NCBI RefSeq assembly: GCF_028641065.1 | Contig: NC_073408.1 | Coordinates: 14,322,001-14,386,000 of the forward strand | Source: Leucoraja erinacea | Taxonomy: Eukaryota | Direction of reading: 5' to 3' | DNA length: 64,000 bases | In this document: positions 1 through 64,000 of the stretch, piece by piece | Numbering within the stretch: the stretch's first letter is position 1 | How the letters are laid out: each line of letters begins with the position of its first letter | The notes under the pieces: generated by a model | What the model was told of the DNA's origin: nothing | Database searches by the model: none | Seen by the model: the letters and a program-made list of their open reading frames with translations, nothing else | Position numbers and translations under genes: made by a program

Positions 1-681
1 TTTCAAGAGCTCTCCCGAGTTTAAAAAAAAATCGAACTCGTGGTAAGCATGGAGAATGAACGTAGCGGGTATGTCGGAGCTCGGGGGCGTCTCTTAGTGC
101 TAACGGCAAGTACTCGGGAAGACTTCTAACAGCAGGTAAGCATGGGAAGACTTGTGAAGATTTTTCAACATGATGAAAAATGTCCACGAGAGCCCCGAGT
201 ACCGACGAGTGGCCATTACTATAAATCTCCACGTTCGAATCAGGTTACAGGTATAAATTCACCATTTCAGTGAATAAAGTAATTGATAAATTGTGGCATT
301 GCACATAGTAAATTCATCTTATTTTCAAAGAATAAAAATAAGAAGAGCACTGTTCCGTAGCCTTCATGCAGTAAATTGTATCTGTGGTAACTTGTGATGG
401 GTCGCAACAAGAACCTCTCAAAAAGATTCTTCTCAAAATTTGGAAAATGTTATATCCTGTTTACTTTGAATCCATCCTAATTTATTTTAGATCTTCTTTG
501 AATAATTTTAATAATTCATATTAGAATTATCAAGCTTTTTTTTGTCACAAAGCTTTTGTTGCATGATATTTATCTGTGATAATAGGTAACAAATTGAAAT
601 GATTCGAAAAAAGGCCAAGCAACATTTAGTATTTAAGTAAAAAATATTATCCCAAATTAATTTGTTTAAAATATAAATTGC

Positions 682-1226
682 GATACTTAAATTTTGGAAA
701 AATACAACCACACCAACTGTTAAAATGTGGATTAGGAATATGATGGACATAGCACGCCTTGAAGAAATGAGACTCCGACTAATAGATAAATATGACCAAT
801 TCTTAAGGAGTTGGTCTCCTTTCATCGACTTTTTGGAATCATGTGATGCAGCGGTACCGTAAGGATTGCTGATTTCAGTTCATGACGCGGATAGATCTAC
901 ATCTCCGAATACAGATTTGAAAAATTCTCTTTTAAGGGGCCTTCTCTTCTATTTCTACTTTCCACTTTCTCTCTTCCTTTTTTTATTTTTTATATACACA
1001 CTTCACGTTTTTCTACTCTCTACCATCTATTTTTCCACTTTTTCCCCTTTCTATTATTTTCTTTTTCTTGTCCTGCTTACTTCCTTCTTATAACATAAAA
1101 CTAGAGGTTGTACATAGAATGGATTACGGTATTACATAGTTGGCACCTAAAATTAGGTTCCACTGTACTGTTTTGTGCTGTATTAACTTCTAATAAAATA
1201 AACACAAAAAAAATAAAAATAAAAAT
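682..1226 (+). mobile_element. 5'-truncated L1-clade LINE (ORF2 C-terminus, 3'UTR, A-rich tail)
   Basis: WKNTTTPTVKMWIRN...LEEMR...FLRSWSPF; target-site duplication (TSD) AAAATATAAATTGC at 668-681 and 1227-1240; absent from duplication unit 2. Confidence 0.8.
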
Positions 1227-3900
1227 AAAATATAAATTGCACACTATGCAAAGGATTTCTCTGATTGTATATCTCACTCCAAACCCAAAATGTTATGATA
1301 TTTTATTTATAGTTGAGATAAAATGATTAAAATTTAAAAATAGACAATTTGTAGTGAACTACTATTTTTTATTGTGGTCACCAGAGCTATACAAAAGGCA
1401 CATCCAGCTGCATACCACACAATGCTCTCACTTACAAATGCTGCAGTTAACCACATTGTACAACTGTAGCTCCAAACCAGGCCAAGCATAAGAACTGCAA
1501 GCGTAAAGCCACTGTCCCTTCCAATCTTTGCAAATTTCTTTTTTACTTTGGTTTCTTGTAACAGTTCACTGCACAAGCAAGCTGAAATGCGATTTCTTGT
1601 ATGAAGGCTGCTATTGTTCCATCCACTTTTTATTTCCTCTGTTCTTTGACAAGAACAACTTAGAGCGTAGAACACTGGGACTTTTCAAATCCTGCCCTAT
1701 TACACCATTTAATCTCTTTAAGATGGAAGAAATGATGTATCAATGGACCAATGCTATATTTCTGTGATTAAAATCCAATTTATTTGCTTCAGTGACTAGC
1801 AGGAAAAGCCAAAATCTGAATTAGCAGGATTACTTTAATCATAATTTCAAGATATTTTAAAATTCAAATCAATAACAAATATTTGTAAATTGTTTTATTC
1901 ATTTTTTAATTGCTACATAATTTTCTTTTATTTAAAATTTGGGACCTAGAATGCATGTAGGATTTTGATACTCAGCTATTTTTTAATAATTGATTTTTCA
2001 CTGAGTATCATCATTATTGGTGTAGAAATGCGACTTGATGTTTCAGTGCAAAATGGGTAGTATAGCATGAGATCGTCCCCAAACCAACCAAGATAATCTG
2101 ACCAATATTCAGTATATGTGTAGCTGATACATTAGCTCCCTTTTTTTGCTATTTCAGTGCAATTTTCTACTTTTGCATGTAAATAGTGTCAGATTTGCTG
2201 ATTTAAAACCTGTTGTGGCCATCCGCTGGCTGTTAGTCAAATTGCCCTCCAAATAAACAATACACCAAACCATAAAGGGTGGAACAGATAAGGTCATTGC
2301 CAGAGAATACAGGTTTTTACTAAATCCTAGTTGAGTTAGGAAACTCATCCAATGAGGAATGCAGAGCAGAAAGATGAAACCCAGTCAAGAAAACCATACA
2401 ATTTTCAGGGAGAAATGCGAAAAACCGAAATCTGGACCATCCTGTCAAAGATTGGAAAGTAAACCTGCTTTGATTTAGAGTAAGGACAATACAATGGCAG
2501 GCGATCTTTTGTCTTCTCTGAAGGCATTTATTAAACTCAGTTTATATTCACTTTTTGTAGGTGCAAGATATTGTAAATTTTAAAAGAAAATACTGCAACT
2601 GGATAAGCAGTGAAGGAGCAGAATTAGGCCAGTCTACCATTCAATCATGGCTGATTCATCTAACCCCATGCTTCCTAACCCCATTCTCCTGCCTTCTTCC
2701 AATAACTCCTGACACCCATACTAATCAAGAATATATCTATCTCTGCCTTAAAAATATCCACTGACCCGGCCTCCACAGTCCTCTGTGGGAATAAATTCCG
2801 CAGATTCACCACGCTCTGACAAATGAAATTTCTCCTCATCTCCTTCCTAAAGGACCATCATTTAATTCTGAGGCTATAACCACTAGTCCTAGATTCTCCC
2901 ACTAGTGGACACCTCCTCTCCACATCCACTCTATCCAGGCCCAAGTCAAACTTGCAGCTATGAACAAAATTTCCAAAATACATATGCTAAATATTCTCTC
3001 TTGCACGTTGCCCAGAATGAATTAGCATCGATAGATTCCTTCCCACATCAAGGTGGATGTATTTTGGACCCAATTTCCTCTAACCCTGGCCTGGTTTTGT
3101 AAAGCAGCATTTCATTTTTTCAGAAATCTGCGTGTTTAAATTTTCAGATCTATAGTTGTGGTGAAGTAATACTGTACATTTATGTTGAAACGATCTGGGT
3201 GATGAGAAATGTGGAGAACGAGTGGTCAGAACACATCACGCTTTGGTTAACAAAGGCCTGTTCATTGCACTCTAAATGTGCTGCAGTGGAAGGCAAGGCA
3301 TTCTGCTGTCTTGAGGATTTTTTTTTTTGGGTGATTCCAATGCACTCTTGAACAGGAAATGCATGGGGGATGGCGTATTTAGCCTTGAGTGAAGCAAGTG
3401 AAAAGAAATAGCAAAGCAGTGACAATAAAGAAACGCCAGTGATAAGATTCACAGCAGGAAAAATATTCCAATGGCATTGATGGCATTCAAGCTTCAATTT
3501 CACATATTCATTTAATAAACTGGGGGGCAGATAAACTGTCACGCAGCCTAATATCGAGAATCATATACGACTTGAAAAAGTCCAATCAAATCCAATCAAC
3601 CCAATTAAATCAAATTGACTCCACACATGTATTATCAGTCTGAAGAAGGGTCTTGACCCGAAACGTCGCCTATGCATTCTCTCCATAGATGCTGCCTCAC
3701 CTGCTGAGTTTCTCCAGCTTTTTTGTCTACCTGCTGTATTTAAAGGTCTCTTTTTTCCAAACAACTAAATTATTTTCAAAGTCATCATAAACTGTTAATA
3801 GCAAACAGAGAATTAGACTTTTTTTTTCTAAATTTAATCTAATCGAATTTCACTTCAAAACTTTCTTGCTGCTCCCCTTGTGAAATGTTATGTCACTCTC

Positions 3901-3947
3901 TCATAATTCAACTTGCCCTTTCATCCTTTTAACCGTTGCAGAGTTAA
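3901..3947 (-). CDS. Candidate cytoplasmic exon of gene A (VNSATVKRMKG, then either a GC donor at 3916 or read-through QVEL*)
   Basis: cttttatttag acceptor, open in phase 1; the homologous segment in B (~24139-24182) reads VNFAKVKRMKGKVE*. Confidence 0.35.
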
Positions 3948-4562
3948 CTAAATAAAAGGGCTTTTCCTTTCCAGTCTCTTAATGAACAATTCCACGTCCG
4001 GATGGCTTTGTGGAGAATTCATGCTGCACTTTTTCCAGAAATGAATGTCCTCTACAGAATTCCTCCCTAAGTTCAGTAGGTCAAACAAGTTCAAGATCAC
4101 TGCAGAGAAGTTCAAGATCATTTCCTTTTCTATTATAATGGTCAATAATTTTGAAAGACTCGTAGAGACTCAAAGAATTGTAGAAACCCCCCCCCCCCAA
4201 TGTCTCTAGAATGCAAAACAGAACATAGTTGCACTACTTGTTTTTCCACTTTGTTGTGCATCTCTTTACCTTAATTTAAATATTTCCCATAAAAAGTCTT
4301 AATTTTTATTTCCAAAAGGTGCTCACTCAAAATTTCTGCACTACTCCAACATACTAATCATATTTTAAAAATTTGCCTGTAATGTAGTTCCTGATTCCAA
4401 TTTTGAAAATGGCTTGCCAAGTTTTGTGTTTGTCTATGAATTAATAAATAATATTATTTTCAATTAGGACAGCACAGTGGCACAGCCATAGAATTACTGA
4501 CCAGAGACCCGGGTTTAATCCTGACTACAGGTGCTATCTACAGTATATAGAGTTTGTACCTT

Positions 4563-5119
4563 ACAGGGACTCGAAAGAGGGAGCACATATCGCCAATTCT
4601 GGCCTCCCTACACTGGCTCCCGGTGCACTTTCGAGTTCATTTTAAGATACTGTTATTTGTTTTTAAATCTCTGAATGGGCTTGCCCCGCCTTACCTCTCT
4701 GAGCTGCTCCACCCATACGCTCCTGCCCGGTCCCTCAGGTCAGCTGGTCAGCTGCTCCTGGAGGTACCAAGGTCTAGTCGGAGGCTCAGAGGGGATAGAG
4801 CCTTCTCTGTTGCTGCTCCGGCACTCTGGAACACCCTGCCGTTGCACATCAGACAGGCCCCCTCTCTGTCCATCTTCAAATCCAGTGTTAAAACACATTT
4901 GTACTCCCTGGCTTTTGACCATGCCTGAGGCTTTGCTTCTGTGTGTGGTGTTTTTGATGTTTCTTTATTTTACATGTCTTTTCCTACTATTTCCTTTGAT
5001 TGTTATTTTCGGTGTGTATTAACTTTTTTTTGTAAATGATTAGTGATGTACAGCACTTTGTTGCAGCTATGTTTGTTTTTAAAGTGCTCTATAAATAAAA
5101 TTATTATTATTATTATTAT
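4563..5119 (+). mobile_element. L2-clade LINE 3' fragment with (ATT)n tail, inserted into a SINE-like repeat
   Basis: HISPILASLHWLPV...LAPPYL...RAFSVAAPALWN; flanked by a TACCTT duplication. Confidence 0.85.
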
Positions 5120-5579
5120 TACCTTCTCCCTGTTACCGCATGGGTTTTCTCCTGGTGCTCTGGTTTCTTCCCACATTCCAAAGACGTAGGTTAATTGGCC
5201 TCTGTAATTTCCCCCCAGTGTGTAGGATGCAAAAGTGGGATAACAGGACTAGTGTAAGGGTGATCATTGCCCGGTGCTGTCTCGATGGGCTGACGAGCCT
5301 GTTTCCACGCTGTATCTCTAAACTAAACTAAATTCATTTTTGAAACCAGTGCATTGCTGCAAAATATTGAACAAGATCTTTCATGATCTTCTAACTTGAA
5401 ATGTAACACTTATTTAACCAAAGAGAGGCTTAGCCATGAAATTAACCCAACAAGCAACACACGGGATATCAAAACGGATTGTGAAATAACACGATTGATT
5501 GAAAACCACATTATTTTTCAGCTGCTATTGTTGTCGATTTGGTTAACACCTACAACCAACGATTTATTTTAAGTTTTAC

Positions 5580-5678
5580 CTTTCCGTTGCCTCTTGCAGT
5601 TCAGACAAACGTATATTATTGCCAAAATCATGGCAGCAGTTAGGGGGATCAGGACCAGAGCATAAAGAAAAGGATAAT
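5580..5678 (-). CDS. Gene A transmembrane exon DYPFLYALVLIPLTAAMILAIIYVCLNCKRQRK
   Basis: tttcacag acceptor, AAG|GTAAAA donor, 99 nt; uncharged hydrophobic helix followed by a basic stop-transfer segment. Confidence 0.9.
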
Positions 5679-5920
5679 CTGTGAAAGAAAATTCAAGATG
5701 TCAACTAAATGTAATGTTTCAGCTCTGAGAGACATAAAAAGTTTTTAAAAAGCACTGCAATCGTTTTACTTTATTTGACAGCAGCGTACATATTTCTTTC
5801 AATTCCAGAAGAGATATACTGCCATTAATAAACAAAAATGCAGCACTCTAATGTTTAATTTTGTTAAATCTACAATGGAAAAACACTATAAAATCAAAGC
5901 ATTTGAAGATGACAACGTTA

Positions 5921-6505
5921 CATACATAGACATAGAAAATAGGTGCATTAGTAGGCCATTCAGCCTTTCGAGCCTCCGTCATTCAATATGATCATGGCTG
6001 ATCATCCAACTCAGTATCCTGTACCTGCCTTCTTCCATACCCCCTGACTCCTTTAGCCACAAGGGCCACATCTAACTCCCTCTTAAATATAGCCAATGAA
6101 CTGGCTTCAACTACATTCTGTGGTTGATAATTCCAGAGATTCACCATTGGCTGTGTTAAAAATGTTTTTCTCATCTCAGTCCTAAAAGATTTCCCCTTTA
6201 TCCTTAAACTGTGACCCCTTGTTCTGGACTTCCCCAACATCGGGAACAATCTTCCTGCATCTAGCCTATCCAACCCCTTAAGAATTTTGTAAGTTTCTAT
6301 AAGATCCCTCCTCAATCTTCTAAATTCTAGCGAGTACAAGCCAAGTCTATCCAGCCTTTCTTCATATGAAAGTCCTGACATCCCAGGAATCAGCCTGGTG
6401 AACCTTCTCTGTACTCCCTCTATGGCAAGAATGTCCTTCCTCAGATTAGGAGACCAAAACTGTACGCAATACTCCAGGTGTGGTCTCACCAAGACTCTGT
6501 ACAAC
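5921..6505 (-). mobile_element. CR1 LINE 3' fragment (only in unit 1)
   Basis: LVRPHLEYCVQFWSP...VQRRFTRLIPG...LYSLEFRR; absent from B at ~26000. Confidence 0.9.
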
Positions 6506-6664
6506 TTTAATATATATGATTTGTAAAATAAATAAAATATTACAATTGATCAATCACTAAGATCAATAAAAAAGACATTGAACTAATTAAGCTGAGGTCT
6601 AAGAATGATTCTACCTCAATGAACATTGTTAGCTGTGCACATGTATAATTACATTTCTATTTAC

Positions 6665-6982
6665 CTTTCTGTTTTGTGTTTATCGAGATACTTCTGTTTC
6701 TCCAGCCGTAGTCGTTTTTTGCCATGCACCAATACATTCCTTCATCTTTACGCTGGAAACGTGTCCATTCTTTTGAACTGTTGAACCCGACTCCAGTTTG
6801 CAACGTTACATTATGATTCTCCGTGGCATTTGTCCAGAAAACAGTAGACACCGGATTACTATCTACGCGACAATTCAGTTCCAGGAATGAATCAGCAGCA
6901 ACAAAGATGATGCTATCATTGATCAGTCGAAAAGTATCCACTGCTTTCAACCTGTATGTTATTAATAGATCTTGTGGTCCAT
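6665..6982 (-). CDS. Gene A I/C2-set Ig domain exon
   Basis: ccgttag acceptor, G|GTAAAT donor, 318 nt; motifs YGP, LNCRVDSNP, W, DEGMYWCMAKNDYG. Confidence 0.93.
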
Positions 6983-8346
6983 CTAACGGTAAAGATAATG
7001 TACACTTTATTGTAGATTAAAGCAATGTGAAAAGAATTAACATGCAAGTAGACACAGAACAGCTATTCACAATCAAACTTTGCACTTCTGAAAGCTAATC
7101 ATTCTCAAGGGACCTCAGTATAACTCGGACTGCCACTGAAGCCAAGTTGGAAAGAATCCGATACGTAACAAAAAGCTAAGATTGTTCTTGTCTATGGAGA
7201 GTGAGGGATTGATGCGGAGAGGAAAGTGAATGCTAGAGTGAATGCTAGAGCTTAATGAACCATTTGCATGATGAAAGTTGAGATTCTTCGACATTACGAC
7301 TGGAGAAATGTAGCATTGTTCGAGGGTTATACAGCTGGTAGTAGAGAAATGAAGTGTTTGGTAAACGTAGCAAATGGAGGTCCAAATTCCTAGGGAATAT
7401 TGTTGGTGTGGCCATGAATAGAGGAGTTGATATTGAAAACAAAGTTAATGTAGGACAGAGGGCTATGAACTCAAAGACCTAAGGTTAATACAGGTACATA
7501 AGACGGGCATTGAAAATAGCGAGAAGAAGATACCACTCATTGCAAAAGCTTGCAGAGAAGAATCAACTTTTGTTGGTAGAGAAAGAGAGATATGAAGTCT
7601 AAACAAGCAGAGATGCAAACGGGTGAAGTGTTACAGGAGATGGTGGTGGTGAAAGGTTTGGTGAAAGGGAGCCTAGAACCTCTGTGAGACCGTAGCCAAG
7701 AAGTTTGGAGAAGGAGCAATTAGTTATACTTGAAATACTTGAAATACTTTTATCAATGCACACACGCACAATGAGGACTTAGATGGCAAAAGTCCAATTC
7801 TAAAATAAATAGGATAGAACATGAATATGGAAGGGAGAGGGATGATGAATATTGATCCACCCTGTAAATGTCATAAACTCTGATTGCGAAGGAAGGTTAG
7901 CAGGATTAGCTTTTAAGATTGCCTCAGTGGAGATGGGGAGACACACACATAGGATTACCAAGAGATATCTATAAATAAGCTTCAAACTGAACTGAGAATG
8001 ATTCAAATCTGGGAAATAATCATCATAGTTAGAAGACAATTAGGGGCAGATTAATTAAAAGCAATTGAGAAAGGTGCATTGAAAGTTTGGGTCTGAGTAA
8101 CAGGACAAGAGAGGAAGGCAAAATAGAAGAAACCAAGAACAATACAAATGAGAGAAAATGTAAGTGATAAAACTAATGGAATGGGTCAATGAGCAGGTAA
8201 TGTAGATGCAGAAGATGTTCAGTTACACTGGTATAGATGGTGATGTACAGTGCATTTCAGTTATAACACAACGATGTGCATACAATAAGAATTCAAAGAT
8301 TAGCAATACAGTGAATACCACTTCAAAAGTTATAGATGATACTTAC

Positions 8347-8637
8347 ACATAATATTTAGTTTGATCGTATTTACAGCTGGCCGTCTAAAAATGGAATGAT
8401 TAATCTGACAACTGCAAACAGTTCCATTGTCTTCCACTCTTGGGACAATCTTGTAATGACTGGTGGCAACTAGTGTGCCATTCCTGTCTCTTTCAAAAGT
8501 TGGTGCAGTGATAATTGTAGAAGTGCATGTCCATGTAAAGGAGATATCCTTGTCGTACAATCCCTTGCCAGTGCAGGTTAGAGTGGATTCATGACCAGCA
8601 ACCAAAGTATCACTCCGTATATACATTTCTGGAAGAT
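8347..8637 (-). CDS. Gene A C1-like Ig domain exon
   Basis: tctcag acceptor, T|GTAAGT donor, 291 nt; motifs LTCTGKGLY..ISFTW, DRNGT, CQINH. Confidence 0.92.
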
Positions 8638-9013
8638 CTGAGAGAAGATAAAGCATAAAGTATTAAACTATATATCACACATTTCAATGTTAGTGAAACT
8701 TACTGACACAGTAAGTTGTCCAAAATTCTGCTCTATATTCATAGAATATATGTTAAATTAATGATGTAGAATTATAAAATAATATAGCCCTTCTTTAGCT
8801 GAGACGCATCAAGGATCAAATATATGCTGGACCATTATAATATTACTCCATGGTCCTGGCAAAATGAGATCATGTATATCCAACAGACTCACAGTCTTTT
8901 GGTTAGTATTGGCGATACTCGTAATGCACAATAATGCACAGTAAAACATTTCAGTGAGAGACTAGTGGTAACTTGAGTTAATGATAATCACTGTAGAAAG
9001 TTATGGTGTAGAA

Positions 9014-9247
9014 CAAGAGATCCCAACCTGGGATAAATTTACCCCAGAGGGTAAATTTCGCCTACCCAGGGAGTAAATTTGTTGAGTCTGGATTTTGTAC
9101 ATATTTTTTCTCATTGACTGACTGTGTTTGGTTCTGGCATACCGGTATTTGTTCATCATTAGTTGTTCATATATAAGTGAAATAACATTGTTATGTGCTA
9201 TTAAAGTTGCCAGTGGTAATCGGGATGAAAATGGTTGAGAACCCCTG
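9014..9247. mobile_element. hAT/Charlie-type miniature inverted-repeat element (MITE); paralog at 29041-29275
   Basis: Imperfect terminal inverted repeats (TIRs) CAAGAGATCCCAACC / GGTTGAGAACCCCTG; 8-bp TSD GTGTAGAA/GTGTAGGA. Confidence 0.7.
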
Positions 9248-11513
9248 GTGTAGGAGATTTATTGAATACATGCTGCTCTAAAACATACGTTAAATTTACT
9301 CTCACTTCTCAAGTTCAAAGCCCTGTAAGTGATGCACTTCAAGTGCTCATTCAGGTACATGAAATTTGGTGAAAATTTCTACTTCTTTTACCCATTCTGG
9401 TGATGAGTTCCAGTCACTGCCACTGATTAAGTGAATTTATTTGTTTAAGAATGAATTGCAGATGCTGGAAAATCAAAGGTGCACATAAATGCTGGAGAAA
9501 CTCAGCGGGTGCAGCAGCATCTAGGAGCGAAGGAAGCTTCATAGATGCTGCTGCACCCACTGAGTTTCTCCAGCATTTTTGTGTACCTCCGAGTGAATTT
9601 ATTTGTTCACAACATCAACCCAATTCTTCTACCAGCTAAATTACATCTATGCTTCTAAGTTACTCCAGGCAACAAGATCCAAGTCCTTTCTGGTTTGTGT
9701 GTTGAGACCTCACGTAATTTAATGCACTGCAATTTAATTGCTCCTCAGACTAAATTGGTGCAAACAAAGGTGACCAAGGCAGTCATATAATTTCCAACCG
9801 CTTAGCACCCTGCTCTACTCTTTTCTCACCCATAGCTATGTGGCTAAGCATAGCTCCAATGCCATCTATCAACTCAACCATTGTGGTTAGCTGAATTATG
9901 GGTGGTGATCAGTCAGTGTGCAAGAGAGAGAGATGGAACAACTGGTTGAGTGGTGCTGCAACAACAAACTCTCACTCAAGGTCAACAAAACAAAGTAGCA
10001 AACCATTGACTTTGGAACGGTGAAGTCGGGCGACAACATGCAGTTTTTAAGATTGGGTCAATGGTGGAATGAGTTAGCAACTTCAAATTCCTGGATGATA
10101 ACATCTCAGATGACCTCTCTTAAGCAGAGCACATAGCTGTAATCATGAAAAAGATCTACCACTGCCTCTACTTTGTTAGAAGTTTAAAAAGATTTGGCAG
10201 GTTATGCAACATGCAAAGAAACTTCTACTGATGTACTGTAGGAAGTATTCTGACTGGTTGCATCTTGGGCTGCTATGGAAATTTCAATGCATAGGAACTC
10301 AAGAGGCTAGACTCAGCTCAGGCAATCACAACCACAGGCCTCCCCACCTACATGCCTCAAGATGGTGGCATCTATTATCTCTCCATCCAAGCCTTGCCCT
10401 CTTCACACTGTTACCATAGGGCAAGGTATAAAAGCCTAGAGTATCACACCACCAGGTTCAGAAACCACTACTTTCCTACAACTTTTTTGAACCAACCCAC
10501 ACGACCCCAATCCTTCCACGACAATGGAACACCATGGACTTGTTTGTTTTACTTATTGTGTTTTACAGTCTTCTTCCATTTTTTAGTCTTGTAGAATTTT
10601 ATGTGATTAAATGTGATTATGTAATAAATTTACTTATAATTTATGTTTCTGTGTGCAGATTTTTGTTGCACCTATACCTCACCGTTCTTGTGCCAATGAC
10701 AATAAACAGCTTGACTTGGCTGAGCTCTGTTTCCATTAATTCTTAGTACAAGAAGTGAACTCCCCTTAAAATGTTCCCTTCCATGCACCATCCCTATCTA
10801 CCCACCATTGCTCACTCTGGGAAAGAGCTGCCAATTGCTATCCATTTCAATTTGCTTTTCCATTCCCATACTGACCTGTCATCCCTTCCTCCATTGGCAG
10901 ATTGAGATCTATCACAAACTGAATCCTAACTGAATGCAGTCAAGCAAACTATCTCAAAGAGTTATTTTTTTAACTGTTGTAAAACCAGCTCATCCTTTGG
11001 TATGGACAGAATAGAATGTGAAAAGAAAGAGAAATGGAGCAATATTGTCACTGTTGGTATTCATATACGATTTAAGATCAAATGAGACAACGCAACAGAA
11101 TCACAAGCCGTGTATTACTAAAAAAAGCTGAAAACACCAACCTTGAAGTACCTCTGTGAAACATGGAACTGCAGATTCTGGTTTACAAAAGAAAGAGTGC
11201 TGGAGTAACTCAGCGGGTCAGTCAACGTCTCAGGGGAACATGGTCTGAAGAAGGTCTAGACCAGATATGTTCTCCTGGAATGCTGCCTGACCCATTGAAT
11301 TGCTCCAGCCCTTTGTGTCGTCATATGCCTTATTAATTTAGTTGAAACGAAAAGTGTTCATGTCATCTTATTTCTAATTGGGTCTGCTTGGTATTATGTC
11401 TGTTAAAGTATCTGTAAATGGCTTGGTTCAAATGTCACTGCGTTTAACATTATTGATTTCATAAACATAAAGTGGCGAGACTGGAGATCATCATAGTATT
11501 ACAAATACTTTAC

Positions 11514-11861
11514 CATAAACCTGTATTCGTGTTCCTTGGCCCTTTTCATGAACTGGAGGGAAGACATTTGGTACCTTCACCTCACAAATGTAGTCGTAAA
11601 CAGATTGATCAAACGATACATTTTCAATCTTCAGTGATACTGTACAGTTGTTGAAACCACGCCAGAGGGGGTGAGGAATGCAGACCGAGTTGTTCGTGTT
11701 GTAAGTAACATCATCCTCTCTAGGCGATTTCCGATACCATGAAACGCGGAGCCAGGCATTCACACTTCCATTATAACTAAACGTACAGTTTAACGTGACG
11801 GACTCGCCTCTCCACACCTTGACCAGACGTGGCTGGATCAAATTTGCGATTAGCGGAACTC
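11514..11861 (-). CDS. Gene A V-set domain exon with J-like GQGTRIQV
   Basis: ttttccaccag acceptor, G|GTAAAG donor, 348 nt; motifs VTLNC, VSWYR, LKIENV, YIC, GxGT. Confidence 0.95.
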
Positions 11862-12617
11862 CTGGTGGAAAATAAATACATTTGTCAATGATACTCCCGT
11901 TAGTAGTTCAATAAACATTCACTTTACACACTGAACGAGGGATTGGTTTTCTAACGGAAACAATACTTAAAAGAAACGCATTCAAATCTGACGTTTTCAA
12001 ACAACGATTCTCGATTCCATGATGGTTGCAAATGCCTTCTCTCAGCAGATTCGGTGGCAGGTGGCACCGTGATATTTGGACGCTAGAAAAGACACAAGTG
12101 GCTGGAGTAACTCGGCGGGTCAGGAAGCATCTCAGGAGCACATGGATGAGATGATTTTTCAAAGTCTGGAAAAGGGTCCCGACCCGAAACGCCTCCTATC
12201 CATGTTCTCCTGGGATGCTGCCTGCCTGACCCGCTGAGTTGCTCCAGCACTCTGTGTCTTCACTTGCAAACCAGAATCTGCTGTTCTTCGTTTCTACACC
12301 TTCGTAAGATTCTTGCTTTGTGCTCTCTGATGGAGTTGTAGTGACCGAATTATATCTCAAATGTTTTAACTATTTGAATCTTTGCAGGCAATCGCAGTCA
12401 ATGAAGATGCAAAACTTGTATTCCAACATTAAACATATAGATTAAATGGAGACTAAATATTTTGAAGGGTTTCTCGGCCTTTGAGCAGAGATATTAATCG
12501 ACTTGCTGTTTTAATAACAGACTCGCTCCTGAACTACCTATCGATTCAATATGCCACATAATGTAGATCCTCATCACGGCTCCTTGGTCCACAGATTGTC
12601 CGATCAACATAACTTGC

Positions 12618-12666
12618 CTTGTGTTCCTGCATGCAGGATGAAAAGCAGCTTCAGGAGGAGTTGCAT
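12618..12666 (-). CDS. Gene A leader exon MQLLLKLLFILHAGTQ(G)
   Basis: ATG followed by a hydrophobic signal peptide; ends AAG|GCAAGT (GC donor, phase 1); conserved in copy B. Confidence 0.8.
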
Positions 12667-12826
12667 CTTTGCCCGGTTCTGACCGGCCCTGGAAATGTTA
12701 AACTCTCCGCCCGCGGGGTCAGCTCCAATCGTGCAAATGTTAAGTGAGGATGATCCGTCCGCTGTGAACTCGCATCGCAGACGGAGAATATCAGAGACTG
12801 TGAAATGCCAGAGGGTGTACTGAGCA

Positions 12827-12866
12827 GAGGAAGTTACGTTCGAGCCGAAGGAAGTTTTCACTTTCC
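12827..12866 (-). promoter_or_regulatory. ETS/PU.1-like (GAGGAAGT, AAGGAAGT) and ISRE/IRF-like (GGAAAGTGAAAAC) motif cluster upstream of gene A
   Basis: 160-200 bp upstream of the ATG; identical in B (32321-32360). Also TATAAAAG on minus at ~13030 and CAGGAAGTG at ~13110. Confidence 0.45.
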
Positions 12867-15800
12867 CTAGATTAATATCACTGCCTTTGTTCAAGCAAAC
12901 ACTGAGGATCTGTGTCAATGAAATCCACAGAGTGCGTGTTGGAAGAGAACGGAATCAAAAACAATGTCACAGCATCTAAAACAGCTACCCCAGTCAATGC
13001 GCCGTCAGAGGGACTTCAGTGCCTTTTATAATTCGCTGCAGCAAGGTTGTCTTACTTCAAATACGTTTCTTTCACCCATTGAAGCATTTTGATAAAGTTT
13101 AACTCTCACTTCCTGCACTGGCACTACTGAAAAATGTTTTTTCCGCCCTTGTTCAACCTATAGCACATAGGTTTAAAGTGAAGGGGGAGTTAATAGGAAT
13201 CTGACGGGCAACTTTTTTTACACAATGACAAAAATGAGAGAAAAGGGAGCACAGGATTACCTGAAATTGCAGCACATGTATGAATCTGTTTTTCATTGTT
13301 CATACTAAATTGTAGATTACCCAGATGAGATCTGAAGTGCTGTTCTTCCAATCTGGATTAGACCTCACCATGGTCATGCGAAGGCCTAGGACAGACTGGT
13401 CAGTGTGAGTAGGAAGGGGAGATGAAAGGTCTGGCAAATGGGAAGACAGAATAGCCATTAGGGACAGAGCACTTCCACGAGGCAGCTGCTTGATCTACAG
13501 CTGGTCTCGCCGATGTAGAGGAGATCACATCAGGAATACAAATTGAGTAGACAAAGTTGTAGCAGATTGTGAATCTACATCTGACCTGGAAATACTGTTT
13601 AGGTCACTGGATGGTAGTGAGGACATAGGTGTAGGAACAAGTGTAGCATCTCTTACAGTTGCAGTAGAAAGAGCTAGGGGGGCAGGGAGAGGTGGGTGGG
13701 AATGTATAAGTGAATTAGTGAGTGGCAGAGGGAAAGCAGGAAGAGATGGGGTGGGGAAGATGTGACTGCTGGTGGGATCCCATCGCAGCTGGTGGCAAGG
13801 TAAAGACCAAGGGAATAGTATCTTTGTTAAATGGAGGAAATGTGAACGGGAGGTCCATCGACCACAGCAGAGGAGAAATCACATTTTGTGGAGGACATTT
13901 GAGATGTTATAGAGTCATAGGGTCATACAGCATGGAAACAGGCCCATTGGCCCACCTTGCCAACATGTCCCAGCTACACTAGTCCCTCCTGTCTGCTTTT
14001 GGTCCATATCCCACTAAACCTGTCCTATCCACATACCTGTTTAAATGTTTCTTAAACACTGCAAGAGATAGTACCTGCCTCAATTACCTCCTCTGGCAGC
14101 TCGTTCCATGCACCCTCCACCCTATCAGGTTCCTATTAAGCCTTTCCCCTTAAACCTTATTACCTTAAACCTATGATGAAAATAACTTTACCAGAGCCTG
14201 TGTTCTGGAAAGGAAAGTCTCTTCTTGAGAGTAGATGCAACAGAAAAGGTGACACTGAGAGAAAGGGAAAGAGAGGTGGACTTACAGCACTGTGGTGCTG
14301 GCTCGAAGGACCAAATGACCTCGACTTGCACCTATTTTCTTTGTTTACAAGAGACCATGTGGGAGGAAGTCTTGTCAAGATCATTGTGCGAGTCAGTTGG
14401 ACTATGTTAAATGTCAGTAGATTGTTAGTCTCCTGAGACAGTGACAGAGAGATACAGAAAAAGGGAGAGATGCAAGAAATGGCCCAACTGAATTTTAGAT
14501 TCATAGATAGAAGATCATAGTGAAGGTGATAAACAGAGGCATTAAACTGTTTACTTGATTTTGACTCTACTCTTCTGTATTATATTCTGTGGTCAGATTG
14601 TGAATTAACCTCTTATATGGCATATGTGGAACTGCCCTGCATCTGTACACGGCCATATCATAACCAGACCTATTGGCACAGTAGATGCCGTTCCTATCTT
14701 TTCTACCAGTGCGCCACCTTGTGCATAAATTTAACATAGCAGTTACATGCTTAAAATACATTTGGTTTGGTGCATTAAATGTAATATAACATGGGTATAA
14801 TGATAAAATATAATGTAAGTTGGCACAGATTTGGTGGGTCAAAGTGTCTGTTTTCACGCTGAATCTCTCCATTACGGTGACTACCTTTTGCACCCTATTT
14901 GGTGAAAAATCTAGGCCTTTCCCAGTGGTGATCAGTTGTGAGAAATCAATGTACTCAAGTACGATGGCTCATGTGATAAATTGGCCCATTATTTGGTTGT
15001 CTTCTCTCACTGCTTTGCAGATGAAGAAGAAAGGCATTTATGTGGAGAAGCTAGATAGTCAGCAAGTAAGAACAATTCTACTTTGGAAAAATAAGGGTAT
15101 CAAGCAAGAACCAATTACTTTGTTGAGGTAGCTAAAGTAAATACTATTTAAGAATTTAAGAAATAATTTAAGACTAAGGGCATTTAGAATGGAGACGCCG
15201 AAACACTTTTTCTCACAGAGAGTTGTGAGTCTGTGGAATTCTCTGCCTCAGAGGGCGGTGGAGGCCGGTTCTCTGGATACTTTCAAGAGAGAGCTAGATA
15301 GGGCTCTTAAAGATCAACCAACTTCCAACAATCAACCAACTTCCAAATTCGCAAGTGTGTCGGATAATCAGACTTTTACTTAGCTCCATATTTGTAGTTT
15401 TCTTACTTTCAGAAAAACTGTTGCTACAGTTGCTGCAGTTATCTGCACTTTGATTTATGTACTGAATCCTAGTGTAGTTCTTGCACCATCTGCTGGTCAA
15501 ATATAAAACTGGATGTAGTTCAGAGAAGATTTACGAGGATGTCTGTGAAATTCTCTGCTTTAGGCAGAGGCAGGTTCTCTGGATGTTTTCAAGAGAGAGC
15601 TAGATAGGGCTCTTAAAAATAGTGGAGTCAGGGGATATGGGGAGTAGGCAGGAACGTGGTACTGATTGGGGATGATCGGCCATGATCACATTGAATGGCG
15701 GTGCTGGCTCGAAGGGCTGAATGGCCTACTCCTGCACCTATTGTCTATTGTCTGTTGTCTTGATGTTGCTGGGACTTGAGCTAAAGGGAGATGCTATTTA

Positions 15801-17099
15801 TTTTTATTTTTTATATGACTGTAAGGGTAAGAGAATGTCGTTGTCTCTTAATTGAAGACAATGACAATAAATTCAAATCAAAACAAGGCTGGACAGGCTG
15901 GAACTTTATTCCTTGGAGCGTATGAGGATGATGGATGCTGTGATAGATGTATATACGATCATGTGGGGAATAGATAGCGTAAATGGACAGGATATTTTAC
16001 CCACAGTAGGGGAATCAAGAGCCAGTGGACATATGTATAAAGTGAGAGAGAAAAGATTTTAACAGGAACCCGAGAGGCTACTTATTCACACACAGGGTAG
16101 TGAGTTTCTGGAAGAAGCTGCCAGAGGAGGTAGTTGAAGCAGGTACGACAAAAGTATTTGAAAGACATTTGGACAGGTACATGGTTGAAAAGGTTCAGAG
16201 GGATATGGGCCAACATGGGCAGGTGGGACCAGTAAAGGTGGGTCATCTTGCTCGGCATGGGCCAGTTGAGGTGACGGGCCTATTTCTGTGCTGTATGACT
16301 CCACGGCTCTAGAAATAATGCAAACTTAGCAAACTCGCCCGTTATTGAGTTTAAGTTGAGAAAGAAATAGCCATAAACCTCCTTATATGGGCCTGGACTG
16401 TTTGTAATGGCAAAATGTTTCTTTAATAATGTTGGATTTGAGAAGGTTGTCCAAAGCATTGATAAATAAATTCCTCATTTGTCTTTATTTTATTGCCTCA
16501 GAAAATTGGTAACAAAATCAACTGGACATACGCACATGTAAGAGCTCTCCATGTAAGAGCTATCATTGGAAATAATTCTACCTAAATCGGACCCTTACAA
16601 ATGCATCAGTAATGAAGCCATTGCCTGAGATGTGCGACTGTGGATTATCTTACTATTCTATCCACGTCTGCTGTGGGAGGCCAACCTCCTGTGCAAATAT
16701 GGAAATAGGTTTGATTTTGGGTCACCTTCTTGTCGTCTCGGACAGTTCCAGAGTTGGTGGGCGATGATCTCAGGCAGGGTGTGTGCCTGATGAGAAGCAT
16801 TTCATTCTTACATCGTAACAATTGGGGCAATGGATTCTGCATGATAACTCTAATTTTTTGCTAGATGGAGGGGAACTACAATTCTTTACTCAAGTCCAGC
16901 ATTTAATTAGAATTTACACATAATATCTGCAATGGGAACGTAAAAATCAATGATAGCAATACATAATTGCTGGCCAACTACATGATTCAGTCTTTATAAA
17001 ACCGCGAGCCATTCTACATTTTCCTCATGGTATCAAAAGTTATTGCTGTGCACGTTTGGCGATATTTTATGTAAACCACATGTAATATTTGAAGAATCA

Positions 17100-18860
17100 C
17101 TGGATTCAAGATTCAAGATTCATGATTCAAGAGAGTTTATTGTCATGTGTTCCTGATAGGACAATGAAATTCTTGCTTTGCTTCAGCACAACAGAACATA
17201 GTAGGCATGACTACAGAACAGATCAGTGTGTCCATATAGAATTATATAAATATATACACACATGAATAAATAAACTGATAATGGGCTATTAATGTTCAGA
17301 GTTTTGTCCGAGCCAAGTTTAATAGCCTGATGGCTGTGGGGAAGTAGCTATTCCTGAACTTGGTCGTTGCAGTGTTCAGGCTCCTGTACCTTCTACCCAA
17401 AGGTAGCGGGGAGATGAGTGTGTGGCCAGGTTGGTGTGGGTCCTTGATGATACTGCCAGCCTTTTTGAGGCAGCGATTGTGATAGATCCCCTCGATGGAA
17501 GGGAGGTCAGAGCCGATGACGGACCGGGCAGTGCTTACTACTTTTTGTAGTCTTTTCTGCTCCAGGGCGCTCAAGTTGCTGAACCAAGCCATGATGCAAC
17601 CGGTCAGCATGCTCTCAACTGTGCACCTGTAGAAGTTAGAGAGAGTCCTCCTTGACAAACCGACTCCCTGTAATCTTCTCAGGAAGTAGAGGTGCTAATG
17701 TGCTTTCTTAATAGTTACATCAGTGTTCTCGGACCAGGAAAGATCTTCAGAGATGTGCACGGTCAGGAATTTGAAGTTCTTGACCCTTTCAACCATCGAC
17801 CCGTTGATATAAACGGGACTGTGGGTCCCCATCCTACTTTTTCCAAAGTCCACAATCAGTTCCTTGGTTTTGCTGGTGTTGAGGGCCAGGTTATTGTGCT
17901 GGCACCATATGGACAGTCGCTCAATCTCTCTTCTATACTCTTATTCATCCCCATCAGTGATACGTCCCACAATAATGGTACCATCAGCGAGCTTGATGAT
18001 GGAGTTCGCACTATGACAGGCTACGCAGTCATGAGTATAGAGTGAGTACAGCAGGGGGATGATCACGCAGCCTTGAGGTGCTCCGTGCTGATTGTTTTCG
18101 AGGCTGACACAATTCCACCAATATGAACAGACTGTGGTCTGTGAATGAGTAAGTCGAGGATCCAGTTGCAGAGGGATGCGCAGAGACCCAGTTCTGCGAG
18201 TTTGGTAACCAGCTTGGAGGGGACGATTGTATTAAATGCCGAGCTGTAATCAATGAATAACAGCCTGACATATGAGCTTTTGTTGTCCAAGTGGTCCAGA
18301 GCAGAGTGGAGGGACAGCGAGATCGCATCCACCGCTGATCTGTTGTGGCGGTCAGCGAACTGCAGTGGGTCCAGGTTTTTGTCGAGGTAGGACTAGATTT
18401 GCGCCATGATCAACCTCTCAAAGCACTTCATCACCACAGGCGATAGTGCCGCTGGTCGATAGTCATTGAGGCACGTCACCTTGCTCTTCTTGGGCACTGG
18501 TATAATTGATGCCCTTTTAAAGCAGGTGGGAACCTCAGACCTCAGAAGTGAGAGGTTGAAAATGTCCGTAAAAACTCTAGCCAGTTGGTCCGCAAAGGTT
18601 TTTAGAACACGACCGGGTATACCATCAGGACCAGGTGCTTTTCGAGGGTTCACCCCTCTGAAGGATTTTCTGACGTCGGCCTCTGTGACTGAGACTGAAA
18701 TACCATCACAGTGAAATGGGGGCTTGGGAAGGCACATCAGTATTCTCCCCATCAAAGCGTGCATAAAATGCATTGAGCTCGTCAGGGAGTGATGTTTCGC
18801 AGACATTCGAGCTGCCTCCTTATTTCGCCTTGTTGGAGGTGATTGCATTCAGGCCCCGCT
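17100..18860 (-). mobile_element. Rex1/Babar-type LINE, disrupted reverse transcriptase (RT)
   Basis: [57 protein letters not shown]; split by stops and frameshifts. Confidence 0.9.
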
Positions 18861-19723
18861 TGGAAGGTTTTTGTAAGGATGCAGTCCTCCACACATTTCT
18901 TTATGAACAGAAACAGGATTCAGTTATCAGAGTTTGATTCACTAAGTCATTTATTATACTACTAAATAAGGTACATACACTCACGTATCCCCGAATATCC
19001 CCGAATGCACATACAGACCCAGAATACACAGCAGAGCACACCGCAGGGTGTTCAAAATCACCAGACACCGTTCGCGACACGGTCCAAGGCTGAGGTTCTC
19101 TCTCCAAAAGGGCGCCCAACACCAATATTTATGGCATTTCCTATCAGAGCAGATCGCGCCACTGCCCCCTCCCTGAGCCAATTATAAGCCCCCCTTGTCT
19201 GCAACGTTTCTGCGCCACAAGCGACTGGGGGCGTGGGTGATCTACCAAACTATGGCAGTTGTGTTTTGTTCGGCAACACCACGCTTTCCCACTACGCTTT
19301 CCCCCTCCCACACCCTCCCCCCAGTTAGTCACTCCACACCCTCGCTGGGTAACCCCAAGGCCAGTGATCGCTCTCATTGCCATCCGAAGGGGGGCTACAA
19401 TGGGTGCGGTCGCACCCCCCCTTTTTCCCCCCAAAAAAAGTCCAGAGTGAAAAAAACAAATTGAGGCGCAATATTTTTTAATTCTACACCAGGCGAGAGG
19501 GAGCCTTGCCTTTGGGCTCCTTGGCCCTCTTGTAGCCGTACAGCAACTGGATAAATCCTGGCATTGCGCTCAAAGACAGAGAGGGCATATGCTTTTTCTT
19601 CCCCCAGAGCGGCTCGTCGCCACTATCGCTGCTGCTCTCTGAGCCTTGGCAGCTCATACTGTTAAGCCTGAGGACAAGGCTTTCGAAGGCGGAATAAGAG
19701 AGGGGGGAGAGAAAGAGGGGGGA

Positions 19724-19861
19724 NNNNNNNNNNNNNNNNNNNNNNNNNNNNNNNNNNNNNNNNNNNNNNNNNNNNNNNNNNNNNNNNNNNNNNNNNNNNN
19801 NNNNNNNNNNNNNNNNNNNNNNNNNNNNNNNNNNNNNNNNNNNNNNNNNNNNNNNNNNNNN
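19724..19861. other. Assembly gap (138 N)
   Basis: Run of n. Confidence 1.
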
Positions 19862-20322
19862 GACAGACCCAAGCCGAGGCGCGAGCGGGTGGGGGAGCGA
19901 ATGAGCATGGACCAAAGGAGCGCAGGTTGTGCCGACGCAGTCTTCGGCTATGATCTTTGGTCTTCAGTCGACAGGGCGACTTTTGAACAACGGGGGGAGG
20001 AGGGAGTGGTAGTAGGTGATGTCAGTCGCAGCGCGAGCAGATGGCAGGCAGATTCATTGTCACGTCATCAGCGAAAAACAGGCATTTGATTTCAAAGTTT
20101 GATTGGATTTGTGAACATTTTTATTAATAACTCAAGAAATAAAGCACAACGTTTTCAGGTAAGTCGAATTTTGACTCCAGGGGGGAAATCTCTACCAGAA
20201 TATGTACAAAATTTCCCGTTTGCGCGTCATCTTTTCAAGAAGATGTGAAAACACATAAACAAATAAATAAATACACACGTACACACACACATCCAAGATC
20301 TGAGTTTTATCGTTATAAGGAT
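19862..20322 (-). mobile_element. Helitron-like element, 5' end
   Basis: Minus strand begins ATCCTTATAACGATAAAACTCAGATCTTG, similar to the terminus at 24337. Confidence 0.4.
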
Positions 20323-20762
20323 ATGATAGAATCAAAATCAAGAATTATAAATTCACATTTCAAAAATGGTTTCACAATTCAGTAGTACAGTGTACTGATT
20401 TTCAGTATTCCATACTGATATTTGTGAAAACATGAGGTTGCATGCAAAATACTCATTTTCAAAAATCCAGTTTTTGCATAGTACTTTCTATTGCATTTAT
20501 GTGAGAAATACAGATTTCCCCAACAAAATACTGCATTTATTCACAATCACATTGTGTTTGGGAATTCAAAATGTGATTTGTGATCTTGTTTGTGAATAAA
20601 TGGAACTAGGATCTGTTATAATAGTATGAGAGTAAATAGGTTAGTTTGAAAGTGATCATAGTAATGTAAATGCACCATTTAGTTTGACTTCAATTTTCAT
20701 GATGGAAATTGAAGCCAAACTAAATGTTGTATTCTCATCACCATTCCATGTTAAAATTGAAT

Positions 20763-20918
20763 TTGGAGCAGCCTCAGTGTAAGAGTCCCGGGCCGTCGGA
20801 GGCGTCGGAAGCATGGTGCCGTTGCCGTGAATGTCTCTGCGCCGAATTCGCCCTGGTGACCGGCATGGACCAGGCTGCAGCTCGGTGCATCCTAGAGGAC
20901 AACCAGTGGCTGCTGGAA
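20763..20918 (+). pseudogene. TDP2: Orphan TDP2 (TTRAP) exon-1-like fragment encoding the UBA-like N-terminus
   Basis: LCAEFALVTGMDQAAARCILEDNQWLLE resembles human TDP2 LCVEFASVASCDAAVAQCFLAENDWEME (recalled); ends at a GAA|GTAGGT donor; TTG in place of ATG; no further TDP2 exons seen. Confidence 0.7.
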
Positions 20919-21708
20919 GTAGGTACCAAGCACTGAGTAGATGCGGTGGAAGATAGTGGCCTTCAAATGGGGGTGGTTGGAGAAAGCATCCTGCTTGCCT
21001 GCTAGATTTTCTGTAACTGCAGGAAAAAGGGGTTAAAAATAACTTGCACGCTGTATGCAAAGGATTTCTCTGATCATACATCTCACTCCAAATACTTCCC
21101 AAAATGTTATGACATTTTATCTGTAGTTGAGATAAAATGATTAAAATTGAAAAATAGACAATTTGTAGGGGACTACTATTTTTTACTGTGGTCACCAGAG
21201 CTATACAAAAAGGCACATCCAGCTGCATACCACACAATGCTCCACACAAATGCTGCAGTTAACCACATTGTACAAATGTAGCTCCAAACCAAGCCAAGCA
21301 TAAGAACTGCAAGCGTAAAGCCACTGTCCCTTCCAATCTTTACACATTTCCTTTTTACTTTGTCTTCTTGTAACAGTTCATTGTACAAGCAAGCTGAAAT
21401 GCATGTATGCAGGCTGCTATTGTACCATCCACTTTTTATTTCCTCTGTTCTTTGAAAAGAACAACTTAGAGCAGAGAACACTGGAACTTTTCAAATCCTG
21501 CCTTATTACACCATCTTTGAGATGGAAGAAATTATGTATCAGTGGACCAATGTTAAATCCAATTTATTTGCTTCAGTGACTAACAGGAAAAGCCAAAATA
21601 TGAAATAGTAGGATTACTTTAATCATAACTTAAGATGTTTTAAAATTCAAATTATTCATTTTTTAATTGTTATATAATTCTAAGTAATTTTAAGTTTGGG
21701 ACCAAAAG

Positions 21709-21790
21709 TCCGCGAGCATTGCCAATTTCATTTCACTGCACATCTCGTATGTGTATGTGACAAATAAACTTGACTTGACTTGACTTGACT
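21709..21790 (+). mobile_element. Very short 3'-end retro-insertion (same end as the element at 63545-63627), only in unit 2
   Basis: CCGCGAGCATTGCC...AATAAA(CTTGA)n. Confidence 0.7.
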
Positions 21791-21905
21791 AAAAACCATG
21801 TGGGATTTTAATACTCAGCTATTTTTTAATGTGATTTTCAATGAGTATCATCATTATTAGTGTAGAAATGAGCCTTGTTTTTTCAGTGCAAAATGGGTAA
21901 TTGTA

Positions 21906-22462
21906 AACATAGAAAATAGGTGCAGGAGGAGGCCATTCGGCCCTTCGAGCCAGCACCGCCATTCATTGTGATCATGGCTGATCGTCCCCTATCAATAACC
22001 CATGCCTGCCTTCAACCCATAACCCCTTGACTCCACTAGCCCCTAGAGCTCCATCTAACTCTCTCTTAAATCCATCCTGTGGCAGGGAATTCCATAAATT
22101 CACAACTCTCTGGGTGAAATTTTTTTTCTCACCTCAGTCTTAAATGACCTCCCCTTTATTCTAAGACTGTGGCCCCTGGTTCTGGACTCGCCCAATATTG
22201 GGAACTTTTTTCCTGCATCTAGCTTGTCCAGTCCTTTTATAATTTTATATGTTTCTATAAGAACCCCTTCATCCTTCTAATCTCCAGTGAATACAAGCCT
22301 AGTCTTTTCAATCTGTCCTCATATGACAGTCCCGCCATCCCAGGGATCAATCTCGTGAACCTACTCTGCACTGCCTCAATCACAAGGATGTCCTTCCTCA
22401 AATTAGGAGACCAAAACTGTACACAATACTCCAGATGTGGTCTCACCAGAGCCCTATACAAC
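21906..22462 (-). mobile_element. CR1 LINE 3' fragment (only in unit 2)
   Basis: LYRALVRPHLEYCVQFWSP... Confidence 0.88.
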
Positions 22463-24317
22463 TGATGCATGAGATCTTCCCCAAACCAACCAAGATAATT
22501 CTGGCCAATATTTAGTATATGTGTAGCTGATACATTAGCTCCCATTTTTTTTGCCACTTCACTGCAATTGTCTATTTTTGCATTTAAATAGTGTCTGAAT
22601 TGCTGATTTAAAACCTGTTGTGGCCATTCACTAGCTGTTAATCAATCTGCCCTCCAAATAAGCATACAACAAGCCATAAATGTGGAACGGAAAAGGCAAT
22701 TGCCATATGAATACATGTTTTTACTAAATCTTAGTGTGGAGTTAGGAAACTCATCCATGAGGAATGCTGAGCAGAAAGATCAAGTCAAATCAAAGCAAAT
22801 CAAATTCACATTTATTGTCACATGCACCAATTAAGGTACAGTGATATTTGAGTTACCATGCAGCTATACAATTAAAAGAACACAACACAATTAAAAGAAC
22901 GATAAAACTTAACATAAACATCCACCACAGTGATCACTGTGATGGAAGGCAATAGAGTTCAGTCAGTCTTCCTCCTTTTGTTCATCTGTGTATGGGACCT
23001 TGACCCTCCATAGTCGCCGCTGCCGACGGTTCGATCCATCTCTCCTTCCTAACCCCATTCTCCTGCCTTCTTCCAATAATTCCTGACACCCGTACTAATC
23101 AGGAATATATTTATTTTTGCCTTAAATATATCCACTGACCAGGCCTCCATAGCCCTCTGTGAGAATAAATTCGACAAATTCATCATGTCCTTACAAATGA
23201 AATTCCTCCTCATCACCTTCCTAAAGGAACATCCTTTAATTCTGAGGCTATAACCTCTGGGCCTAGACTCTCCCACTAGTGGAAACATCATCTCCACATC
23301 CACTCTATCCAGGCTCGTTAAACTTGGAGCTAGAAACAAAATTCCCAAAATACATATGCTAAATATTCTCTCTTGCACAGAGCTAAGAATGGATTAGCAT
23401 CGATAGATTCCTTCCTACATCAAGGAGGATGTATTTCAGACCCAATTTCCTCGAATCTTGGCCTGGTTTTGTAAAGCAGCATGTCATTTTTTCTGAAATC
23501 TGCATGTATAAATTTTCAGGTGTTGATATAGCTCCATAGTTGTGGTGAAATAATACTATACATTCATGTTGAAAAGGTCTGGGTGATGAGAAATATGGAG
23601 ATGTAGTGGTCAGAACACATCACGCTTTGGTTAACAAAGGCCTGTACATTGCACTAGAAATGCGTTCCGCAGTCTTGAGGTTTTTTTGGGTGATTCCAAT
23701 GCACTCTTGAACAGGAAATGCATGGGGGATGGTGTACTTTAGCCTTAAGTGAAGCAATTGAAAAGAAATAGCAAAGCATTGACAATAAAGAAATGCCAGT
23801 GATAAGATTCACAGCAGGAAAAATATTCCAATGGCATTGATGGCATTCAAGCTTCAATTTTACATATTGGTTTATTAAGCTAAGATAAGCTGTCACGCAG
23901 CCTAATAGTGAGAATCATATACGACATGGAAAAGTCCAATCAAATCCAATCAATCCAATTAAATCAAATTGACTCCATATTATCCAGTCTCACTCTGCTG
24001 TCTCTTCTTTTTCAAAGCCACCATAAACTGTTAACAGCAAACAGGGAATTAGATTTTTTTTTCAAAATTTACTCTCAGTGAGTTTCATTTCAAAACTTTC
24101 TTGCTGCTCCCCTTGTGAAATGTTATGTCACTCTCTCATTATTCAACTTTCCCTTTCATCCTTTTAACCTTTGCAAAGTTGACTAAATAAAAGGGCTTTT
24201 CCTTTCAAGTCTCTTCATGAATAATTCCACGTCTTGGTGGCTTTGTGGAGAGTTGATGCTGCACTTTTTCCAGAAATGAATTTCCTCTCCAAACTTCCTC
24301 CCTAACTTCAGTAGGTC

Positions 24318-25320
24318 TATCTATCATCTATATATCATCTATATAATTAAAAGTGTCATCTTGACCACTGCCTGTCTGTGCTGTATATTGATTTTAGAAA
24401 AAAACGCTGTCATATATCGCTATGATTTTTGGCCATCTTACTCACAGTCCTCCTCTGCTGAGCAGGTCCTGAGGATTTTTCCCATCAATGAAAAATGAAA
24501 AAGTTATGAGTGTTTAAAAAACCATGAGATACTCTCGCCTTTCAATCACCGCGATGAAGGTAATGCCCTTTCTGGGGGTGGGGGGGCAGGACTATAAAAC
24601 CCCGGATGCCTGGACGTGACTCAGTCACTCTGCAAGATCGTGAGGGAGAGAGCATGACTCTCATTCTAAGCTGTGAGTCGGCATTTCTATTGCCATTGCC
24701 AACTGAACTGTGAGTCTGCATTGTACTTGCAATAAATGATTTGTTAGCCCTTAATGAAAATAAAATGAGTTGTTTGGCCTGCCTTGTGCTTGAAACTGCA
24801 ATGGCAATGGAAGTGAAATGAAAATGCAATGAGTTGTTTGGCCTGCCCTGTGCTTAAACCTGCAATGGAAATGGAAATGAAATGAAAATGCAATGAGCTG
24901 TTTGGCCTGCCCTGTGCTTGAAAATGCAATGAGCTGTTTGCCCTGCTCTGTACTTGAAATGGAAATAAAATGAAATGAGTTGTTTGGCCTGCTTGAAACC
25001 ACTAATTTCAGTCCACAAGGCCCCTAATAGCCGAGTCACCAGCCGAGATATTCTCTCTCTCTCTCCCCCTCTCTCCCTCTCTCCCTCTCTCCCCCCCTCC
25101 CCCCCATGGATTGGTCTTTTCTCCTGTCACTCTCCGGGATGGTCCGCCACTTCCTGCGCCATCACGTCTTTACTGGAGCTGAGGATGGCCATCGGAGGTC
25201 TCCAAACGGACAATTTTCGGACGGCCCGGAAGCGGACCGGCCCACCCCAGCCTGGCGCGGAGTCGGAGATGTCGCCAAATGGAGAGCAGGGACTCTGATC
25301 CTGGCGGAGGAGAACAACCA
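24318..25320 (+). mobile_element. Helitron-like insertion with an internal minisatellite
   Basis: Starts ATCTATATAATTAAAAG; about five copies of TGAGTTGTTTGGCCTGCC(C)TGTGCTTGAAA at 24765-24998; occupies the place of A sequence 4082-5572. Confidence 0.45.
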
Positions 25321-25669
25321 TCAACTAGCACCCGCTGTGAATCCCCATCGCACCGCCAGCTCCCTTGCTGGCTCCTGTCCCCCTCACCCGTGATACCCCC
25401 TCTTCACCATGGCTCTTCCCTCTTTTCTCTGAGCTCTCTCCCCCCCACAACCCCTCCCGCCCAAAACACCCCCCCCACAACCCCAGTTCGTCCGCACCTC
25501 CCTCCCCCACCTCCCCAGCCCACACTACCCCCCCACCTTCACAAGCCCCGCCGCCTACCCACAAACCTCGCCAACAGCCCCCTCCCCGCACAACCACCCC
25601 AACTCACACCACCCCTTACCACCCCCCCCCCCCCCCTCCACAATCCCCCCACCGAACACCCTCTTTTAC

Positions 25670-25768
25670 CTTTTTGTTACCTATTTCGGAACAGGCAAAA
25701 ATATATTATTGCCAAAATGATGGCAGTAGTTAGGGGGACCAGGACCAGGGCATAAAGCCAAGGATAAT
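25670..25768 (-). CDS. Gene B TM exon DYPWLYALVLVPLTTAIILAIIYFCLFRNR*
   Basis: Homologous to the A TM exon; CAA>TAA stop lies before the retained donor at 25669. Confidence 0.8.
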
Positions 25769-26168
25769 CTGTGAAAGAAAATTCAAGGTTTCAACTAAAT
25801 GTAATGTTTCAGCTCTGAGAAACATAAAAAGTATAAAAAAAATACACTGCAATCGTTTTACTATATTTGACAGCAGGGTACATATTTCTTTCAAAGAGAC
25901 ACACTGCCATTTATAAACAAAACTACAGCACTCTAATGTTTAAATGTTCCAATTCTTCAATGGAAACACTATAAAATCAAAGCATTTGAAGATGACAGCA
26001 GTAAATCGTCTTTACTACATATGATTTGTAAAATAAATAAAATATTACAATTGATCAATCACTAAGATCAATAAAAAAGACATTGAACTAATTAAGCTGA
26101 GGTGTTATTTGCTAAGAATGATTCCACCTCAATTACCTAGGCACATGTATAATTACATTTCTATTTAC

Positions 26169-26486
26169 CTTTCCGTTTTGTGTTTATCGAGATACTTCTG
26201 TTTCTCCAGCCGTAGTCGTTTTTTGCCATGCACCAATACATTCCTTCATCTTTACGCTGGAAACGTATCCATTCTTTTGAACTGTTGAACCCGACTCCAG
26301 TTTGCAACGTTACATTATGATTCTCCGTAGCATTTGTCCAGAAAACAGTGGGCACCGGATTACTATCTACGCGACAATTCAGTTCCAGGAATGAATCAGC
26401 AGCAACAAAGATGATGCTATCATTGATCAGTCGAAAAGTATCCACTGCTTTCAACCTGTATGTTATTAATAGATCTTGTGGTCCAT
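26169..26486 (-). CDS. Gene B I/C2-set exon
   Basis: 318 nt, AG/GT; 3 amino-acid differences from A. Confidence 0.93.
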
Positions 26487-28372
26487 CTAACGGTAAAGAT
26501 AATGTACACTTTATTGTAGATTAAAGCAATGTGAAAAGAATTAACATGCAAGTAGACACAGAACAGCTATTTACAATCAAATTTTGCACTTCTGAAAGCT
26601 AATCATTCTCAAGGGGCCTCAGTACAACACGGACTGCCACTGAAGCCAAGTTGGAAAGAATCGAATACGTAACAAAAAGCTAAGCTTGTTCTTGTCTATG
26701 GAGAGTGAGGGATTGATGCGGAGAGGAAAGGGGAGTGAATGCTAGAGCTTAATGAACCATTTGCACGATGAAAGTTGAGAATCTTCGACATTACGACTGG
26801 AGAAATGTAGAATTGTTCGATGGTTATACAGCTGGTAGTAACGAGATGAAGTGTTTGGTAAACGTAGCAAATGGAGGTCCAAATGCCTAACCGTTTGAAG
26901 AGTCAACCCAGTAATATAATTCTTAGGTGATTTCCTTCACCTGTCGGAACACAGGTGGGTGTGGGGTTGTAAGTGATTTATACGGCTACCACAAATGATC
27001 ACAGATACCCCTGCATATGGTGAGAGTACTAGGGCCACCTGTGAAGGGAATGCTAGAGTAACTCAGCGGGCCAGGCAGCATCTCTGAAGAGGGAATGGGT
27101 GACGCTTTGGGTCGAGACCCTACTCCCGCTGAGTTACTCCAACTATCTTCTTTTTAAACCAGCATCTGCAGTTTCATCCTACACATGATAAGGGAATATT
27201 GTTGGTGTGGCCATGAATAGAGGAATTGATATTGAAAACAAAGTTATTGCAGGACAGAGGGCTATGAACTCAAAGACCTAAGGTTAAGACAAGTACATAA
27301 GACGGGCATTGAAAATAGCGAGAAGAAGATACCACTCATTGCAATGAAGTACAAAACAAGCAGAGATGCAAAATACAATACAATACTATACAAAACAATA
27401 CAATTTATTGTCAACGAAATTCTGTTTCCACAGCCATACAAACAAAGACAATTTCCTACAGACATACACACAATTTAATTCACACAAACAAGTCCCCCCC
27501 CCCCCCCCCCCTGCTCCCCACATATACCACATTTAAAACTAGTATTAAAAAAAACACCAACACTACATTTAACTAGACAAAAAATAAAAAAAAGACAGAA
27601 AGGCTGTAGGGGGCGCTGCAACGGGTGAGTCGCGCCACCAACCAAAGGGTGAAGTGTTGCAGGAGATGGATAAGGACAGAAGAAAGTGAGTTTTGGTGAA
27701 AGGGAACATAGAACCTCTGTGAGGCCGTAGCCAAGAAGTTTGGAGAAGGAGCAATTAGTTATATTTGAAATACTTTTATCAATGCACACACGCACAATGA
27801 GGACTTAGATGGCAAAAGTCCAATTCTAAAATAAATAGGATAGAACATGAATATGGAAGGGAGAGGGATGATGAATAATGATCCACCCTGTAAGTGTCAT
27901 AAACTCTGATTGCGAAGGAAGGTTAGCTGGATTAGCTTTTAAGATTGCCTCAGTGGAGGTGGGGAGACACACACATAGGATTACCAAGAGATATCTATAA
28001 ATAAGCTTCAAACTGAACTGAGAATGATTCAAATCTGGGAAATAATCATCATAGTTAGAAGACAATTAGGGGCAGATTAATTAAAAGCAATTGAGAAAGG
28101 TGAATTGAAACTTTGGGTCTGAGTAACAGGACAAGAGAGGAAGGCAAAATAGAAGAAACCAAGAACAATATAAATTAGAGAAAATGTAAGTGATAAAACT
28201 AATGGAACTGGGTCAATGAACAGGTAAAGTAGATGCAGAAGACATTCAGTTAGACTGGTATAGATGGTGATGTACAGTGCATATCAGTTATAACACAACA
28301 ATGTGCATACAATAAGAATTCAAAGATTAGCAACCATTGAATACCACTTCAAAAGTTATAGATGATACTTAC

Positions 28373-28663
28373 ACATAATATTCAGTTTGATCGTATTTAC
28401 AGCTGGCCGTCTAAAAACGGAATGATTAATCTGACAACTGCAAACAGTTCCATTGTCTTCCACTCTTGGGACAATCTTGTAATGACTGGTGGCAACTAGT
28501 GTGCCATTCCTGTCTGTTTCAAAAGTTGGTGCAGTGATATTTGTAGAAGTGCATGTCCATGTAAAGGAGATATCCTTGTCATGCAATCCCTTGCCAGTGC
28601 AGGTTAGAGTGGATTCATGACCAGCAACCAAAGTATCACTCCGTATATACATTTCTGGAAGAT
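28373..28663 (-). CDS. Gene B C1-like exon
   Basis: 291 nt, AG/GT; 4 amino-acid differences from A. Confidence 0.92.
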
Positions 28664-30269
28664 CTGAGAGAAGATAAAGCATAAAGTATTAAACTATATA
28701 TCACACATTTCAATGTTAGTGAAACTTACTGACAGAGTAAGTTGTCCAAAATTCTGCTCTATTTTCATAGAGAATATGTTAAATTAATGATGTAGAATTA
28801 TAAAAAAAATATAGCCCTTCTTTAGCTGAGACGCATCAAGGATCAAATATATGCTGGACCATTATAATATTACTCCATGGTCCTGGCAAAATGAGATCAT
28901 GTATATCCAACAGACTCACAGTCTTTTGGTTAGTATTGGCGATACTTGTAATGCACAGTAATGCACAGTAAAACATTTCAGTGAGAGAATAGTGGTAACT
29001 TGAGTTAATAATAATCACTGTAGAAATTTATGGTATAGAACAAGAGATCCCAACCTGGGATAAATTTACCCCCAGAGGGTAAATTTCGCCTACCTAGGGG
29101 GTAAATTTGTTGAGTCTGGATTTTGTACATATTTTTTCTCATTGACTGACTGTGTTTGGTTCTGGCATACCGGTATCTGTTCATCATTAGTTGTTCATAT
29201 ATAAGTGAAATAACATTGTTATGTGCTATTAAAGTTGCCAGTGGTAATCGGGACGAAAATGGTTGAGAACCCCTGGTGTAGGAGATACATGCTGCTCTAA
29301 AACATACGTTAAATTTACTCTCACTTCTCAAGTTCAAAGCCCTGTAAGTGATGCACTTCAAGTGCTTATTCAGGTACATGAAATTTGGTGAAGATTTCTA
29401 CTTCTTTTACCCATTCTGGTGATGAATTCCAGTCACTGCCACTGATTAAGTGAATTTATTTGTTTAATAAGGAATTGCAGATGCTGGAAAATCGAAGGTA
29501 CACAAAAATGCTGGAGAAACTCAGCGGGTGCAGCAGCATCTATGGAGCGAAGGAAGCTTCATAGATGCTGCTGCACCCGCTGAGTTTCTCCAGCATTTTT
29601 GTGTACGTCCAAGTGAATTTATTTGTTCACAACATCAACCCAATTTTGTCTACCAGCTAAATTACATCTATGCTTCTAAGTTACTCCGGGCAACGAGATC
29701 CAAGTCCTTTCTGGTTTGTTTGTTGAGACCTCACATAATTTAATGCACTGCAATTTAATTGCTCCTCAGACTTAATTGTTGCAAACAAAGGAGACCAACC
29801 CTGCTCTGCTCTTTTCTCACCCATAGCTATGTGGCTAAGCATAGCTCCAACGCCATCTATCAACTCAACAATGACACCATAGTGGTTAGCTGAATTAGGG
29901 GTGGTGATCAGTCAGTCCGCAAGAGAGAGATGGAACAACTGGTTGATTGGTGCTGCAACAACAAACTCTCACTCAAGGTCAACAAAACAAAGTAGCAAAT
30001 CATTAACTTTGGAATGGTGAAGTCGGGCGACAACATGCAGTTTTTAAGATTGGGTCAATGGTGGAATGAGTTAGCAACTTCAAATTCCTGGATGATAACA
30101 TCTCAGATGACCTCGCTTAAGCAGAGCACATAGCTGTAATCATGAAAAAGATCTACCACTGCCTCTACTTTGTTAGAAGTTTAAAAATTAATTGGGTCAA
30201 TAATATTATTGATTTCATAAACATAAAGTGGCGAGACTGGAGATCATCATGGTATTACAAATACTTTAC

Positions 30270-30617
30270 CATAAACCTGTATTCGTGTTCCTTGGCCCGT
30301 TTCATAAATTGGAGGGAAGACATTTGGTACCTTCACCGCACAGATGTAGTCGTAAACAGAGTGACCAAACGATACATTTTCAATCATCAGTGATACTGTA
30401 CAGTTGTTGAAACCACCCCAGAGGGGGTGAGGAATGCAGAGCGAGTTGTTCGTGTTGTAAGTAATATCAGCCCCTCCAGGCGATTTCCGATACCATGAAA
30501 CGCGGAGCCAGGCATTCACACTTCCATTATAACTAAACGTACAGTTTAACGTGACGGACTCGCCTCTGCACACTTTGACCAGACGTGGCTGGATCAAATT
30601 TGTGATTAGCGGAACTC
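30270..30617 (-). CDS. Gene B V-set (VJ-type) exon
   Basis: 348 nt, canonical AG/GT; 15 amino-acid differences from A. Confidence 0.95.
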
Positions 30618-30667
30618 CTGGTGGAAAATAAATACATTTGTCAATGATACTCCCGTTAGTAGTTCAA

Positions 30668-31407
30668 TAGGGTGATTTCACCTAAGGTCAAATGAGCGTA
30701 GATCCCCCCTCACGTGACCGAAAATTTTTACTGGAGGACATCTCTCAGTTTGGTACATGTAAGTGAATGGGGAAACACGCACTTTCCCACCCGTTAAAAA
30801 CATGGAAAACGGCCGATTTTTGAGCTGAAATTTTCTGTGCTAGTCGGGGTGACCGTAAAGCACAGCGACCTAAAATTTCAGGCAAAAAAAAAGATAGAAA
30901 GTAAGGTAATTACAAGAGGGAACTGAAGGTAGAAAGCAGTGGAAGTGAACAGCTGACATTTGCCGTGGTGATTTTAAGATCCAAAATATCGGGAATTATC
31001 GCGTTTGCTCGCTGAATTTCATCAAAAGGAAGGCATTATTAACTTACTTTTGATGAAATTTAGCGAGCAAACGCGATAATTCCCGATATTTTGGATCTTA
31101 AAATCTCCACGGCAAATGTTTGCTGTTCAATTCCGCTGTGTTCCACCTTCAGTTCCCTCTTGTATTTACCTTACTTTCTATCTTTTATTTTGCCTGAAAT
31201 TTTAGGTCGCTGTGCTTCACGGTCACCCCGACTAGCACAGAAAATTTCAGCTCAAAAATCGGCCGTTTTCCATGTTTTTAACGGGTGGGAAAGTGCGTGT
31301 TTCCCCATTCACTTACATGTACCGAACTGAGAGATGTCCTCCAGTTAAAATTTTCGATCACGTGAGGGGGGGTCTACGCTCATTTGACCTTTGGTGAAAT
31401 CACCCTA
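30668..31407. mobile_element. 740-bp foldback element (two ~365-bp inverted arms) in gene B intron 1
   Basis: TAGGGTGATTTCACC...GGTGAAATCACCCTA; ~10-nt loop at 31033-31042; empty site in A at ~11911. Confidence 0.9.
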
Positions 31408-32113
31408 TAAACATCCACTTTACACACTGAACGAGGGATTGGTTTTCTAACGGAAACAATACTTAAAAGAAACGCATTCAAATCTGACGATTTCAAACAC
31501 CGATTCTCGCTTCCATGATGGTTGCAAATGCCTTCTCTCAGCAGATTCGGTGGCAGGTGGCACCGTGATATTTGGACGCTAGAAAAGACACAAGTGGCTG
31601 GAGTAACTCGGCGGGTCAGGAAGCATCTCAGGAGCACATGGATGAGATGATTTTTCAAAGTTTGGAAAAGGGTCCCGACCCGAAACGCCTCCTATCCATG
31701 TTCTCCAGGGATGCTGCCTGCCTGACCCGCTGAGTTGCTCCAGCACTCTGTGTCTTCACTTGCAAACCAGAATCTGCTGTTCTTCGTTTCTACACCTTCG
31801 TAAGATTCTTGCTTTGTGCTCTCTGATGGAGTTGTAGTGACCGAATTATATCTCAAATGTTTTAACTATTTGAATCTTTGCAGGCAATCGCAGTCAATGA
31901 AGATGCAAAACTTTTATTCCAACATTAAAAATATAGATTAAATGGAGACTAAATATTTTGAAGGGTTTCTCGGCCTTTGAGCAGAGATATTAATCGACTT
32001 GCTGTTTTAATAACAGACTAGCTCCTGAACTACCTATCGATGCAATATGCCACATAATGAAGATCCTCATCACGGCTCCTTGGTCCACAGATTGTCCGAT
32101 CAACATAACTTGC

Positions 32114-32162
32114 CTTGTGTTCCTGCATGCAGGAGGAAAAGCAGCTTCAGGAGGAGTTGCAT
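32114..32162 (-). CDS. Gene B leader exon MQLLLKLLFLLHAGTQ(G)
   Basis: Paralog of the A leader with the same GC donor. Confidence 0.8.
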
Positions 32163-32320
32163 CTTTACCCGATTCTGACCGGCCCTGGAAATGTTAAACT
32201 CTCCGCCCGCGGTCAGCTCCAATCGTGCAAATGTCAAGTGAGGATGATCCGTCCGCTGTGAACTCGCATCTCAGACGGAGAATATCAGAGACTGTGAAAT
32301 GCCAGAGGGTGTACTGAGCA

Positions 32321-32360
32321 GAGGAAGTTACGTTCGAGCCGAAGGAAGTTTTCACTTTCC
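32321..32360 (-). promoter_or_regulatory. ETS + ISRE-like cluster upstream of gene B
   Basis: Same motifs as in gene A. Confidence 0.45.
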
Positions 32361-35300
32361 CTAGATTAATATCACTGCCTTTGTTCAAGCAAACACTGAG
32401 GATCTGTGTCAATGAAATCCACAGAGTGCGTGTTGGAAGAGAACGGAATCAAACACAATGTCACAGCATCTAAAACAGCTACCCCAGTCAATGCGCCGTC
32501 AGAGTGACTTCAGTGCCTTTTATAATTCGCTGCAGCAAGGTTGTCTTACTTCAAATAAGTTTCTTTCACCCATTGAAGCATTTTGATAAAGTTTAACTCT
32601 CACTTCCTGCACTGGCACCACTGAAAAATGCTTTTTCCGCCCTTGTTCAACCTATAGCATTAGGTTTAAAGTGAAGGGGGAGTTAATAGGAATCTGACGG
32701 GCAACTTTTTTTACACAATGACAAAAATGAGAGAAAAGGGAGCACAGGATTACCTGAAATTGCAGCACATGTAATAATCTAATTTTCATTGTTCATACTA
32801 AATTGTAGATTACCCAGATGAGATCTGAAGTGCTGTTCTTCCAATCTGGATTAGACCTCACCATGGTCATGTGAAGGCCTAGGACAGACTGGTCAGTGTG
32901 AGTAGGAAGGGGAGATGAAAGGTCTGGCAACTGGGAAGACAGAATAGCCATTAGGGACAGAGCACTTCCACGAGGCAGCTGCTTGAACTACAGCTGGTCT
33001 CGCCGATGTAGAGGAGATCACATCAGGAATACAAATTGAGTAGACAAAGTTGTAGCAGATCGTGAATCTACATCTGACCTGGAAATACTGTTTAGGTCAC
33101 TGGATGGTAGTGAGGACATAGATGTAGGAACAAGTGTAGCATCTCTTACGGTTGCAGTAGAAAGAGCTAGGGGGCAGGGAGAGGTGGGTGGGAATGTATA
33201 AGTGAATTAGTGAGTGGCAGAGGGAAAGCAGGAAGAGATGGGGTGGGGAAGATGTGACTGCTGGTGGGATCCCATCGCAGCTGGTGGAAAGGTAAAGACC
33301 AAGGGAATAGTATCTTTGTTAAATGGAGGAAATGTGAACGGGAGGTCCATCGACCACAGCAGAGGAGAAATCACATTTTGTGGAGGACATCTGAGATGTT
33401 ATAGAGTCATAGGGTCATACAGCATGGAAACAGGCCCATTGGCCCACCTTGCAAACATGTCCCAGCTACACTAGTCCCTCCTGTCTGCTTTTGGTCCATA
33501 ACCCACTAAACCTGTCCTATCCACGTACCTGTCTAAATGTTTCTTAAACACTGTAAGAGATAGTACCTGCCTCAATTATCTCCTCTGGCAGCTCGTTCCA
33601 TGCACCCTCCACCCTATCAGGTTCCTATTAAGCCTTTCCCCATAAACCTTATTACCTTAAACCTATGATGAATATAACTTCACCAGAGCCTATGTTCTGG
33701 AAAGGAAAGTCTCTTCTTGAGAGTAGATGCAACAGAAAAGGTGACACTGAGAGAAAGGGAAAGAAAGGTGGACTTACAGCACTGTGGTGCTGGCTCGAAG
33801 TACCAAATGACCTCGACTTGCACCTATTTTCTTTGTTTACAAGAGACCATGTGGGAGGAAGACTTGTCAAGATCATTGTGGGGGTTAGTTGGACTATGTT
33901 AAATGTCAGTAGATTGTTAGTCTCCTGAGACAGTGACAGAGAGATACAGAAAAAGGGAGAGATGCAAGAAATGGCCCAACTGAATTTTAGATTCATAGGG
34001 AGAAGATCATAGTGAAGGTGATGAACAGAGTCATTAAAGTGTTTACTTGATTTTGACTCTACTCTTCTGTATTATATTCTTGGGTCAGATTGTGAACTAA
34101 CCTCTTATATGGCATATGTGGAACTGCTCTGCATCTGTACACGGCCATATCATAACCAGACCTATTGGCACAGTAGATGCCATTCCTATCTTTTCTACCA
34201 GTGCGCCACCTTGTGCATAAATTTAACATAGCAGTTATATGCTTAAAATACATTTGGTTTGGTGCATTAAATGTAATATAACATGGGTATAATGATAAAA
34301 TATAATGTAAGTTGGCACAGATTTGGTGGGTCAAAGTGTCTGTTTTCACGCTGAATCTCTCCATGACGGTGACTACCTTTTGCACCCTATTTGGTGAAAT
34401 ATCTAGGCCTTTCCCAGTGGTGATCAGTTGTGAGAAATCAATGTACTCAAGTACGATGGCTCATGTGATAAATTGGCCCATTATTTGGTTGTCTTCTCTC
34501 ACTGCTTTGCAGATGAAGAAGAAAGGCATTTATGTGGAGAAGCTAGATAGTCAGCAAGGAAGAACAATTCTACTTTGGAAAAATAAGGGTATCAAGCAAG
34601 AACCAATTACTTTCTTGAGGTAGCTAAAGTAAATACTATTTAAGAATTTAAGAAATAATTTAAGAATAAGGGCTAAGCCATTTAGAACAGAGACGACAAA
34701 ACACTTTTTCTCACAGAGAGTTGTGAGTCTGTGGAATTCTCTGCCTCGGTGGAAGGCAGTGGAGGCCAGTTCTCTGGATGCTTTCAAGAGAGCGCTAGAT
34801 AGGGCTCTTAAAGATAGCGGAGTCAGGAGATGTGGGGAGAAGGCAGGAACGGGGATACTGATTGGGGATGATCAGCCATGATCACATTGAATAGCAGTGC
34901 TGGCTCGAAGGGCCGAATGGCCTACCCCTGCACCTAGTGTCTATTGTCTATTTATGAAATAGCTCCAGTGTTGAATTTGTTTTTTTATATTATAGACCAT
35001 AGAAAATATAGCACAGCAATACTATATAATATTTTTTCATATGAATTGAAAATGTGTAGGGTGTGAATAGGAACAACATTCAATAATCTGGAAAAGTTGA
35101 CAATCAACCAACTTTCAAATTCCCAAGTGTGTCGGATAATCAGACTTTTACTTGGCTCCATATTTGTAGTTTTCTTGCTTTCAGAAAAACTGTTGCTACA
35201 GATGCTGCAGTTATCTGCACTTTGATTTATGTTCTGAATCCTAGTGTAGTTCTTGCACCATCTGCTGGTCAAATATAAAACTGGATGGAGTTCAGAGAAG

Positions 35301-38300
35301 ATTTACGAGGATGCTGCCGGGACTTGAGGTCCTCAGCTCGAGGGAGAGGTTGGAACTTTATTCCTTGGCTAGGAGCGTATATGGATGATAGATGATCTGA
35401 TAGATAGATCGTATATACGATCATGAGAGGAATAGATATGGTGAATGGACAGGATCTTTTACCCACAGTTGGGGAATCAAGAACCAGAGAACATATGTAT
35501 AAGGTGAGAGAGAAAAGATTTTAATAGGAACCCGAGAGGCTACTTATTCACACACATGGTAGTGCGTTTCTGGAAGAAGCTGCCAGAGGAGGTAGTTGAA
35601 GCAGGTACGACAACAGTATTTGAAAGACATTTGGACAGGTACATGGTTGAAATGGTTTAGAGGGATATGGGCCAACATGGGCAGGTGAGACCAGTATAGA
35701 TGGGGCATCTTCGTCGGCATGGGTCAGTTGAGGTGAAGGGCCTGTTTCCGTGCTGTATGACTCCACGGCTCCACGGAAATTATGTCAATTTAGTAAACTC
35801 ACCGGTATTGAGTTTAAGTTGAGAAACAAATAGCCAAAAACCTCCTTATATGGGCCTGGGATTGTTTGTAATGGAAAAATGTTTCTTAAGAATGTTGGAT
35901 TTGAGAAGGTTGTCCAAAGCATGAATAAATAAATTCCTCATTTGTCTTTATTTTAATGCCTCAGAAAATTGGTATCGAAATCAACTGGACATACGCACAA
36001 GCAGAAGAACACATTGCTCTCCATGTAAGAGCTATAATTGGAAATAATTCTACCGAAATAAGACCCTTACAAATGCATCAGTGATGGCTCCTGCATCCAG
36101 TGCCAATATGGAAATAGGTTTGATTTTGGGTCACCTTGAGTCGCCTTGGACAGTTCCAGAGTTGGTGGGCGATGACCTCAGGCAGGGTGTGTGCTTGATG
36201 AGAAGCATCTGATTCTTACATGGTTACAATTGGGTTACAATTGGGGCCATGGATTCAGCGTGTAATGTTCACAGAGGCCACATAAGTGGAAGCTCACAAC
36301 CGGAAACGTCGCTTGTCCATTACCACAGAGCTGCTGCCTGACCCGTTGAGTTATTCCATCACTTTGCGTTTTACTTAATTGGGATTGGTTCTCTGTAGAT
36401 GAAATGTATTAATTTATTGACACAGTGAATGTATTGGATCTGATGACACCATGAATTCAAGTAAAGAATGGATGAATCAAGGTATATGGGGAGAAGGCAA
36501 GCACGAGTTACTGATTGTGGATGATCAGACACGATCATAATGAATGGCAGTGCAGGCACGAAGGGCCAAATGGCCTCCTCCTACACCTATTTTTTTATGT
36601 TTCTATGTTTTCTCATGAGGCAATTCACGATGGATATTAAAAATGTGTATCATCAAAGCAGTTTGCCTCAATTTCCGTACAATAGCTGGCTGTGCATTTT
36701 TCAACTCAATTTTTAAATCAACACATCAAGGATGAGTCAATGAGCAAACCTTGAAACCACACACCTGACACCAGCTCAATGAACCATCTGTTACAGCTTT
36801 TTATCTTTAGAAAACAAACACCTCTTAAGTAAAGCACAAAATGCAGGAGTAACTCGACAGTTCAGACAGCAGCTCTGGAGGGAATGGACTAGCAATCTTT
36901 TGGGTTAGGAACATTCAATCATGTCTCAAAACTATATTTGATCTAAGGTAAGTAACAGATCAGATGTAATTTACAGCAGAGAAACAGACTCATGCATATT
37001 GGAGACAGAAGCAACAAAGGCTATACAAATGAATTAGTTCCTACCAAAGAAGTCCCAGTTGTATAATGTGGGAAAGTCTAACCTTGACCAGCCGACTCCT
37101 ACTGACATGTGCAATTTACCCAGGATTTATTGAGACTGTTAACATGACATTTAATATTGCTGATCACTGATTTCCACAATTCGGCATGGTGCAAAATAAG
37201 TCAATGCTCCTTTTAATCTGCTTAAGAGCAGCAATCAATAAATGCATTGTATATCACACACTCCTATGTACGTCAATCATTCCCTGCTTTATTATCCAGC
37301 TGTCGTGAGATTTCCAGTGCAAGCAAAATGCTGAGGACTCTTACGCAACCTGAAAGGCCAATTTAGCTTTTCTATGCAGATATTGCATGACTTGCCGAGT
37401 ATTCCCAGCATTAGCTGGTTTTATTTCAGGTTACGAAATAAGTGGCAGGGTAATTATTTTAGAGTCATTCACAGGCCAATATTTTGAAAGTTTTTCTTGG
37501 AAGCTGCTAAATGATCTAAAGGAAATTGACCTCCCATAAACTGGACACCGTTTTATGGGAAGTCGTTATGAATTTCCTTCAGATCATTTAGCAGCATCCA
37601 AGGAGCAAATCTTTCATTGCTGGAGGCCCCAGCCCAGTTGGTAAGTTGCAATATCTCTCAATATTTAGTAGTTCCAGAAATGAGAATTATGGAGGCAGTT
37701 GAAACACACAGAATACTGTGCCTTTGAATGATTTAAGTGACAAAAAGTACATTTCACTGACTGTTCTGACTCTTGTGTGAATTGAAACTGCTCGCTTCTC
37801 AGAACAGATGTTTCAGGTTGACATTCAAATATAACAAAACAATCCCACGCTGAACAATTCCCCAAAGAACATTTCAACTGCATTCAACCTGGGAGGCTAT
37901 CAGGTTACCGACTTCAAATATCACTTCTAAAACCCACACCAGAAGCGCCTTGGCAGCTCAGGTTCTCGCTCTGAAACACTGTAAAATAACGAGTGATTCA
38001 AGGAAACAAGACTACCTTATTAGAAAATAGAAAAGTTTACGTAGGGACAGGAATCTTCTTGTGGCATTCTACGTCCAGCCATTAGTCACATGATGCAATT
38101 TGTAAAGGGGTGCGTACCTGATATAGCATGGGATTCATCATCATGGCAGTTCAAGCCTGTAACCTGCAGTGGTCTCAAGTTCAGGCAAACATGCATGGAT
38201 TCAAGTATAACTCCTGGAATAAGGATGGTTGGAGTTAATGACAGAGTCCCTGAAATCCAATCATTTTCCTCATGATTGCAGATGCCAGCTCTGACACTAA

Positions 38301-41300
38301 GGTTTTTTTCAGGTGTGTACTGTTTATTGTGAGTGAAGGAGAGACACTACTGTACAGTGTTACCGATATTAGCAGGACATTTCCTCAGAGGTCTTTTCAA
38401 GTAATTTCCCACTTCTCAATTTTTTTCATAACCAGTGAGGTAATCTAAAAGAAAAAGTTTTTTTTTCCAGTCATATATATTTCCTCAACTTCCAATACAG
38501 CAAAGTGTACAATGTCAATTTTTAATGTATGTTGACTCCAGGGCAATATTGGTGGACTGGTGAGTCTCCAAGTATTCTCCTTCTTAAGGAGATTCTTCAA
38601 ATCTCCCTCTTAAGTTAAGAACAATTAAAGACTTTCAAAAGCAATAGGAATGACACCAAGAAGTCCCAAAATAACAATACTATGAAAACTGTGTTCTCTA
38701 CTGACATCATTACATAGAAACATAGAAATTAGGTGCAGGAGTAGGCCATTCGGCCCTTCAAGCCTGCACCGCCATTCAATATGATCATGGCTGATCATCC
38801 AACTCAGTATCCCGTACCTGCCTTCTCTCCATACCCTCTGATCCCCTTAGCCACAAGGGCCACATCTAACTCCCTCTTAAATATAGCCAATGAACTGGCC
38901 TCGACTACCCTCTGTGGCAGAGAGTTACAGAGATTCACCTCTGTGTGAAAACTCTCTGCAAGGGACCCACAAAACAAATAGAATCTGACCAATAATTTCC
39001 AGCCAATTTTGAGAAATACTTTTCATGACGTACTGTTCTGCTGGCATGGTTGTTGTTGGTGTGGACAGGAAACCACTGATTTGAGCTGATACCTAAACAT
39101 CTCGAGTTGAATATGTTTCACATCATTGTTATTTTTGATCACACTGCAATCCAGCGCTTCAAGGGCTTCCTCCAGTTGTTCCACCACATTAAACAAAAGA
39201 ATGAATGTTAATTAAAATAGTTCATACTTTTGCCAACATGCTACAGTAGGAACAAAGCAACTTACGCTCCAATTGCATTCCAAGAAAGCCATCTGAAAGC
39301 ACTTCACAAATCAGCAACAAATTGCTTTTGTGGAGTCGTCAATGATCATCAGCAGTGGTTGCTTCTTCTCTGTAGATGACAAGGCTCTCATCCACACTGG
39401 CTACATTTACAACACTGTTGTTCCCATGCTGTGTCCTCCCTCAAACATGGATAGAGTTCTCCTTGACTTCACCAAATAAATGTTATTGTTTTGTTTACTG
39501 GTGAGATGATGGAGAACTGTGCAGAGAAGGGTGGCCAGAAGCAGAATCATGCCATCCCATGTGGTTCAGCTTCTTAGTCAGACAGGAAGAAGAGTGAGAG
39601 ACTGATAGTAATCAGGGATTCAACTGTCCATGGCAACCATTTGGAGGAAGTTGAGCAATCAGAAGTTGTGGTCTTCTGAAGCAAGGAGGGTGAATTCCAT
39701 TGTCCTATCTGGGACACATGACAATAAACTCTCTTGACTTGAAGTTGCAATGCATCAGAATAACGATCAATACCCTTGATGGGGAGATTTCTGTTGGGGT
39801 GGGTTTGAATATGCTTGGCAGGGGGATGGGAACCTTGGAGAGAATTCTGAAAGGAGAGAAACAAAACAGGACATGCAAGTTAGACAAGTATAAGTGAAAT
39901 AAACAGGTACTGAAGCAAAGGCAATCAGCAAATTGGTTCAAAGTGAAAAAATATTCAAAAGATAAAATTAAAGGAGATATATCTCAATGCACACAGTATT
40001 TAGGTTTAGATTTAGGTTTATTATTGTCAGGTGTGCTGAGGTACAGTGAAAAGATTTGTTTTGCATGCTATCCAATCAGATCAAATAATAGTATTCATAA
40101 ATATAATCAAGCCAAATTCAGAAATAATAGGTCGAGCAAATGGGAAGATAGAGACAGCGAATATAGTTCCCAGCATTGTAGTGCATCAGTTCTAGAGACA
40201 ACGTCCAATGTCTGAAATAGGGTCGAGGGGAATGGGCAGTATTCATGGATGACACAGAAGCCTGATAACAGAGAAGTGGATGAACCGAATATTGGTTTGG
40301 TAATTGCCGATATGGAATTGTGATTTCTGGTTGATAAAAGTTGCCAGCTTAAGTGTGCAAGGATATGCAGTAGGTAGAAGAGACAGCAAAAGATTTCCGC
40401 TTGTATTTCTGATTGCCTGAACCCAATTATTTTGCTTTTGATGGAAAATATGCGGTATTTCTGGAAATAGGCTAATGTTTATAGGGATGGTCGTGATGAA
40501 GAGTCTGCAACCTGAAACGCTAACTTGTCCAAATATTCAAGAGACTGTAGATACAGAAATATTGGGCAAAGTACTGGAGGAACTTAACAGGTCTGGTATG
40601 GGCATGGACTGGTGACTTTCATTTCAGGACCATTCCACCAAAGAAAGTGTCCTGACCTGAAAAGTTGCCTGGCCATTCCCTCTCAAGGTCTGCCTGAGAC
40701 GCTGAGTTTCTCCAGCACATTTTGTTTTGTGTGGAGATAAGAGGAACTGCAGATGCTGGTTTATTGAAAAAGAAAGACAAAAAGTGCTGGAGTGACTCAG
40801 TGGGCCAGGCAGCATCACTGGAGAACATGAATAGGTGACAATTTGCGTTGGGACTCTTCTTCCCGAAACAGCATCTCCAGTGTTCTCCAGTGATGCTGTC
40901 TGACCTCCTGAGTTACTCAAGCACTTTGTGTCTTTTTTTGGTGTTTTACTTCAACTGGTTGCTCTTTCCACAGACATTGTCCATGGAGCCACGTGCTTCC
41001 TGCATTTCTGTTAATGTTTATACAAAATCATGCTACACAGCTGTGTTTATTTTATAGGTGCCAGTTTGGAAAAGGCTTACTCATTACTTCCATTCACCGC
41101 CTTCAGCAGCCACAGACATCTCTCCAGTACAAGCCTCTCCCACAATAGATTAAACTGAATGTACGTCACTAGCATATTACAAATGTGTTAATAGCCTGTA
41201 AGCATGAACATAATAGGGTTAAACATTGGTATAAACCAGTATCTGCAGTTCCTTATTGTTACAGAATGACAGGGTGTGGAAGTGAGTGAACAGCTGTCAA

Positions 41301-41949
41301 CTTAATTTGGAACACCCTCCAATTGCATTGACAAATTTAAATAAATAATATCTTTATTGGTGATCTTCCGTGCAGCTTTGTTTTATTAGGACTATACTAA
41401 TAGCCAATATTTATTTCATTAGAAAAAGCTAGAATAATACTAAAATAGAGAATCGGATGTGGTGCAGTATTAAAAACTTTAATTGAAGGGAAGATTAAAA
41501 AAATAAGCAGATGGAAATAAAGTGGTCAATAAAAGGGTGGTTTGTGAATGAAATGTGTTGGCAATCAGTTGTTGCTTTAGAAAATGAAAAGCAGATTGAG
41601 ATGACATATTTCAGTTAAAACCAGATACTCTGTTGATAAATGAGGCATCATAGAAACAGAGAAAATAGGTGCAGGAGTAGGCCATTCGGCCCTTCGAGCC
41701 AACACCACCATTCAATATGAACATGGCTGATCATCCAAAATCAGTACCCCCGTTCCTGCTTTCTCCCCACATCCCTTGATTCCATTAGCCTTGAGCTATA
41801 TCTAACTCTCTATTGAAAACATCCAGTGAATTGGCCTCCACTGCCTTCTGTGGCAGAGAAGTATACAGATTCACAACTCTGGAATCTGCCCTCAAGTAAA
41901 TTACATCGCGACAATGTTTCGAAAGGGAGCAGTAGAAGTCTCTCGATAA

Positions 41950-42519
41950 AGGGGCTGTCCCACTTGGGCGACCTAATTCGTGAGTTCTGGCGAGTTTGCC
42001 CTCGACTCATACTCTCAGCATGGTCGACACGAGGTCGTAGGAGATCTTTGTAACTCTCCTTCATGCACGAGAGTAGTCCCCGTGTACTCGAGGCCTCAGC
42101 TGGGTCAGGGCATATTTTTCAACATTGAAAAATGCCCGCGAGTATAAAAAGGTCGCCATAGAAAAAATCAATACTTTTTTTACTGGTAGGTTTAGTCGTA
42201 GTAGGTCGTAGTAGGTCGGCATGTTATTCATAGGTAATCTAGGGTAGTCGAAGGTAATCGAAGGTAGTCGAAAGTAGTTGTTGATAGACTTCATCATAGT
42301 CGAAGGGAGGTCGAAGGAGGTCGTCTTCACTCTCCACTATTCGGTGTCCAATTTTCCCGAAGTTAGTTGTAGCTAGTTGAAGCTGGTCTTCAACATAGTC
42401 GAAGGAGGTCGAAGGAGGTCTTCTACATAGTCAAAGGAGGTCTTCAGCATGACATTTTTTCAAACTCTCCTAATCTCTTCTAAACTCATCAATTAGGTCG
42501 CAGCAGTGGGACAGCCCCT
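41950..42519. mobile_element. PIF/Harbinger-type MITE
   Basis: TIRs AGGGGCTGTCCCACT / AGTGGGACAGCCCCT with TAA TSD at 41947-41949 and 42520-42522. Confidence 0.85.
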
Positions 42520-44908
42520 TAACGCTGCCGCACACTAATCTTTTAACAACAGATTCGTTCTTGACTCACTGGGACCCCACTCCATGCAACTTGGATTTCC
42601 ACAATTTCTGCATCACAATACGACTCCACTTCAAAGGTGTGCGGCACATCGGAGAGTCCTGAAATCAAATTATACTTTTTACAGTCTTATTACGGAGGAT
42701 ATATAAACACAGGTATTGGACAAGCAGGTAGCAGATTCAATTTACATTAGAATGTGCAGTTTGCACTTAAATCGGAAAGTAGGTTTTGCATAACTCTTCC
42801 TCATTGACCTTTAGCAAACGGTACTTCAACTCTCTTCTTACATCCTGTCTGTGTCCAGGTCACCCATTTGATAAATGTTTTGGTCACTCGATGCCATAAT
42901 GTTGACCTACTTTCCTTCTGTAATTAAAATAATTGTAATTATAATTGCAATGAATTTATTAGCCAAGTAAGTAAGCATACAAGGATTTTGATTTGCCAAC
43001 AGTCATACACAAAAGCACCAAGATACATATAACTACATAAAAATTAAACATAAACAGCCACCACAATAGCATATGAGAATCCGCAGGGCACACAGTAGAA
43101 GTGGAGACCCACAGCCATCAGTTCAATGTTCGAGTCACACACATCCGCTCCTTCACCGTGATGTGACCAGAGTTATTCAGACTGCTGTCACTCTCTCTAC
43201 AGTCCCTGTCCGCCTGAACAGTCAGAAAGCCGACCGCACTCACACCAGGCTCCGGGATGTCCTCATGGAGCCATGTCCCCGCAAATCACAGAGATCACGA
43301 CACTCCCTCCGAGTTCCCACCAGTGCAGGCAGCAGGTCCATCTTGTATTTTTGGCAACCTCACAGTCCCCACTGTGATGGAAGGCAAATAGCTTATACCT
43401 TCTTTCTTCCTTTTCTCCAATGGTCGGGGCGATCGTAGCTCCCTCAATCGGGGCAGTCAAAGCTCCTACAGTTGGAGCTCTCCCAGTCGATCCCTAACAA
43501 AGGGACTGCCAGCTCCATGATGTTTATGCGCAGTGTATGTAGATTTTAATTCAGAGGGTCTTCATTTTGAAGTCAGTTCAGGGGAAGTATGCATCTATAA
43601 TGTTAGAACAATAAACGTCAATAACTTCTTAGTGTGTGCTCTCTGTTATCGAACTAAGTTAACTACATGCCGAGTATAAACAAAATACTGCTTCAAGTCC
43701 ATATTTCTAAAAGCTTTTTAAAATTGAGTTTAATTACTATTTCCATATGTATAAGTATAAGAGTTAAAGAATCCTTACAGCCTCAAAAAATTTGTTTTTG
43801 GTCAATTTCTTTTACAGTTGACCATCTTTATTAATGAAAGCACAGTCTGCCCAAAGACATTGCTGCAATGTGAATGGTAAATAAAATTAATCTTAGGTTC
43901 CTGATATGACAATGAGCAGAAGCAATCACAAACTCACTCTGTGGCAGTCTGGAAAATAAATCAGATGCTGCGTGTGTTACCTACCTGCCTGCCATGTTGT
44001 GATAATCCCATAACTTTATATATCATTGGCATAATCACAACTGATCTAGACCAAGAACGGATTCAATGAGTTAAAGAATCCTTACAGCCTCACTGGACCT
44101 TCGAAAGCTGATTCCATCACTACACCTTATTCTTAAGGGGCAATATCTCATAGTGGGTGATGGAAATTGATCCACAGTTAAAGTCAAGAGCGTTTATTTA
44201 TCATCTCAACCACTTATGAACTGGAACAATGAAAATCTTACTTGTGGCTGCATTACAGGCACATTACATACAATAAAAAATTATTGGCCTGCAGATTTTT
44301 GTGTCACCATTTTCCCACCCACCACTGATGCTCACATCCACCCTCATGTAGTGTATCATGGAAACACAAGAGACTGGGGATGCTGGCATCTGGAGCAATA
44401 AACAAACTGCTGGAGGAATTCAATGGGTCAGGCAGCATCTGTGGAAGCAAAAGGATGGTCGACATTGCGGGTTTAGACTTTGCTGGTGTAACGTAATGTC
44501 TTTCCTTTGCAGTCAGTCGTAAAAAGCATTATTTAGTTATTGAAGGAATACATTCCTCCATTGCATGCGGTCATAATTATCTTCCTTCTGACGTTGTGGA
44601 AGGCAGCGCAAAGTTCCATGGAGAACTGAAGAATCAGAAATCAACATGTAGCCATTTGTATTGGGGAGAAGGCAAATTTAAATGGACCTTGGGCTATTCT
44701 TACTAGACAATTCATGTACTTTTTTTTTTAACGGAAAATGTTGAAAATATGTTTATTTTGTTCAAAATTTCATATCATAGAAATACATGATAAAAGTTCA
44801 CCAATTTAATGAACAAAACAACTGGCATTCACATCAATATTTTCTGTCTTAAAATCTGTTCTAAGCGTTGCCACCACACCAAGGAACATGCTTAAAAACC
44901 AGCATTTA

Positions 44909-45082
44909 CAGTGCATTCAGAAAGTAGTCAGACTTTTATTTTCAGTATTCAGTATTTTATTATGGGGTATTGTGTGTAGATTGATGATAAAAAAAAAAAA
45001 AAATAATCAATTTTTGAATAAGGATGTAACGTAACAAGATGTGGAAAAAATGAAGGGTTCTGAATACTTTCCGAATGCACTG
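44909..45082. mobile_element. Tc1/mariner-derived MITE
   Basis: TIRs CAGTGCATTCAGAAAGTA / TACTTTCCGAATGCACTG; TA on the left flank. Confidence 0.8.
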
Positions 45083-47719
45083 TGCATCCTTTCTAATTGT
45101 ACGTGGTCAGATGTGTCTCTTCAACCACTGTGACCACGATGAAACTGAACTGATCACGCGAGGATATAATGCACAAGAGAATTCTGTGACAGTTGGATAT
45201 TGTGAAGTTTGAAAGAAATGTACCAAATTAAGGGAATGTTGGCAGGAAACACTTTATTGCAACTGATGGTGTTCCTACTGGAGCACAGATACTCAACAGG
45301 TCAGTGTCTTGGTTAATATCCTTCTTTCAGCTTGTGTATTGTGGAATCAGCTCATAGATTGAAATGATCACAAAAAATTAACAAAAGCCAAAGTGTTAGG
45401 TGTGTGATTTAATCAGTCTGTGGGGAGATTTACAGAAGCTGATGATGGCTAGAAGCAGCTTAGATCTCCGGAGCAGGGATCTGAGCAGCTTGCCTCTATC
45501 TTGGCTGAGGCATCATGGCAGGACAGTTGGAGAAGGTAGGTTGCCATTTTGTAAATTCTTTACCTGTGGCTGCGTGACTAAGATAATTTGCAATGCAAAA
45601 TGTCTGAATTTTAATGAAAAGCTGGTAGGATTTTATTTACTTGGTTGAACCTCAGAATTAATTAAAGGTTTGAATTTAATTAAAAACATTCAGATTATCC
45701 TGCTTTGAACAGAGAAAGCTAAAACATGAGCTGTTCAATAATTGTGGGGGGAGTTTACAGATTTTACAGATTAAATGGCAAATAATTAATTAGGGTATTA
45801 ATAATTAAATTAGTGAGCTATTATGATGCATTTCTATGGAATTAATTTTTAACCAAAACATTATTAATTTTAAACAATTTCACTGCGATATTGAGAACAT
45901 GCAAAAACCATTCACCAATAACTGACTGCTTCAAAAACCAGCACAGGAAATGTCTAATAAGAACAGCCTAAGGTTTCTGAAGAAGGGTCTCGACCCGAAA
46001 CGGGTCACCCATTCCTTCTCTGCAGATGTGCTGCCTGTCTCGCTGAGTTACTCCAGCATTTTGTGTCCACCTTCGATTTAAACCAGCATCTGCAGTTCTT
46101 TCCAACACACCTAAGGTCCATTTAGCTTGCCTTCTACCCAATCCAAATGGCTGCAGGTTCATTTCTGATTCTTCAGTTCTCCACAAAGTTGTGTGCTGTC
46201 TTCCACAAGGAAGAAGAAAGTGGCTTTCCCTGAAGATTGAGATTTCAGAACATCGATCAGAGGTGATGATGCAATGTGAGTTTTACTTGTTATAATGTTG
46301 AGTGAAACAACATGGAAACAAACCCTTCACTTCATCGGGTCCACCCCAATAATAAAGATCCTATTCCTAAAATGATCCTCCTGTAAACCACTTTATTTGC
46401 CATATCAGCTACCCAGTCCCCACTCTATATTCTACCATTCATCTACACCCAGGGGACAAGGTGTAGATTAGTGGTGGAATCATCTACCACTGATCTATAT
46501 CCTGTGACCATTTAACCAAGTAATCCACACTAATATAAAAACAAGATGCCCATTGAGTCAGGCTGTATCCCGTGGAAAGTGAAACGGTCAATGTTTTGGG
46601 CCTGCAACTCTTTTATTAAAACTGCAAAAAGTTTCCAATGAAACATTGCCTTTATTTTCGCTGATGCTGCCTGACCTGCTGAGTTTTTCAAACACTTTTT
46701 ATTTCAGATGTTCAAGAACTTACATGCAAATTCCAGACTCAAGAGGCTTTTATTTGTCGTGTGAACAATTTATGAATGGAACAATGACATTTTTACTTCA
46801 ACAGGCACATTAAATGCAATTAAAAAATAAATAAATGTACCATTAATTATTAGTGATTGAACTGATAATTAAAGTGGATCATAGTCATCTAAACAAATCA
46901 TCCATAATCATGCAAAGTCCGTTGTAGGAAGGAACTGTAGATGCTAGATTAAACCAAAGATAGACACAAAATGCTGGAGTAACTCAACAGGACAGGCAGC
47001 ATCTATGGAGAGAAGGAATAGGTGATGTGTTTTGGCTGAGAGTTTAATTAGCACCAGGGACATTCAGAACCAGAGAAGGATTCAACTCCTGCTGCAAGAG
47101 AGTACAATGATTAGATATTTTAAGTTATAATGTACATTTTTTCAAAAAATATTATGGCATTTATTAAAAGCTACAATAAAAGTTAGAAGTGGATATTTTT
47201 AAGGAGGTGATTGACAGATTCTTGATTAAAATGTGTGTCAGGCGTTATATGCAGAAGGCAGGAGAAAGAGGTTGAGGGAGAGAGATAGAGCAGCCATGAT
47301 TGAATGGCAGTGGTGGGCTGAATGGCCTTAATCTACTATTACTTACGAATTTATGATGTTAGCAGTCACTTCAGAACTTGAAGTAATTATCAGCCAAGGA
47401 TCATAATAGCAACATTCGGATACCTCTGATGGTGTCACAAATGAAACAAATTCAGGCAGAATATTGCATCACAAACCAACATAACATTAAATCTGAAAAA
47501 GGTAAATATATTATTTAAGAAAAATAATTGATACAATGGAAAGCCAATCTTCAATTCAGACCCTCCTACCCTATCTGGTTTGATCTCCCCATCATCCACA
47601 CCTTTGCCCATTGTACCATCTATCACTTGGTCTGAAGAAGGGTTTCGGCCCTTCGTTGCCTATTTCCTTTGCTCCATAGATTTAAAAATAATTGATGCAA
47701 TGGGAAGCCAATGTTAAAG

Positions 47720-48077
47720 TGGCGGCTGAGCCGCTGAAGGAGTGCCTAGAGATGAGAGGGAAATGAGCAGCAAACGTGCAATGTCAAGCACGGGATCTGG
47801 GGGCTATGCGTGATGTGCTTTTTATGGTTGCAATATGACTGAGGGTAGGGGAAAGGAGAGGGAGGGAAAGGTGAGGGAGGGTTGGGGGGACGGGATTTTG
47901 GGGGAACGGTGAGTGGTGCGCAGGTTGGGGGCTATGAGTGAGTGGTGCAATTTGTGTTGGGGGGCGGGATGCATTGGGGTAACGGGTGAGTGGTGGAATA
48001 TTGCATTGGGGAACATGTTATTTTGGGGGACCAGGCCTCCCATGTAACAGGTACCAAACAGGTCCCGCTTAGTCTAG
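47720..48077 (+). mobile_element. Helitron-like 3' end fragment
   Basis: G-rich body, degenerate subterminal hairpin, ends CTTAGTCTAG. Confidence 0.35.
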
Positions 48078-48784
48078 GTATTAAAATACAACTCTCAAAT
48101 ATTCAGATTGCCTTATAGTTCAATATTTGTTTAGGTTACTTTTATATTCAGTTATGTAATGAATACTCTATACCTCATTTCATGCATCCCTATTCAATAT
48201 TCCAAATAATTAAAAATGGCTTCATTTCAATAAATGTTCATCAAAAATTAATAATCCAATAAAATAAAAATACACCATAAATTAAAAAAATGCACAATCA
48301 TATATATTTTAAAAATAATTGATGCAATGGGAAGCCAATGTTAAACTTAGGCCCTCTACTCCCATCTGCTTTCATCTGCTCATCATCTGCCCCTCCCCTG
48401 GATCCATTTGCACATTCTCTGCTCCCCATCTGGTTCTACGGGTTGCCAACTAATCCCCATCCCATTCTCCCACATCCAACTACATACTGGTTATCTTTTC
48501 CAATCCCCCCAACGTCCTGTTGCATGGACTCACCCAAAACATATAATACCTTCAGCCTCCCGACATTCTGCTTGACCCACTGAGTTCTTCCAGCATTCTG
48601 TTTTTGTCTCCAGTTCAGCATTGCTTTTAGTCTAGTTTTGTTTAGTTTAGAGATACAGTTTGGAAACAGGCCCTTTGGCCCACCAAGTTCACGCTGATCA
48701 ATGATCCCCTGGTGTTGTTTAAAGTGAGCTTCCGTGGGACTATTAATGGATGTAAAAATAACAAATTTATTTATGTTCCATCAG

Positions 48785-49132
48785 GAGTTCCGTTGATCAC
48801 AGAGTTGACCCAGCCACGTCTGGTCAGTGTGTGGCGGAGCCAATCCGTCACGTTAAACTGTACATTTACCTATAATGCAAGTGTGAATGCCTGGCTCCGT
48901 GTTTCCTGGTATCGGACATCGCCTGAAGGGGCTGATGCTACTTACAAAATGGACAACTTGCTCTGCATTCCTCACCCCCTCTGGGATGGTTTCAACAACT
49001 GTACGGTATCACTGAAGATTGAAAATGTATCGTTTGGTCACTCTGTTTACGATTACATTTGTGAGGTGAAGTTACCAAATGTCTTCCCTCCAATTCATGA
49101 AAAGGGCCAAGGAACAAGAATACAGGTTTATG
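48785..49132 (+). CDS. Gene C V-set (VJ-type) exon
   Basis: ccatcag acceptor, G|GTAAAG donor; 93/116 amino acids identical to gene A V. Confidence 0.95.
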
Positions 49133-51388
49133 GTAAAGTATTTCCAATACTATGATAATCTCCAGTCTCTGCACTCTATACAGGTTTATGATAAAGTATT
49201 TATATAATTCTGCAGAAATGCAGTTCCTATAGTATATATATTGATTATACTTACATATCATACCACATTTAGATACATTGACATAGATTAATAACACACA
49301 CCATGGGAAGTCAGGCTAATTAATTGTAATTCATTCCAACCAAGAAGAATAATAAGTAATTTACCAATGTTGATTGTGGAATTTTCAGTCAAATGTAGTC
49401 TGTGCAGTTATGTAGCCAAGGCAAAGGGATCATAAAATAAAGTTGGGGAAAGGTAGAAACATTGAGCAGTATAGGTTACAACTGTGTTAAGAGAAACAAT
49501 TAAAGTTTATTTTTCCACAAATTCTGCCTGAGAGCTTGCAATAGTTTTTATTTTCAACTCAGATCTCCAGCATCTGCAGTTTTAATGCAAAGAATCATAG
49601 GTTAGGTATGAAGACTATCACTGAAATTAATTTTGTGCGTCTTTCATTGTTATTATCTGCTCCAAGTGTTGGCAGGATGGATACAATGGGTTTAGAGGGT
49701 TAATGGCCAGGCGCAGGCAGGTGGTACGAGTGTAGATGGGGAATATAGGTTAGCGTGGGCAAGTTGGGCCGAAGGGCCTGTTTCCATGCTGTATGACTCT
49801 ATTAGCTGGTTTTACAATTGTTAAAATATTCCAAATATTTGGATTGCCTATACTTCAATACATGTTTAGGTTAAATTTATATTCAGTAATCTACTTGATA
49901 ATTTAGTAGTTTGTATGTTAGATACCTATGTGCACTTACACTTAGGTTGTAAGCTGCAGGCAAATGGGTCTAGATCCTAATCCTAACATTGTGGGGAATG
50001 GGTATGGTGGGCCAAAGGGCTTATTTCCATTCTGTACAGCACTATAACTCTATAACCACCTCCAAAATTCTCCGTCATCACTGCTTAATCTACAAAGTTT
50101 GAAAGATTATTACCATGGTCTTTACATTTTTCTCTTCTCTTTGGCGGATTATTCTCTCTCTCCTGCAATGCACTGACCCCCTTCATCAATACTGCCACGT
50201 CCCTTCTTGTCTTCCCTTCCCCATCCTTCTGCAGTATCTTCATCCAAGAATGTTACACTTTCTTTTTGGACATATCTCTGGTTTTCTTGTCACATTCTAA
50301 TCCTGGGTGTTCAGTTGGTCTTTCAGGTCACCAACAATTGTTAAATCCATATCTGATGTTAAATGCAGCTCTGTTTAACCTGTTCACTGCCAATTTTTTT
50401 TTCACTTTTGGCCAATGACCCAAGTATACTCGGGGGTGGCACTAAACAGGTTAAATGTGTAACGTACTCTGTCTATTCCTGCGTAACAACTCTCTATTAT
50501 TTGTTCTGGAAAAATGGATCACTGTCAATTTGTTCTGCTTCCTATAGAGATCCCGACAATTATTCCTTCCTTGACCCTAACTCTACTCCCCCTCTCCTGA
50601 ACAGTTGACCGACCCAGGACGTAAAGGATCTTGGCTCTGTTTGCTTCTCCCCTCAGTACACACAACTGAATGGTGAATAGGGTAAGATGTCCTGAGAGGT
50701 CAAGGCCCGAAATGTCACCTGTACCTTCTCCAGAGATGCTGTCTGACCCACTGAGTTACCCCAGCTTTTTGTGTCTATCTTCAGTTTAAACCAGCATTTG
50801 CAGTTCTACATTTGCTACATATGCCCTGAGAGGTCTTTGGCTTAATATCGATAATATCAAAAACAAAAGAGCAATCCAACCAAGACCTCAACAGTGGAAC
50901 AGGCGGAGAATGATGGCTGTCCTTTGTGGAGTGTCACAACGGCTGGGAAGGTGGATGAAGGCTGCAGTAGGAAAGGGTCTCCGGTCATCTTAGATTCCAT
51001 GCCACTGGATCCTGACCCAGATCTGTCAAGGACTGTGGGGTGGCTGTCTGTGCACCAGCCTCCCCACGTTAAACAAAGTCACGCACAGGTGTCCTCCATA
51101 TAGGGAATAACATTCTGGAGACACCCATAGTCAGCCATGACCGAAGGGGGCCTAAGCAGAGTAGGTCATGCAAACTTTGTCAACATTTATCCAAGTTAAC
51201 AATTAACAATACAATTTATAACACTCATGGGAATACCTTTGTGTGGGTCTACAAGACATTGGTTATCACCAGGAAAAAATAATATTTCTGATTCACATTT
51301 ACTGAAGTGGAATTGTTGTTAACATTAAAGATAGACACACAATGCTGATGTAACACAATGGGACAGGCAGCATCTCTGGAGAGAAGGA

Positions 51389-51428
51389 ATGGGTGATGTT
51401 TCAGGTCAAGACCCTTCTTCAGACCTAT
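51389..51428 (-). ncRNA. Minimal type-I hammerhead-ribozyme-like motif in a Penelope-type short repeat
   Basis: ATAGGT-CTGAAGA-A-GGGTC-TT-GACCT-GAAA-CA-TC-ACCCAT; similar motifs at 3640-3670, ~45976-46012 and 58202-58231. Confidence 0.5.
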
Positions 51429-51529
51429 ATAGATTGTGGATAAATGCTAACTAACATGCTTTGTTCTTTTTATTTAGCATGTAAGTATATAGCACAACAT
51501 ATAACTTTGTTTCATGTTATTTGTTCCAG

Positions 51530-51856
51530 TCCCAGAATCTACACCAAAAATTCTAATGACTCAGGGAGATTTAATAGCAGAGAAAGCATCTGTTTTGTAC
51601 TGCCATGCATGGGGATTTTATCCTGAGAACATCACAATGCAATGGCAACATCCTCACAAAACTCAAGCTACAAAATCAGATGTTATTATTACCACAAAAC
51701 TCTCCCCTTCCAGGAACTCTGATGGCACATTTAATGCAACAAGTCAAATTAGTTTTACTCCCACCTTGCAAGACCACAGGACAGTCTGTACTTGTCAGGT
51801 TCTTCATACAACAAGCAAAGAGTGGATAATGCAACACATAACACTCAACGTTAATT
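51530..51856 (+). CDS. Gene C C1-set exon
   Basis: ttccag acceptor (alternative in-frame acceptor at 51536), T|GTAAGT donor; canonical C1 motifs LYCHAWGFYPENITMQW, NSDGTF, CQVLH. Confidence 0.93.
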
Positions 51857-53238
51857 GTAAGTATGTTCATTTTATGCTCTTTCATTACAATTTACAATTA
51901 CGTACCATGGATCTACCCGACGTGGGCTAAGTTCTAAGTATTTAACTTTTAGCCTTTTAAATAACTAGGTAATGTCAGAAATGGATACATCAGTAAACTG
52001 TCCTCTCACCTTGATGTTTCAGTCTCAAATTGACTGTGGTGAAGGTCTTCTTGATCTTGTAGTCTTATTCAATTTGGCCAGGATGTGGTGTAAATGAAGT
52101 GGTTCTCTCAAAATCCAAACTAAGCACTAGGGTGTAGGCTACAAGTGAGCACGTTCCACTGGATAACAATGCCAACATTGCTTTTCATGGACATTGCTGA
52201 TGATTGAGAGTTAACAGTCTATATTTAATTGACTTTTTGAATGGGACCTGCCTGGTGAGTAATCCATGCTGATAGCTATGCAATGTTGTAAATGTACCGA
52301 AACAGCATGGCTGGAGACAATGGGATAGAACATCACCCAATGAGGCATGTTGTCTCTCCTATTGATTCCTGTGAAGATTTATAGCCCGTGGATCACATTG
52401 CAAACACTTCTAATTGGTAACAAATTTCAACAATGCTTTTCTCAATCTCAATTGTTGAGTTAGCTGGAACATAGTGGACATTTCTAGCTATCCATTTTAG
52501 CAAGGGTCTAGAGGAGAGATAAAACATTTGTAAGTGATAATTACAGTGATTTAGGAATGCAGAAAGATTGAAGAAGATGGAATTTTACCAAGTTGAATGG
52601 AGAAAGTCAAGGAAGTTAATCCATAAAACTACAGATGTTGAAACCTGAAACATGAACCAAAATGTTAGAAGAACTCACCCAGTCCAGATGAAAGAGAAAT
52701 AATAATTTGATTCATTGACCCTTCCTTGGAAATGGAGAGGCTGGAGAGAGTTTAGTTTAGTTTTGTTTAGAAATACAGTATGGAAACAGGCCCTTCGACC
52801 CACCAAGTCCGCGCCTACCAGCTATTCCCACACATTAACACTATGCTACACACATTAGGGACAGTTTACATATATATAATTTACATTTATACCAAGCCAA
52901 CCTACAAATCTGTACATCTTTGGAGCGTGGGAGGAAACGGAAGATCTCGGAGAAAACCCACGCAGGTCACGGGGAGGACGTACAAATTCAGTATAGAGCA
53001 CGCTATGTCAGGATCTAACCTGGATCTCTGCCATTGTAAGGCAGCAACACGACTGCTGCAGTAACTCTACTGGAGTGCAGGGTTTACAGTTTTCAAAGCA
53101 GAGCTGGAGGGAGGAATAAGAGCCAAGACAATGGAGATAATTTAAGACAGATCAGATATTAAGGAGCATGACTGTTCAAATAAGCTGTTTGTGAAAGGAA
53201 CATAAGGACACATTAGGAGATCAGTATCTGAAGTTGGA

Positions 53239-53751
53239 AAACATAGAAACATAGAAAATAGGTGCAGGAGAAGGCCATTCGGCCCTTCGAGCCAGCACTG
53301 CCATTCAATATGATCATGGTTGATCATCCAACTCAGGATCCTGCACCTGCCTTCTCTCCATACCCCCTGATCCCTTTAGCCACAAGGGCCACATCTAACT
53401 CCCTCTTAAATATAGCCAATGAACTGGCATCAACTACCTTCTGTGGCAGAGAATTCGAGAGATTCACCACTCTCTGCGTGAAAAATGTTTTTCTCATCTC
53501 GGTCCTAAAAGATTTCCCCCTTATCCTTAAACTGTGACCCCTTGTTCTGGACTTCCCCAACATCGGGATCAATCTACCTGCATCTAGCCTGTCCAACCCC
53601 TTAAGAATTTTGTAAGTTTCTATAAGATCCCCCCTCAATCTTCTAAATTCGAGCGAGTACAAACCGAGTCTATCCAGTCTTTCTTCACATGAAAGTCCTG
53701 ACATCCCAGGAATCAGTCTGGTGAACCTTCTCTGTACTCCCTCTATGGCAA
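53239..53751 (-). mobile_element. CR1 LINE 3' fragment
   Basis: IEGVQRRFTRLIPGMSGLS...RTRGHSLRI...; near-identical family to 5921-6505. Confidence 0.9.
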
Positions 53752-55046
53752 TAATGCGTAATATTAATTCCGGAAGATTGCAAAAGTACCTCAACAGATG
53801 ATAAGATGTTGTTCTAGTTTATGTTGGGCATCACTACTGGGAGTGGAGCGGCCACTGATGCACAGGTCAGAATAGAAGTAGAATTGAGAAATAAATTGGG
53901 AAATACTAGGAAGCTGGGGATCACTACTAGACCTAGGTGCAGGTGCTCATCAAAACTACCATTATATCTGCATTTGTTTCCTCCATGTAGTGGAGACCAA
54001 ATTGAGATAATCATATCCAGTACATTACATTGGACAAAGCCTCATCTGCCTCTTAATGAGTAATTCTCTTGATTAATGAATGGTTTTGAAAGGGAAAATT
54101 GAGAAAGGTTATTGGCCAAAAGTTAACCTGCACATTGCTAAAATCTAACAGGGATGTTCAAATGACACAAACTCACACAGTACTGTATACAATTGCACTT
54201 CTTATCAGTCAACTATTGCTTGCATCTTAAGCAGGTCTCCTTCCTCACCACCACTGATCCAGTTCAACAGAACCATCGAATAATCTTGAAAAACTTTCAG
54301 GGGCTAACTTTCTGCCTCTTTCTTTTTTATTTTTTATATTTGCCAGTTTTTCTGATCTTACTATCTATTTTTACTTTTTCCTCTTCTCATTGTTTTCTTT
54401 TTCTTGTCTTGCCTTTTAACATTGGTTCTGGATTACGGTATTACCACCCATTAGGTTCCACTGTACTGTTTTGTACTGTATTAACTTCTAATAAATAAAA
54501 TAATTTAAAAAAAAAACAAAAAAAAAAAACTATTAAGCTTGCAGCCTTCCTCACCACCACTGATCCAAACAAACCATCAAATCTTGAACTTTCATGGCAA
54601 CTCTTTGATTAATTGCCAGTCTGATTTGCATTTACTTCTCATGGCCTTTGTTGGTTCTGAAGCCACCCATTAGGCCAAATGGTGTAGGAAAAGTATAACC
54701 GTGAATTCAATGTCATGCCATTGGGGTGTAAGCTACCCAAGCAGAACATTAGGTGCTGTTCTTTCACTTAGTACGTGGCCTCACTCTTGTGATGGAGGAA
54801 TGTATGGGCAAAATCTGGACTCTTGTTTTATGCCAACACTGGAGTAATTGGCCAAATAACCTCCACAATTTTATGAAACATTCAGTACTGTTAATCAAAA
54901 TGGTATTTCAAATATGCAAAATCTATTTTAAATAACAGGCTAAAAATGAGGCGCAAATAACAAAGGGGTGACAGGTGGTACTTTCGAAGCTTTGTTGAAG
55001 CTGCCCTTGTGACTAATGCCGTTTCTTTTTCACTGTTCTGATTGAG

Positions 55047-55367
55047 ATGGTCCACAGCCAGCAATACATTACAGGAATTCTATTGCGCATCAATTGCAGC
55101 CTCTGCTCCAAGACATCATCTATGTTGAACCTCAGTCGTATCTTCAACTAAATTGTACCACGGACAGTAATCCAATATCCACGGTCATCTGGATGAAATC
55201 GGGAGAGCAAACTGAAAGGATACAATTGACTATTGGATTAAGTCATTCAAATCTGCAGAAAGAGAAGATCGATGATTCCTTCAATGGAAAGTATATCTGC
55301 AGAGCTTACAATTCATATGGCGCCAAAGAATCTTCTGTGAGAGTATACGTGACATCAGATTGGAAAA
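55047..55367 (+). CDS. Gene C I/C2-set exon
   Basis: YGPQ...LNCTTDSNP...W...GKYICRAYNSYG; A|GTAAGT donor; acceptor at the homologous position is an unusual GAG. Confidence 0.85.
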
Positions 55368-55640
55368 GTAAGTACCGTTATATCGGTCAAATACACAATA
55401 TTTTTCTAATTTGTTAATTTATAGAGGGGTGATGTGCAAAATCAGGCTCCTGTAACAACTGAGGCTCCTGCCAAATCATTGATATTCTACACTACGGTCT
55501 TTCCAGTAAGCAGAATGACAATACATGATTACAATCGAGCCATCCACACTGTACAGATAGATGCATGATAAAGGGAATAGTGTGAATATATTTAGTGCAA
55601 GATTAAGTCCAGTAAAGTCTGATAAAAAATAGTCCAAGGG

Positions 55641-56088
55641 CACAGCACATTTGGAAGAAATGAGACTCCTCCTAATAGACAAACAAGACCAATTCTTAAT
55701 GAGTTGGTCCCCATTTAATGGTTTCTTGGATTCATGTGGAGCTACAGTATCGTGAAAATTAAAAGTTTCAGGTATGGGTGAAAGACGATCGAGAACATAA
55801 AAAATCATCTCCTTGTGGCGATTGAATAAACTCCCTCCTGCTTTCTCTCCTCACTTATTTATTTTCTTCACTATTTTCTTTATCTGCCTTTTACTCACGC
55901 ACACTAGCCTATCCTTCACTCTTCACTACCTCTTTTTCCTTTTTTCTCTTCTTACTTTTCTCTTTAAAAAAAAAGGAAGTTGTACAGAGAATGTAATATG
56001 TTAACATAATTTTGGGTACCTGTAGAGAGGTACCACTGTATTGTACTTACTTCTAATAAATAAAATTATATATAAAAAAAAAAAAAAA
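55641..56088 (+). mobile_element. 5'-truncated L1-clade LINE with poly(A)
   Basis: Homologous to 682-1226; flanked by a duplicated A(A)T(A/T)GTCCAAGGG. Confidence 0.75.
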
Positions 56089-56699
56089 TTGTCCAAGGGT
56101 CTCCAATGAGGTAGATGGTAGCTTAGGATTGCTACCTAGTTGTTGATACGAAGGCTCAGTTGCCTGATTTTGCCTTTGTGAATCATACATGAAGCAGCCT
56201 GAATTGCATTCATCTATATGACCATCCACATTTCAGAGGGTAAGCACATTGTGGATGGAATGAATTAAATTCAATGAGAACAATCGAACATTGAAATTAC
56301 AAATTAACATGTCTAGCCTAACGTGTTAGTGAGAACACAATTAATGGTATTTTTTAAAATATTCTAACGTGGTCAGATACGTCAGCTATTAAAAAAGAGT
56401 ATATCACAATGTCTGTGCCAAACATGATGCCAAGTTAAACTGATCTCATCTGTCTGTACAAGATCCATATCCCTCCATCCCCTGCATATCCACGTGCCTA
56501 TCCAAAAGCCTCTATCGTAGCTGCCTCCACCACAAGCCCTGGCAGTGTGTTCCAGGCCCCCGCCACCACCATCACATTGTGCCAAAAAAAACTTGCCCCT
56601 CGCTTCTCCAATAAACTTTCCCCCTCTCACTTTATGCCAACATTATACAACAAGTATACGGGGCTTAACTGCAATTTGAATGGATTGGAGTAAATCAAT

Positions 56700-57375
56700 A
56701 ACATTTGGATTCTTCCAATGAGTCTTGATTTTCTGATGCCCAGACCACAATCTGACAGCACCTCCTTCACAATAATTGTCAATATCAGTGCCCTGCAAGG
56801 ATGCTTTCTCAGACCCTTACTGTACTCCCGATACACTAATGACTGTACGGCCAAATTCGGTTCAAAGTCCATCCACAAATTTGCAGATGACACCAGTGTG
56901 GTGGGCTGGATCATGAACAATGATAAGAAAGAAAGGAAATAGAGTACTTAGTAAAATTGTGTTAGGAAAATATGGACAGAAGTCTACACATATTGACAAT
57001 AACTTCTCCCTCAATGTTTGCAAGATGAGCGAGCTAGTTATCAATGTCTGAAAGTGTGGTGCAAAACATGGCCCGAATCACCATCAATGAAGTAGAAATG
57101 GTTGAGATCTTAAATTGTCTTGCCTTTAATATTATTAATTCAATGACTCTGATAATATAATATTATTTAATGACTCTTACAAACTTCCACAAAAGCACCA
57201 TAGAAAGCCTACTGTTGGGTTGCAACACAGCTTGGTTTGGGAGCAGTTCTACCCAAGGCTGCAAGAAATTGCAGAGAATAGTAGATGTAGCCCAGACCAT
57301 CATACAGTCCAGACTTCCCACCATTGATCCCATCTACACTACACTCTGCCTCAGAAAAGCAGCCAAAATAATGTA
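56700..57375 (+). mobile_element. Degraded Rex1/RTE-like LINE fragment
   Basis: QGCFLRPLLYSRYTNDC...KFADDTSVVG; STIESLL.GCNTAWFG. Confidence 0.75.
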
Positions 57376-57990
57376 AACTTTGGCATCCTTCTTCACAGTC
57401 CGTGACCCCAGCAATCTTGATATCATCTGCAAACTAACTATAACCATATAACAATGACAGCACGGAAACAGGCCATCTCGACCCTTCTAGTCCGTGCCGA
57501 ACACGTATTCTCCCCTAGTCCCATGTACCTGCGCTCAGACCATAACCCTCCATTCCTTTCTCGTCTATATAACTATCCAATTCCAACTATCATGGGCTTT
57601 GTTTATGAAACTGATGTGCTACATTGCTGAGAACTATATTCTGCACTTTGCATCTTCTCCTTTGCTTTATTTACTGTGCTTGAGTTTGATGTGATTGTAT
57701 TTATGTGCAGCATATCGGATCTGGTTTGATATCATCCAAAACAAAGCTTTTCACTGGACATTGGTAAACATGGCAATAAGAGATCTAACCCTAGATGGGC
57801 TGGTACAATCCTATCTCACAAATTATGGCATGGAGAATCTACAGCAGCATAAATGAGAAATGAATTTGCAATTCATGATATAAATACTGTACTGAATCGG
57901 TACGCAAGGAAGGCAATTTAACTGATATTTGCTAGCGTTCTTTTATACTGATGCAAACCATAAGAAACCCTATTTTTTGTTGTCTTACAG

Positions 57991-58068
57991 GTCATTTCCC
58001 TGTCCGATTTGTAACGGTGCCCATCTTCGTGACGACTGTGATTTTGTTACTGCTCTGCTGCAGGAAAG
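57991..58068 (+). CDS. Gene C TM exon SHFPVRFVTVPIFVTTVILLLLCCRK
   Basis: ttgtcttacag acceptor, AAG|GTAAAT donor, phase 1-1, hydrophobic. Confidence 0.88.
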
Positions 58069-59151
58069 GTAAATTAACTGGTAACCAAACTAATGTGAAG
58101 CAGAAGTTTTAATAGCTGTTAACATTCACCACTTAGGTAGACACAAAATGCTGGAGTAACTTGGCGGGACAGGCAGCATCTCTGGAGAGAATGAATGGAT
58201 AACATTTCAGGTCGAGACCCTTCTTCAGACTGTTCATCAGCATTTTATGTCTCCAGAGATGCTGCCTGTCCCGCTGAGCTACTCCAGTATTTTGTGTATA
58301 CCTACGATTTAAATCAGCATCTGCAGTTATTTCATACCATTCCCTGCTTGATGTGATTATTTATTTAAGTAAAATAATTTGGAATGACAAAATAATTCAA
58401 GGTACGATACCTATGGAATAAAGTATTCCTGCGATGGTGAGCACCATTATTATAGTTGAATAGAGTGTGGCAACATGCAATACTCAGAGAGATGGCCCTA
58501 CAAAAATGATGGATGAGCATTCTACTCAGTGTAGAACAGTTGTCAAATTAAGTGATAATTTGAAAGGTTGATGGTAAAATTAAATATTAATCATGCAGAA
58601 AGTTGCAGATAATGGGCTGATTTTTGAAATGCAGAGATTTAAACTAGAAAATTATGATTGAAAGAAGGAAATTGAAATCAACAAGCTGATCTTGCATGAC
58701 ATTGAAAAGTCACTAAGAGGAAGGATTCTTAAATGGAATTTCCCTGGTGAAAATTTGGAACAATCAGCAAGGTTATACAAATAGCAGCAGTCAGCAGGAT
58801 TGTGAAGGTGAAGGATTCTGGTGTGTTATTGCATCACTGTAAACAAAAAGCACCACACATGTACTTGTCCAAATGCATTTTATAGCAACATTTCAAAAAC
58901 ATTTGAACAGGTAAAGAGGTTGGAAATGTTTAGAGGAATCTGGGCCAGGCAATTGGGACTACCTTGATGGGACATCTTGGTCAGCATTGATAGGTCGGGC
59001 TGAAGAGCCTGTTTCCATGTTTTACGACTATCAATAAATGTGTCAAAGCATTGAATAAAACAAATGTTCTATATAATGAAAATCAGATTCCAGATGAAAA
59101 AAATGACGTATGGGAGAATTTCCCTAATAATATGTCCTTTTTATTGTATAG

Positions 59152-59176
59152 ATCGGGACTGCTTGTGCAAATGGAG
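59152..59176 (+). CDS. Gene C cytoplasmic mini-exon DRDCLCKW(R)
   Basis: tttttattgtatag acceptor and strong GAG|GTAAGC donor; open in phase 1->2. Confidence 0.65.
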
Positions 59177-60817
59177 GTAAGCCTTAAAATAGCATTTTAT
59201 CCTTTTTATATAAATGATGGATGAACAATTTTTCTCCAATAATATGCATTAAGTAGTAAGCAAGTTTTCAACAGCAAGGAGGTAATCTGCAATGTGGATT
59301 TGAGGAACTCAGACTCAGGCTACAGTGAAAAGCTAACTAGTGAGCAGAAAGACAATACATGATTACTATCAAGCCATCCACAGTGTATAGATACACAATA
59401 AGGTGAATAAGGTTTAGTGTAAGACAAAATGCTTTTAACAGCAGGTTTTGGCTGAACCACAGGTGAGAGAAGCCCATGGGGCTGGACAGAGAACATTGCA
59501 ACAGCCCCATCTGAAAATAAAAAAGATTCAGATGAGAGATTTGTCAGATCACGGGCTAAGGTCAGCAGCGGCAGGTGCAAATAGCGAGTAATTATTTTAC
59601 GGCCTTGATGATGGACAGCAGATGGAATTCAGAAAATGTACCAAAAGTTGCAAGCATTCACATTCACACAAGCTGCACATTACACAAGAACACATGCAGG
59701 CCATTGGTCCCTTGCACCAGTTCAACTCTTCAATACGATCATTGACTTGATCTTTTATCTCAATACAACTTTCCTGCATATCCCTTATTATCCCCAAAAT
59801 CTCCCCATCTCTCTCTCAACTGGCTGAGCCTCCACCCAGGTAAGAATTCCAAAGACCTCTATCCTCAAGGTGAAGGAATTTCTTCTCCTTCCTGTCCAGA
59901 AAGGTGACCTCTTTATTGTGGTTCAGAACATGCTCGTCTTGGGAAACATCATCCTCACTTTCCCATGATAATAACTTTTAAATTCCTCATGATAATAGGT
60001 TTTCTTTTCAGAAGTTCCTCAATGCATTGGTATCACAATGCAGGGTTATGGTATGATGCAGGCATACTAGGAAAAAAAAGTTGTTACGGACTTGTGGGGC
60101 CGAGAGTTTCCGTGCTGTAATTGTTATATGGTTATATGGTTATAGGTATAGGCCCAGTCTGCTTAATGTCTCCTCATGACAATGCCACCATTCCATGAAT
60201 CAATTACTCTCCCTTCATCACGCAAATCCTTTCTTGGATTGGGAAACCAGACCAGTACATAATATTTCAGATGCAGTCCCACCAGACTCGTATGCAATTG
60301 GAACCAAATGTGTCTAATCTGGTTGTACTCAGATTCCCTTGCAATTAAAGCATTTTGTAATTGCATTTAACTTCCGATGTTTCATTTATATACACATCCG
60401 GGTCATGCTGAGAAAACTGGAGGTAAACTGGGAGTAACATGGCCAGATGTGCATAGCAGATAAAAAGAATGATAAAATGGAGATAAACTGGATATCTTCA
60501 CAGTGTCCAAAATTGATCCTGAGGAATCACTTGAAAGAAGTTTCAGAAGATAAATCATAGAATATGGGCTTGCCTTTGTCATTCTTTATAGTTGAAAATG
60601 CATTAAACTTTGAGTAAAATTTGCTTGTACTGATGTTCAAATTGGTAAATAACCTAAAAAAGTAAATGGATTGTGTGGAGTGACAGAGTGGGTTGTGTTT
60701 GAGGAAGAAGCTGAGAATAATCACTGGATTTATATTCCTGGGTGCTTCTTAATTGAGAATCACAGAATAATTTTGGAACTTATTCCTCACAACTTTGCTA
60801 TTTTTCTTTCTCATTAG

Positions 60818-60917
60818 GAACTCAAAGCAACACAGGAACCAACGCCGATTGGCCAAAAGTGACTCTTCGGAAAATGTTAACAGCCAAAAAGAGATCATAG
60901 CTATTTCTGAATTCTGA
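60818..60917 (+). CDS. Candidate terminal exon of gene C: RNSKQHRNQRRLAKSDSSENVNSQKEIIAISEF*
   Basis: Long polypyrimidine tract ending tcattag; open in phase 2; hydrophilic; AATAAA motifs downstream (~61452-61568). Confidence 0.5.
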
Positions 60918-62099
60918 GCACATGATAGTTTTACAGAGGCCAGTTGGATCTTTCTGCTAAGCTCTCTTGTAGAAACCCAATTTCGTGGTGTATCCTTGAA
61001 AAAATTATTTATATCTTGAGGAACAAGAGGATTTCTCTTTACACTTCCATCCCCCACCAGGTCTCATGGCCCCCACTTTTTCCTTGAACAGAGCCCAATC
61101 CATTTCCCCTCCACTAACATTCCTCTCCACCTGGTAGAATCTTTCCATTCTTAATTACATCTTTTTTGAATCCTTGCACTTTCTTCAAGTTAAATTTGTC
61201 GCCATGTGCTCCACCAATGCCTGCCCTTTTGTTGGTTACATCGAACAGTCTTTGTTCTCTGGCACCCCAACTCATTCTCGGCAATCTGAGAATTGTCCAC
61301 ACCCAAAATGTTGCCTATCCATCTTCTCCAGTGATGATGCCTGACCTGTTGGGGTGCTCCAACACTTTGTGTCTTTTTTTTTAACAAGTGGATTTCATTT
61401 TCTTTACTAAATGTAACTTATCCATTCACCCCAATCTATTGGTCCCCCACAAATAAATAATTTTCTCATGAGCTTGTGCTCTCAGCTGAAAGGTAATAAA
61501 GCAATGGCTTATTCTTCATGGATAGCTTTAGCTAATTTTTTTTAAACTTTATATCAAGAGCCAATAAACTTCCAAGAGGTGATGGATCTAAATGAGCTGA
61601 CATTTTGTGTTTGAAGTTATTACCACAGATTGGCTAAAAAGTACTTGCAACAGACCTTCAGACGTTGATATCTGAAATTGACATTTGGTATATTTGTTTG
61701 ACCATTTTCCTGATCTCTCCCACCCCCTGCTCCTTCTCACTGAGATGGTTCCATTAGGTCTATCTGCATTGGCTGGAATTGTTTACAAAGGTTAACAAGC
61801 TTCCATTGCATTCAACAGCCTGTGTCTGCTTCCTGCGATTAAAAGAAACCATAACATTTACCAGGTTTTCTTTGTTTCCAGCTTAATATTTGACCCAGAC
61901 AAATTAATCCGTTACTTCCTTATCGTTACTTGTTCCAGGACATTAATTATCCTGAAACTGTTAGATACAAATGGGAAGATACTGGGCTGTGTTGCTGAGT
62001 AAAAAAGCCAATTATTCCCATTATCAGTTTACAAAGCAAAGTGACAAACAAAATCAACTAAATTGTTATACGACTAGTTTTGGCGAGTCGAGACTTTTG

Positions 62100-63965
62100 G
62101 GTGCATGAAAAGTTCTTTATTTTAGAACACAAACAATGAGTCACGCGAGTCGAATAAGACAGCCAAAAATAATGTTGCTTCCACAAGTGTAGACACCAGA
62201 CTGGCAGTTACTGACAGTTAAATCAAAAAAACAAACTTCCAATAGAACACCCGCTGACGGAGATCCGCCAACACCGCCGGGGTGTCTTCTGGGTGCCCTC
62301 GAACCGCATGGAGTAAATCCCCGGGCACGCGCAAAGCCGAGTCGTGGACCAATTCGGCGGACGATGCATCCAAATCTGCCTTGGGGGCCGTGCAAATGCC
62401 TAAGAGGACCCAAGGCAACAGGTCTACCCAGTCTGGACTCGTGAACCATGCCTTCAGGGCCGCTTTCAAGTGGCGGTGGAACCACTCCATGAGTCCGTTT
62501 GCCTGGGGGTGATAGGCGGTGGAGTGGTGCAACTGTGCCACCACTGGGAGGGCCGGGCGGAACATGGTGTCAGCCAGTACTTCCTGGCCACGTGGGTGCA
62601 CCAGCATGGTGGCTCCAGCGAACGCCGCTTTTGCACCCTTGAGGCACTGGAAAAGGGGGCACATGATTCTGGCCGCCGCCAGCATGAAACGGTGGTAGAA
62701 GTTTACCATACCGACAAACTCCTATAGGCCTTTCACAGTTGGCAGCCTGGGGAACTGCCGGATGGCCTCCACCTTAGAGGGCAATGGGGTGGCGCCCTGC
62801 GAGGTGACGTTGTGGCCCAGGAATGAAATCATGCAGAGTCCAAACTGGCACTTGGCGGGATGACAGAGTAGTGGAGCCGCTGGAAAAGCATCCGCAGGTG
62901 TACGAGGTGCTCCTGTTGGGAGCGGTTCATGACCAGGATGAGTATAAATGGGGATCCTGTGGATAGGGTGAACTGTTTTAAATATCTGGGAGTCCACATC
63001 TCTGAGGATATGACATGGTCATCACACGCCTCAGCACTGGTGAGTAAGGCAAGGCAGCGCCTTTACCACCTCAGGCAATTGCGGAAATTCAGAGTGTCTC
63101 TGAGGATCCTCCAGTGCTTCTACGCAGCAGCAGTGGAAAGCATCTTGTCCGGGAACATTACAATCTGGTTCGGGAATTGCTCTGCCAAGGACAAGAAGGC
63201 TCTGCAGAGAGTAGTGCGTTCGGCCGAACGCACTATGGGAACTTCACTCACCCCCCTGCAGGAACTATACAACAAGAGGTGCAACTCCAGAGCAAATAAA
63301 ATCATGAGAGACCTCTTCCACCCCTGCAACAGACTGTTCCAGCCGCTGCGGTCAGGCAAACGCCTCCGTTGCCATGCAGTGAGAACGAAGAGGTTGAGAA
63401 GGAGTTTCTTCCCAGAGGCAATTCGGACTGTAAACGCCTTTCTCACCAGGGACTAACTGTACAGAACGTTTTTCCTTCTATTATTTATTACGTAAAATAA
63501 TATGTGTGATTGTGTTTAGAATTTGTTTGGTTGTTTTTGTTGTTCCGCGAGCATTGCCACTTTCATTTCACTGCACATCTCGTATGTGTATGCGACAAAT
63601 AAACTTGACTTGACTTGACTTGACTTGGATGTCATCGAGGTAAATGTAGATAAAGTTCAATCCCTGACCGACTATGTCCATTAGGCGCCGGAACACCCGA
63701 GCTGCGTTCTTCAAACCGAAGGGCATGCGGAGCCACTCAAACAGCCTGAACGGGGTGATGGTGGCAGTTTTGGGCACGTCTACCGGGCGCACAGGGATCT
63801 GGTGATAACACTGGACCAGGTCCACCTTGCAGAAAAAGATGGTGCCCTCCAGATGGGCCGAAAAGTCCTGTCGATGTGGGACCGGGTAGCAGTCCACGGT
63901 TGTAATGGCGTTCAGGCGCCTGTAATCCCCGCGCCTGCAATTACATGCGTACGCACAGCCGTCTG
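62100..63965 (-). mobile_element. Degraded Ty3/Gypsy pol (RT and integrase fragments)
   Basis: DYRRLN...YPVPH, KVDL..YHQI, MPFGLKNA, YLDD; CQFG..FLGH; YHPQANGLMEWFHRHLK..W..LPWVLLG. Confidence 0.9.
62929..63627 (+). mobile_element. Rex1/Babar-like LINE 3' part, nested in the Gypsy element
   Basis: FKYLGVHISEDMTW...KARQRLYHLRQLRKF...; (CTTGA)n tail. Confidence 0.85.
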
Positions 63966-64000
63966 GAGCGTGTGACATCATTTGAAGATGGACACAAAGC

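Follow-up and report, generated by a model that had tools for sequence, protein, structure and literature searches.

Three receptor genes of the little skate (Leucoraja erinacea), here termed A, B, and C, lie in the window (the whole 64-kb stretch of DNA analyzed) and combine a similar V tip with different signaling ends: one of inhibitory type (A), one tail-less (B), and one with a membrane Arg (C). We consider it probable that all three belong to a fish family of the immunoglobulin superfamily (IgSF) that is old, unnamed, and non-rearranging, has a VJ-C1-I ectodomain, is SIRP-like in design, and is organized as paired receptors. An earlier note on this DNA had proposed such a paired organization, and comparison supports it well, through the ITSM/ITIM tail of the A-type, the conserved Arg-TM of the C-type, and homogenization confined to V. 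All of the features claimed in that note were present in the sequence where it had placed them, and its span, 5580 to 60917, coincides with exon ends, since the A TM exon ends at 5580 and the C stop codon at 60917.

Layout and exon structure of genes A, B, and C

In all three genes, separate exons encode a germline-joined VJ V-set domain, a C1-set domain, an I-set domain, and the TM, and Pfam called V-set, C1-set, and I-set/Ig_3 domains on each of the nine Ig exons. A and B, both on the minus strand, are tandem copies of ∼95% identity. Duplication unit 1 (1226 to 16614) holds gene A without its tail exons, and unit 2 (21034 to 36086) holds gene B, its pieces matching those of unit 1 at 86 to 97% identity. 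The LINE-rich, 4.4-kb spacer between them contains an assembly gap (a run of N, 19724 to 19861) that lies outside every exon, ∼7 kb from the A leader and 5.8 kb from the B TM exon, and is flanked by GA-rich low-complexity sequence with no adjoining receptor-family exon; ORFs listed across this gap were rejected as runs of X. A LINE fragment with an ORF (5921 to 6504, minus strand) sits in the I-to-TM intron of A, is missing from B, and has copies at 53241 to 53756 and 21904 to 22463.

All five A exons (minus strand) were open when splice sites and frames were checked. The leader exon (12618 to 12666) encodes MQLLLKLLFILHAGTQ plus one base and precedes a GC-AG intron with the donor GCAAGT; the leader-to-V junction, HAGTQ-G-VPLI, occurs in P0079, a RefSeq model, as well as in the transcript contig P0111. 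The VJ exon (11514 to 11861; Pfam V-set, 41.8 bits) carries a germline-joined, J-like G-Q-G-T-R-I-Q-V followed directly by a splice donor, and Ig lambda V domains are its top matches in the PDB. The C1-set exon (8347 to 8637) scored 29 bits for C1-set and 17 bits for C2-set_2, under the cutoff of the latter, with PDB matches to IgA/IgG constant domains, B7-H6, and SIRP-gamma, and the I-set exon (6665 to 6982) scored 37 bits for Ig_3 and 25.7 bits for I-set. The TM exon (5580 to 5678) encodes DYPFLYALVLIPLTAAMILAIIYVCLNCKRQRK, is uncharged, as claimed earlier, and exits in phase 1, with its frame open, toward tail exons beyond the window; no A cytoplasmic exon was found within the 64 kb. This exon is 100% identical to residues 336 to 368 of P0079 and to the TM of P0111, both of which run on past the TM into an ITSM/ITIM tail. 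In that tail, the ITSM reads T-I-Y-A-V-V and the two ITIMs read V-S-Y-A-D-I and S-E-Y-S-V-V; all three tyrosine motifs are seen again across 12 species of elasmobranchs. P0111 encodes 515 aa on a 2326-nt contig and is therefore spliced. Because P0079, the sole RefSeq model for the locus, is a hybrid of B ectodomain exons and the A TM exon, and because the transcript contigs are A/B mosaics, the ectodomain joined to the ITSM/ITIM tail may be that of A or of B.

Gene B repeats this arrangement on the minus strand, with a leader exon that also has a GC donor (32114 to 32162) and with VJ (30270 to 30617), C1-set (28373 to 28663), and I-set (26169 to 26486) exons, each called by Pfam. Its TM exon (25670 to 25768), which encodes an uncharged TM, bears out the earlier description of a TM followed at once by a stop: an in-frame TAA at 25677 to 25679, where A has CAA, lies four codons past the TM and leaves a four-residue tail, the protein ending in IIYFCLFRNR. 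The exon aligns gaplessly to that of A, with 9 substitutions in its final 26 nt, and the duplication boundary (1226/21034) falls before any tail exon.

Gene C lies on the plus strand, head-to-head with B; this orientation, the TM-edge Arg, and the Tyr-free tail were all as previously described. Its six exons have consensus splice sites and an open frame of 400 codons down to a TGA. The VJ exon (48785 to 49132; V-set by Pfam) is followed by a C1-set exon (51530 to 51856; 46 bits) with the canonical ..YCHAWGFYPENITMQW.. and ..CTCQVLH.. segments, whose PDB matches are led by shark UrIg2, with Ig CL, B7-H6, MHC-I alpha3, and SIRP-gamma next, and by an I-set exon (55047 to 55367; 34 bits), which also has PDB matches. 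The TM exon (57991 to 58068) encodes SHFPVRFVTVPIFVTTVILLLLCCRK, beginning HFPVRFVTVPIF.., with the Arg three residues in and 18 hydrophobic residues after it, and its motif PVR..T.P.FV is kept in Pristiophorus, Hemitrygon, S. torazame, and Polyodon. The Tyr-free tail frame proposed earlier stood, but it can be reached only by adding a 25-nt cytoplasmic mini-exon (59152 to 59176; DRDCLCKW; phase 1 to 2), whose counterparts in orthologs read DRCFLCNR, DRYGPCNC, and GWCGPCNS. The last exon (60818 to 60917) ends in ..NSKQHRNQRRLAKSDSSENVNSQKEIIAISEF and the stop, contains no Tyr, and has a conserved C-terminal S/T-E-F/L. The Arg-TM and tail of the C-type are conserved in skate, sawshark, catshark, stingray, and paddlefish, the tails being Cys-rich and 42 to 45 residues long.

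The three genes had been called intact-looking, a description that needs two qualifications: A is cut by the window, and C has no detectable leader exon. The sole leader-like stretch upstream of C is a degenerate relic of an A/B-type 5′UTR and leader (47034 to 47098, plus strand), in which ATG has become ATT, the hydrophobic core is lost, and there is no donor. The V and C1 exons of C were almost devoid of reads in four RNA runs, and we found no protein model of C from L. erinacea. Given the missing leader and the near-absence of V and C1 reads, C may be silent in little skate or may have been disabled recently, and the TAA in B could likewise be a mark of decay. Together with the substitutions at the end of the B TM exon, this would fit a reading in which A is the sole working gene, B and C are decaying, and no functional pairing exists in this species. 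We regard that reading as unlikely. C keeps its six spliceable, open exons; the sequence of its TM and tail has been kept in lineages that parted before the shark-ray split; and dN/dS in V, between C and A/B, is 0.5 to 0.6. The RNA runs were of unspecified tissue, and just 5 to 25% of each was read. Since none of the elasmobranch C-type models has a leader, the C leader may be hard to predict. For B, tail-less models truncated just past the TM also occur in Amblyraja (P0108) and Rhinoraja, which argues that the B-type is kept rather than decaying.

Histories of the V, C1, and I exons

We compared the V exon with the C1 and I exons across the three genes. As the earlier note had held, they share one V-domain type: amino acid identity in V is 87% between A and B and 80 to 82% between either and C, whereas C1 and I of A/B are only 30 to 35% identical to those of C. 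At the DNA level, the likeness of C to A/B (88 to 89%) is limited to a tract of ∼420 bp around the V exon (48761 to 49179), and nothing in the rest of gene C could be aligned to A/B. Phylogenies showed the same discordance. In the C1 and I trees, the A-type and the C-type form distinct clades, and sharks and rays occur in both, so the split between the inhibitory and Arg types predates the shark-ray split. In the V tree, by contrast, exons group by lineage and not by type. A C-type V clade was rejected by the AU test (p = 6e-6), as was placement of the C1 of skate C with skate A-type C1 (p = 5e-45). This grouping of V by lineage and of C1 and I by type points to V-exon conversion between the types, a process characteristic of paired receptors. 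Between A and B, the V exon shows 15 nonsynonymous and 2 synonymous changes, a ratio of 2.3 (compared to 0.6 for C1 and 0.4 for I), an excess that is by itself not significant (Fisher p = 0.38).

Relatives and comparison with known receptor families

Relatives were found in ∼15 sharks and rays, in paddlefish, and in elopomorph teleosts (Albula, Anguilla, and Conger), so that the family, described earlier as one of cartilaginous fish, had been drawn too narrowly. Further, A-like paralogs in sharks carry an Arg in mid-TM and have tails of 6 to 9 residues. The suggestion that the family may be undescribed held in that we found no paper describing the VJ-C1-I family; RefSeq models do exist in many species, however, under automatic names of Siglec (-12, -13, -14), MAG-like, sialoadhesin-like, and SIRP-alpha-like type. 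That there is no single known ortholog, as proposed, is also supported by the best matches of each domain: Ig lambda V for V; UrIg2, Ig C, B7-H6, MHC, and SIRP for C1; and titin, DSCAM, and MAG for I.

By sequence, the nearest named kin are the SIRPs. The best named matches of the C-type outside its own family are SIRP-alpha (E = 1e-10) and SIRP-beta (E = 1e-8), and the family profile covers the V-C1 part of SIRP-alpha in one stretch (103 bits). The architecture is also alike: an N-terminal V with a J-like G-x-G stands on a true C1-set domain, and a type with several ITIM-type tyrosines, a basic-TM type with a short or no signaling tail, and a tail-less type, paralleling SIRP-alpha, -beta, and -gamma of tetrapods, keep a similar putative ligand-binding V. 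The tail motifs x-Y-A-D-I/L and S-E-Y-x-S-V resemble those of SIRP-alpha, and the automatic name of the paddlefish member is SIRP-alpha-like. The genes could on these grounds be true fish orthologs of SIRP-alpha, -beta, and -gamma, with the third domain swapped for an I-set domain and a CD47-like ligand, but we judge this rather improbable. The membrane-proximal domain is I-set where that of SIRP is C1, an Arg at the outer edge of the TM takes the place of the mid-TM Lys, and the conserved Cys-rich tail is peculiar to the C-type. Only ∼24 to 28% of residues are identical to SIRP, the value for pig SIRP-alpha being 24% over V and part of C1. Moreover, the V exon alone resembles Ig lambda V more than it does SIRP V; against the profile, the scores of Ig light chains and UrIg2 are close to that of SIRP; and the C1 tree puts only the paddlefish row beside SIRP, with weak support.

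Structure comparison (Foldseek, Atlas) could not separate SIRP from nectin, Necl, MAG, and CD22. Matches included nectin-1, -3, and -4 and Necl-4/CADM1, the highest TM-score being 0.65, and nectins and Necls share the three-domain order of V, C1-like, and I; a PDZ-ligand-like end on C-type tails and the lack of C reads would also suit adhesion molecules of the nectin/CADM type that are not immune receptors. That the genes are such molecules is nonetheless very unlikely, as nectins and CADMs are absent from the best sequence matches of every domain, domain 2 is above the C1-set cutoff and under that for the CD80-like C2-set_2, and the ITSM/ITIM tails, basic-TM partners, lineage-specific V homogenization, and fast-changing V are traits of receptor families and not of adhesion molecules, which are conserved. 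Least probable of all are sialic acid-binding inhibitory lectins: despite the automatic names, the alignment of MAG and Siglec-8 across profile domains 2 and 3, MAG Ig1-3 as top Foldseek match, and an I-set/C2-type membrane-proximal domain with an ITIM-bearing tail, the likeness to Siglecs goes no further than the tail and the generic I-set domain, domain 2 is C1-set and not C2, and the V is of antigen-receptor (VJ) type, keeping the canonical B-F Cys pair (..LNC.., ..YDYIC..) plus an extra pair and ending in a J-like G-x-G-T, and lacks both the F-strand Arg in a Y-x-F-R type context and the Ig_CD22-type Pfam families that mammalian Siglecs show in the same tables.

Two further comparisons bear on the proposed VJ-C1-I family with paired members. 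Shark UrIg and UrIg2 likewise are elasmobranch genes that do not rearrange, encode VJ in a single exon, and have a split leader and C1-set domains, and UrIg2 is the best solved-structure match to the C1 domain of gene C; they have three to eleven C1 domains and no I-set, ITIM tail, or paired partners, and are linked to the MHC or an antigen-receptor complex (PMC12227049), whereas the skate cluster has an I-set domain, an ITIM-tail type, and paired partners. Teleost NITRs, KIR, LILR, paired Siglecs, and CEACAM1/3 resemble the cluster in placing similar ectodomains on ITIM tails or charged TMs, in clustered expansion, and in homogenization of the ligand-binding exon between inhibitory and activating members (PMC3533184, PMC5112662). 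NITRs differ in having V and I without a C1 domain, and the others are without the VJ-C1 core.

Proposed roles of the three types

Taking the genes as members of one VJ-C1-I family, we propose that they would be expressed in immune cells and share a ligand. A would be the inhibitory member: its V domain would bind the putative ligand, and its tail, encoded to the left of the window, would, once phosphorylated on the ITSM/ITIMs, recruit SHP-type phosphatases. B would be a partial tandem copy of A whose tail exons were left behind. It may, like SIRP-gamma, act as a signaling-dead or decoy form, or alternatively serve as an ectodomain cassette spliced to the TM and tail exons of A. C would be an anciently diverged paralog with C1, I, TM, and tail of its own and a V exon overwritten from the A/B type. 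Its TM-edge Arg would pair with an acidic residue in an FcR-gamma/DAP12-like ITAM adaptor, although a residue at the extreme edge of the TM might merely snorkel, and the length and conservation of the tail are atypical of a plain adaptor-coupled activating receptor. Being Cys-rich and having S/T-E-F/L at its end, this tail may provide for lipidation or for anchoring of the PDZ type.

Exon structures and signaling ends of the three genes

We derived the exon ends, phases, and frames of genes A, B, and C from the window DNA and checked the joined frames by script; window exons were searched singly, and full-length analyses were carried out with database proteins. Nine large exons were assigned by Pfam to V-set, C1-set, and I-set/Ig_3 domains, which follow one another in the same order in A, B, and C, and all Ig exons are in phase 1. 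Comparison of the window with itself revealed a tandem duplication (1226-16614 versus 21034-36086, with 86-97% identity piecewise) carrying one minus-strand gene per unit, and the plus-strand gene C faces B head-to-head, the two lying within 17 kb. Gene A comprises leader (12618-12666), V (11514-11861), C1 (8347-8637), I (6665-6982), and TM (5580-5678) exons, and the exons of B are located at 32114-32162, 30270-30617, 28373-28663, 26169-26486, and 25670-25768, all on the minus strand. For C, we identified V (48785-49132), C1 (51530-51856), I (55047-55367), and TM (57991-58068) exons, a mini-exon (59152-59176), and a last exon (60818-60917), all on the plus strand. The V exons end in ..GQGTRIQVY, and since this J-like G-Q-G-T-R-I-Q-V strand lies inside the V exon and runs straight into the splice donor, the V domain is germline-joined. 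The leader exon of A is joined through a GC-AG intron; the leader introns of A (12616-12617) and B (32112-32113) both have a GC donor, G|GCAAGT, and the junction was confirmed by the spliced contig P0111. An earlier note had described three intact-looking genes, which was correct for these exons and for the shared V type; the window holds neither tail exons for A nor a recognizable leader for C.

The signaling ends of the three genes agreed with the earlier description. The TM exon of A (DYPFLYALVLIPLTAAMILAIIYVCLNCKRQRK) is uncharged and open and exits in phase 1. The TM exon of B aligns with it without gaps but has an in-frame TAA (25677-25679) at the position of a CAA in A, so that the predicted B protein ends in ..IIYFCLFRNR immediately after the membrane. 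In C, the TM exon reads SHFPVRFVTVPIFVTTVILLLLCCRK and places an Arg, conserved in C and its orthologs, at the outer TM edge ahead of 18 hydrophobic residues, an arrangement that we take to resemble FcR-gamma-coupled receptors; the tail is free of tyrosines and terminates in ISEF. The tail frame proposed earlier is attained solely via the 25-nt mini-exon (DRDCLCKW), which we identified from its splice sites and its match to the ortholog segments DRCFLCNR, DRYGPCNC, and GWCGPCNS. Sensitive tblastn searches found no A cytoplasmic exons within the 64-kb window. The ITIM tyrosines of the inhibitory member were instead located through the A TM exon, which is identical to the TM of P0079 (RefSeq XP_055516779) and of P0111; the tails of both proteins carry T-I-Y-A-V-V, an ITSM, together with V-S-Y-A-D-I and S-E-Y-S-V-V, which are ITIMs, and these motifs were found in 12 species. 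No leader of C was recognizable by similarity or by signal-peptide and donor scans of the window, which yielded only a dead relic of an A/B-type 5′UTR and leader upstream of C (47034-47098), with ATT for ATG and neither a hydrophobic core nor a donor.

Two further features of B were observed. Residue 16 of its V exon (30570-30572) is Cys, compared with Trp in A and C (VKVCRGES versus VKVWRGES), which leaves an unpaired cysteine in V strand A′. At 25300-25665, homology to A ends at the TM-exon donor and is replaced by ∼360 bp of G-rich low-complexity sequence, proline-rich on the opposite strand; the extra tail ENSVGVELEGPKIQ of a short-tailed Rhinoraja paralog may represent read-through into a similar G-rich stretch.

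An N run (19724-19861) sits in the 4.4-kb spacer separating the duplicated units, ∼7 kb from the A leader and 5.8 kb from the B TM exon, and therefore breaks no A or B exon and raises no question of frame. The spacer contains reverse-transcriptase fragments, the flanks of the N run are GA-rich low-complexity sequence, and no family exons were found near it. The run is intronic solely under the RefSeq model XP_055516779, and it may conceal a short exon. We also noted four copies of a LINE-type 3′ fragment (5921-6504, 21904-22463, 53241-53756, and 34659-34956; ORF ..LVRPHLEYCVQFWSP..), of which the copy in the I-to-TM intron of A is missing from B and thus postdates the duplication. The right edge (62141-63981) consists of retroelement remains with a reverse transcriptase (RVT_1, E = 1e-14); a second ORF there matches Pfam ALKBH8_N and probably derives from the same transposon motif, not from a host gene.

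Relatives and the separate histories of the domains

A search of the A V exon against 1.8 billion representative proteins returned six strong matches, all from elasmobranchs, and weaker ones from paddlefish and bonefish. With full-length relatives as queries, the family widened to ∼15 sharks and rays and to Polyodon, Albula, Anguilla, and Conger. The earlier proposal of a paired receptor family was supported by these comparisons, with similar V domains on ITIM-tailed, tail-less, and Arg-TM ends in clustered genes, but its restriction to cartilaginous fish was not. The relatives bear automatic and inconsistent names (Siglec-8, -10, -11, -12, -13, and -14, sialoadhesin-like, MAG-like, syg-2-like, VCAM1-like, and SIRP-alpha-like [PTPNS1-like]). 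C-type orthologs from Pristiophorus, Hemitrygon, Hemiscyllium, and S. torazame have in common the C1 and I domains, the Arg-TM, and a tail ending in S/T-E-F/L, and the paddlefish protein has a short tail and the TM sequence P-V-R-x-V-T-x-P-x-F-V as in the C type. In Amblyraja, the B-type model stops directly behind the TM, and an A-like gene of Rhinoraja has a short tail, which suggests that tail-less copies have been retained in skates. A-like paralogs in which an Arg sits in mid-TM and the tail is 6-9 residues long occur in some sharks; two such proteins, P0082 (Heptranchias) and P0083 (Pristiophorus), combine an A-type ectodomain with a mid-membrane Arg (..IFVIRFIAVAAF..) and constitute a second, independent activating-type partner in the family, absent from the skate window.

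We then compared the domains individually. The V domains of A, B, and C are 80-87% identical; between A/B and C, identity is 80-82% in V versus 30-35% in C1 and I, and DNA alignment of C to A/B is restricted to ∼420 bp around the V exon (48761-49179, 88-89%). The C1 tree and the I tree each contained an A-type and a C-type clade, and because sharks and rays occur in both, the split between the types is older than the shark-ray divergence. The V tree grouped by lineage, with skate C joining skate A/B and Rhinoraja A, and sawshark C falling among shark A-types. For groups chosen after inspection of a quick tree, the AU test rejected a C-type V clade (p = 6e-6) and a grouping of the skate C C1 domain with the skate A-type C1 domain (p = 5e-45). 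These comparisons point to exon-limited concerted evolution, by V-exon conversion, of the ligand-binding V between partners with different signaling ends. The same exon-limited pattern has been described in SIRP, KIR, Siglec-5/14, and CEACAM1/3 (PMC3533184, PMC5112662). The V exons of A and B are separated by 15 nonsynonymous and 2 synonymous substitutions (a ratio of 2.3, compared with 0.6 in C1 and 0.4 in I), located mainly in the C′-C″ and F-G loop regions; this excess is suggestive but not significant on its own.

Comparison with SIRP, UrIg, Siglecs, and nectins

Among known families, the best named full-length relatives were SIRP-alpha and SIRP-beta. As in SIRP, the N-terminal V-set of A, B, and C is germline-joined with a J-like G-x-G-T motif, domain 2 is a C1-set (Pfam 29-46 bits, cutoff 21) with SIRP-gamma among its PDB matches, and the family includes an ITIM-tailed inhibitory member (the A-type tail, whose exons lie outside the window). 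The activating SIRP member pairs with DAP12 through a basic TM residue, and the C type has its Arg at the outer TM edge. The family profile spanned the V-C1 portion of SIRP-alpha in a single stretch, with similar scores for Ig light chains and UrIg2, and the trees included two or three SIRP sequences. Domain 3 of SIRP, however, is a C1-set, whereas domain 3 of A, B, and C is I-set/Ig_3, with zero C1-set matches and with titin, DSCAM, ROBO, and MAG as its PDB matches. Given this third domain, we class the family as SIRP-like in design and not as a demonstrated SIRP ortholog.

UrIg and UrIg2, which are linked to the MHC or AgRC, differ in that they consist of VJ and multiple C1 domains only, whereas A, B, and C have a single C1 domain and then an I-set; the layout is thus unlike both SIRP and UrIg, as the earlier note had maintained. 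By individual domain, the closest matches were Ig lambda V for the V domain, generic I-sets for the I domain, and, for the C1 domain of C, shark UrIg2 followed by Ig CL, B7-H6, MHC-I alpha3, and SIRP-gamma. The domains therefore did not all group with one ortholog, in agreement with the earlier note.

The name Siglec, carried by many of the relatives, was rejected on several grounds. The Siglec V domain has a B-E rather than a B-F disulfide, whereas the family V domain retains the canonical pair of cysteines (..C..W..YxC..) and an extra Cys pair, a pattern invariant in the family alignment, and has the J motif. It is without the strand-F sialic-acid-binding arginine in a Y-x-F-R context, and zero Ig_CD22-type Pfam families are recorded for family members. 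In addition, a C2-set is expected after a Siglec V, but domain 2 is a C1-set and the I/C2 type is limited to domain 3. Nectins and CADMs (Necl) resemble the family only in overall three-Ig shape and were rejected because C2-set_2 scored 17-19 bits, under the cutoff of 21, while C1-set exceeded its own, and because none appeared among the top sequence matches of the domains or profile. Foldseek searches against PDB and an Atlas search with a whole-ectodomain AlphaFold model (mean pLDDT 69.6, domains 80-92) gave a tie among MAG, nectin, CD22, SIRP, and Necl, so fold comparison does not discriminate between families; the full-length family profile against PDB was swamped by multi-I-set proteins.

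Transcripts, proposed roles, and implications

The sole RefSeq protein of the locus, XP_055516779 ("Siglec-13," 490 aa), is an A/B hybrid. Its leader, V, C1, and I domains are 100% identical to gene B and its TM is 100% identical to the gene A exon, and its 122-residue tail is not in the window. The join spans ∼20 kb and skips the stop-bearing TM exon of B and all ectodomain exons of A. Either this is a mis-built model from near-identical paralogs or it reflects genuine read-through splicing. Two spliced contigs from public run assemblies, P0111 (515 aa, 2326 nt) and P0112 (441 aa, 1866 nt), have A/B-type ectodomains, A-like TMs, and the tail shared with XP_055516779, and their splicing demonstrates that the A-type message is real, including the GC-AG leader intron. 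Their ectodomains are A/B mosaics, which may stem from alleles, conversion, or assembly. For C, read depth was ∼0 on the V and C1 exons in four RNA runs (tissue unspecified, 5-25% of each run read, window 46001-52000), which, given the unspecified tissues and the fraction read, is weak evidence against expression. All reads placed on 46001-52000 were partial repeat matches: hundreds of partial reads, on both strands and in all four runs, piled up at 46001-46200, 46800-47400, 47600-47800, 49600-49800, 50600-50800, and 51200-51600, with many inverted "joints." Such pile-ups are the usual signature of abundant interspersed repeats that are transcribed, rather than of gene C.

Considered by structure, the family is one of paired receptors, with similar predicted ligand-binding domains, clustered genes, and differing signaling ends. 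Gene A would encode an inhibitory receptor acting via its ITSM/ITIM and SHP-type phosphatases. Gene B would be a tail-less partial duplicate; the duplication boundary at 1226/21034 stops short of any tail exon, and B may serve as a non-signaling form or as an alternative ectodomain spliced to the 3′ exons of A, as in XP_055516779. Gene C would be the counter-receptor, with a putative Arg-TM activating end and its own conserved tail.

We found no description of a VJ-C1-I family in the searchable literature, in which the only non-rearranging VJ-type receptors of cartilaginous fish were UrIg, UrIg2, and NKp30. PRARP is a receptor with a single V domain and an ITIM. A survey of the CD28 family names it with CD79, NITR, SIRP, CD8, and NKp30, and the 2025 UrIg2 paper gives UrIg, UrIg2, and NCR3 as the sole shark non-rearranging VJ genes. 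The earlier suggestion that the family may be undescribed is consistent with these results as far as the literature is concerned; as gene models, the family is already present in RefSeq under misleading names. Dozens of shark and ray entries called Siglec, MAG, or sialoadhesin are misnamed, and the little-skate model merges two adjacent genes (or reflects read-through splicing).

Taken together, our results allow a joint reading, to which we would give slightly less than an even chance, in which these genes belong to an undescribed gnathostome-wide family (sharks, rays, paddlefish, and basal teleosts), sister of SIRP, that preserves, on an I-set stalk, a non-rearranging VJ-C1 core resembling that of antigen receptors. 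The inhibitory/Arg-TM pair would have persisted for >250 million years with only the V exon repeatedly copied between partners, and the C-type module (edge Arg, Cys-rich juxtamembrane segment, and C-terminal S/T-E-F/L) would be without a described counterpart. Accounts of how antibodies and T-cell receptors arose invoke, as raw material, non-rearranging receptors that combine a VJ-type V domain with a true C1 domain, and the family contributes a VJ-C1 lineage that is membrane-bound, widespread, and equipped with clear signaling ends. It is a clean natural case in which exon-limited gene conversion keeps inhibitory and Arg-TM partners matched and a candidate for the deep ancestry of SIRP-type checkpoints.

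What the first reader, a model, noticed from the sequence alone, without database searches (positions are those of the whole stretch)
11514..11861. Germline-joined VJ domain with a CD28/CTLA-4-like FG loop, sitting on a C1 domain
The exon ends CEVKVPNVFPPVHEKGQGTRIQV. The J-like GxGT strand is encoded in the same exon, with no recombination signal sequences (RSS). VFPP...GQGTRIQV resembles the B7-binding MYPPP...GNGTQIYV of CTLA-4/CD28, and WLRVSW resembles TMIGD2/CD28H (comparisons from memory). V(J) joined to C1 is the antigen-receptor module, so these genes bear on models of the pre-RAG ancestor. They may bind a B7-family ligand.
Basis: partly seen in the sequence, partly recalled or inferred. 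Interest (0 to 1): 0.7.

Follow-up and report, generated by a model that had tools for sequence, protein, structure and literature searches.

The report
Ancient paired skate immune receptor trio
This skate exon is the unsplit, antibody-like tip of an intact surface-receptor gene that databases label a Siglec; it likely acts as an immune brake, next to a tail-less copy and a predicted activating partner that has acquired nearly the same tip, in a family shared by sharks, rays, chimaeras and some bony fish.

Summary
11861-11514 (- strand) is one AG/GT-bounded exon encoding a V domain with its GxGT strand, no canonical RSS, spliced to a C1 exon; the modelled FG loop carries the prolines. The window holds two paralogues: a tail-less copy, and an inverted gene with a transmembrane Arg whose V is 80% identical but whose C1/I are 32% identical, indicating V-exon conversion. 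Relatives occur in sharks, rays, chimaera, paddlefish, sturgeon and bonefish. The V is closest by profile to CD28H-like VJ genes and shares their 14-residue Cys-to-GxG spacing, so the CD28 lead is partly real. But PPP is absent (0 of 19), the PP is shifted and found only in elasmobranchs, CD28-family single-V architecture fails, and trees do not resolve its sister group; two placed Siglec V domains beside it. It lacks Siglec hallmarks. Best reading: a likely paired inhibitory/activating innate receptor family working like SIRP or Siglec-5/14, for which ten paper searches found no description. B7 binding is untested; there is no special link to the pre-RAG ancestor.

The parts
12618..12666 (-). 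Gene A leader exon (GC-AG intron follows)
   Evidence: 17 of 17 match to leader of P0006; donor gcaagt
11514..11861 (-). Gene A VJ exon (the finding): B-F Cys pair C25/C92, extra conserved C60/C72, FG loop P97, P101-P102, GQGT
8347..8637 (-). Gene A C1-type exon
   Evidence: Pfam C1-set 29 bits; splice sites
6665..6982 (-). Gene A I-set/Ig_3 exon
5580..5678 (-). Gene A uncharged TM exon; five tail exons with TIYAVV, VSYADI, SEYSVV lie 3.4-13.6 kb left of the window (G000:C32:14318628 to about 14308400)
32114..32162 (-). Gene B leader exon
30270..30617 (-). Gene B VJ exon, 87% aa to A
28373..28663 (-). Gene B C1 exon, 96% aa to A
26169..26486 (-). Gene B I-set exon, 97% aa to A
25670..25768 (-). 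Gene B uncharged TM exon with in-exon stop three residues after the TM (tail-less form)
48785..49132 (+). Gene C VJ exon, 80% aa to A; DNA likeness to A spans only 48716-49191 (inferred conversion tract). Leader not found
51530..51856 (+). Gene C C1 exon, 32% aa to A, 57% to sawshark P0011
   Evidence: Pfam C1-set 46 bits
55047..55367 (+). Gene C I-set exon, 32% aa to A, 55% to P0011
57991..58068 (+). Gene C TM exon with Arg at the outer end, matching sawshark and sturgeon short-tailed members
60818..60917 (+). Probable last coding exon of gene C, no tyrosine; a small exon between it and the TM is inferred from phase, not located
   Evidence: weak tblastn match to P0011 tail, E 0.046

Best explanation
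The exon is the membrane-distal, non-rearranging VJ domain of an intact leader-VJ-C1-I-TM receptor with three ITIM/ITSM-type tail motifs, likely the inhibitory member of an old paired innate-receptor family whose predicted activating partner (gene C) and tail-less copy (gene B) lie in the same window. Shown: exon structure, domain order, tail motifs, TM Arg and tyrosine-free tail in C, and the mosaic identity pattern. Inferred: the V domain binds a cell-surface self protein through its C-C' and FG loops (most likely an Ig-superfamily protein; a B7-family member about 30%); phosphorylated tail motifs recruit SHP-1/2; gene C signals through an ITAM adaptor of the FcR-gamma/CD3-zeta type via its Arg (rule recalled); gene B competes for ligand without signalling. 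Gene C's stalk split from A's before sharks and rays diverged, and its V exon was later overwritten from the A/B type in the batoid lineage, which would keep both receptors on the same ligand, as when a pathogen mimics the self ligand.
For: Open frame over L-V-C1-I-TM with canonical splice sites, 356 of 368 identical to the spliced Logan ORF P0006. Tail motifs kept in 10 of 10 long-tailed chondrichthyan members among 16 full-length proteins examined; 4 of the 16 have a short tail and TM Arg (sawshark x2, paddlefish, sturgeon); the 2 bonefish proteins have their own tyrosine motifs. A versus C: V 80%, C1 32%, I 32%; C's C1/I are closest to sawshark P0011 (57/55%), A's to whale shark P0012 (53/51%); V_C nests among batoid V domains, SH-aLRT 97; DNA likeness covers the exon plus about 55-70 nt each side, dS about 0.17. 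A versus B: 15 non-synonymous and 2 synonymous changes in V against 7 and 4 in C1+I (Fisher p 0.0025 for the excess in V), many in the C-C' loop and F-G region. The same conversion logic is described for SIGLEC5/14 and 11/16 (PMC4042635, passages).
Against: No ligand, signalling or cell-type data. dN over dS in V is not significant on its own (p 0.38). Gene C has no located leader, and RNA laid on it showed only repeat-dominated depth and no exon junction among the rows shown, so it could be a pseudogene. Gene A RNA depth is only about 1-2 on exon bins in 2 of 4 runs and could come from gene B. Exon shuffling rather than conversion could give the same mosaic. Placement of the bonefish proteins in the family rests on 28-32% V identity and support of 97 but 69/81 or broken monophyly in the smaller trees.
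Confidence: 0.7

Rival explanations
1. A CD28-family offshoot that kept a B7-family ligand: a CD28H-like VJ exon placed on a C1-I stalk, acting as a lymphocyte checkpoint (compatible with paired signalling; it differs in ancestry and ligand).
For: Best profile match is the CD28H-like/EIPPP group in both directions (hhalign 116; reciprocal median 37.6 bits against 10-31 for other groups). Cys-x14-GxG in 18 of 19 family members and in skate CD28H, CD28HL1, CD28X and CD28-cluster gene 3, against 9 in 3 of 3 IgL-like VJ exons. PD-1 and CTLA-4 clusters among the Atlas hits for the skate V.
Against: PPP in 0 of 19, PP shifted and absent in chimaera, paddlefish and bonefish. Without the FG loop and G strand the group scores 12-38 bits, overlapping a Siglec-like V (36) and TCR V (18-27). 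The family never joins the CD28H-like genes in the trees. The Atlas query with the bonefish V ranked CD33/CD22-like and antigen-receptor clusters first. Fast V divergence between A and B fits a conserved ligand poorly.
Confidence: 0.25
2. A sister lineage of the Siglecs that kept the canonical B-F disulfide and J-like strand: same three-domain, ITIM-tailed layout as CD33-related Siglecs but a protein-binding rather than sialic-acid-binding V.
For: Two LG+G4 trees put skate Siglec V domains beside the family (93/93; 94/82). Domains 2-3 match MAG and Siglec-8 as one stretch and a teleost Siglec is the best D2+D3 and D3 hit in my limited set. NCBI names most members Siglec or MAG-like.
Against: Neither branch is starred; the 70-row mixture-model quick tree separates them; AU tests reject none of the alternatives (p 0.29-0.44). 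No F-strand Arg (0 of 19), F-strand Cys kept (19 of 19), E-strand Cys two residues out of register with the Siglec one. D2 alone is closest to C1 domains of tapasin-like and B7-H6-like exons, with no Siglec D2 in the top 16.
Confidence: 0.2
3. [quoted passage not shown]
For: Single-exon VJ on a C1; top sequence and Foldseek hits are Ig lambda and TCR alpha V; gene C's C1 hits UrIg2 and Ig light chains; family+antigen receptors not rejected (AU p 0.44).
Against: Antibody chains swamp the PDB, and structural scores are tied across many V and I domains. The antigen-receptor clade excludes the family at 95-96/89-90. No FGxG, no modelled C'' strand, an extra Cys pair, an I-set third domain and an ITIM tail. 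UrIg/UrIg2 are the published candidates, with linkage to MHC and Ig/TCR loci (PMC12227049, parts 1-4 read); the TCR V exons I found lie on other contigs.
Confidence: 0.07

Closest known systems
CD28H-like genes (CD28H/TMIGD2, CD28HL1-3, CD28X; PMC11599192)
   Same: Single-exon V with GxG, 14 residues from F-strand Cys to GxG, prolines in the FG loop; best profile match
   Different: Those are single V-TM-tail proteins with EIP or PPP motifs; this has V-C1-I, no PPP or EIP, an extra D-E Cys pair, a paired activating partner, and lies on another contig
SIRP alpha/beta paired receptors
   Same: VJ on C1, ITIM-type inhibitory form and charged-TM short form; SIRP alpha and gamma are matched over V+C1 (E 1.6e-28, 8.8e-25); paddlefish and sturgeon members are annotated SIRP-alpha-like
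   Different: SIRP is V-C1-C1 with Lys/DAP12 (recalled); here the third domain is I-set and the charge is an outer Arg; SIRP V was not in my trees
CD33-related Siglecs, especially SIGLEC5/14 (PMC4042635)
   Same: Three Ig domains, ITIM tail, neighbouring activating gene homogenised in the ligand domain by conversion
   Different: No sialic-acid-binding Arg, canonical B-F disulfide kept, J-like G strand, domain 2 scores as C1
UrIg/UrIg2 and PRARP (non-rearranging VJ-C1 genes)
   Same: Unsplit VJ followed by C1
   Different: UrIg has three or more C1 domains, is liver/gill expressed and MHC- or Ig/TCR-linked (PMC12227049); this has one C1, an I domain and an ITIM tail.
NFAM1 V domain
   Same: Only gene-specific Ig family hit in Pfam: Ig_NFAM1 in 2 of 19 members, best E 6e-4
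   Different: Below the curated cut-off; NFAM1 is single-V with an ITAM (recalled); a lead only

Membership tests
CD28 family | Single extracellular V domain, then TM and tail (criterion of PMC11599192) | tested here: not met
   V-C1-I-TM in genes A, B, C and orthologues
CD28 family | PPP or EIP motif in the CDR3/FG loop | tested here: not met
   PPP 0 of 19; PP 15 of 19 at positions 9-10 of the loop against 7-9 in CTLA-4
CD28 family | GxG in strand G at CTLA-4 spacing | tested here: met
   Cys-x14-GxG in 18 of 19, one has 13 (three rows read by eye after a regex slip)
CD28 family | V domain groups with CD28-family V domains | tested here: inconclusive
   Best by profile, not by tree; AU p 0.41
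CD28 family | Conserved synteny block of a known member | tested here: inconclusive
   Skate CD28 cluster (C7), CD28H (C29), CD28HL1 (C1), CD28X (C45/C1437) map elsewhere; flank scan covered 131 of 463 candidate ORFs
CD28 family | Binds a B7-family ligand | not testable with these tools
   No binding data
Siglec | F-strand Arg for sialic acid (recalled; present in 5 of 6 skate Siglec-like V exons) | tested here: not met
   0 of 19 at the position
Siglec | B-E intra-sheet disulfide with loss of the F-strand Cys (recalled) | tested here: not met
   F-strand Cys in 19 of 19; E-strand Cys two residues out of register
Siglec | V plus C-type domains with ITIM tail | tested here: met
SIRP | V-C1-C1 ectodomain (recalled) | tested here: not met
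   Third domain is I-set/Ig_3
SIRP | V domain orthology to SIRP | not tested
   No SIRP V sequence was available for the trees; SIRP alpha ranks among tied structural hits
Rearranging antigen receptor | Split V and J with RSS | tested here: not met
   One exon, no canonical RSS
Paired inhibitory/activating receptors | Similar ligand domain with ITIM tail in one gene and charged TM with short tail in a neighbour | tested here: met
   Genes A and C
Paired inhibitory/activating receptors | Opposite signalling on a shared ligand | not testable with these tools
   Needs cell assays

The most novel reading that the evidence does not exclude
An unnamed receptor family dating to the first jawed vertebrates, made by grafting a CD28H-type VJ exon onto a C1-I stalk: a paired on/off checkpoint for a B7-family ligand, kept in cartilaginous and basal ray-finned fish, whose activating partner is re-tuned by V-exon conversion. 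It would link the CD28/B7 system to SIRP/Siglec-style paired receptors.
Probability: 0.2. Interest if true: 0.75.

Novelty: new variant of a known kind. Interest (0 to 1): 0.52.

Why it matters
It adds a low-copy, conserved VJ-C1-I paired receptor to the short list of single-exon VJ genes used to argue about the origin of adaptive immunity, corrects 'Siglec' and 'MAG-like' annotations in many shark and ray genomes, and gives a clean case of ligand-domain conversion between partners whose stalks split before sharks and rays. Three genes with near-identical tips make ligand and signalling directly testable. It does not move the search for the pre-RAG ancestor much.

Tried and rejected
Fold searches gave only a generic V-set fold: Foldseek E-values within a five-fold range over 50 rows, VIA-align Z 12.2-10.5 across unrelated Ig domains; CTLA-4 and NKp30 were not listed, which excludes nothing. 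PDB sequence searches were swamped by antibodies. The single-sequence model was poor (pLDDT 65) and not used. NFAM1: no skate match over the cut-off. No RNA holder listed by the run search; RNA lays were dominated by repeats. Gene C's leader was not found by likeness or pattern. No complex prediction was run: there are many candidate B7-like partners and one job would not decide. Earlier findings by place and by sequence were empty. Paper searches showed no description of this family; two returned nothing; Ohta 2019 (PMC6761025) was not held and the PRARP paper was not read. A label slip: P0092 was called inhibitory, but has a TM Arg and a 6-residue tail; I use whale shark P0012 as the inhibitory comparator. 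Panel names such as nectin-1-like, TIM-like, BTN-like, NKp30-like, tapasin-like and IgL-like are my recalled identifications; CD28H, CD28HL1, CD28X and CD28-cluster genes were matched to motifs in the paper's supplements. The panel is enriched for CD28H-like genes by how it was gathered, and TCR V exons lack J.

Full report
Observation. The coordinates mark one exon on the minus strand, 348 nt, with AG and GT ends. It encodes a V-set domain with the GQGT strand in the same exon and no canonical RSS within 300 nt. The model built on 16 aligned sequences is confident (pLDDT 89.2): the prolines lie in the FG loop, no C'' strand is assigned, and C60 and C72 sit on the D-E hairpin, so a second disulfide is inferred (coordinates not inspected).

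The gene. Gene A is leader (GC donor), VJ, C1, I-set, uncharged TM, and five tail exons left of the window with TIYAVV, VSYADI and SEYSVV. The frame is open and 356 of 368 residues match the spliced Logan ORF P0006. RNA reads gave depth of about 1-2 on exon bins in 2 of 4 runs and none in the intron bins 7272-8123; no exon junction was among the rows shown. Domain 2 scores higher as C1-set than C2-set_2 in 12 of 15 full-length members that have it, lower in 2, and neither in the chimaera protein.

Two paralogues. Gene B is a recent tandem copy that stops three residues after the TM. Gene C is inverted, has an Arg at the outer end of its TM and a probable tyrosine-free tail. Its V is 80% identical to A's, its C1 and I only 32%, and these are closest to a short-tailed sawshark protein (57%, 55%). 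DNA likeness between A and C is confined to the V exon plus about 55-70 nt each side. I infer that the stalks split before sharks and rays and that C's V was later replaced from the A/B type. Between A and B, amino-acid change concentrates in V (15 non-synonymous against 7 in C1+I, with equal dS; p 0.0025), though dN over dS in V alone is not significant. A protein search of the genome found only these three V exons at E up to 0.001 (17 candidates scored).

Range. A profile search returned 21 proteins: 19 chondrichthyan family members, including chimaera, and 2 teleost Siglecs far behind. Paddlefish, sturgeon and two bonefish proteins share the layout and the extra Cys pair. I saw no tetrapod V-C1-I member, but read only 15 of the 65 hits, and the searches are word-limited. 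Of 16 full-length proteins, 10 have the chondrichthyan tyrosine tail, 2 a bonefish tyrosine tail, and 4 a short tail with TM Arg; some sharks also have an Arg form built on the inhibitory-type ectodomain.

What the V is related to. Scored against skate V exons, the family profile ranks CD28H-like and EIPPP-type VJ exons first, and profile-profile scores agree: 116, then amphibian three-V proteins 105, IgL-like 81, other VJ 78, nectin/CTX 66, TCR V 64, Siglec 63, CD28 cluster 36. The Cys-to-GxG distance is 14 as in CTLA-4 and the skate CD28 family, though three unassigned skate VJ exons share it. Against this: PPP is absent, the PP is shifted and restricted to elasmobranchs, and the lead shrinks without the FG loop and G strand. 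Trees treat the family as its own lineage, outside the antigen-receptor, nectin and CD28-cluster clades; two put Siglec V beside it without starred support, one does not, and AU tests reject no pairing. Siglec hallmarks are missing; the database names probably come from domains 2-3, which match MAG and Siglec-8.

Mechanism. Most likely a paired innate receptor system: A inhibits through SHP-type phosphatases on binding a self surface protein, C activates through an ITAM adaptor on the same or a mimicked ligand, B buffers. Anatomy is shown; ligand, adaptor and cell type are inferred. The SIGLEC5/14 pair is the documented analogue for conversion (PMC4042635, passages).

Literature. PMC11599192: parts 1-5 of 6 and supplements 2 and 4 read; it defines the CD28 family as single-V and lists CD79, NITR, SIRP, CD8, NKp30 and PRARP as joined-VJ relatives; its other seven supplements were not read. 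PMC12227049: parts 1-4 of 8 read. PMC10751288: passages. Ten searches found no description of this family; key subscription papers on PRARP and the primordial immune complex could not be read, so 'undescribed' is provisional. An earlier unreviewed note of this scan (e1-9934486) reached a similar reading for what appears to be the electric-ray member; it is not independent support.

Verdict. Interest 0.52.

Noticed in passing
window 25670-32162 and 5580-5678: NCBI model XP_055516779.1 (P0001) equals gene B's ectodomain (336 of 336) joined to gene A's TM (32 of 32) and tail: a chimeric model or a read-through transcript.
   Followed up: partly
L069 (G000:C1:13699050-13699349): Skate VJ exon whose CDR3 resembles shark CD28HL2 in the supplement of PMC11599192, a gene that paper did not find in rays. 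Synteny not checked.
   Followed up: no
L065/L135 (G000:C13:5575584-5577488) and L063: An EIPPP-type VJ exon followed by a C1 exon, beside a second EIPPP VJ gene: another CD28H-like V on C1.
   Followed up: partly
L012:8611-8973 (-): Single-copy divergent V-set exon 19 kb right of the window, no F-strand Cys, weak hits to CRTAM/CADM (E 0.005-0.05); no second Ig exon found; unidentified.
   Followed up: partly
L006-L007: PALP-family exons 30-50 kb left of the window that look like a cystathionine beta-synthase gene (identity recalled); a nectin-1-like V lies at C32:3.04 Mb (L036, identity recalled), suggesting the human 11q23/21q22 paralogon.
   Followed up: no
window 12613-12617 and 32109-32113: The leader introns of genes A and B use a GC donor.
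   Followed up: no
L112 (G000:C11:8896801-8897082): Siglec-like V lacking the A'-strand Cys that scores unusually high with the family profile (35-36 bits); possibly an intermediate form.
   Followed up: no
P0032, P0069, P0099: Three-V proteins (one named from a toad) whose third V has a GxG strand and scores 36-51 bits with the family profile.
   Followed up: no
window 17296-18848 and 62221-63999: Fragments of LINE-like and LTR-like retroelement frames; not analysed.
   Followed up: no

What the first reader, a model, noticed from the sequence alone, without database searches (positions are those of the whole stretch)
30270..30617. Excess of amino-acid-changing substitutions in the V exon (A vs B)
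Manual count gives 17 nucleotide differences in 348 nt: 15 nonsynonymous and 2 synonymous. C1 has 4 and the I domain 3 amino-acid changes. Changes cluster at residues 48-60 and 85-107, and positions 48, 52 and 68 differ in all three genes. This suggests diversifying selection on the ligand surface, although the counts are small.
Basis: seen in the sequence. Interest (0 to 1): 0.7.

Follow-up and report, generated by a model that had tools for sequence, protein, structure and literature searches.

The report
Skate paired immune receptor cluster
Three neighbouring skate genes encode look-alike immune receptors predicted to give opposite signals (one 'stop', one 'go', one tailless), and their shared outermost domain carries more amino-acid changes than nearby non-coding DNA, which likely, but not certainly, reflects selection by a pathogen.

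Summary
The count is right: V exons A and B differ at 17 of 348 bases, 15 amino-acid-changing and 2 silent. Exact pieces of both versions occur in other sequencing runs. Within the exon the excess is not significant (dN/dS 2.5-3.6, p 0.08-0.17). Against non-coding DNA of the same gene-conversion tract (2.5% divergence) it is 2.1-2.5-fold (p 0.003-0.008; 0.01-0.04 with overdispersion). The claimed clustering and the three-way sites do not exceed chance. The larger picture: a skate cluster of three V-C1-I receptor genes. A has ITIM-type motifs. B stops just after its membrane segment. C has a membrane arginine kept in stingray, sawshark and paddlefish, and a tyrosine-free tail. C's C1 and I domains are about 30% identical to A's, yet its V exon nests among skate A-type V exons (AU p 9e-6). 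This is the known paired-receptor pattern (CEACAM, Siglec-11/16, PIR). I did not find this family described in the searched library, and its database name 'Siglec' fails a membership test. Diversifying selection is likely (about 60%), not shown.

The parts
30270..30617 (-). Gene B V exon (the finding): joined VJ-type IgV domain, Cys25-Cys92 plus a second invariant pair Cys60/Cys72, G-x-G-T motif
   Evidence: (V-set 39 bits)
32114..32162 (-). Gene B leader exon (coding part), GC donor
28373..28663 (-). Gene B C1 exon
   Evidence: (C1-set 29.5 bits)
26169..26486 (-). Gene B I-set exon
25670..25768 (-). Gene B transmembrane exon; uncharged helix, then a stop (25677-25679) a few residues after the membrane; no tail exons found
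   Evidence: Amblyraja P0003 also ends right after the helix
12618..12666 (-). Gene A leader exon (coding part), GC donor
11514..11861 (-). Gene A V exon
8347..8637 (-). Gene A C1 exon
6665..6982 (-). Gene A I-set exon
5580..5678 (-). Gene A transmembrane exon; its tail exons with three tyrosine motifs lie 3-14 kb left of the window (L007, L008)
48785..49132 (+). Gene C V exon, 89% identical to B; homology to A/B limited to about 48716-49191
51530..51856 (+). Gene C C1 exon, 28% amino-acid identity to B
55047..55367 (+). Gene C I-set exon, 33% amino-acid identity to B
57991..58068 (+). Gene C transmembrane exon with an arginine near the outer end of the helix
59152..59176 (+). Gene C small cytoplasmic exon (predicted from splice signals, phase and homology)
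   Evidence: compare P0023, P0024
60818..60917 (+). Gene C last coding exon; short tail without tyrosine
6505..15300 (.). A side of the A/B gene-conversion tract (promoter to I exon), 2.5% non-coding divergence; partner about 26010-34800
26010..34800 (.). B side of the A/B gene-conversion tract

Best explanation
The exon is the outer V domain of gene B in a three-gene skate cluster that likely works as a paired immune-receptor set, whose shared V exon has been spread by inferred gene conversion and then likely driven apart by episodic diversifying selection. Shown by sequence: A has three tyrosine motifs of ITIM/ITSM type. B has A's ectodomain and no tail. C lies in the opposite orientation, has an A-like V on old, divergent C1/I domains, a conserved membrane arginine and no tail tyrosine. 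A and B differ by 2.5% inside the ectodomain tract and 6-9% outside it. Inferred: A inhibits through SHP-type phosphatases. C activates through an FcR-gamma/CD3-zeta-type adaptor. B is a non-signalling decoy. Conversion keeps all three able to bind the same ligand. A ligand that changes quickly, most simply a pathogen protein that exploits A, favours new V residues after each conversion: about 9 changes on the A lineage and 6 on the B lineage.
For: V dN is 2.1-2.5 times the non-coding rate, Fisher p 0.003-0.008, while V dS equals it. V vs C1+I nonsynonymous p 0.002. Branch dN/dS 3.6 (A, B) vs 0.54 (C), LRT p 0.021. Only 1 of 17 differences is a CpG transition. Both lineages carry the excess, including tail-bearing A. 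Skate A vs Amblyraja A: V 22/113 differences, C1 8/96, I 2/105, tail 1/127; V also exceeds C1+I in the Mobula pair (p 0.0003) and the Cetorhinus-Carcharodon pair (p 0.0012). An ITIM-bearing transcript P0006 differs from A at 8 of 115 V residues. Conversion: divergence steps from 9.1% (3' intron) to 2.5% (tract) to 6.5% (upstream). In the I-domain tree skate A and B group together apart from Amblyraja A and B, with moderate support. The C1 tree separates 4 C-type from 22 A-type rows at 100/100, but the V tree rejects C-type monophyly (p-AU 9e-6). The membrane Arg is present in 4 of 4 C-type proteins seen (window, P0023, P0024, P0038/P0044).
Against: The exon-internal test fails (p 0.08-0.17), and so does V vs C1+I as an N:S table (p 0.17). 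Tract divergence is overdispersed: negative-binomial p 0.01-0.04 for the nonsynonymous count and 0.04-0.05 for all 17 changes, and one of 16 non-overlapping masked 348-site non-coding windows also reaches 17. The exon was picked after looking. Over the longer A-C and B-C distances dN/dS is 0.57-0.86. 4 of 7 independent ortholog comparisons show no V excess (Rhinoraja, Rhincodon-Stegostoma, Scyliorhinus, Chiloscyllium). No enrichment on the GFCC' face (p 0.18). The changed columns are those that vary in the family anyway (p 0.03), which relaxed constraint also predicts. No leader exon was found for C. The Arg leaves only 18 hydrophobic residues after it and could sit just outside the membrane. 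No ligand, cell type or signalling was tested.
Confidence: 0.58

Rival explanations
1. Paired-type cluster with gene conversion, but the V excess reflects relaxed constraint plus chance: surface residues drift nearly neutrally and the V exon sits in a slightly older piece of the conversion mosaic.
For: 15:2 is not different from neutral within the exon. Non-coding windows in the tract range from 2 to 17 differences per 348 sites. Changed sites fall in columns that vary across sharks. No significant clustering. 4 of 7 ortholog pairs show no V excess.
Against: Neutral drift gives dN at or below the non-coding rate, not twice it, and a folded V domain with 10 invariant columns should sit below 1. 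An older tract would also raise dS and the flanking introns, which are 2.4%, 1.4% and 2.9%.
Confidence: 0.3
2. Selection is real but serves divergence of A and B in binding a host ligand (escape from concerted evolution after duplication), not a pathogen arms race.
For: The changes split between the two lineages. B's E93A, H104Y and K106T are predicted neighbours on strands F and G (DSSP; side-chain direction inferred from Ig numbering, recalled).
Against: H104/K106 versus Y104/T106 segregate on otherwise B-like contigs (X1 record 2), and A-type transcripts carry B-type residues (P0006, P0007). The differences therefore look like a shared pool of alleles, not fixed specialisation.
Confidence: 0.09
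3. B is a decaying pseudogene or the duplication is an assembly artefact, so the differences carry no meaning.
For: B has a stop in its membrane exon and a 742-bp transposon 50 bp from the V acceptor. NCBI's model XP_055516779.1 joins B's ectodomain to A's membrane exon and tail. No RNA read with B's M77 was seen among 7 covering that site.
Against: A and B differ by 9% and by several insertions outside the tract. A tailless B-type protein is also predicted in Amblyraja (P0003). B's L, V, C1 and I exons are open with intact splice sites, and its C1+I dN/dS vs A is 0.5-0.65. More changes map to A than to B. Exact pieces of both V versions occur in other runs.
Confidence: 0.03

Closest known systems
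Paired opposing receptors homogenised by gene conversion: Xenopus and mammalian CEACAM1/3-type pairs (PMC5112662, abstract and passages read); KLRC/KLRI/KLRB/Ly49/PIR 'merohomogenization' (PMC3210942, abstract read); Siglec-11/16 (PMC5701461, search listing only)
   Same: ITIM gene and activating-type gene clustered in opposite orientation; conversion confined to the ligand-binding V exon; nonsynonymous changes accumulate after conversion.
   Different: Another protein family, in a cartilaginous fish. A third, tailless copy is converted over its whole ectodomain. Enrichment on the CC'C''FG face, reported for Xenopus CEACAMs, is not significant here.
SIRP family (SIRP-alpha/beta/gamma)
   Same: Joined VJ-type V plus C1, tyrosine-motif tail and a short-tailed charged partner. 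In the PDB profile search SIRP-alpha (2wng, E 2.6e-22) is the best listed non-antibody chain whose best stretch covers V+C1. The paddlefish C-type relative is auto-named SIRP-alpha-like.
   Different: The third domain is I-set, not C1. The partner has Arg, where SIRP-beta1 has Lys (recalled). The V has an extra Cys60/Cys72 pair. Identity to SIRP is about 18%.
Siglecs / MAG / CD22 (NCBI automatic names 'Siglec-6/8/12/13/14', 'MAG-like')
   Same: V plus two constant-type Ig domains, ITIM/ITSM-type tail. MAG Ig1-3 is the top fold hit (Z 15.2, rmsd 10.8), tied with nectin-3 (Z 14.8, rmsd 6.7).
   Different: No arginine at the F-strand position after the second Cys in the 3 skate genes or 12 other A-type proteins. 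The canonical Cys25-Cys92 pair is kept.
CD28/CTLA4/CD28H family (PMC11599192, parts 3-4 of 6 and passages read; 9 supplements searched)
   Same: V with Y-x-C, prolines in the FG loop and G-x-G 15 residues after the Cys; a second Cys pair (as recalled for CTLA4/CD28).
   Different: Three Ig domains rather than one. Two prolines at Cys+9/+10 rather than PPP at +7 to +9. The synteny markers named for the nine members differ from the CBS-like neighbour seen here. 0 of 5 accessions searched occur in the supplements.

Membership tests
Paired opposing immune receptors | Clustered genes with closely similar ligand-binding domains | tested here: met
   Three V exons within 38 kb, 89-95% identical, the only three matches in the genome search
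Paired opposing immune receptors | One member with ITIM/ITSM motifs | tested here: met
   Gene A tail has three tyrosine motifs, conserved from skate to elephant shark
Paired opposing immune receptors | One member with a charged membrane residue and no ITIM | tested here: met
   Gene C Arg, conserved in stingray, sawshark and paddlefish; skate tail has no tyrosine. Depth of the Arg in the membrane not determined.
Paired opposing immune receptors | Homogenisation restricted to the ligand-binding part | tested here: met
   V tree conflicts with C1 tree, p-AU 9e-6; homology of C to A/B limited to about 475 bp around the V exon
Paired opposing immune receptors | Shared ligand, opposite signals, expression in the same cells | not testable with these tools
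   Only 9 RNA reads in 4 sampled runs
Positively selected domain | dN/dS significantly above 1 within the coding sequence | tested here: inconclusive
   p 0.08-0.17 within the exon; p 0.003-0.04 against non-coding DNA
Siglec | Essential F-strand arginine that binds sialic acid (feature and position recalled; equivalence to residue 93 inferred from Y-x-C spacing, not from a structural superposition) | tested here: not met
   Residue 93 is E/A/E in skate and never R in 12 other A-type proteins
Siglec | B-E intrasheet disulfide replacing the B-F one (recalled) | tested here: not met
   Cys25 (strand B) and Cys92 (strand F) are invariant in 20 of 20 rows
SIRP | Joined VJ-type V domain followed by C1 | tested here: met
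   G107/G109 invariant; C1-set over cut-off
SIRP | Third domain also C1 (recalled) | tested here: not met
   Third domain scores I-set/Ig_3, no C1-set hit
SIRP | CD47 binding; orthology by tree or synteny | not tested
   No binding test; no tree with SIRP rows was built
CD28/CTLA4 family | Single extracellular V domain | tested here: not met
   Three Ig domains; family definition from PMC11599192

The most novel reading that the evidence does not exclude
An ancient, uncharacterised VJ-C1-I receptor family: an inhibitory member in all cartilaginous fish lineages sampled, an arginine-type activating partner reaching back to the shark/paddlefish split, and in skates a tailless decoy. It forms a three-way inhibitory/activating/decoy set whose shared V exon is in an active arms race with a skate pathogen. 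It would be the deepest-branching vertebrate example of paired-receptor conversion known to me, and a structural link between SIRP-like and CD28-like germline VJ receptors.
Probability: 0.25. Interest if true: 0.68.

Novelty: new member of a known kind. Interest (0 to 1): 0.45.

Why it matters
If true, the paired-receptor strategy described in mammals and frogs (inhibitory receptor, activating counter-receptor, V exon kept in step by gene conversion) also operates in cartilaginous fish, in a family that databases mislabel as Siglec. It gives a specific, testable target for skate immunity and a germline VJ-C1 receptor relevant to the origin of antigen receptors. The substitution excess alone is ordinary for immune-receptor V domains.

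Tried and rejected
Exon-internal dN/dS by Nei-Gojobori (kappa 1-4) and GY94 likelihood: not significant. Clustering, front-face and three-way-site tests: not significant. CpG hypermutation as the cause: rejected, 1 of 17. Import of C sequence into A or B as the cause: no clean tract, since B-C and A-C differences are interspersed along the exon; short exchanges are not excluded, and some contigs mix A-type and C-type letters. No RNA holder was listed. Raw RNA reads gave 5, 2, 0 and 2 reads in four runs sampled at 5-6%, too few for alleles, splicing or gene assignment. The leader exon of C was not found by blastn or by an ATG-donor scan; a 60-bp likeness at about 47034-47094 lacks the ATG and hydrophobic run. 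The single-sequence V model (pLDDT 64) matched only generic antibody/TCR V domains. Atlas searches gave only automatic Siglec/nectin/Ig names. The CD3 family search rang nowhere, so synteny rests on a CBS-like neighbour and one of two CBL-family genes on the same contig. Literature searches (6 accessions, 0 papers) found no description of this family; subscription papers are not searched, and bioRxiv supplements could not be seen. Earlier scan notes: none. No complex prediction was run.

Full report
What is there. The stretch 30270-30617 is a 348-nt exon on the minus strand that encodes an Ig V-set domain. The genome search finds three copies, all in this window: A (11514-11861, minus, 95% to B), B, and C (48785-49132, plus, 89%); the protein search also finds only these three among 34 candidates scored. 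Each V exon is followed by a C1-set and an I-set exon. The ectodomain of B is identical to NCBI XP_055516779.1 of Leucoraja erinacea, auto-named Siglec-13. That model takes its membrane exon and tail from gene A. A-type relatives were found in skates, rays, sharks and elephant shark (16 proteins).

The observation. A and B differ at 17 of 348 bases, 15 nonsynonymous and 2 synonymous; C1 has 4 and I has 3 amino-acid changes. The counts are as reported. Contigs from other runs reproduce B pieces with 0 differences, and one contig carries A's seven letters between 30367 and 30507 (one of these runs may be the assembly's own sample, and I do not know whether the two coded organisms are the window's species). 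Consensus error is therefore unlikely. Further contigs carry other combinations, for example a B-like piece with H104 and K106 (X1 record 2). The table showed 40 of 60 variant rows and 26 of 37 pieces.

Is it more than chance? About three quarters of random changes are nonsynonymous, so 15:2 gives dN/dS 2.5-3.2 with Fisher p 0.09-0.17; likelihood tests give p 0.11 and 0.079. The clusters (11 of 15 in the best two windows, p 0.11) and the three-way sites (3 against about 2 expected, p 0.35) are not significant. A stronger baseline exists because A and B are alike over about 9 kb. Non-coding divergence in that tract is 149 of 5891 sites (2.5%; 2.8% without masking near indels). V synonymous sites match it (2 observed, 2.2 expected). 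V nonsynonymous sites show 15 against 6.1-7.2 expected (p 0.003-0.008), while C1 and I fall below it (ratios 0.4-0.8). Allowing for overdispersion, p is 0.01-0.04, and the exon was chosen after looking. CpG decay explains 1 of 17 changes. With C and two other skates as outgroups, about 9 changes map to A and 6 to B; positions 51, 93 and 103 are ambiguous. In other species, V exceeds C1+I in 3 of 7 independent ortholog comparisons and not in 4 (protein level only, no dS). Verdict: moderate support for diversifying selection, none for a particular surface.

Gene conversion. A-B divergence is 9.1% in the intron 3' of the membrane exon, 2.5% from the I exon to the promoter, and 6.5% further upstream. 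Amblyraja has both an A-type and a B-type membrane exon (P0004, P0003), so the duplication is older than that split; yet the I domains group by species, with moderate support. For C the contrast is sharper: C1 and I are 28% and 33% identical to B and group with stingray, sawshark and paddlefish C-type proteins (C1 100/100; I 71/87, weak). The V exon instead falls among skate A-type V exons, and a tree holding the C-type V domains together is rejected (p-AU 8.7e-6, and 8.4e-6 without paddlefish; elephant shark and two Logan rows left out). DNA homology covers only the exon and 60-70 bp on each side. C's V is closer to Rhinoraja V (19-21 of 115 differences) than A's is (25-27), so A and B have moved faster since the transfer. 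The direction of transfer is inferred from the tree, not shown.

Signalling anatomy. A's tail exons lie left of the window and encode three tyrosine motifs of ITIM/ITSM type, conserved to elephant shark. B's membrane exon has a stop a few codons after the helix, and no B tail exons were found. C's membrane exon has an arginine near the outer end, also present in P0023 (stingray), P0024 (sawshark) and P0044 (paddlefish). C's predicted tail has no tyrosine; the stingray tail has one. By established knowledge (FcalphaRI, NKp46, LILRA, PIR-A; recalled) such an arginine pairs with FcR-gamma or CD3-zeta. C's leader exon was not found, so C's integrity is open. RNA evidence is 9 reads in 4 sampled runs, on the strand expected for sense transcripts if the libraries are of the usual stranded type; all 7 reads covering codon 77 carried the A/C-type letter.

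Mechanism. Shown: architecture, motifs, divergence profile, tree conflict, substitution counts. Inferred: A inhibits, C activates, B is a decoy; conversion keeps their V domains in step; a fast-changing ligand, most simply a pathogen adhesin or mimic, selects new V residues. I put the paired-type, converted cluster at about 0.85 and diversifying selection on V at about 0.6-0.65.

Comparison with what is known. It works like Xenopus and mammalian CEACAM pairs, where conversion of the N exon between oppositely oriented genes is followed by nonsynonymous change (PMC5112662; abstract and passages), and like the 'merohomogenization' of KLRC, Ly49 and PIR (PMC3210942; abstract). It fails two Siglec tests and the SIRP third-domain and CD28 single-domain tests (see membership table). 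It is not among the nine CD28-family members of PMC11599192. A review of cartilaginous-fish immunity has 0 hits for Siglec, SIRP, NKp30 or MDIR (PMC6795676, term search only). Nine paper searches, one by six accessions, found no description of the family; subscription journals are not covered. Skate MDIR receptors (recalled) are a separate published family that I could not compare.

Verdict. Real counts, a partly supported interpretation, and a known evolutionary pattern in an apparently unnamed chondrichthyan receptor family. New member of a known kind; interest 0.45.

Noticed in passing
window 30668-31409: 742-bp palindromic non-autonomous transposon (arms 94% alike) inserted at a TA site in B's leader-V intron, absent from A. 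The genome search scored 40 of 1673 candidates, all 94-100% alike.
   Followed up: partly
window 32104-32113 and 12608-12617 (minus): The leader exons of A and B use a GC splice donor.
   Followed up: no
P0001 / XP_055516779.1: The NCBI model joins B's leader-V-C1-I exons to A's membrane and tail exons 20 kb away: either mis-annotation or real read-through splicing that would give the ITIM tail two alternative ectodomains.
   Followed up: partly
L007, about 1.1 kb left of the window start (minus): Short alternative last exon inside gene A matching the end of Rhinoraja P0002; would give a tyrosine-free isoform of A.
   Followed up: no
L012:8611-8973 (minus): Another, unrelated V-set exon about 19 kb right of the window, lacking the second canonical Cys; best non-IL1RAPL hit CRTAM (E 0.005); B7/CD2-like by recall.
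   Followed up: partly
L015:6779-7084 (plus): Exon of a cystathionine beta-synthase-like gene about 43 kb left of the window; one of two CBL-family genes lies on the same contig.
   Followed up: partly
window 10190-11445: About 1.25 kb present in A's V-C1 intron and absent from B.
   Followed up: no
P0010 (Hemiscyllium) and P0030 (Chiloscyllium): One shark model has a tandemly duplicated V exon; another joins V directly to the tail.
   Followed up: no
window 17299-18848 (minus) and 62221-64000: Broken retroelement reverse-transcriptase/integrase-like fragments, recognised by eye in the ORF list.
   Followed up: no

Follow-up and report, generated by a model that had tools for sequence, protein, structure and literature searches.

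A V-domain exon of probable interlocus gene-conversion origin in a C-type immunoglobulin-superfamily receptor gene of the skate Leucoraja erinacea

How can two receptor genes that resemble each other only distantly share one nearly matching exon? This question is raised by a 64,000-nucleotide stretch of the Leucoraja erinacea genome (NC_073408.1, positions 14,322,001 to 14,386,000; hereafter, the window), which contains three non-rearranging immunoglobulin-superfamily (IgSF) receptor genes, A, B and C, each in the order leader, V(J), C1-set, I-set and transmembrane (TM) exon. The first-pass annotation had noticed that the V exon of gene C is far more similar to those of genes A and B than the rest of the gene is, and BLASTN, per-exon identity and synonymous divergence all confirmed this. 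Between genes C and A, 309 of the 348 V-exon nucleotides and 92 of the 115 complete codons (80%) are identical, in agreement with the 93/116 counted previously; between genes C and B, the values are 311/348 and 94/115. Thus, V-exon identity is 88.8-89.4% for DNA and 80-82% for protein. In contrast, protein identity to genes A and B is 30-32% in the C1 domain and 34-35% in the I domain, in line with the approximately 30% estimated before.

We then analyzed the gene layout. Genes A and B are encoded on the minus strand, whereas the plus strand carries gene C; B and C therefore stand head-to-head, with V exons 18.2 kb apart. Gene A (5581..12666) was delineated by tblastn with the L. erinacea protein P0026, which gave leader (12618-12666), V (11514-11861), C1 (8347-8637), I (6665-6982) and TM (5581-5679) exons; its ITIM-coding exons lie past the window start, outside the window. 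Gene B (25671..32162) is a tandem duplicate of gene A, and both belong to the A-type lineage. Its exons are leader (32114-32162), V (30270-30617), C1 (28373-28663) and I (26169-26486), and it has its own copy of the TM exon (25671-25769), which carries an in-frame stop. A run of N is present at 19724-19861. The V, C1 and I exons of all three genes have AG/GT splice sites and are in phase 1-1 throughout.

For gene C, a candidate leader exon on the plus strand (45236..45300) was predicted from the combination of an ATG with a phase-1 donor and a hydrophobic core, reading MLAGNTLLQLMVFLLEHRYST/G with the donor CAG/GTCAGT. The V(J) exon (48785..49132; 348 nt, phase 1-1) was recognized by its AG/GT sites, open frame and a Pfam V-set match (E=1e-7). 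The C1-set exon (51530..51856; GFYPENITMQW ... TCQVLH; Pfam C1-set, E=7e-12) has a second, in-phase acceptor 6 nt downstream, and is 71-72% identical to a C-type sequence of Hemitrygon. It is followed by the I-set exon (55047..55367; Pfam I-set, E=3e-8), which falls in the C-type clade, and by the TM exon (57991..58068; HFPVRFVTVPIFVTTVILLLLCCRK), whose outer-edge Arg is kept in C-type orthologs. A 25-nt mini-exon (59152..59176; DRDCLCKW), with the counterparts Hemitrygon DRCFLCN and Pristiophorus DRYGPCN, reinstates the reading frame from the TM exon to the last coding exon (60818..60917). The latter encodes a short tail that lacks tyrosine motifs and ends in ISEF before the stop codon; tails of C-type orthologs end in TSEF, ITEF or TSEL. 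Frames are open and splice sites are consensus in the predicted leader and the six other exons. Depth on the V and C1 exons was zero in one polyA RNA run (a related organism, approximately 6% of the run read, tissue unspecified), and a gene C protein from L. erinacea was not found in the protein collections searched.

Next, the extent of the shared sequence was determined by BLASTN of positions 48001-50000 against the window. As observed, 48716-49191 of gene C aligned with 11930-11459 of gene A at 85.5% identity over 476 bp, and 48739-49191 aligned with 30663-30215 of gene B at 87.0% identity over 453 bp; upstream homology in gene B ends at 30663 with a 742-bp palindromic insertion. The block in gene C (48716..49191, plus strand) thus comprises the whole V exon and reaches approximately 69 bp into the intron upstream and 59 bp into that downstream, which agrees with the 50-70 bp reported in the first-pass annotation. 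Its counterparts on the minus strand are 11459..11930 in gene A, taken here to represent the donor lineage, and 30215..30663 in gene B. Identity of the intron flanks to A and B is 35/46 upstream and 39-40/46 downstream, and falls to background near ~48705 and ~49175, respectively. Short-word searches detected no homology beyond either edge, and low-stringency BLAST of the gene C region (40000-64000) against the A and B regions revealed no other non-repeat homology, only multi-copy interspersed repeats. A family HMM search found only three V exons in the window.

The 5' edge of the block abuts a truncated SINE-like repeat (48629-48709), an inverted copy of which lies at 49738-49801. We considered whether this fragment splits a longer tract; no homologous DNA was present upstream of it. 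A 22-nt sequence comprising the exon end and donor occurs twice (49122-49143 and 49180-49201); we rejected this repeat as a junction footprint, since genes A and B have a weaker copy at equal spacing.

We propose that approximately 480 bp of gene C, corresponding to the V exon and about 130 bp of flanking intron, would have been replaced non-reciprocally by the homologous segment of the A/B lineage. Such interlocus gene conversion in the skate lineage, between head-to-head genes 18-37 kb apart, is the reading we favor, with a probability of roughly 85%. The replacement would have occurred in place, with splice sites and exon phase retained and no relic V exon left behind. Homologous recombination is the mechanism that we infer, although conversion of this kind is mechanistically awkward at the ~50% V protein identity of ancestral C-type and A-type genes, unless earlier exchanges had maintained their similarity.

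The same difficulty lends some weight to non-homologous exon shuffling, in which repair synthesis or template switching brought an A-type V copy of ~0.5 kb into the first intron of gene C, followed by deletion of the original V exon. Efficient homologous pairing was probably precluded by the divergence of the ancestral C-type V, and the 5' edge abuts the SINE-like repeat, which has its inverted copy at 49738-49801. We nevertheless regard shuffling as improbable. Neither tblastn nor the family HMM detected a relic C-type V exon or fragment anywhere in gene C, and the present exon sits exactly at the V position with its splice sites and phase preserved. Furthermore, the tract length is typical for gene conversion, and a step in divergence inside the block suits repeated homologous events.

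This step was located by a maximum chi-square analysis, which placed a break at 48844: fixed differences amounted to 23/105 on one side and 21/322 on the other (permutation p=0.0014), and silent sites alone gave 16/65 versus 10/129 (p=0.003). Similarly, V-exon dS fell from 0.26 in codons 1-58 to 0.09-0.11 in codons 59-115. The uneven divergence hints that the less diverged sub-tract (48844..49165, plus strand) might represent a later and shorter conversion, such that more than one event would have shaped the block.

Phylogenetic trees were then constructed for each domain. In the C1 and I trees, sequences separated into A-type and C-type clades with 97-99% support (98/95 for the C-type clade in the I-domain tree), and gene C was placed with the C-type sequences of stingray, sawshark and catshark. 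Because both C1/I clades hold sharks and batoids, the A-type and C-type lineages are old paralogs, as had been supposed, and by this phylogenetic evidence their split predates the shark-ray divergence. The V tree gave a different picture, namely ((Rhinoraja A1, A2), (C, (A, B))), its nodes being supported at 75/90, 89/72 and 99/95, and the gene C V exon was nested within the skate A-type V clade. Constraining the gene C V exon with the C-type V of sawshark, which is the one complete member of a C-type V comparison set otherwise consisting of a 31-residue fragment from epaulette shark, was rejected by the AU test (p=0.001), as was an A-type V clade without gene C (p=0.0002). The trees show that, as judged from these alignments, the V exon of gene C has a history differing from that of its C1 and I exons; the comparison across skates, rays and sharks suggested in the first-pass annotation thus yielded discordant domains.

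The direction of transfer was read from the J-like motif. The gene C V domain ends in GQGTRIQVY, as does every A-type V, whereas shark C-types end in GPGT(R/Q)LHV; therefore, the transfer ran from A-type to C-type. The opposite course, in which the skate A/B ancestor received its V exon from gene C, draws on the observation that Rhinoraja A-type V is slightly closer to C (83%) than to A or B (78-79%), with several gene C residues agreeing with Rhinoraja. We consider this very unlikely, as the skate V exons bear the J-motif and N-terminal signature found in A-types from shark to ray rather than the shark C-type signature, and cluster with other A-type V domains in the tree; fast protein evolution of A/B (dN/dS >1) accounts for the closeness of C and Rhinoraja. 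With regard to timing, the conversion would be older than the divergence of A and B in the V exon, older than the split from the two related organisms sampled by public reads, and, measured by dS, about one-tenth as old as the split between A-type and C-type. An AU test on the order of the event and the Rhinoraja split gave p=0.118.

We also considered that no transfer took place and that, ever since the old duplication, purifying selection has simply acted far more strongly on the V exon than on C1 and I. The first-pass annotation had pointed out that synonymous divergence would then be equal among the exons. As shown, dS between gene C and genes A/B was 0.13-0.19 in V, approximately ten times below the 1.0-1.8 (saturated) in C1/I, and third-position identity was 88% in V versus 38-42% in C1/I. 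Because V-exon dN/dS was 0.5-1.0, strong constraint on V is ruled out, and because 76-87% similarity extends 46-69 bp into both introns, selection at the protein level cannot account for the likeness. The maximum-likelihood path from C to A measured 0.24 in V, as against 2.01 and 2.07 in C1 and I, respectively. Within each lineage, V evolved at least as fast as C1/I; in the A-type, skate-to-sawshark paths were 1.18 for V versus 0.94 and 0.90. In favor of this explanation, the A-type and C-type V of sawshark are also closer than their C1/I domains (0.96 versus 1.70 and 1.60). Together with the AU tests, which rejected the required V topology, the data leave this explanation next to no probability; synonymous sites and intron sequences already refute it.

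Finally, although three V exons this alike could mislead short-read assembly, a mis-joining of A/B V-exon reads into gene C can be dismissed. Three runs from two related organisms yielded independent contigs that span 48652-49070 and 49017-49777, together cover both edges at single-copy depth (equal to that of the flanking unique DNA) and reproduce the block at 96.8-98% identity. In addition, more than 40 fixed differences separate the block from A and B.

The signaling parts of the two lineages were also compared. The tail of P0026 contains the motifs TIYAVV, VSYADI and SEYSVV, and the corresponding TxYxxV, VxYxxI and SxYxxV motifs occur in this protein and in all A-type orthologs, their coding exons lying outside the window; one ITSM and two ITIMs are present in the long tail of A-type orthologs. 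The C-type lineage has a classical GFYP C1 domain, an outer-edge TM Arg and a short tail ending in SEF. At the TM edge, C-type orthologs read HRFVTVPIFV, LRSVSVPIFV and VRSITMPIFV, and from skate to paddlefish the Arg stands at the outer edge rather than in the TM core and the tail lacks tyrosine motifs. We infer that gene C would share the same or a similar ligand-binding face with the ITIM-bearing A-type receptors while signaling differently, which would correspond to a paired-receptor arrangement. The locus further agrees with a paired system bearing a converted exon in its V dS (0.13-0.19 against at least 1.0), its intron flanks (76-87%) and its discordant trees, and one partner, represented by P0026 and its A-type orthologs, has an ITIM/ITSM tail.

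In fast-evolving immune receptors of mammals, among them Siglecs, CEACAMs, KIR/LILR and SIRP, inhibitory and activating partners characteristically exchange their ligand-binding exon by gene conversion, which is usually interpreted as an answer to pathogens taking advantage of the inhibitory receptor. Its occurrence in a skate would make this device as old as jawed vertebrates. A bolder proposal, which we hold to be possible yet rather doubtful, is that the ITIM-bearing A-type and the short-tailed, Arg-TM C-type form a paired system older than the split of cartilaginous and bony fish, a date suggested because a paddlefish relative has a C-type TM, and that the match between their ligand-binding domains has been maintained over hundreds of millions of years by recurrent V-only conversion. 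If so, the skate event, the possible nested tract and the unexpectedly small A-C distance in sawshark V would be its traces, and this would be the oldest known co-evolution of paired receptors by gene conversion, in a VJ-C1 family relevant to the origins of antigen receptors. Apart from this, the skate provides a probable case in a cartilaginous fish of single-exon conversion linking paralogs that are otherwise ~30% identical, and comparative immunology gains a defined locus at which ligand sharing and opposite signaling can be examined. It also calls for caution in phylogeny and annotation, since two histories would be blended in a tree built from whole proteins of this family.

The V(J)-C1-I family is undescribed, and public annotation mislabels its members as Siglec or MAG. 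Pfam, solved structures and the ESM Atlas gave only generic labels (Ig, Siglec, CD22, MAG or nectin-like), and automatic NCBI names include 'Siglec-12/13/14' and 'MAG-like'. Searches were run with single exons or with database proteins as queries. When the V exon by itself served for a word search limited to sequences of 0.55-1.75 times the query length, a range that leaves full-length relatives outside, there was no match. The best solved-structure matches of the V domain were Ig light-chain V domains (E ~1e-5), that of the gene C C1 domain in the PDB was UrIg2 (9dmx; E=1e-11), and the third domain scored as I-set/Ig_3, with I-set domains of titin, DSCAM and contactin as structural matches. 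The V domain is VJ-type with a canonical B-F disulfide; strand F reads YDYICEV, with the Cys present and no Arg, followed by the J-like GQGTRIQVY. Siglecs are characterized by a V-set domain with a sialic-acid-binding Arg in strand F and a B-E intrasheet disulfide, followed by C2-set domains. A Siglec identity was therefore rejected, given the strand F that lacks Arg, the canonical Cys, the J-like motif and the Pfam C1-set second domain. UrIg/UrIg2 was rejected because the VJ exon and one C1 are followed by an I-set domain, and SIRP, whose ectodomain is V-C1-C1, because the third domain is I-set/Ig_3.

Several known systems resemble the skate genes in part. The elasmobranch UrIg and UrIg2, which are non-rearranging VJ-C1 genes, likewise have a germline-joined VJ exon followed by a true C1-set domain; their C1 domains number from three to eleven, an I-set domain is absent, and UrIg2 undergoes gene conversion among its own C-domain exons, within one gene (PMC12227049). 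The skate V domain differs in having no specific similarity to the V of UrIg or UrIg2. SIRP-alpha/beta similarly combine a V domain bearing a J-like motif with a C1-set domain and include ITIM-bearing and charged-TM members, and the paddlefish relative is auto-named 'SIRP-alpha-like' by NCBI. However, the third skate domain is I-set, not C1, and the match to SIRP-gamma is weak and confined to C1 (E=2.5e-6). PRARP, reportedly a VJ-C1 family described by Fu et al. 2019, is possibly related to the skate genes.

Gene conversion in Siglec-5/Siglec-14 and in the CEACAM pairs of ITIM/ITAM type maintains a near-identical N-terminal ligand-binding domain in the inhibitory and the activating member of one species, and the remainder of the genes differs (PMC4042635, PMC2832619). 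These pairs are mammalian and have known ligands or pathogens, their identity is usually much higher and the events are more recent, whereas the last event in the skate is old (dS 0.09-0.26) and was followed by divergence with high dN/dS.

The first-pass annotation had likened the locus to SIGLEC11/SIGLEC16, and this analogy held for mechanism and orientation. The primate genes are head-to-head a few kb apart (9 kb) and have undergone conversion of the V-set exon (PMC5701461), and skate B and C are head-to-head as well. In both cases, non-reciprocal conversion covers the V-domain exon, repeatedly in the primates and possibly so in the skate, and constraint on the converted exons is relaxed. 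The skate genes would also resemble the primate pair in combining an inhibitory-tail partner with a short-tail partner that carries a charged TM residue, gene C being putatively activating. The analogy did not hold for age and extent: SIGLEC16 arose recently by duplication of SIGLEC11, and the two are alike over ~2-3 kb and several exons, whereas skate A and C are very old paralogs (C1/I 30-35%) that have one exon, within ~0.48 kb, in common. The skate V is also VJ-type with the canonical B-F disulfide, in contrast to the Siglec V-set.

The V exon of gene C, a member of the C-type lineage, was replaced non-reciprocally by a V exon of the A-type lineage, to which genes A and B belong. The three paralogous Ig exons of each gene were defined by six-frame ORF comparison and Pfam. 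The V, C1 and I exons were located at 48785-49132, 51530-51856 and 55047-55367 in gene C (plus strand), at 11514-11861, 8347-8637 and 6665-6982 in gene A (minus strand), and at 30270-30617, 28373-28663 and 26169-26486 in gene B (minus strand). All nine exons have AG/GT sites and phase 1-1. Protein identity between gene C and genes A/B was 80-82% for V, 30-32% for C1, and 34-35% for I, and DNA identity was 88.8-89.4%, ~49-50%, and ~49-52%, respectively. Third-position identity was 88% in V and ~40% in both C1 and I. The dS values were 0.13-0.19 for V, 1.3-1.8 for C1, and 1.0-1.5 for I, indicating that synonymous divergence was ~10-fold lower in V. The first-pass annotation had weighed its proposal of V-exon conversion or exchange against equal dS across the exons, which was not what we observed (0.13-0.19 for V versus 1.0-1.8 for C1/I). 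Stronger purifying selection on V was therefore rejected, given this low dS, a dN/dS of 0.5-1.0 (dN 0.10-0.12), and the similarity of the intron flanks.

When 48001-50000 was searched against the window by BLASTN, two non-repeat matches were obtained: 48716-49191 to 11930-11459 of gene A (85.5% over 476 bp) and 48739-49191 to 30663-30215 of gene B (87.0% over 453 bp). By three-way alignment and sliding-window count, similarity ended at ~48705-48716 and ~49175-49191; over 46 nt, identity of the intron flanks was 76% on the upstream side and 85-87% on the downstream side. The first-pass annotation was correct in its block coordinates, in having similarity reach 50-70 bp into both flanking introns, and in placing genes B (minus) and C (plus) head-to-head; their V exons are separated by 18.2 kb. 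When the whole gene C region was compared with the A/B regions at low stringency, multi-copy interspersed repeats were all that was detected beyond the block. Inverted copies of a SINE-like repeat lie on either side of the block (48629-48709 and 49738-49801), and the upstream copy stops exactly at the start of the gene A homology. In three runs of public reads from two related organisms (divergence from the window ~2% and ~3%), contigs spanning 48652-49070 and 49017-49777 covered the block and both edges at single-copy depth; therefore, the block and its edges are real and older than those splits.

Divergence within the block was uneven. Fixed differences of C from both A and B occupied 23/105 sites left of 48844 and 21/322 right of it (max-chi-square, permutation p=0.0014), and 16/65 versus 10/129 when only intron and third-codon positions were counted (p=0.003). 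V dS was 0.26 in codons 1-58 and 0.09-0.11 in codons 59-115. This is the pattern expected of two nested tracts of different age, which may have produced it; a mutation-rate gradient would be the alternative.

An exhaustive HMMER search found only six strong matches to the gene C V exon, and A-type and C-type sets were assembled from cluster look-ups together with two word searches that used database proteins as queries. A-type proteins (~490 aa, V-C1-I-TM, tail with TxYxxV, VxYxxI and SxYxxV motifs) occurred in Leucoraja erinacea, Rhinoraja, Narcine, Mobula, and at least eight sharks. The L. erinacea protein, P0026, was identical to the Ig exons of B. C-type proteins, with a GFYP C1 domain, an Arg preceding the hydrophobic TM, and a short tail ending TSEF, ITEF or TSEL, occurred in Pristiophorus, Hemiscyllium, Hemitrygon, and Scyliorhinus torazame. 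A paddlefish relative (P0022, Polyodon spathula) has the C-type layout, namely V(J)-C1(GFYP)-I, an Arg-then-hydrophobic TM (VRMVTYPLFV), and a C-type-like short tail, so the C-type lineage may predate the split of bony and cartilaginous fishes. NCBI names these relatives Siglec-12/13/14, MAG-like, sialoadhesin-like, or SIRP-alpha-like. However, their V domain is of the VJ type: it has the canonical B-F cysteine pair, lacks an Arg on strand F, and is followed by a true C1 domain; Siglec identity was therefore rejected. The best solved-structure match of the gene C C1 was UrIg2 (9dmx, E=1e-11; PMC12227049), whose overall architecture differs. A literature search found no published description of this VJ-C1-I family, which is undescribed and mis-annotated in public databases.

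In the C1 and I trees, A-type and C-type sequences were separated with 97-99% support, and skate C was sister to stingray C. Each clade contained both sharks and batoids, confirming that the paralogs are old and arose before sharks and rays diverged. The V tree nested skate C among the skate A-type sequences, ((Rhinoraja A1, A2), (C, (A, B))), and ML distances between C and A were 0.24 for V, 2.01 for C1, and 2.07 for I. With the sawshark sequence as the one full-length C-type V, AU tests rejected its grouping with C's V (p=0.001) and a single clade of all A-type V without C (p=0.0002), and accepted A-type plus skate C V without sawshark C (p=0.47). An event before or after the Leucoraja-Rhinoraja split was not discriminated (p=0.118). 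The V of skate C ends in KGQGTRIQVY, common to every A-type V, whereas two shark C-type V end in GPGT(R/Q)LHV; thus, the donor was of the A-type lineage. At sites differing between A and B, C matched A at 8 and B at 9, indicating that the present divergence between A and B in the V exon arose after C had split off. The dS contrast, discordant trees, and A-type ending together support the exchange originally proposed. The A-type exon could have been inserted into gene C and the original V then lost. However, tblastn and the family HMM found no fourth V exon or relic V within the window, and the exon occupies the exact V position of gene C, so in-place homologous conversion fits better. For sawshark, the A-to-C distance was 0.96 for V, less than the within-A-type skate-to-shark V distance (1.18), and nearly twice the within-A-type skate-to-shark distance for C1 and I; this one sequence hints weakly at older V exchange in other lineages.

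Guided by C-type proteins of other species, we assigned to gene C a TM exon (57991-58068), a 25-nt mini-exon (59152-59176), and a last exon ending ISEF and a stop (60818-60917), all on the plus strand, as is a candidate leader (45236-45300). All gene C exons, including this leader, were open with consensus splice sites; the queries for searches were single exons or database proteins rather than joined spliced models. At the C1 exon, two acceptors in the same phase are separated by 6 nt (CCAG/TCCCAG/, 51526-51535). The first AG reads AA in related organism B (51529 G>A), so the downstream acceptor may be the one in use. The V exon of organism B is free of stop codons and differs from the window by 6 non-synonymous and 4 synonymous changes; its C1 exon has two synonymous changes, and in organism A 3 nt are deleted in frame from C1. 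Zero reads matched the V and C1 exons in a single polyA RNA run (~6% of the run read, tissue unknown), and no annotated L. erinacea entry for the gene C protein was found in protein collections.

Window-wide self-comparison identified A and B as tandem duplicates (1228-16614 matching 21035-36086, 86-97%). They are 94-97% identical from leader to I and only 86-88% in the older, 3' part (1228-5914), which has diverged about as much as C's V block from A/B; either the 5' part was homogenised or duplication occurred in two steps. Their V exons differ at 17 nt, 15 amino-acid-changing (dN 0.059, dS 0.026, ratio ~2.3), and polarisation with C as outgroup placed 9 changes on A and 8 on B; dN was below dS in C1 and I. 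This pattern suggests that V came under diversifying selection once the genes had duplicated. Gene B alone carries a 742-bp palindrome or foldback element (30667-31408, 94% identical to its own reverse complement) ~50 bp upstream of the V acceptor, breaking homology with A and C. Both leader exons end in ACACAAG/GCAAGT (12610-12620 and 32106-32116), which would make a GC-AG intron if P0026 is spliced as aligned. P0026 (NCBI) combines the leader, V, C1 and I exons of B with the TM exon of A (5581-5679, 100% match) and with ITIM exons located outside the window, which implies either a chimeric model or splicing of B across gene A. B's own TM exon copy (25671-25769) has an in-frame TAA just before the donor, after IIYFCLFRNR, and would yield a tail-less receptor. 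Two forms occur in Rhinoraja, one of 380 aa with a short tail and one of 491 aa with ITIMs. Elsewhere, ORF fragments at 17299-18231, 56694-57373 and 62872-63453 (~40-50% mutual identity, two matching Pfam ALKBH8_N, PF09004) look like retrotransposon remnants rather than genes.

By alignment, residues changed since the transfer lie mostly in the putative N-terminal strand and at residues 44-59, and the SVNAWLRVSWYR segment and the PNVFPPxHEKGQGTRIQVY loop/J region are nearly unchanged. The ITIM/ITSM tail suggests that A-type receptors are inhibitory. The C-type would signal differently and may be activating, judging from its TM-edge Arg, palmitoylatable Cys cluster, and short PDZ-like C-terminus. 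Conversion would then re-match the binding face of C to that of the A-type, by analogy with the SIGLEC11/16, Siglec-5/14, and CEACAM pairs (PMC5701461, PMC4042635, PMC2832619). The exchange in gene C is thus a further example of an established evolutionary mechanism, distinguished by its cartilaginous-fish host, the exchange of a single exon between very old paralogs, and its occurrence in this VJ-C1-I family.
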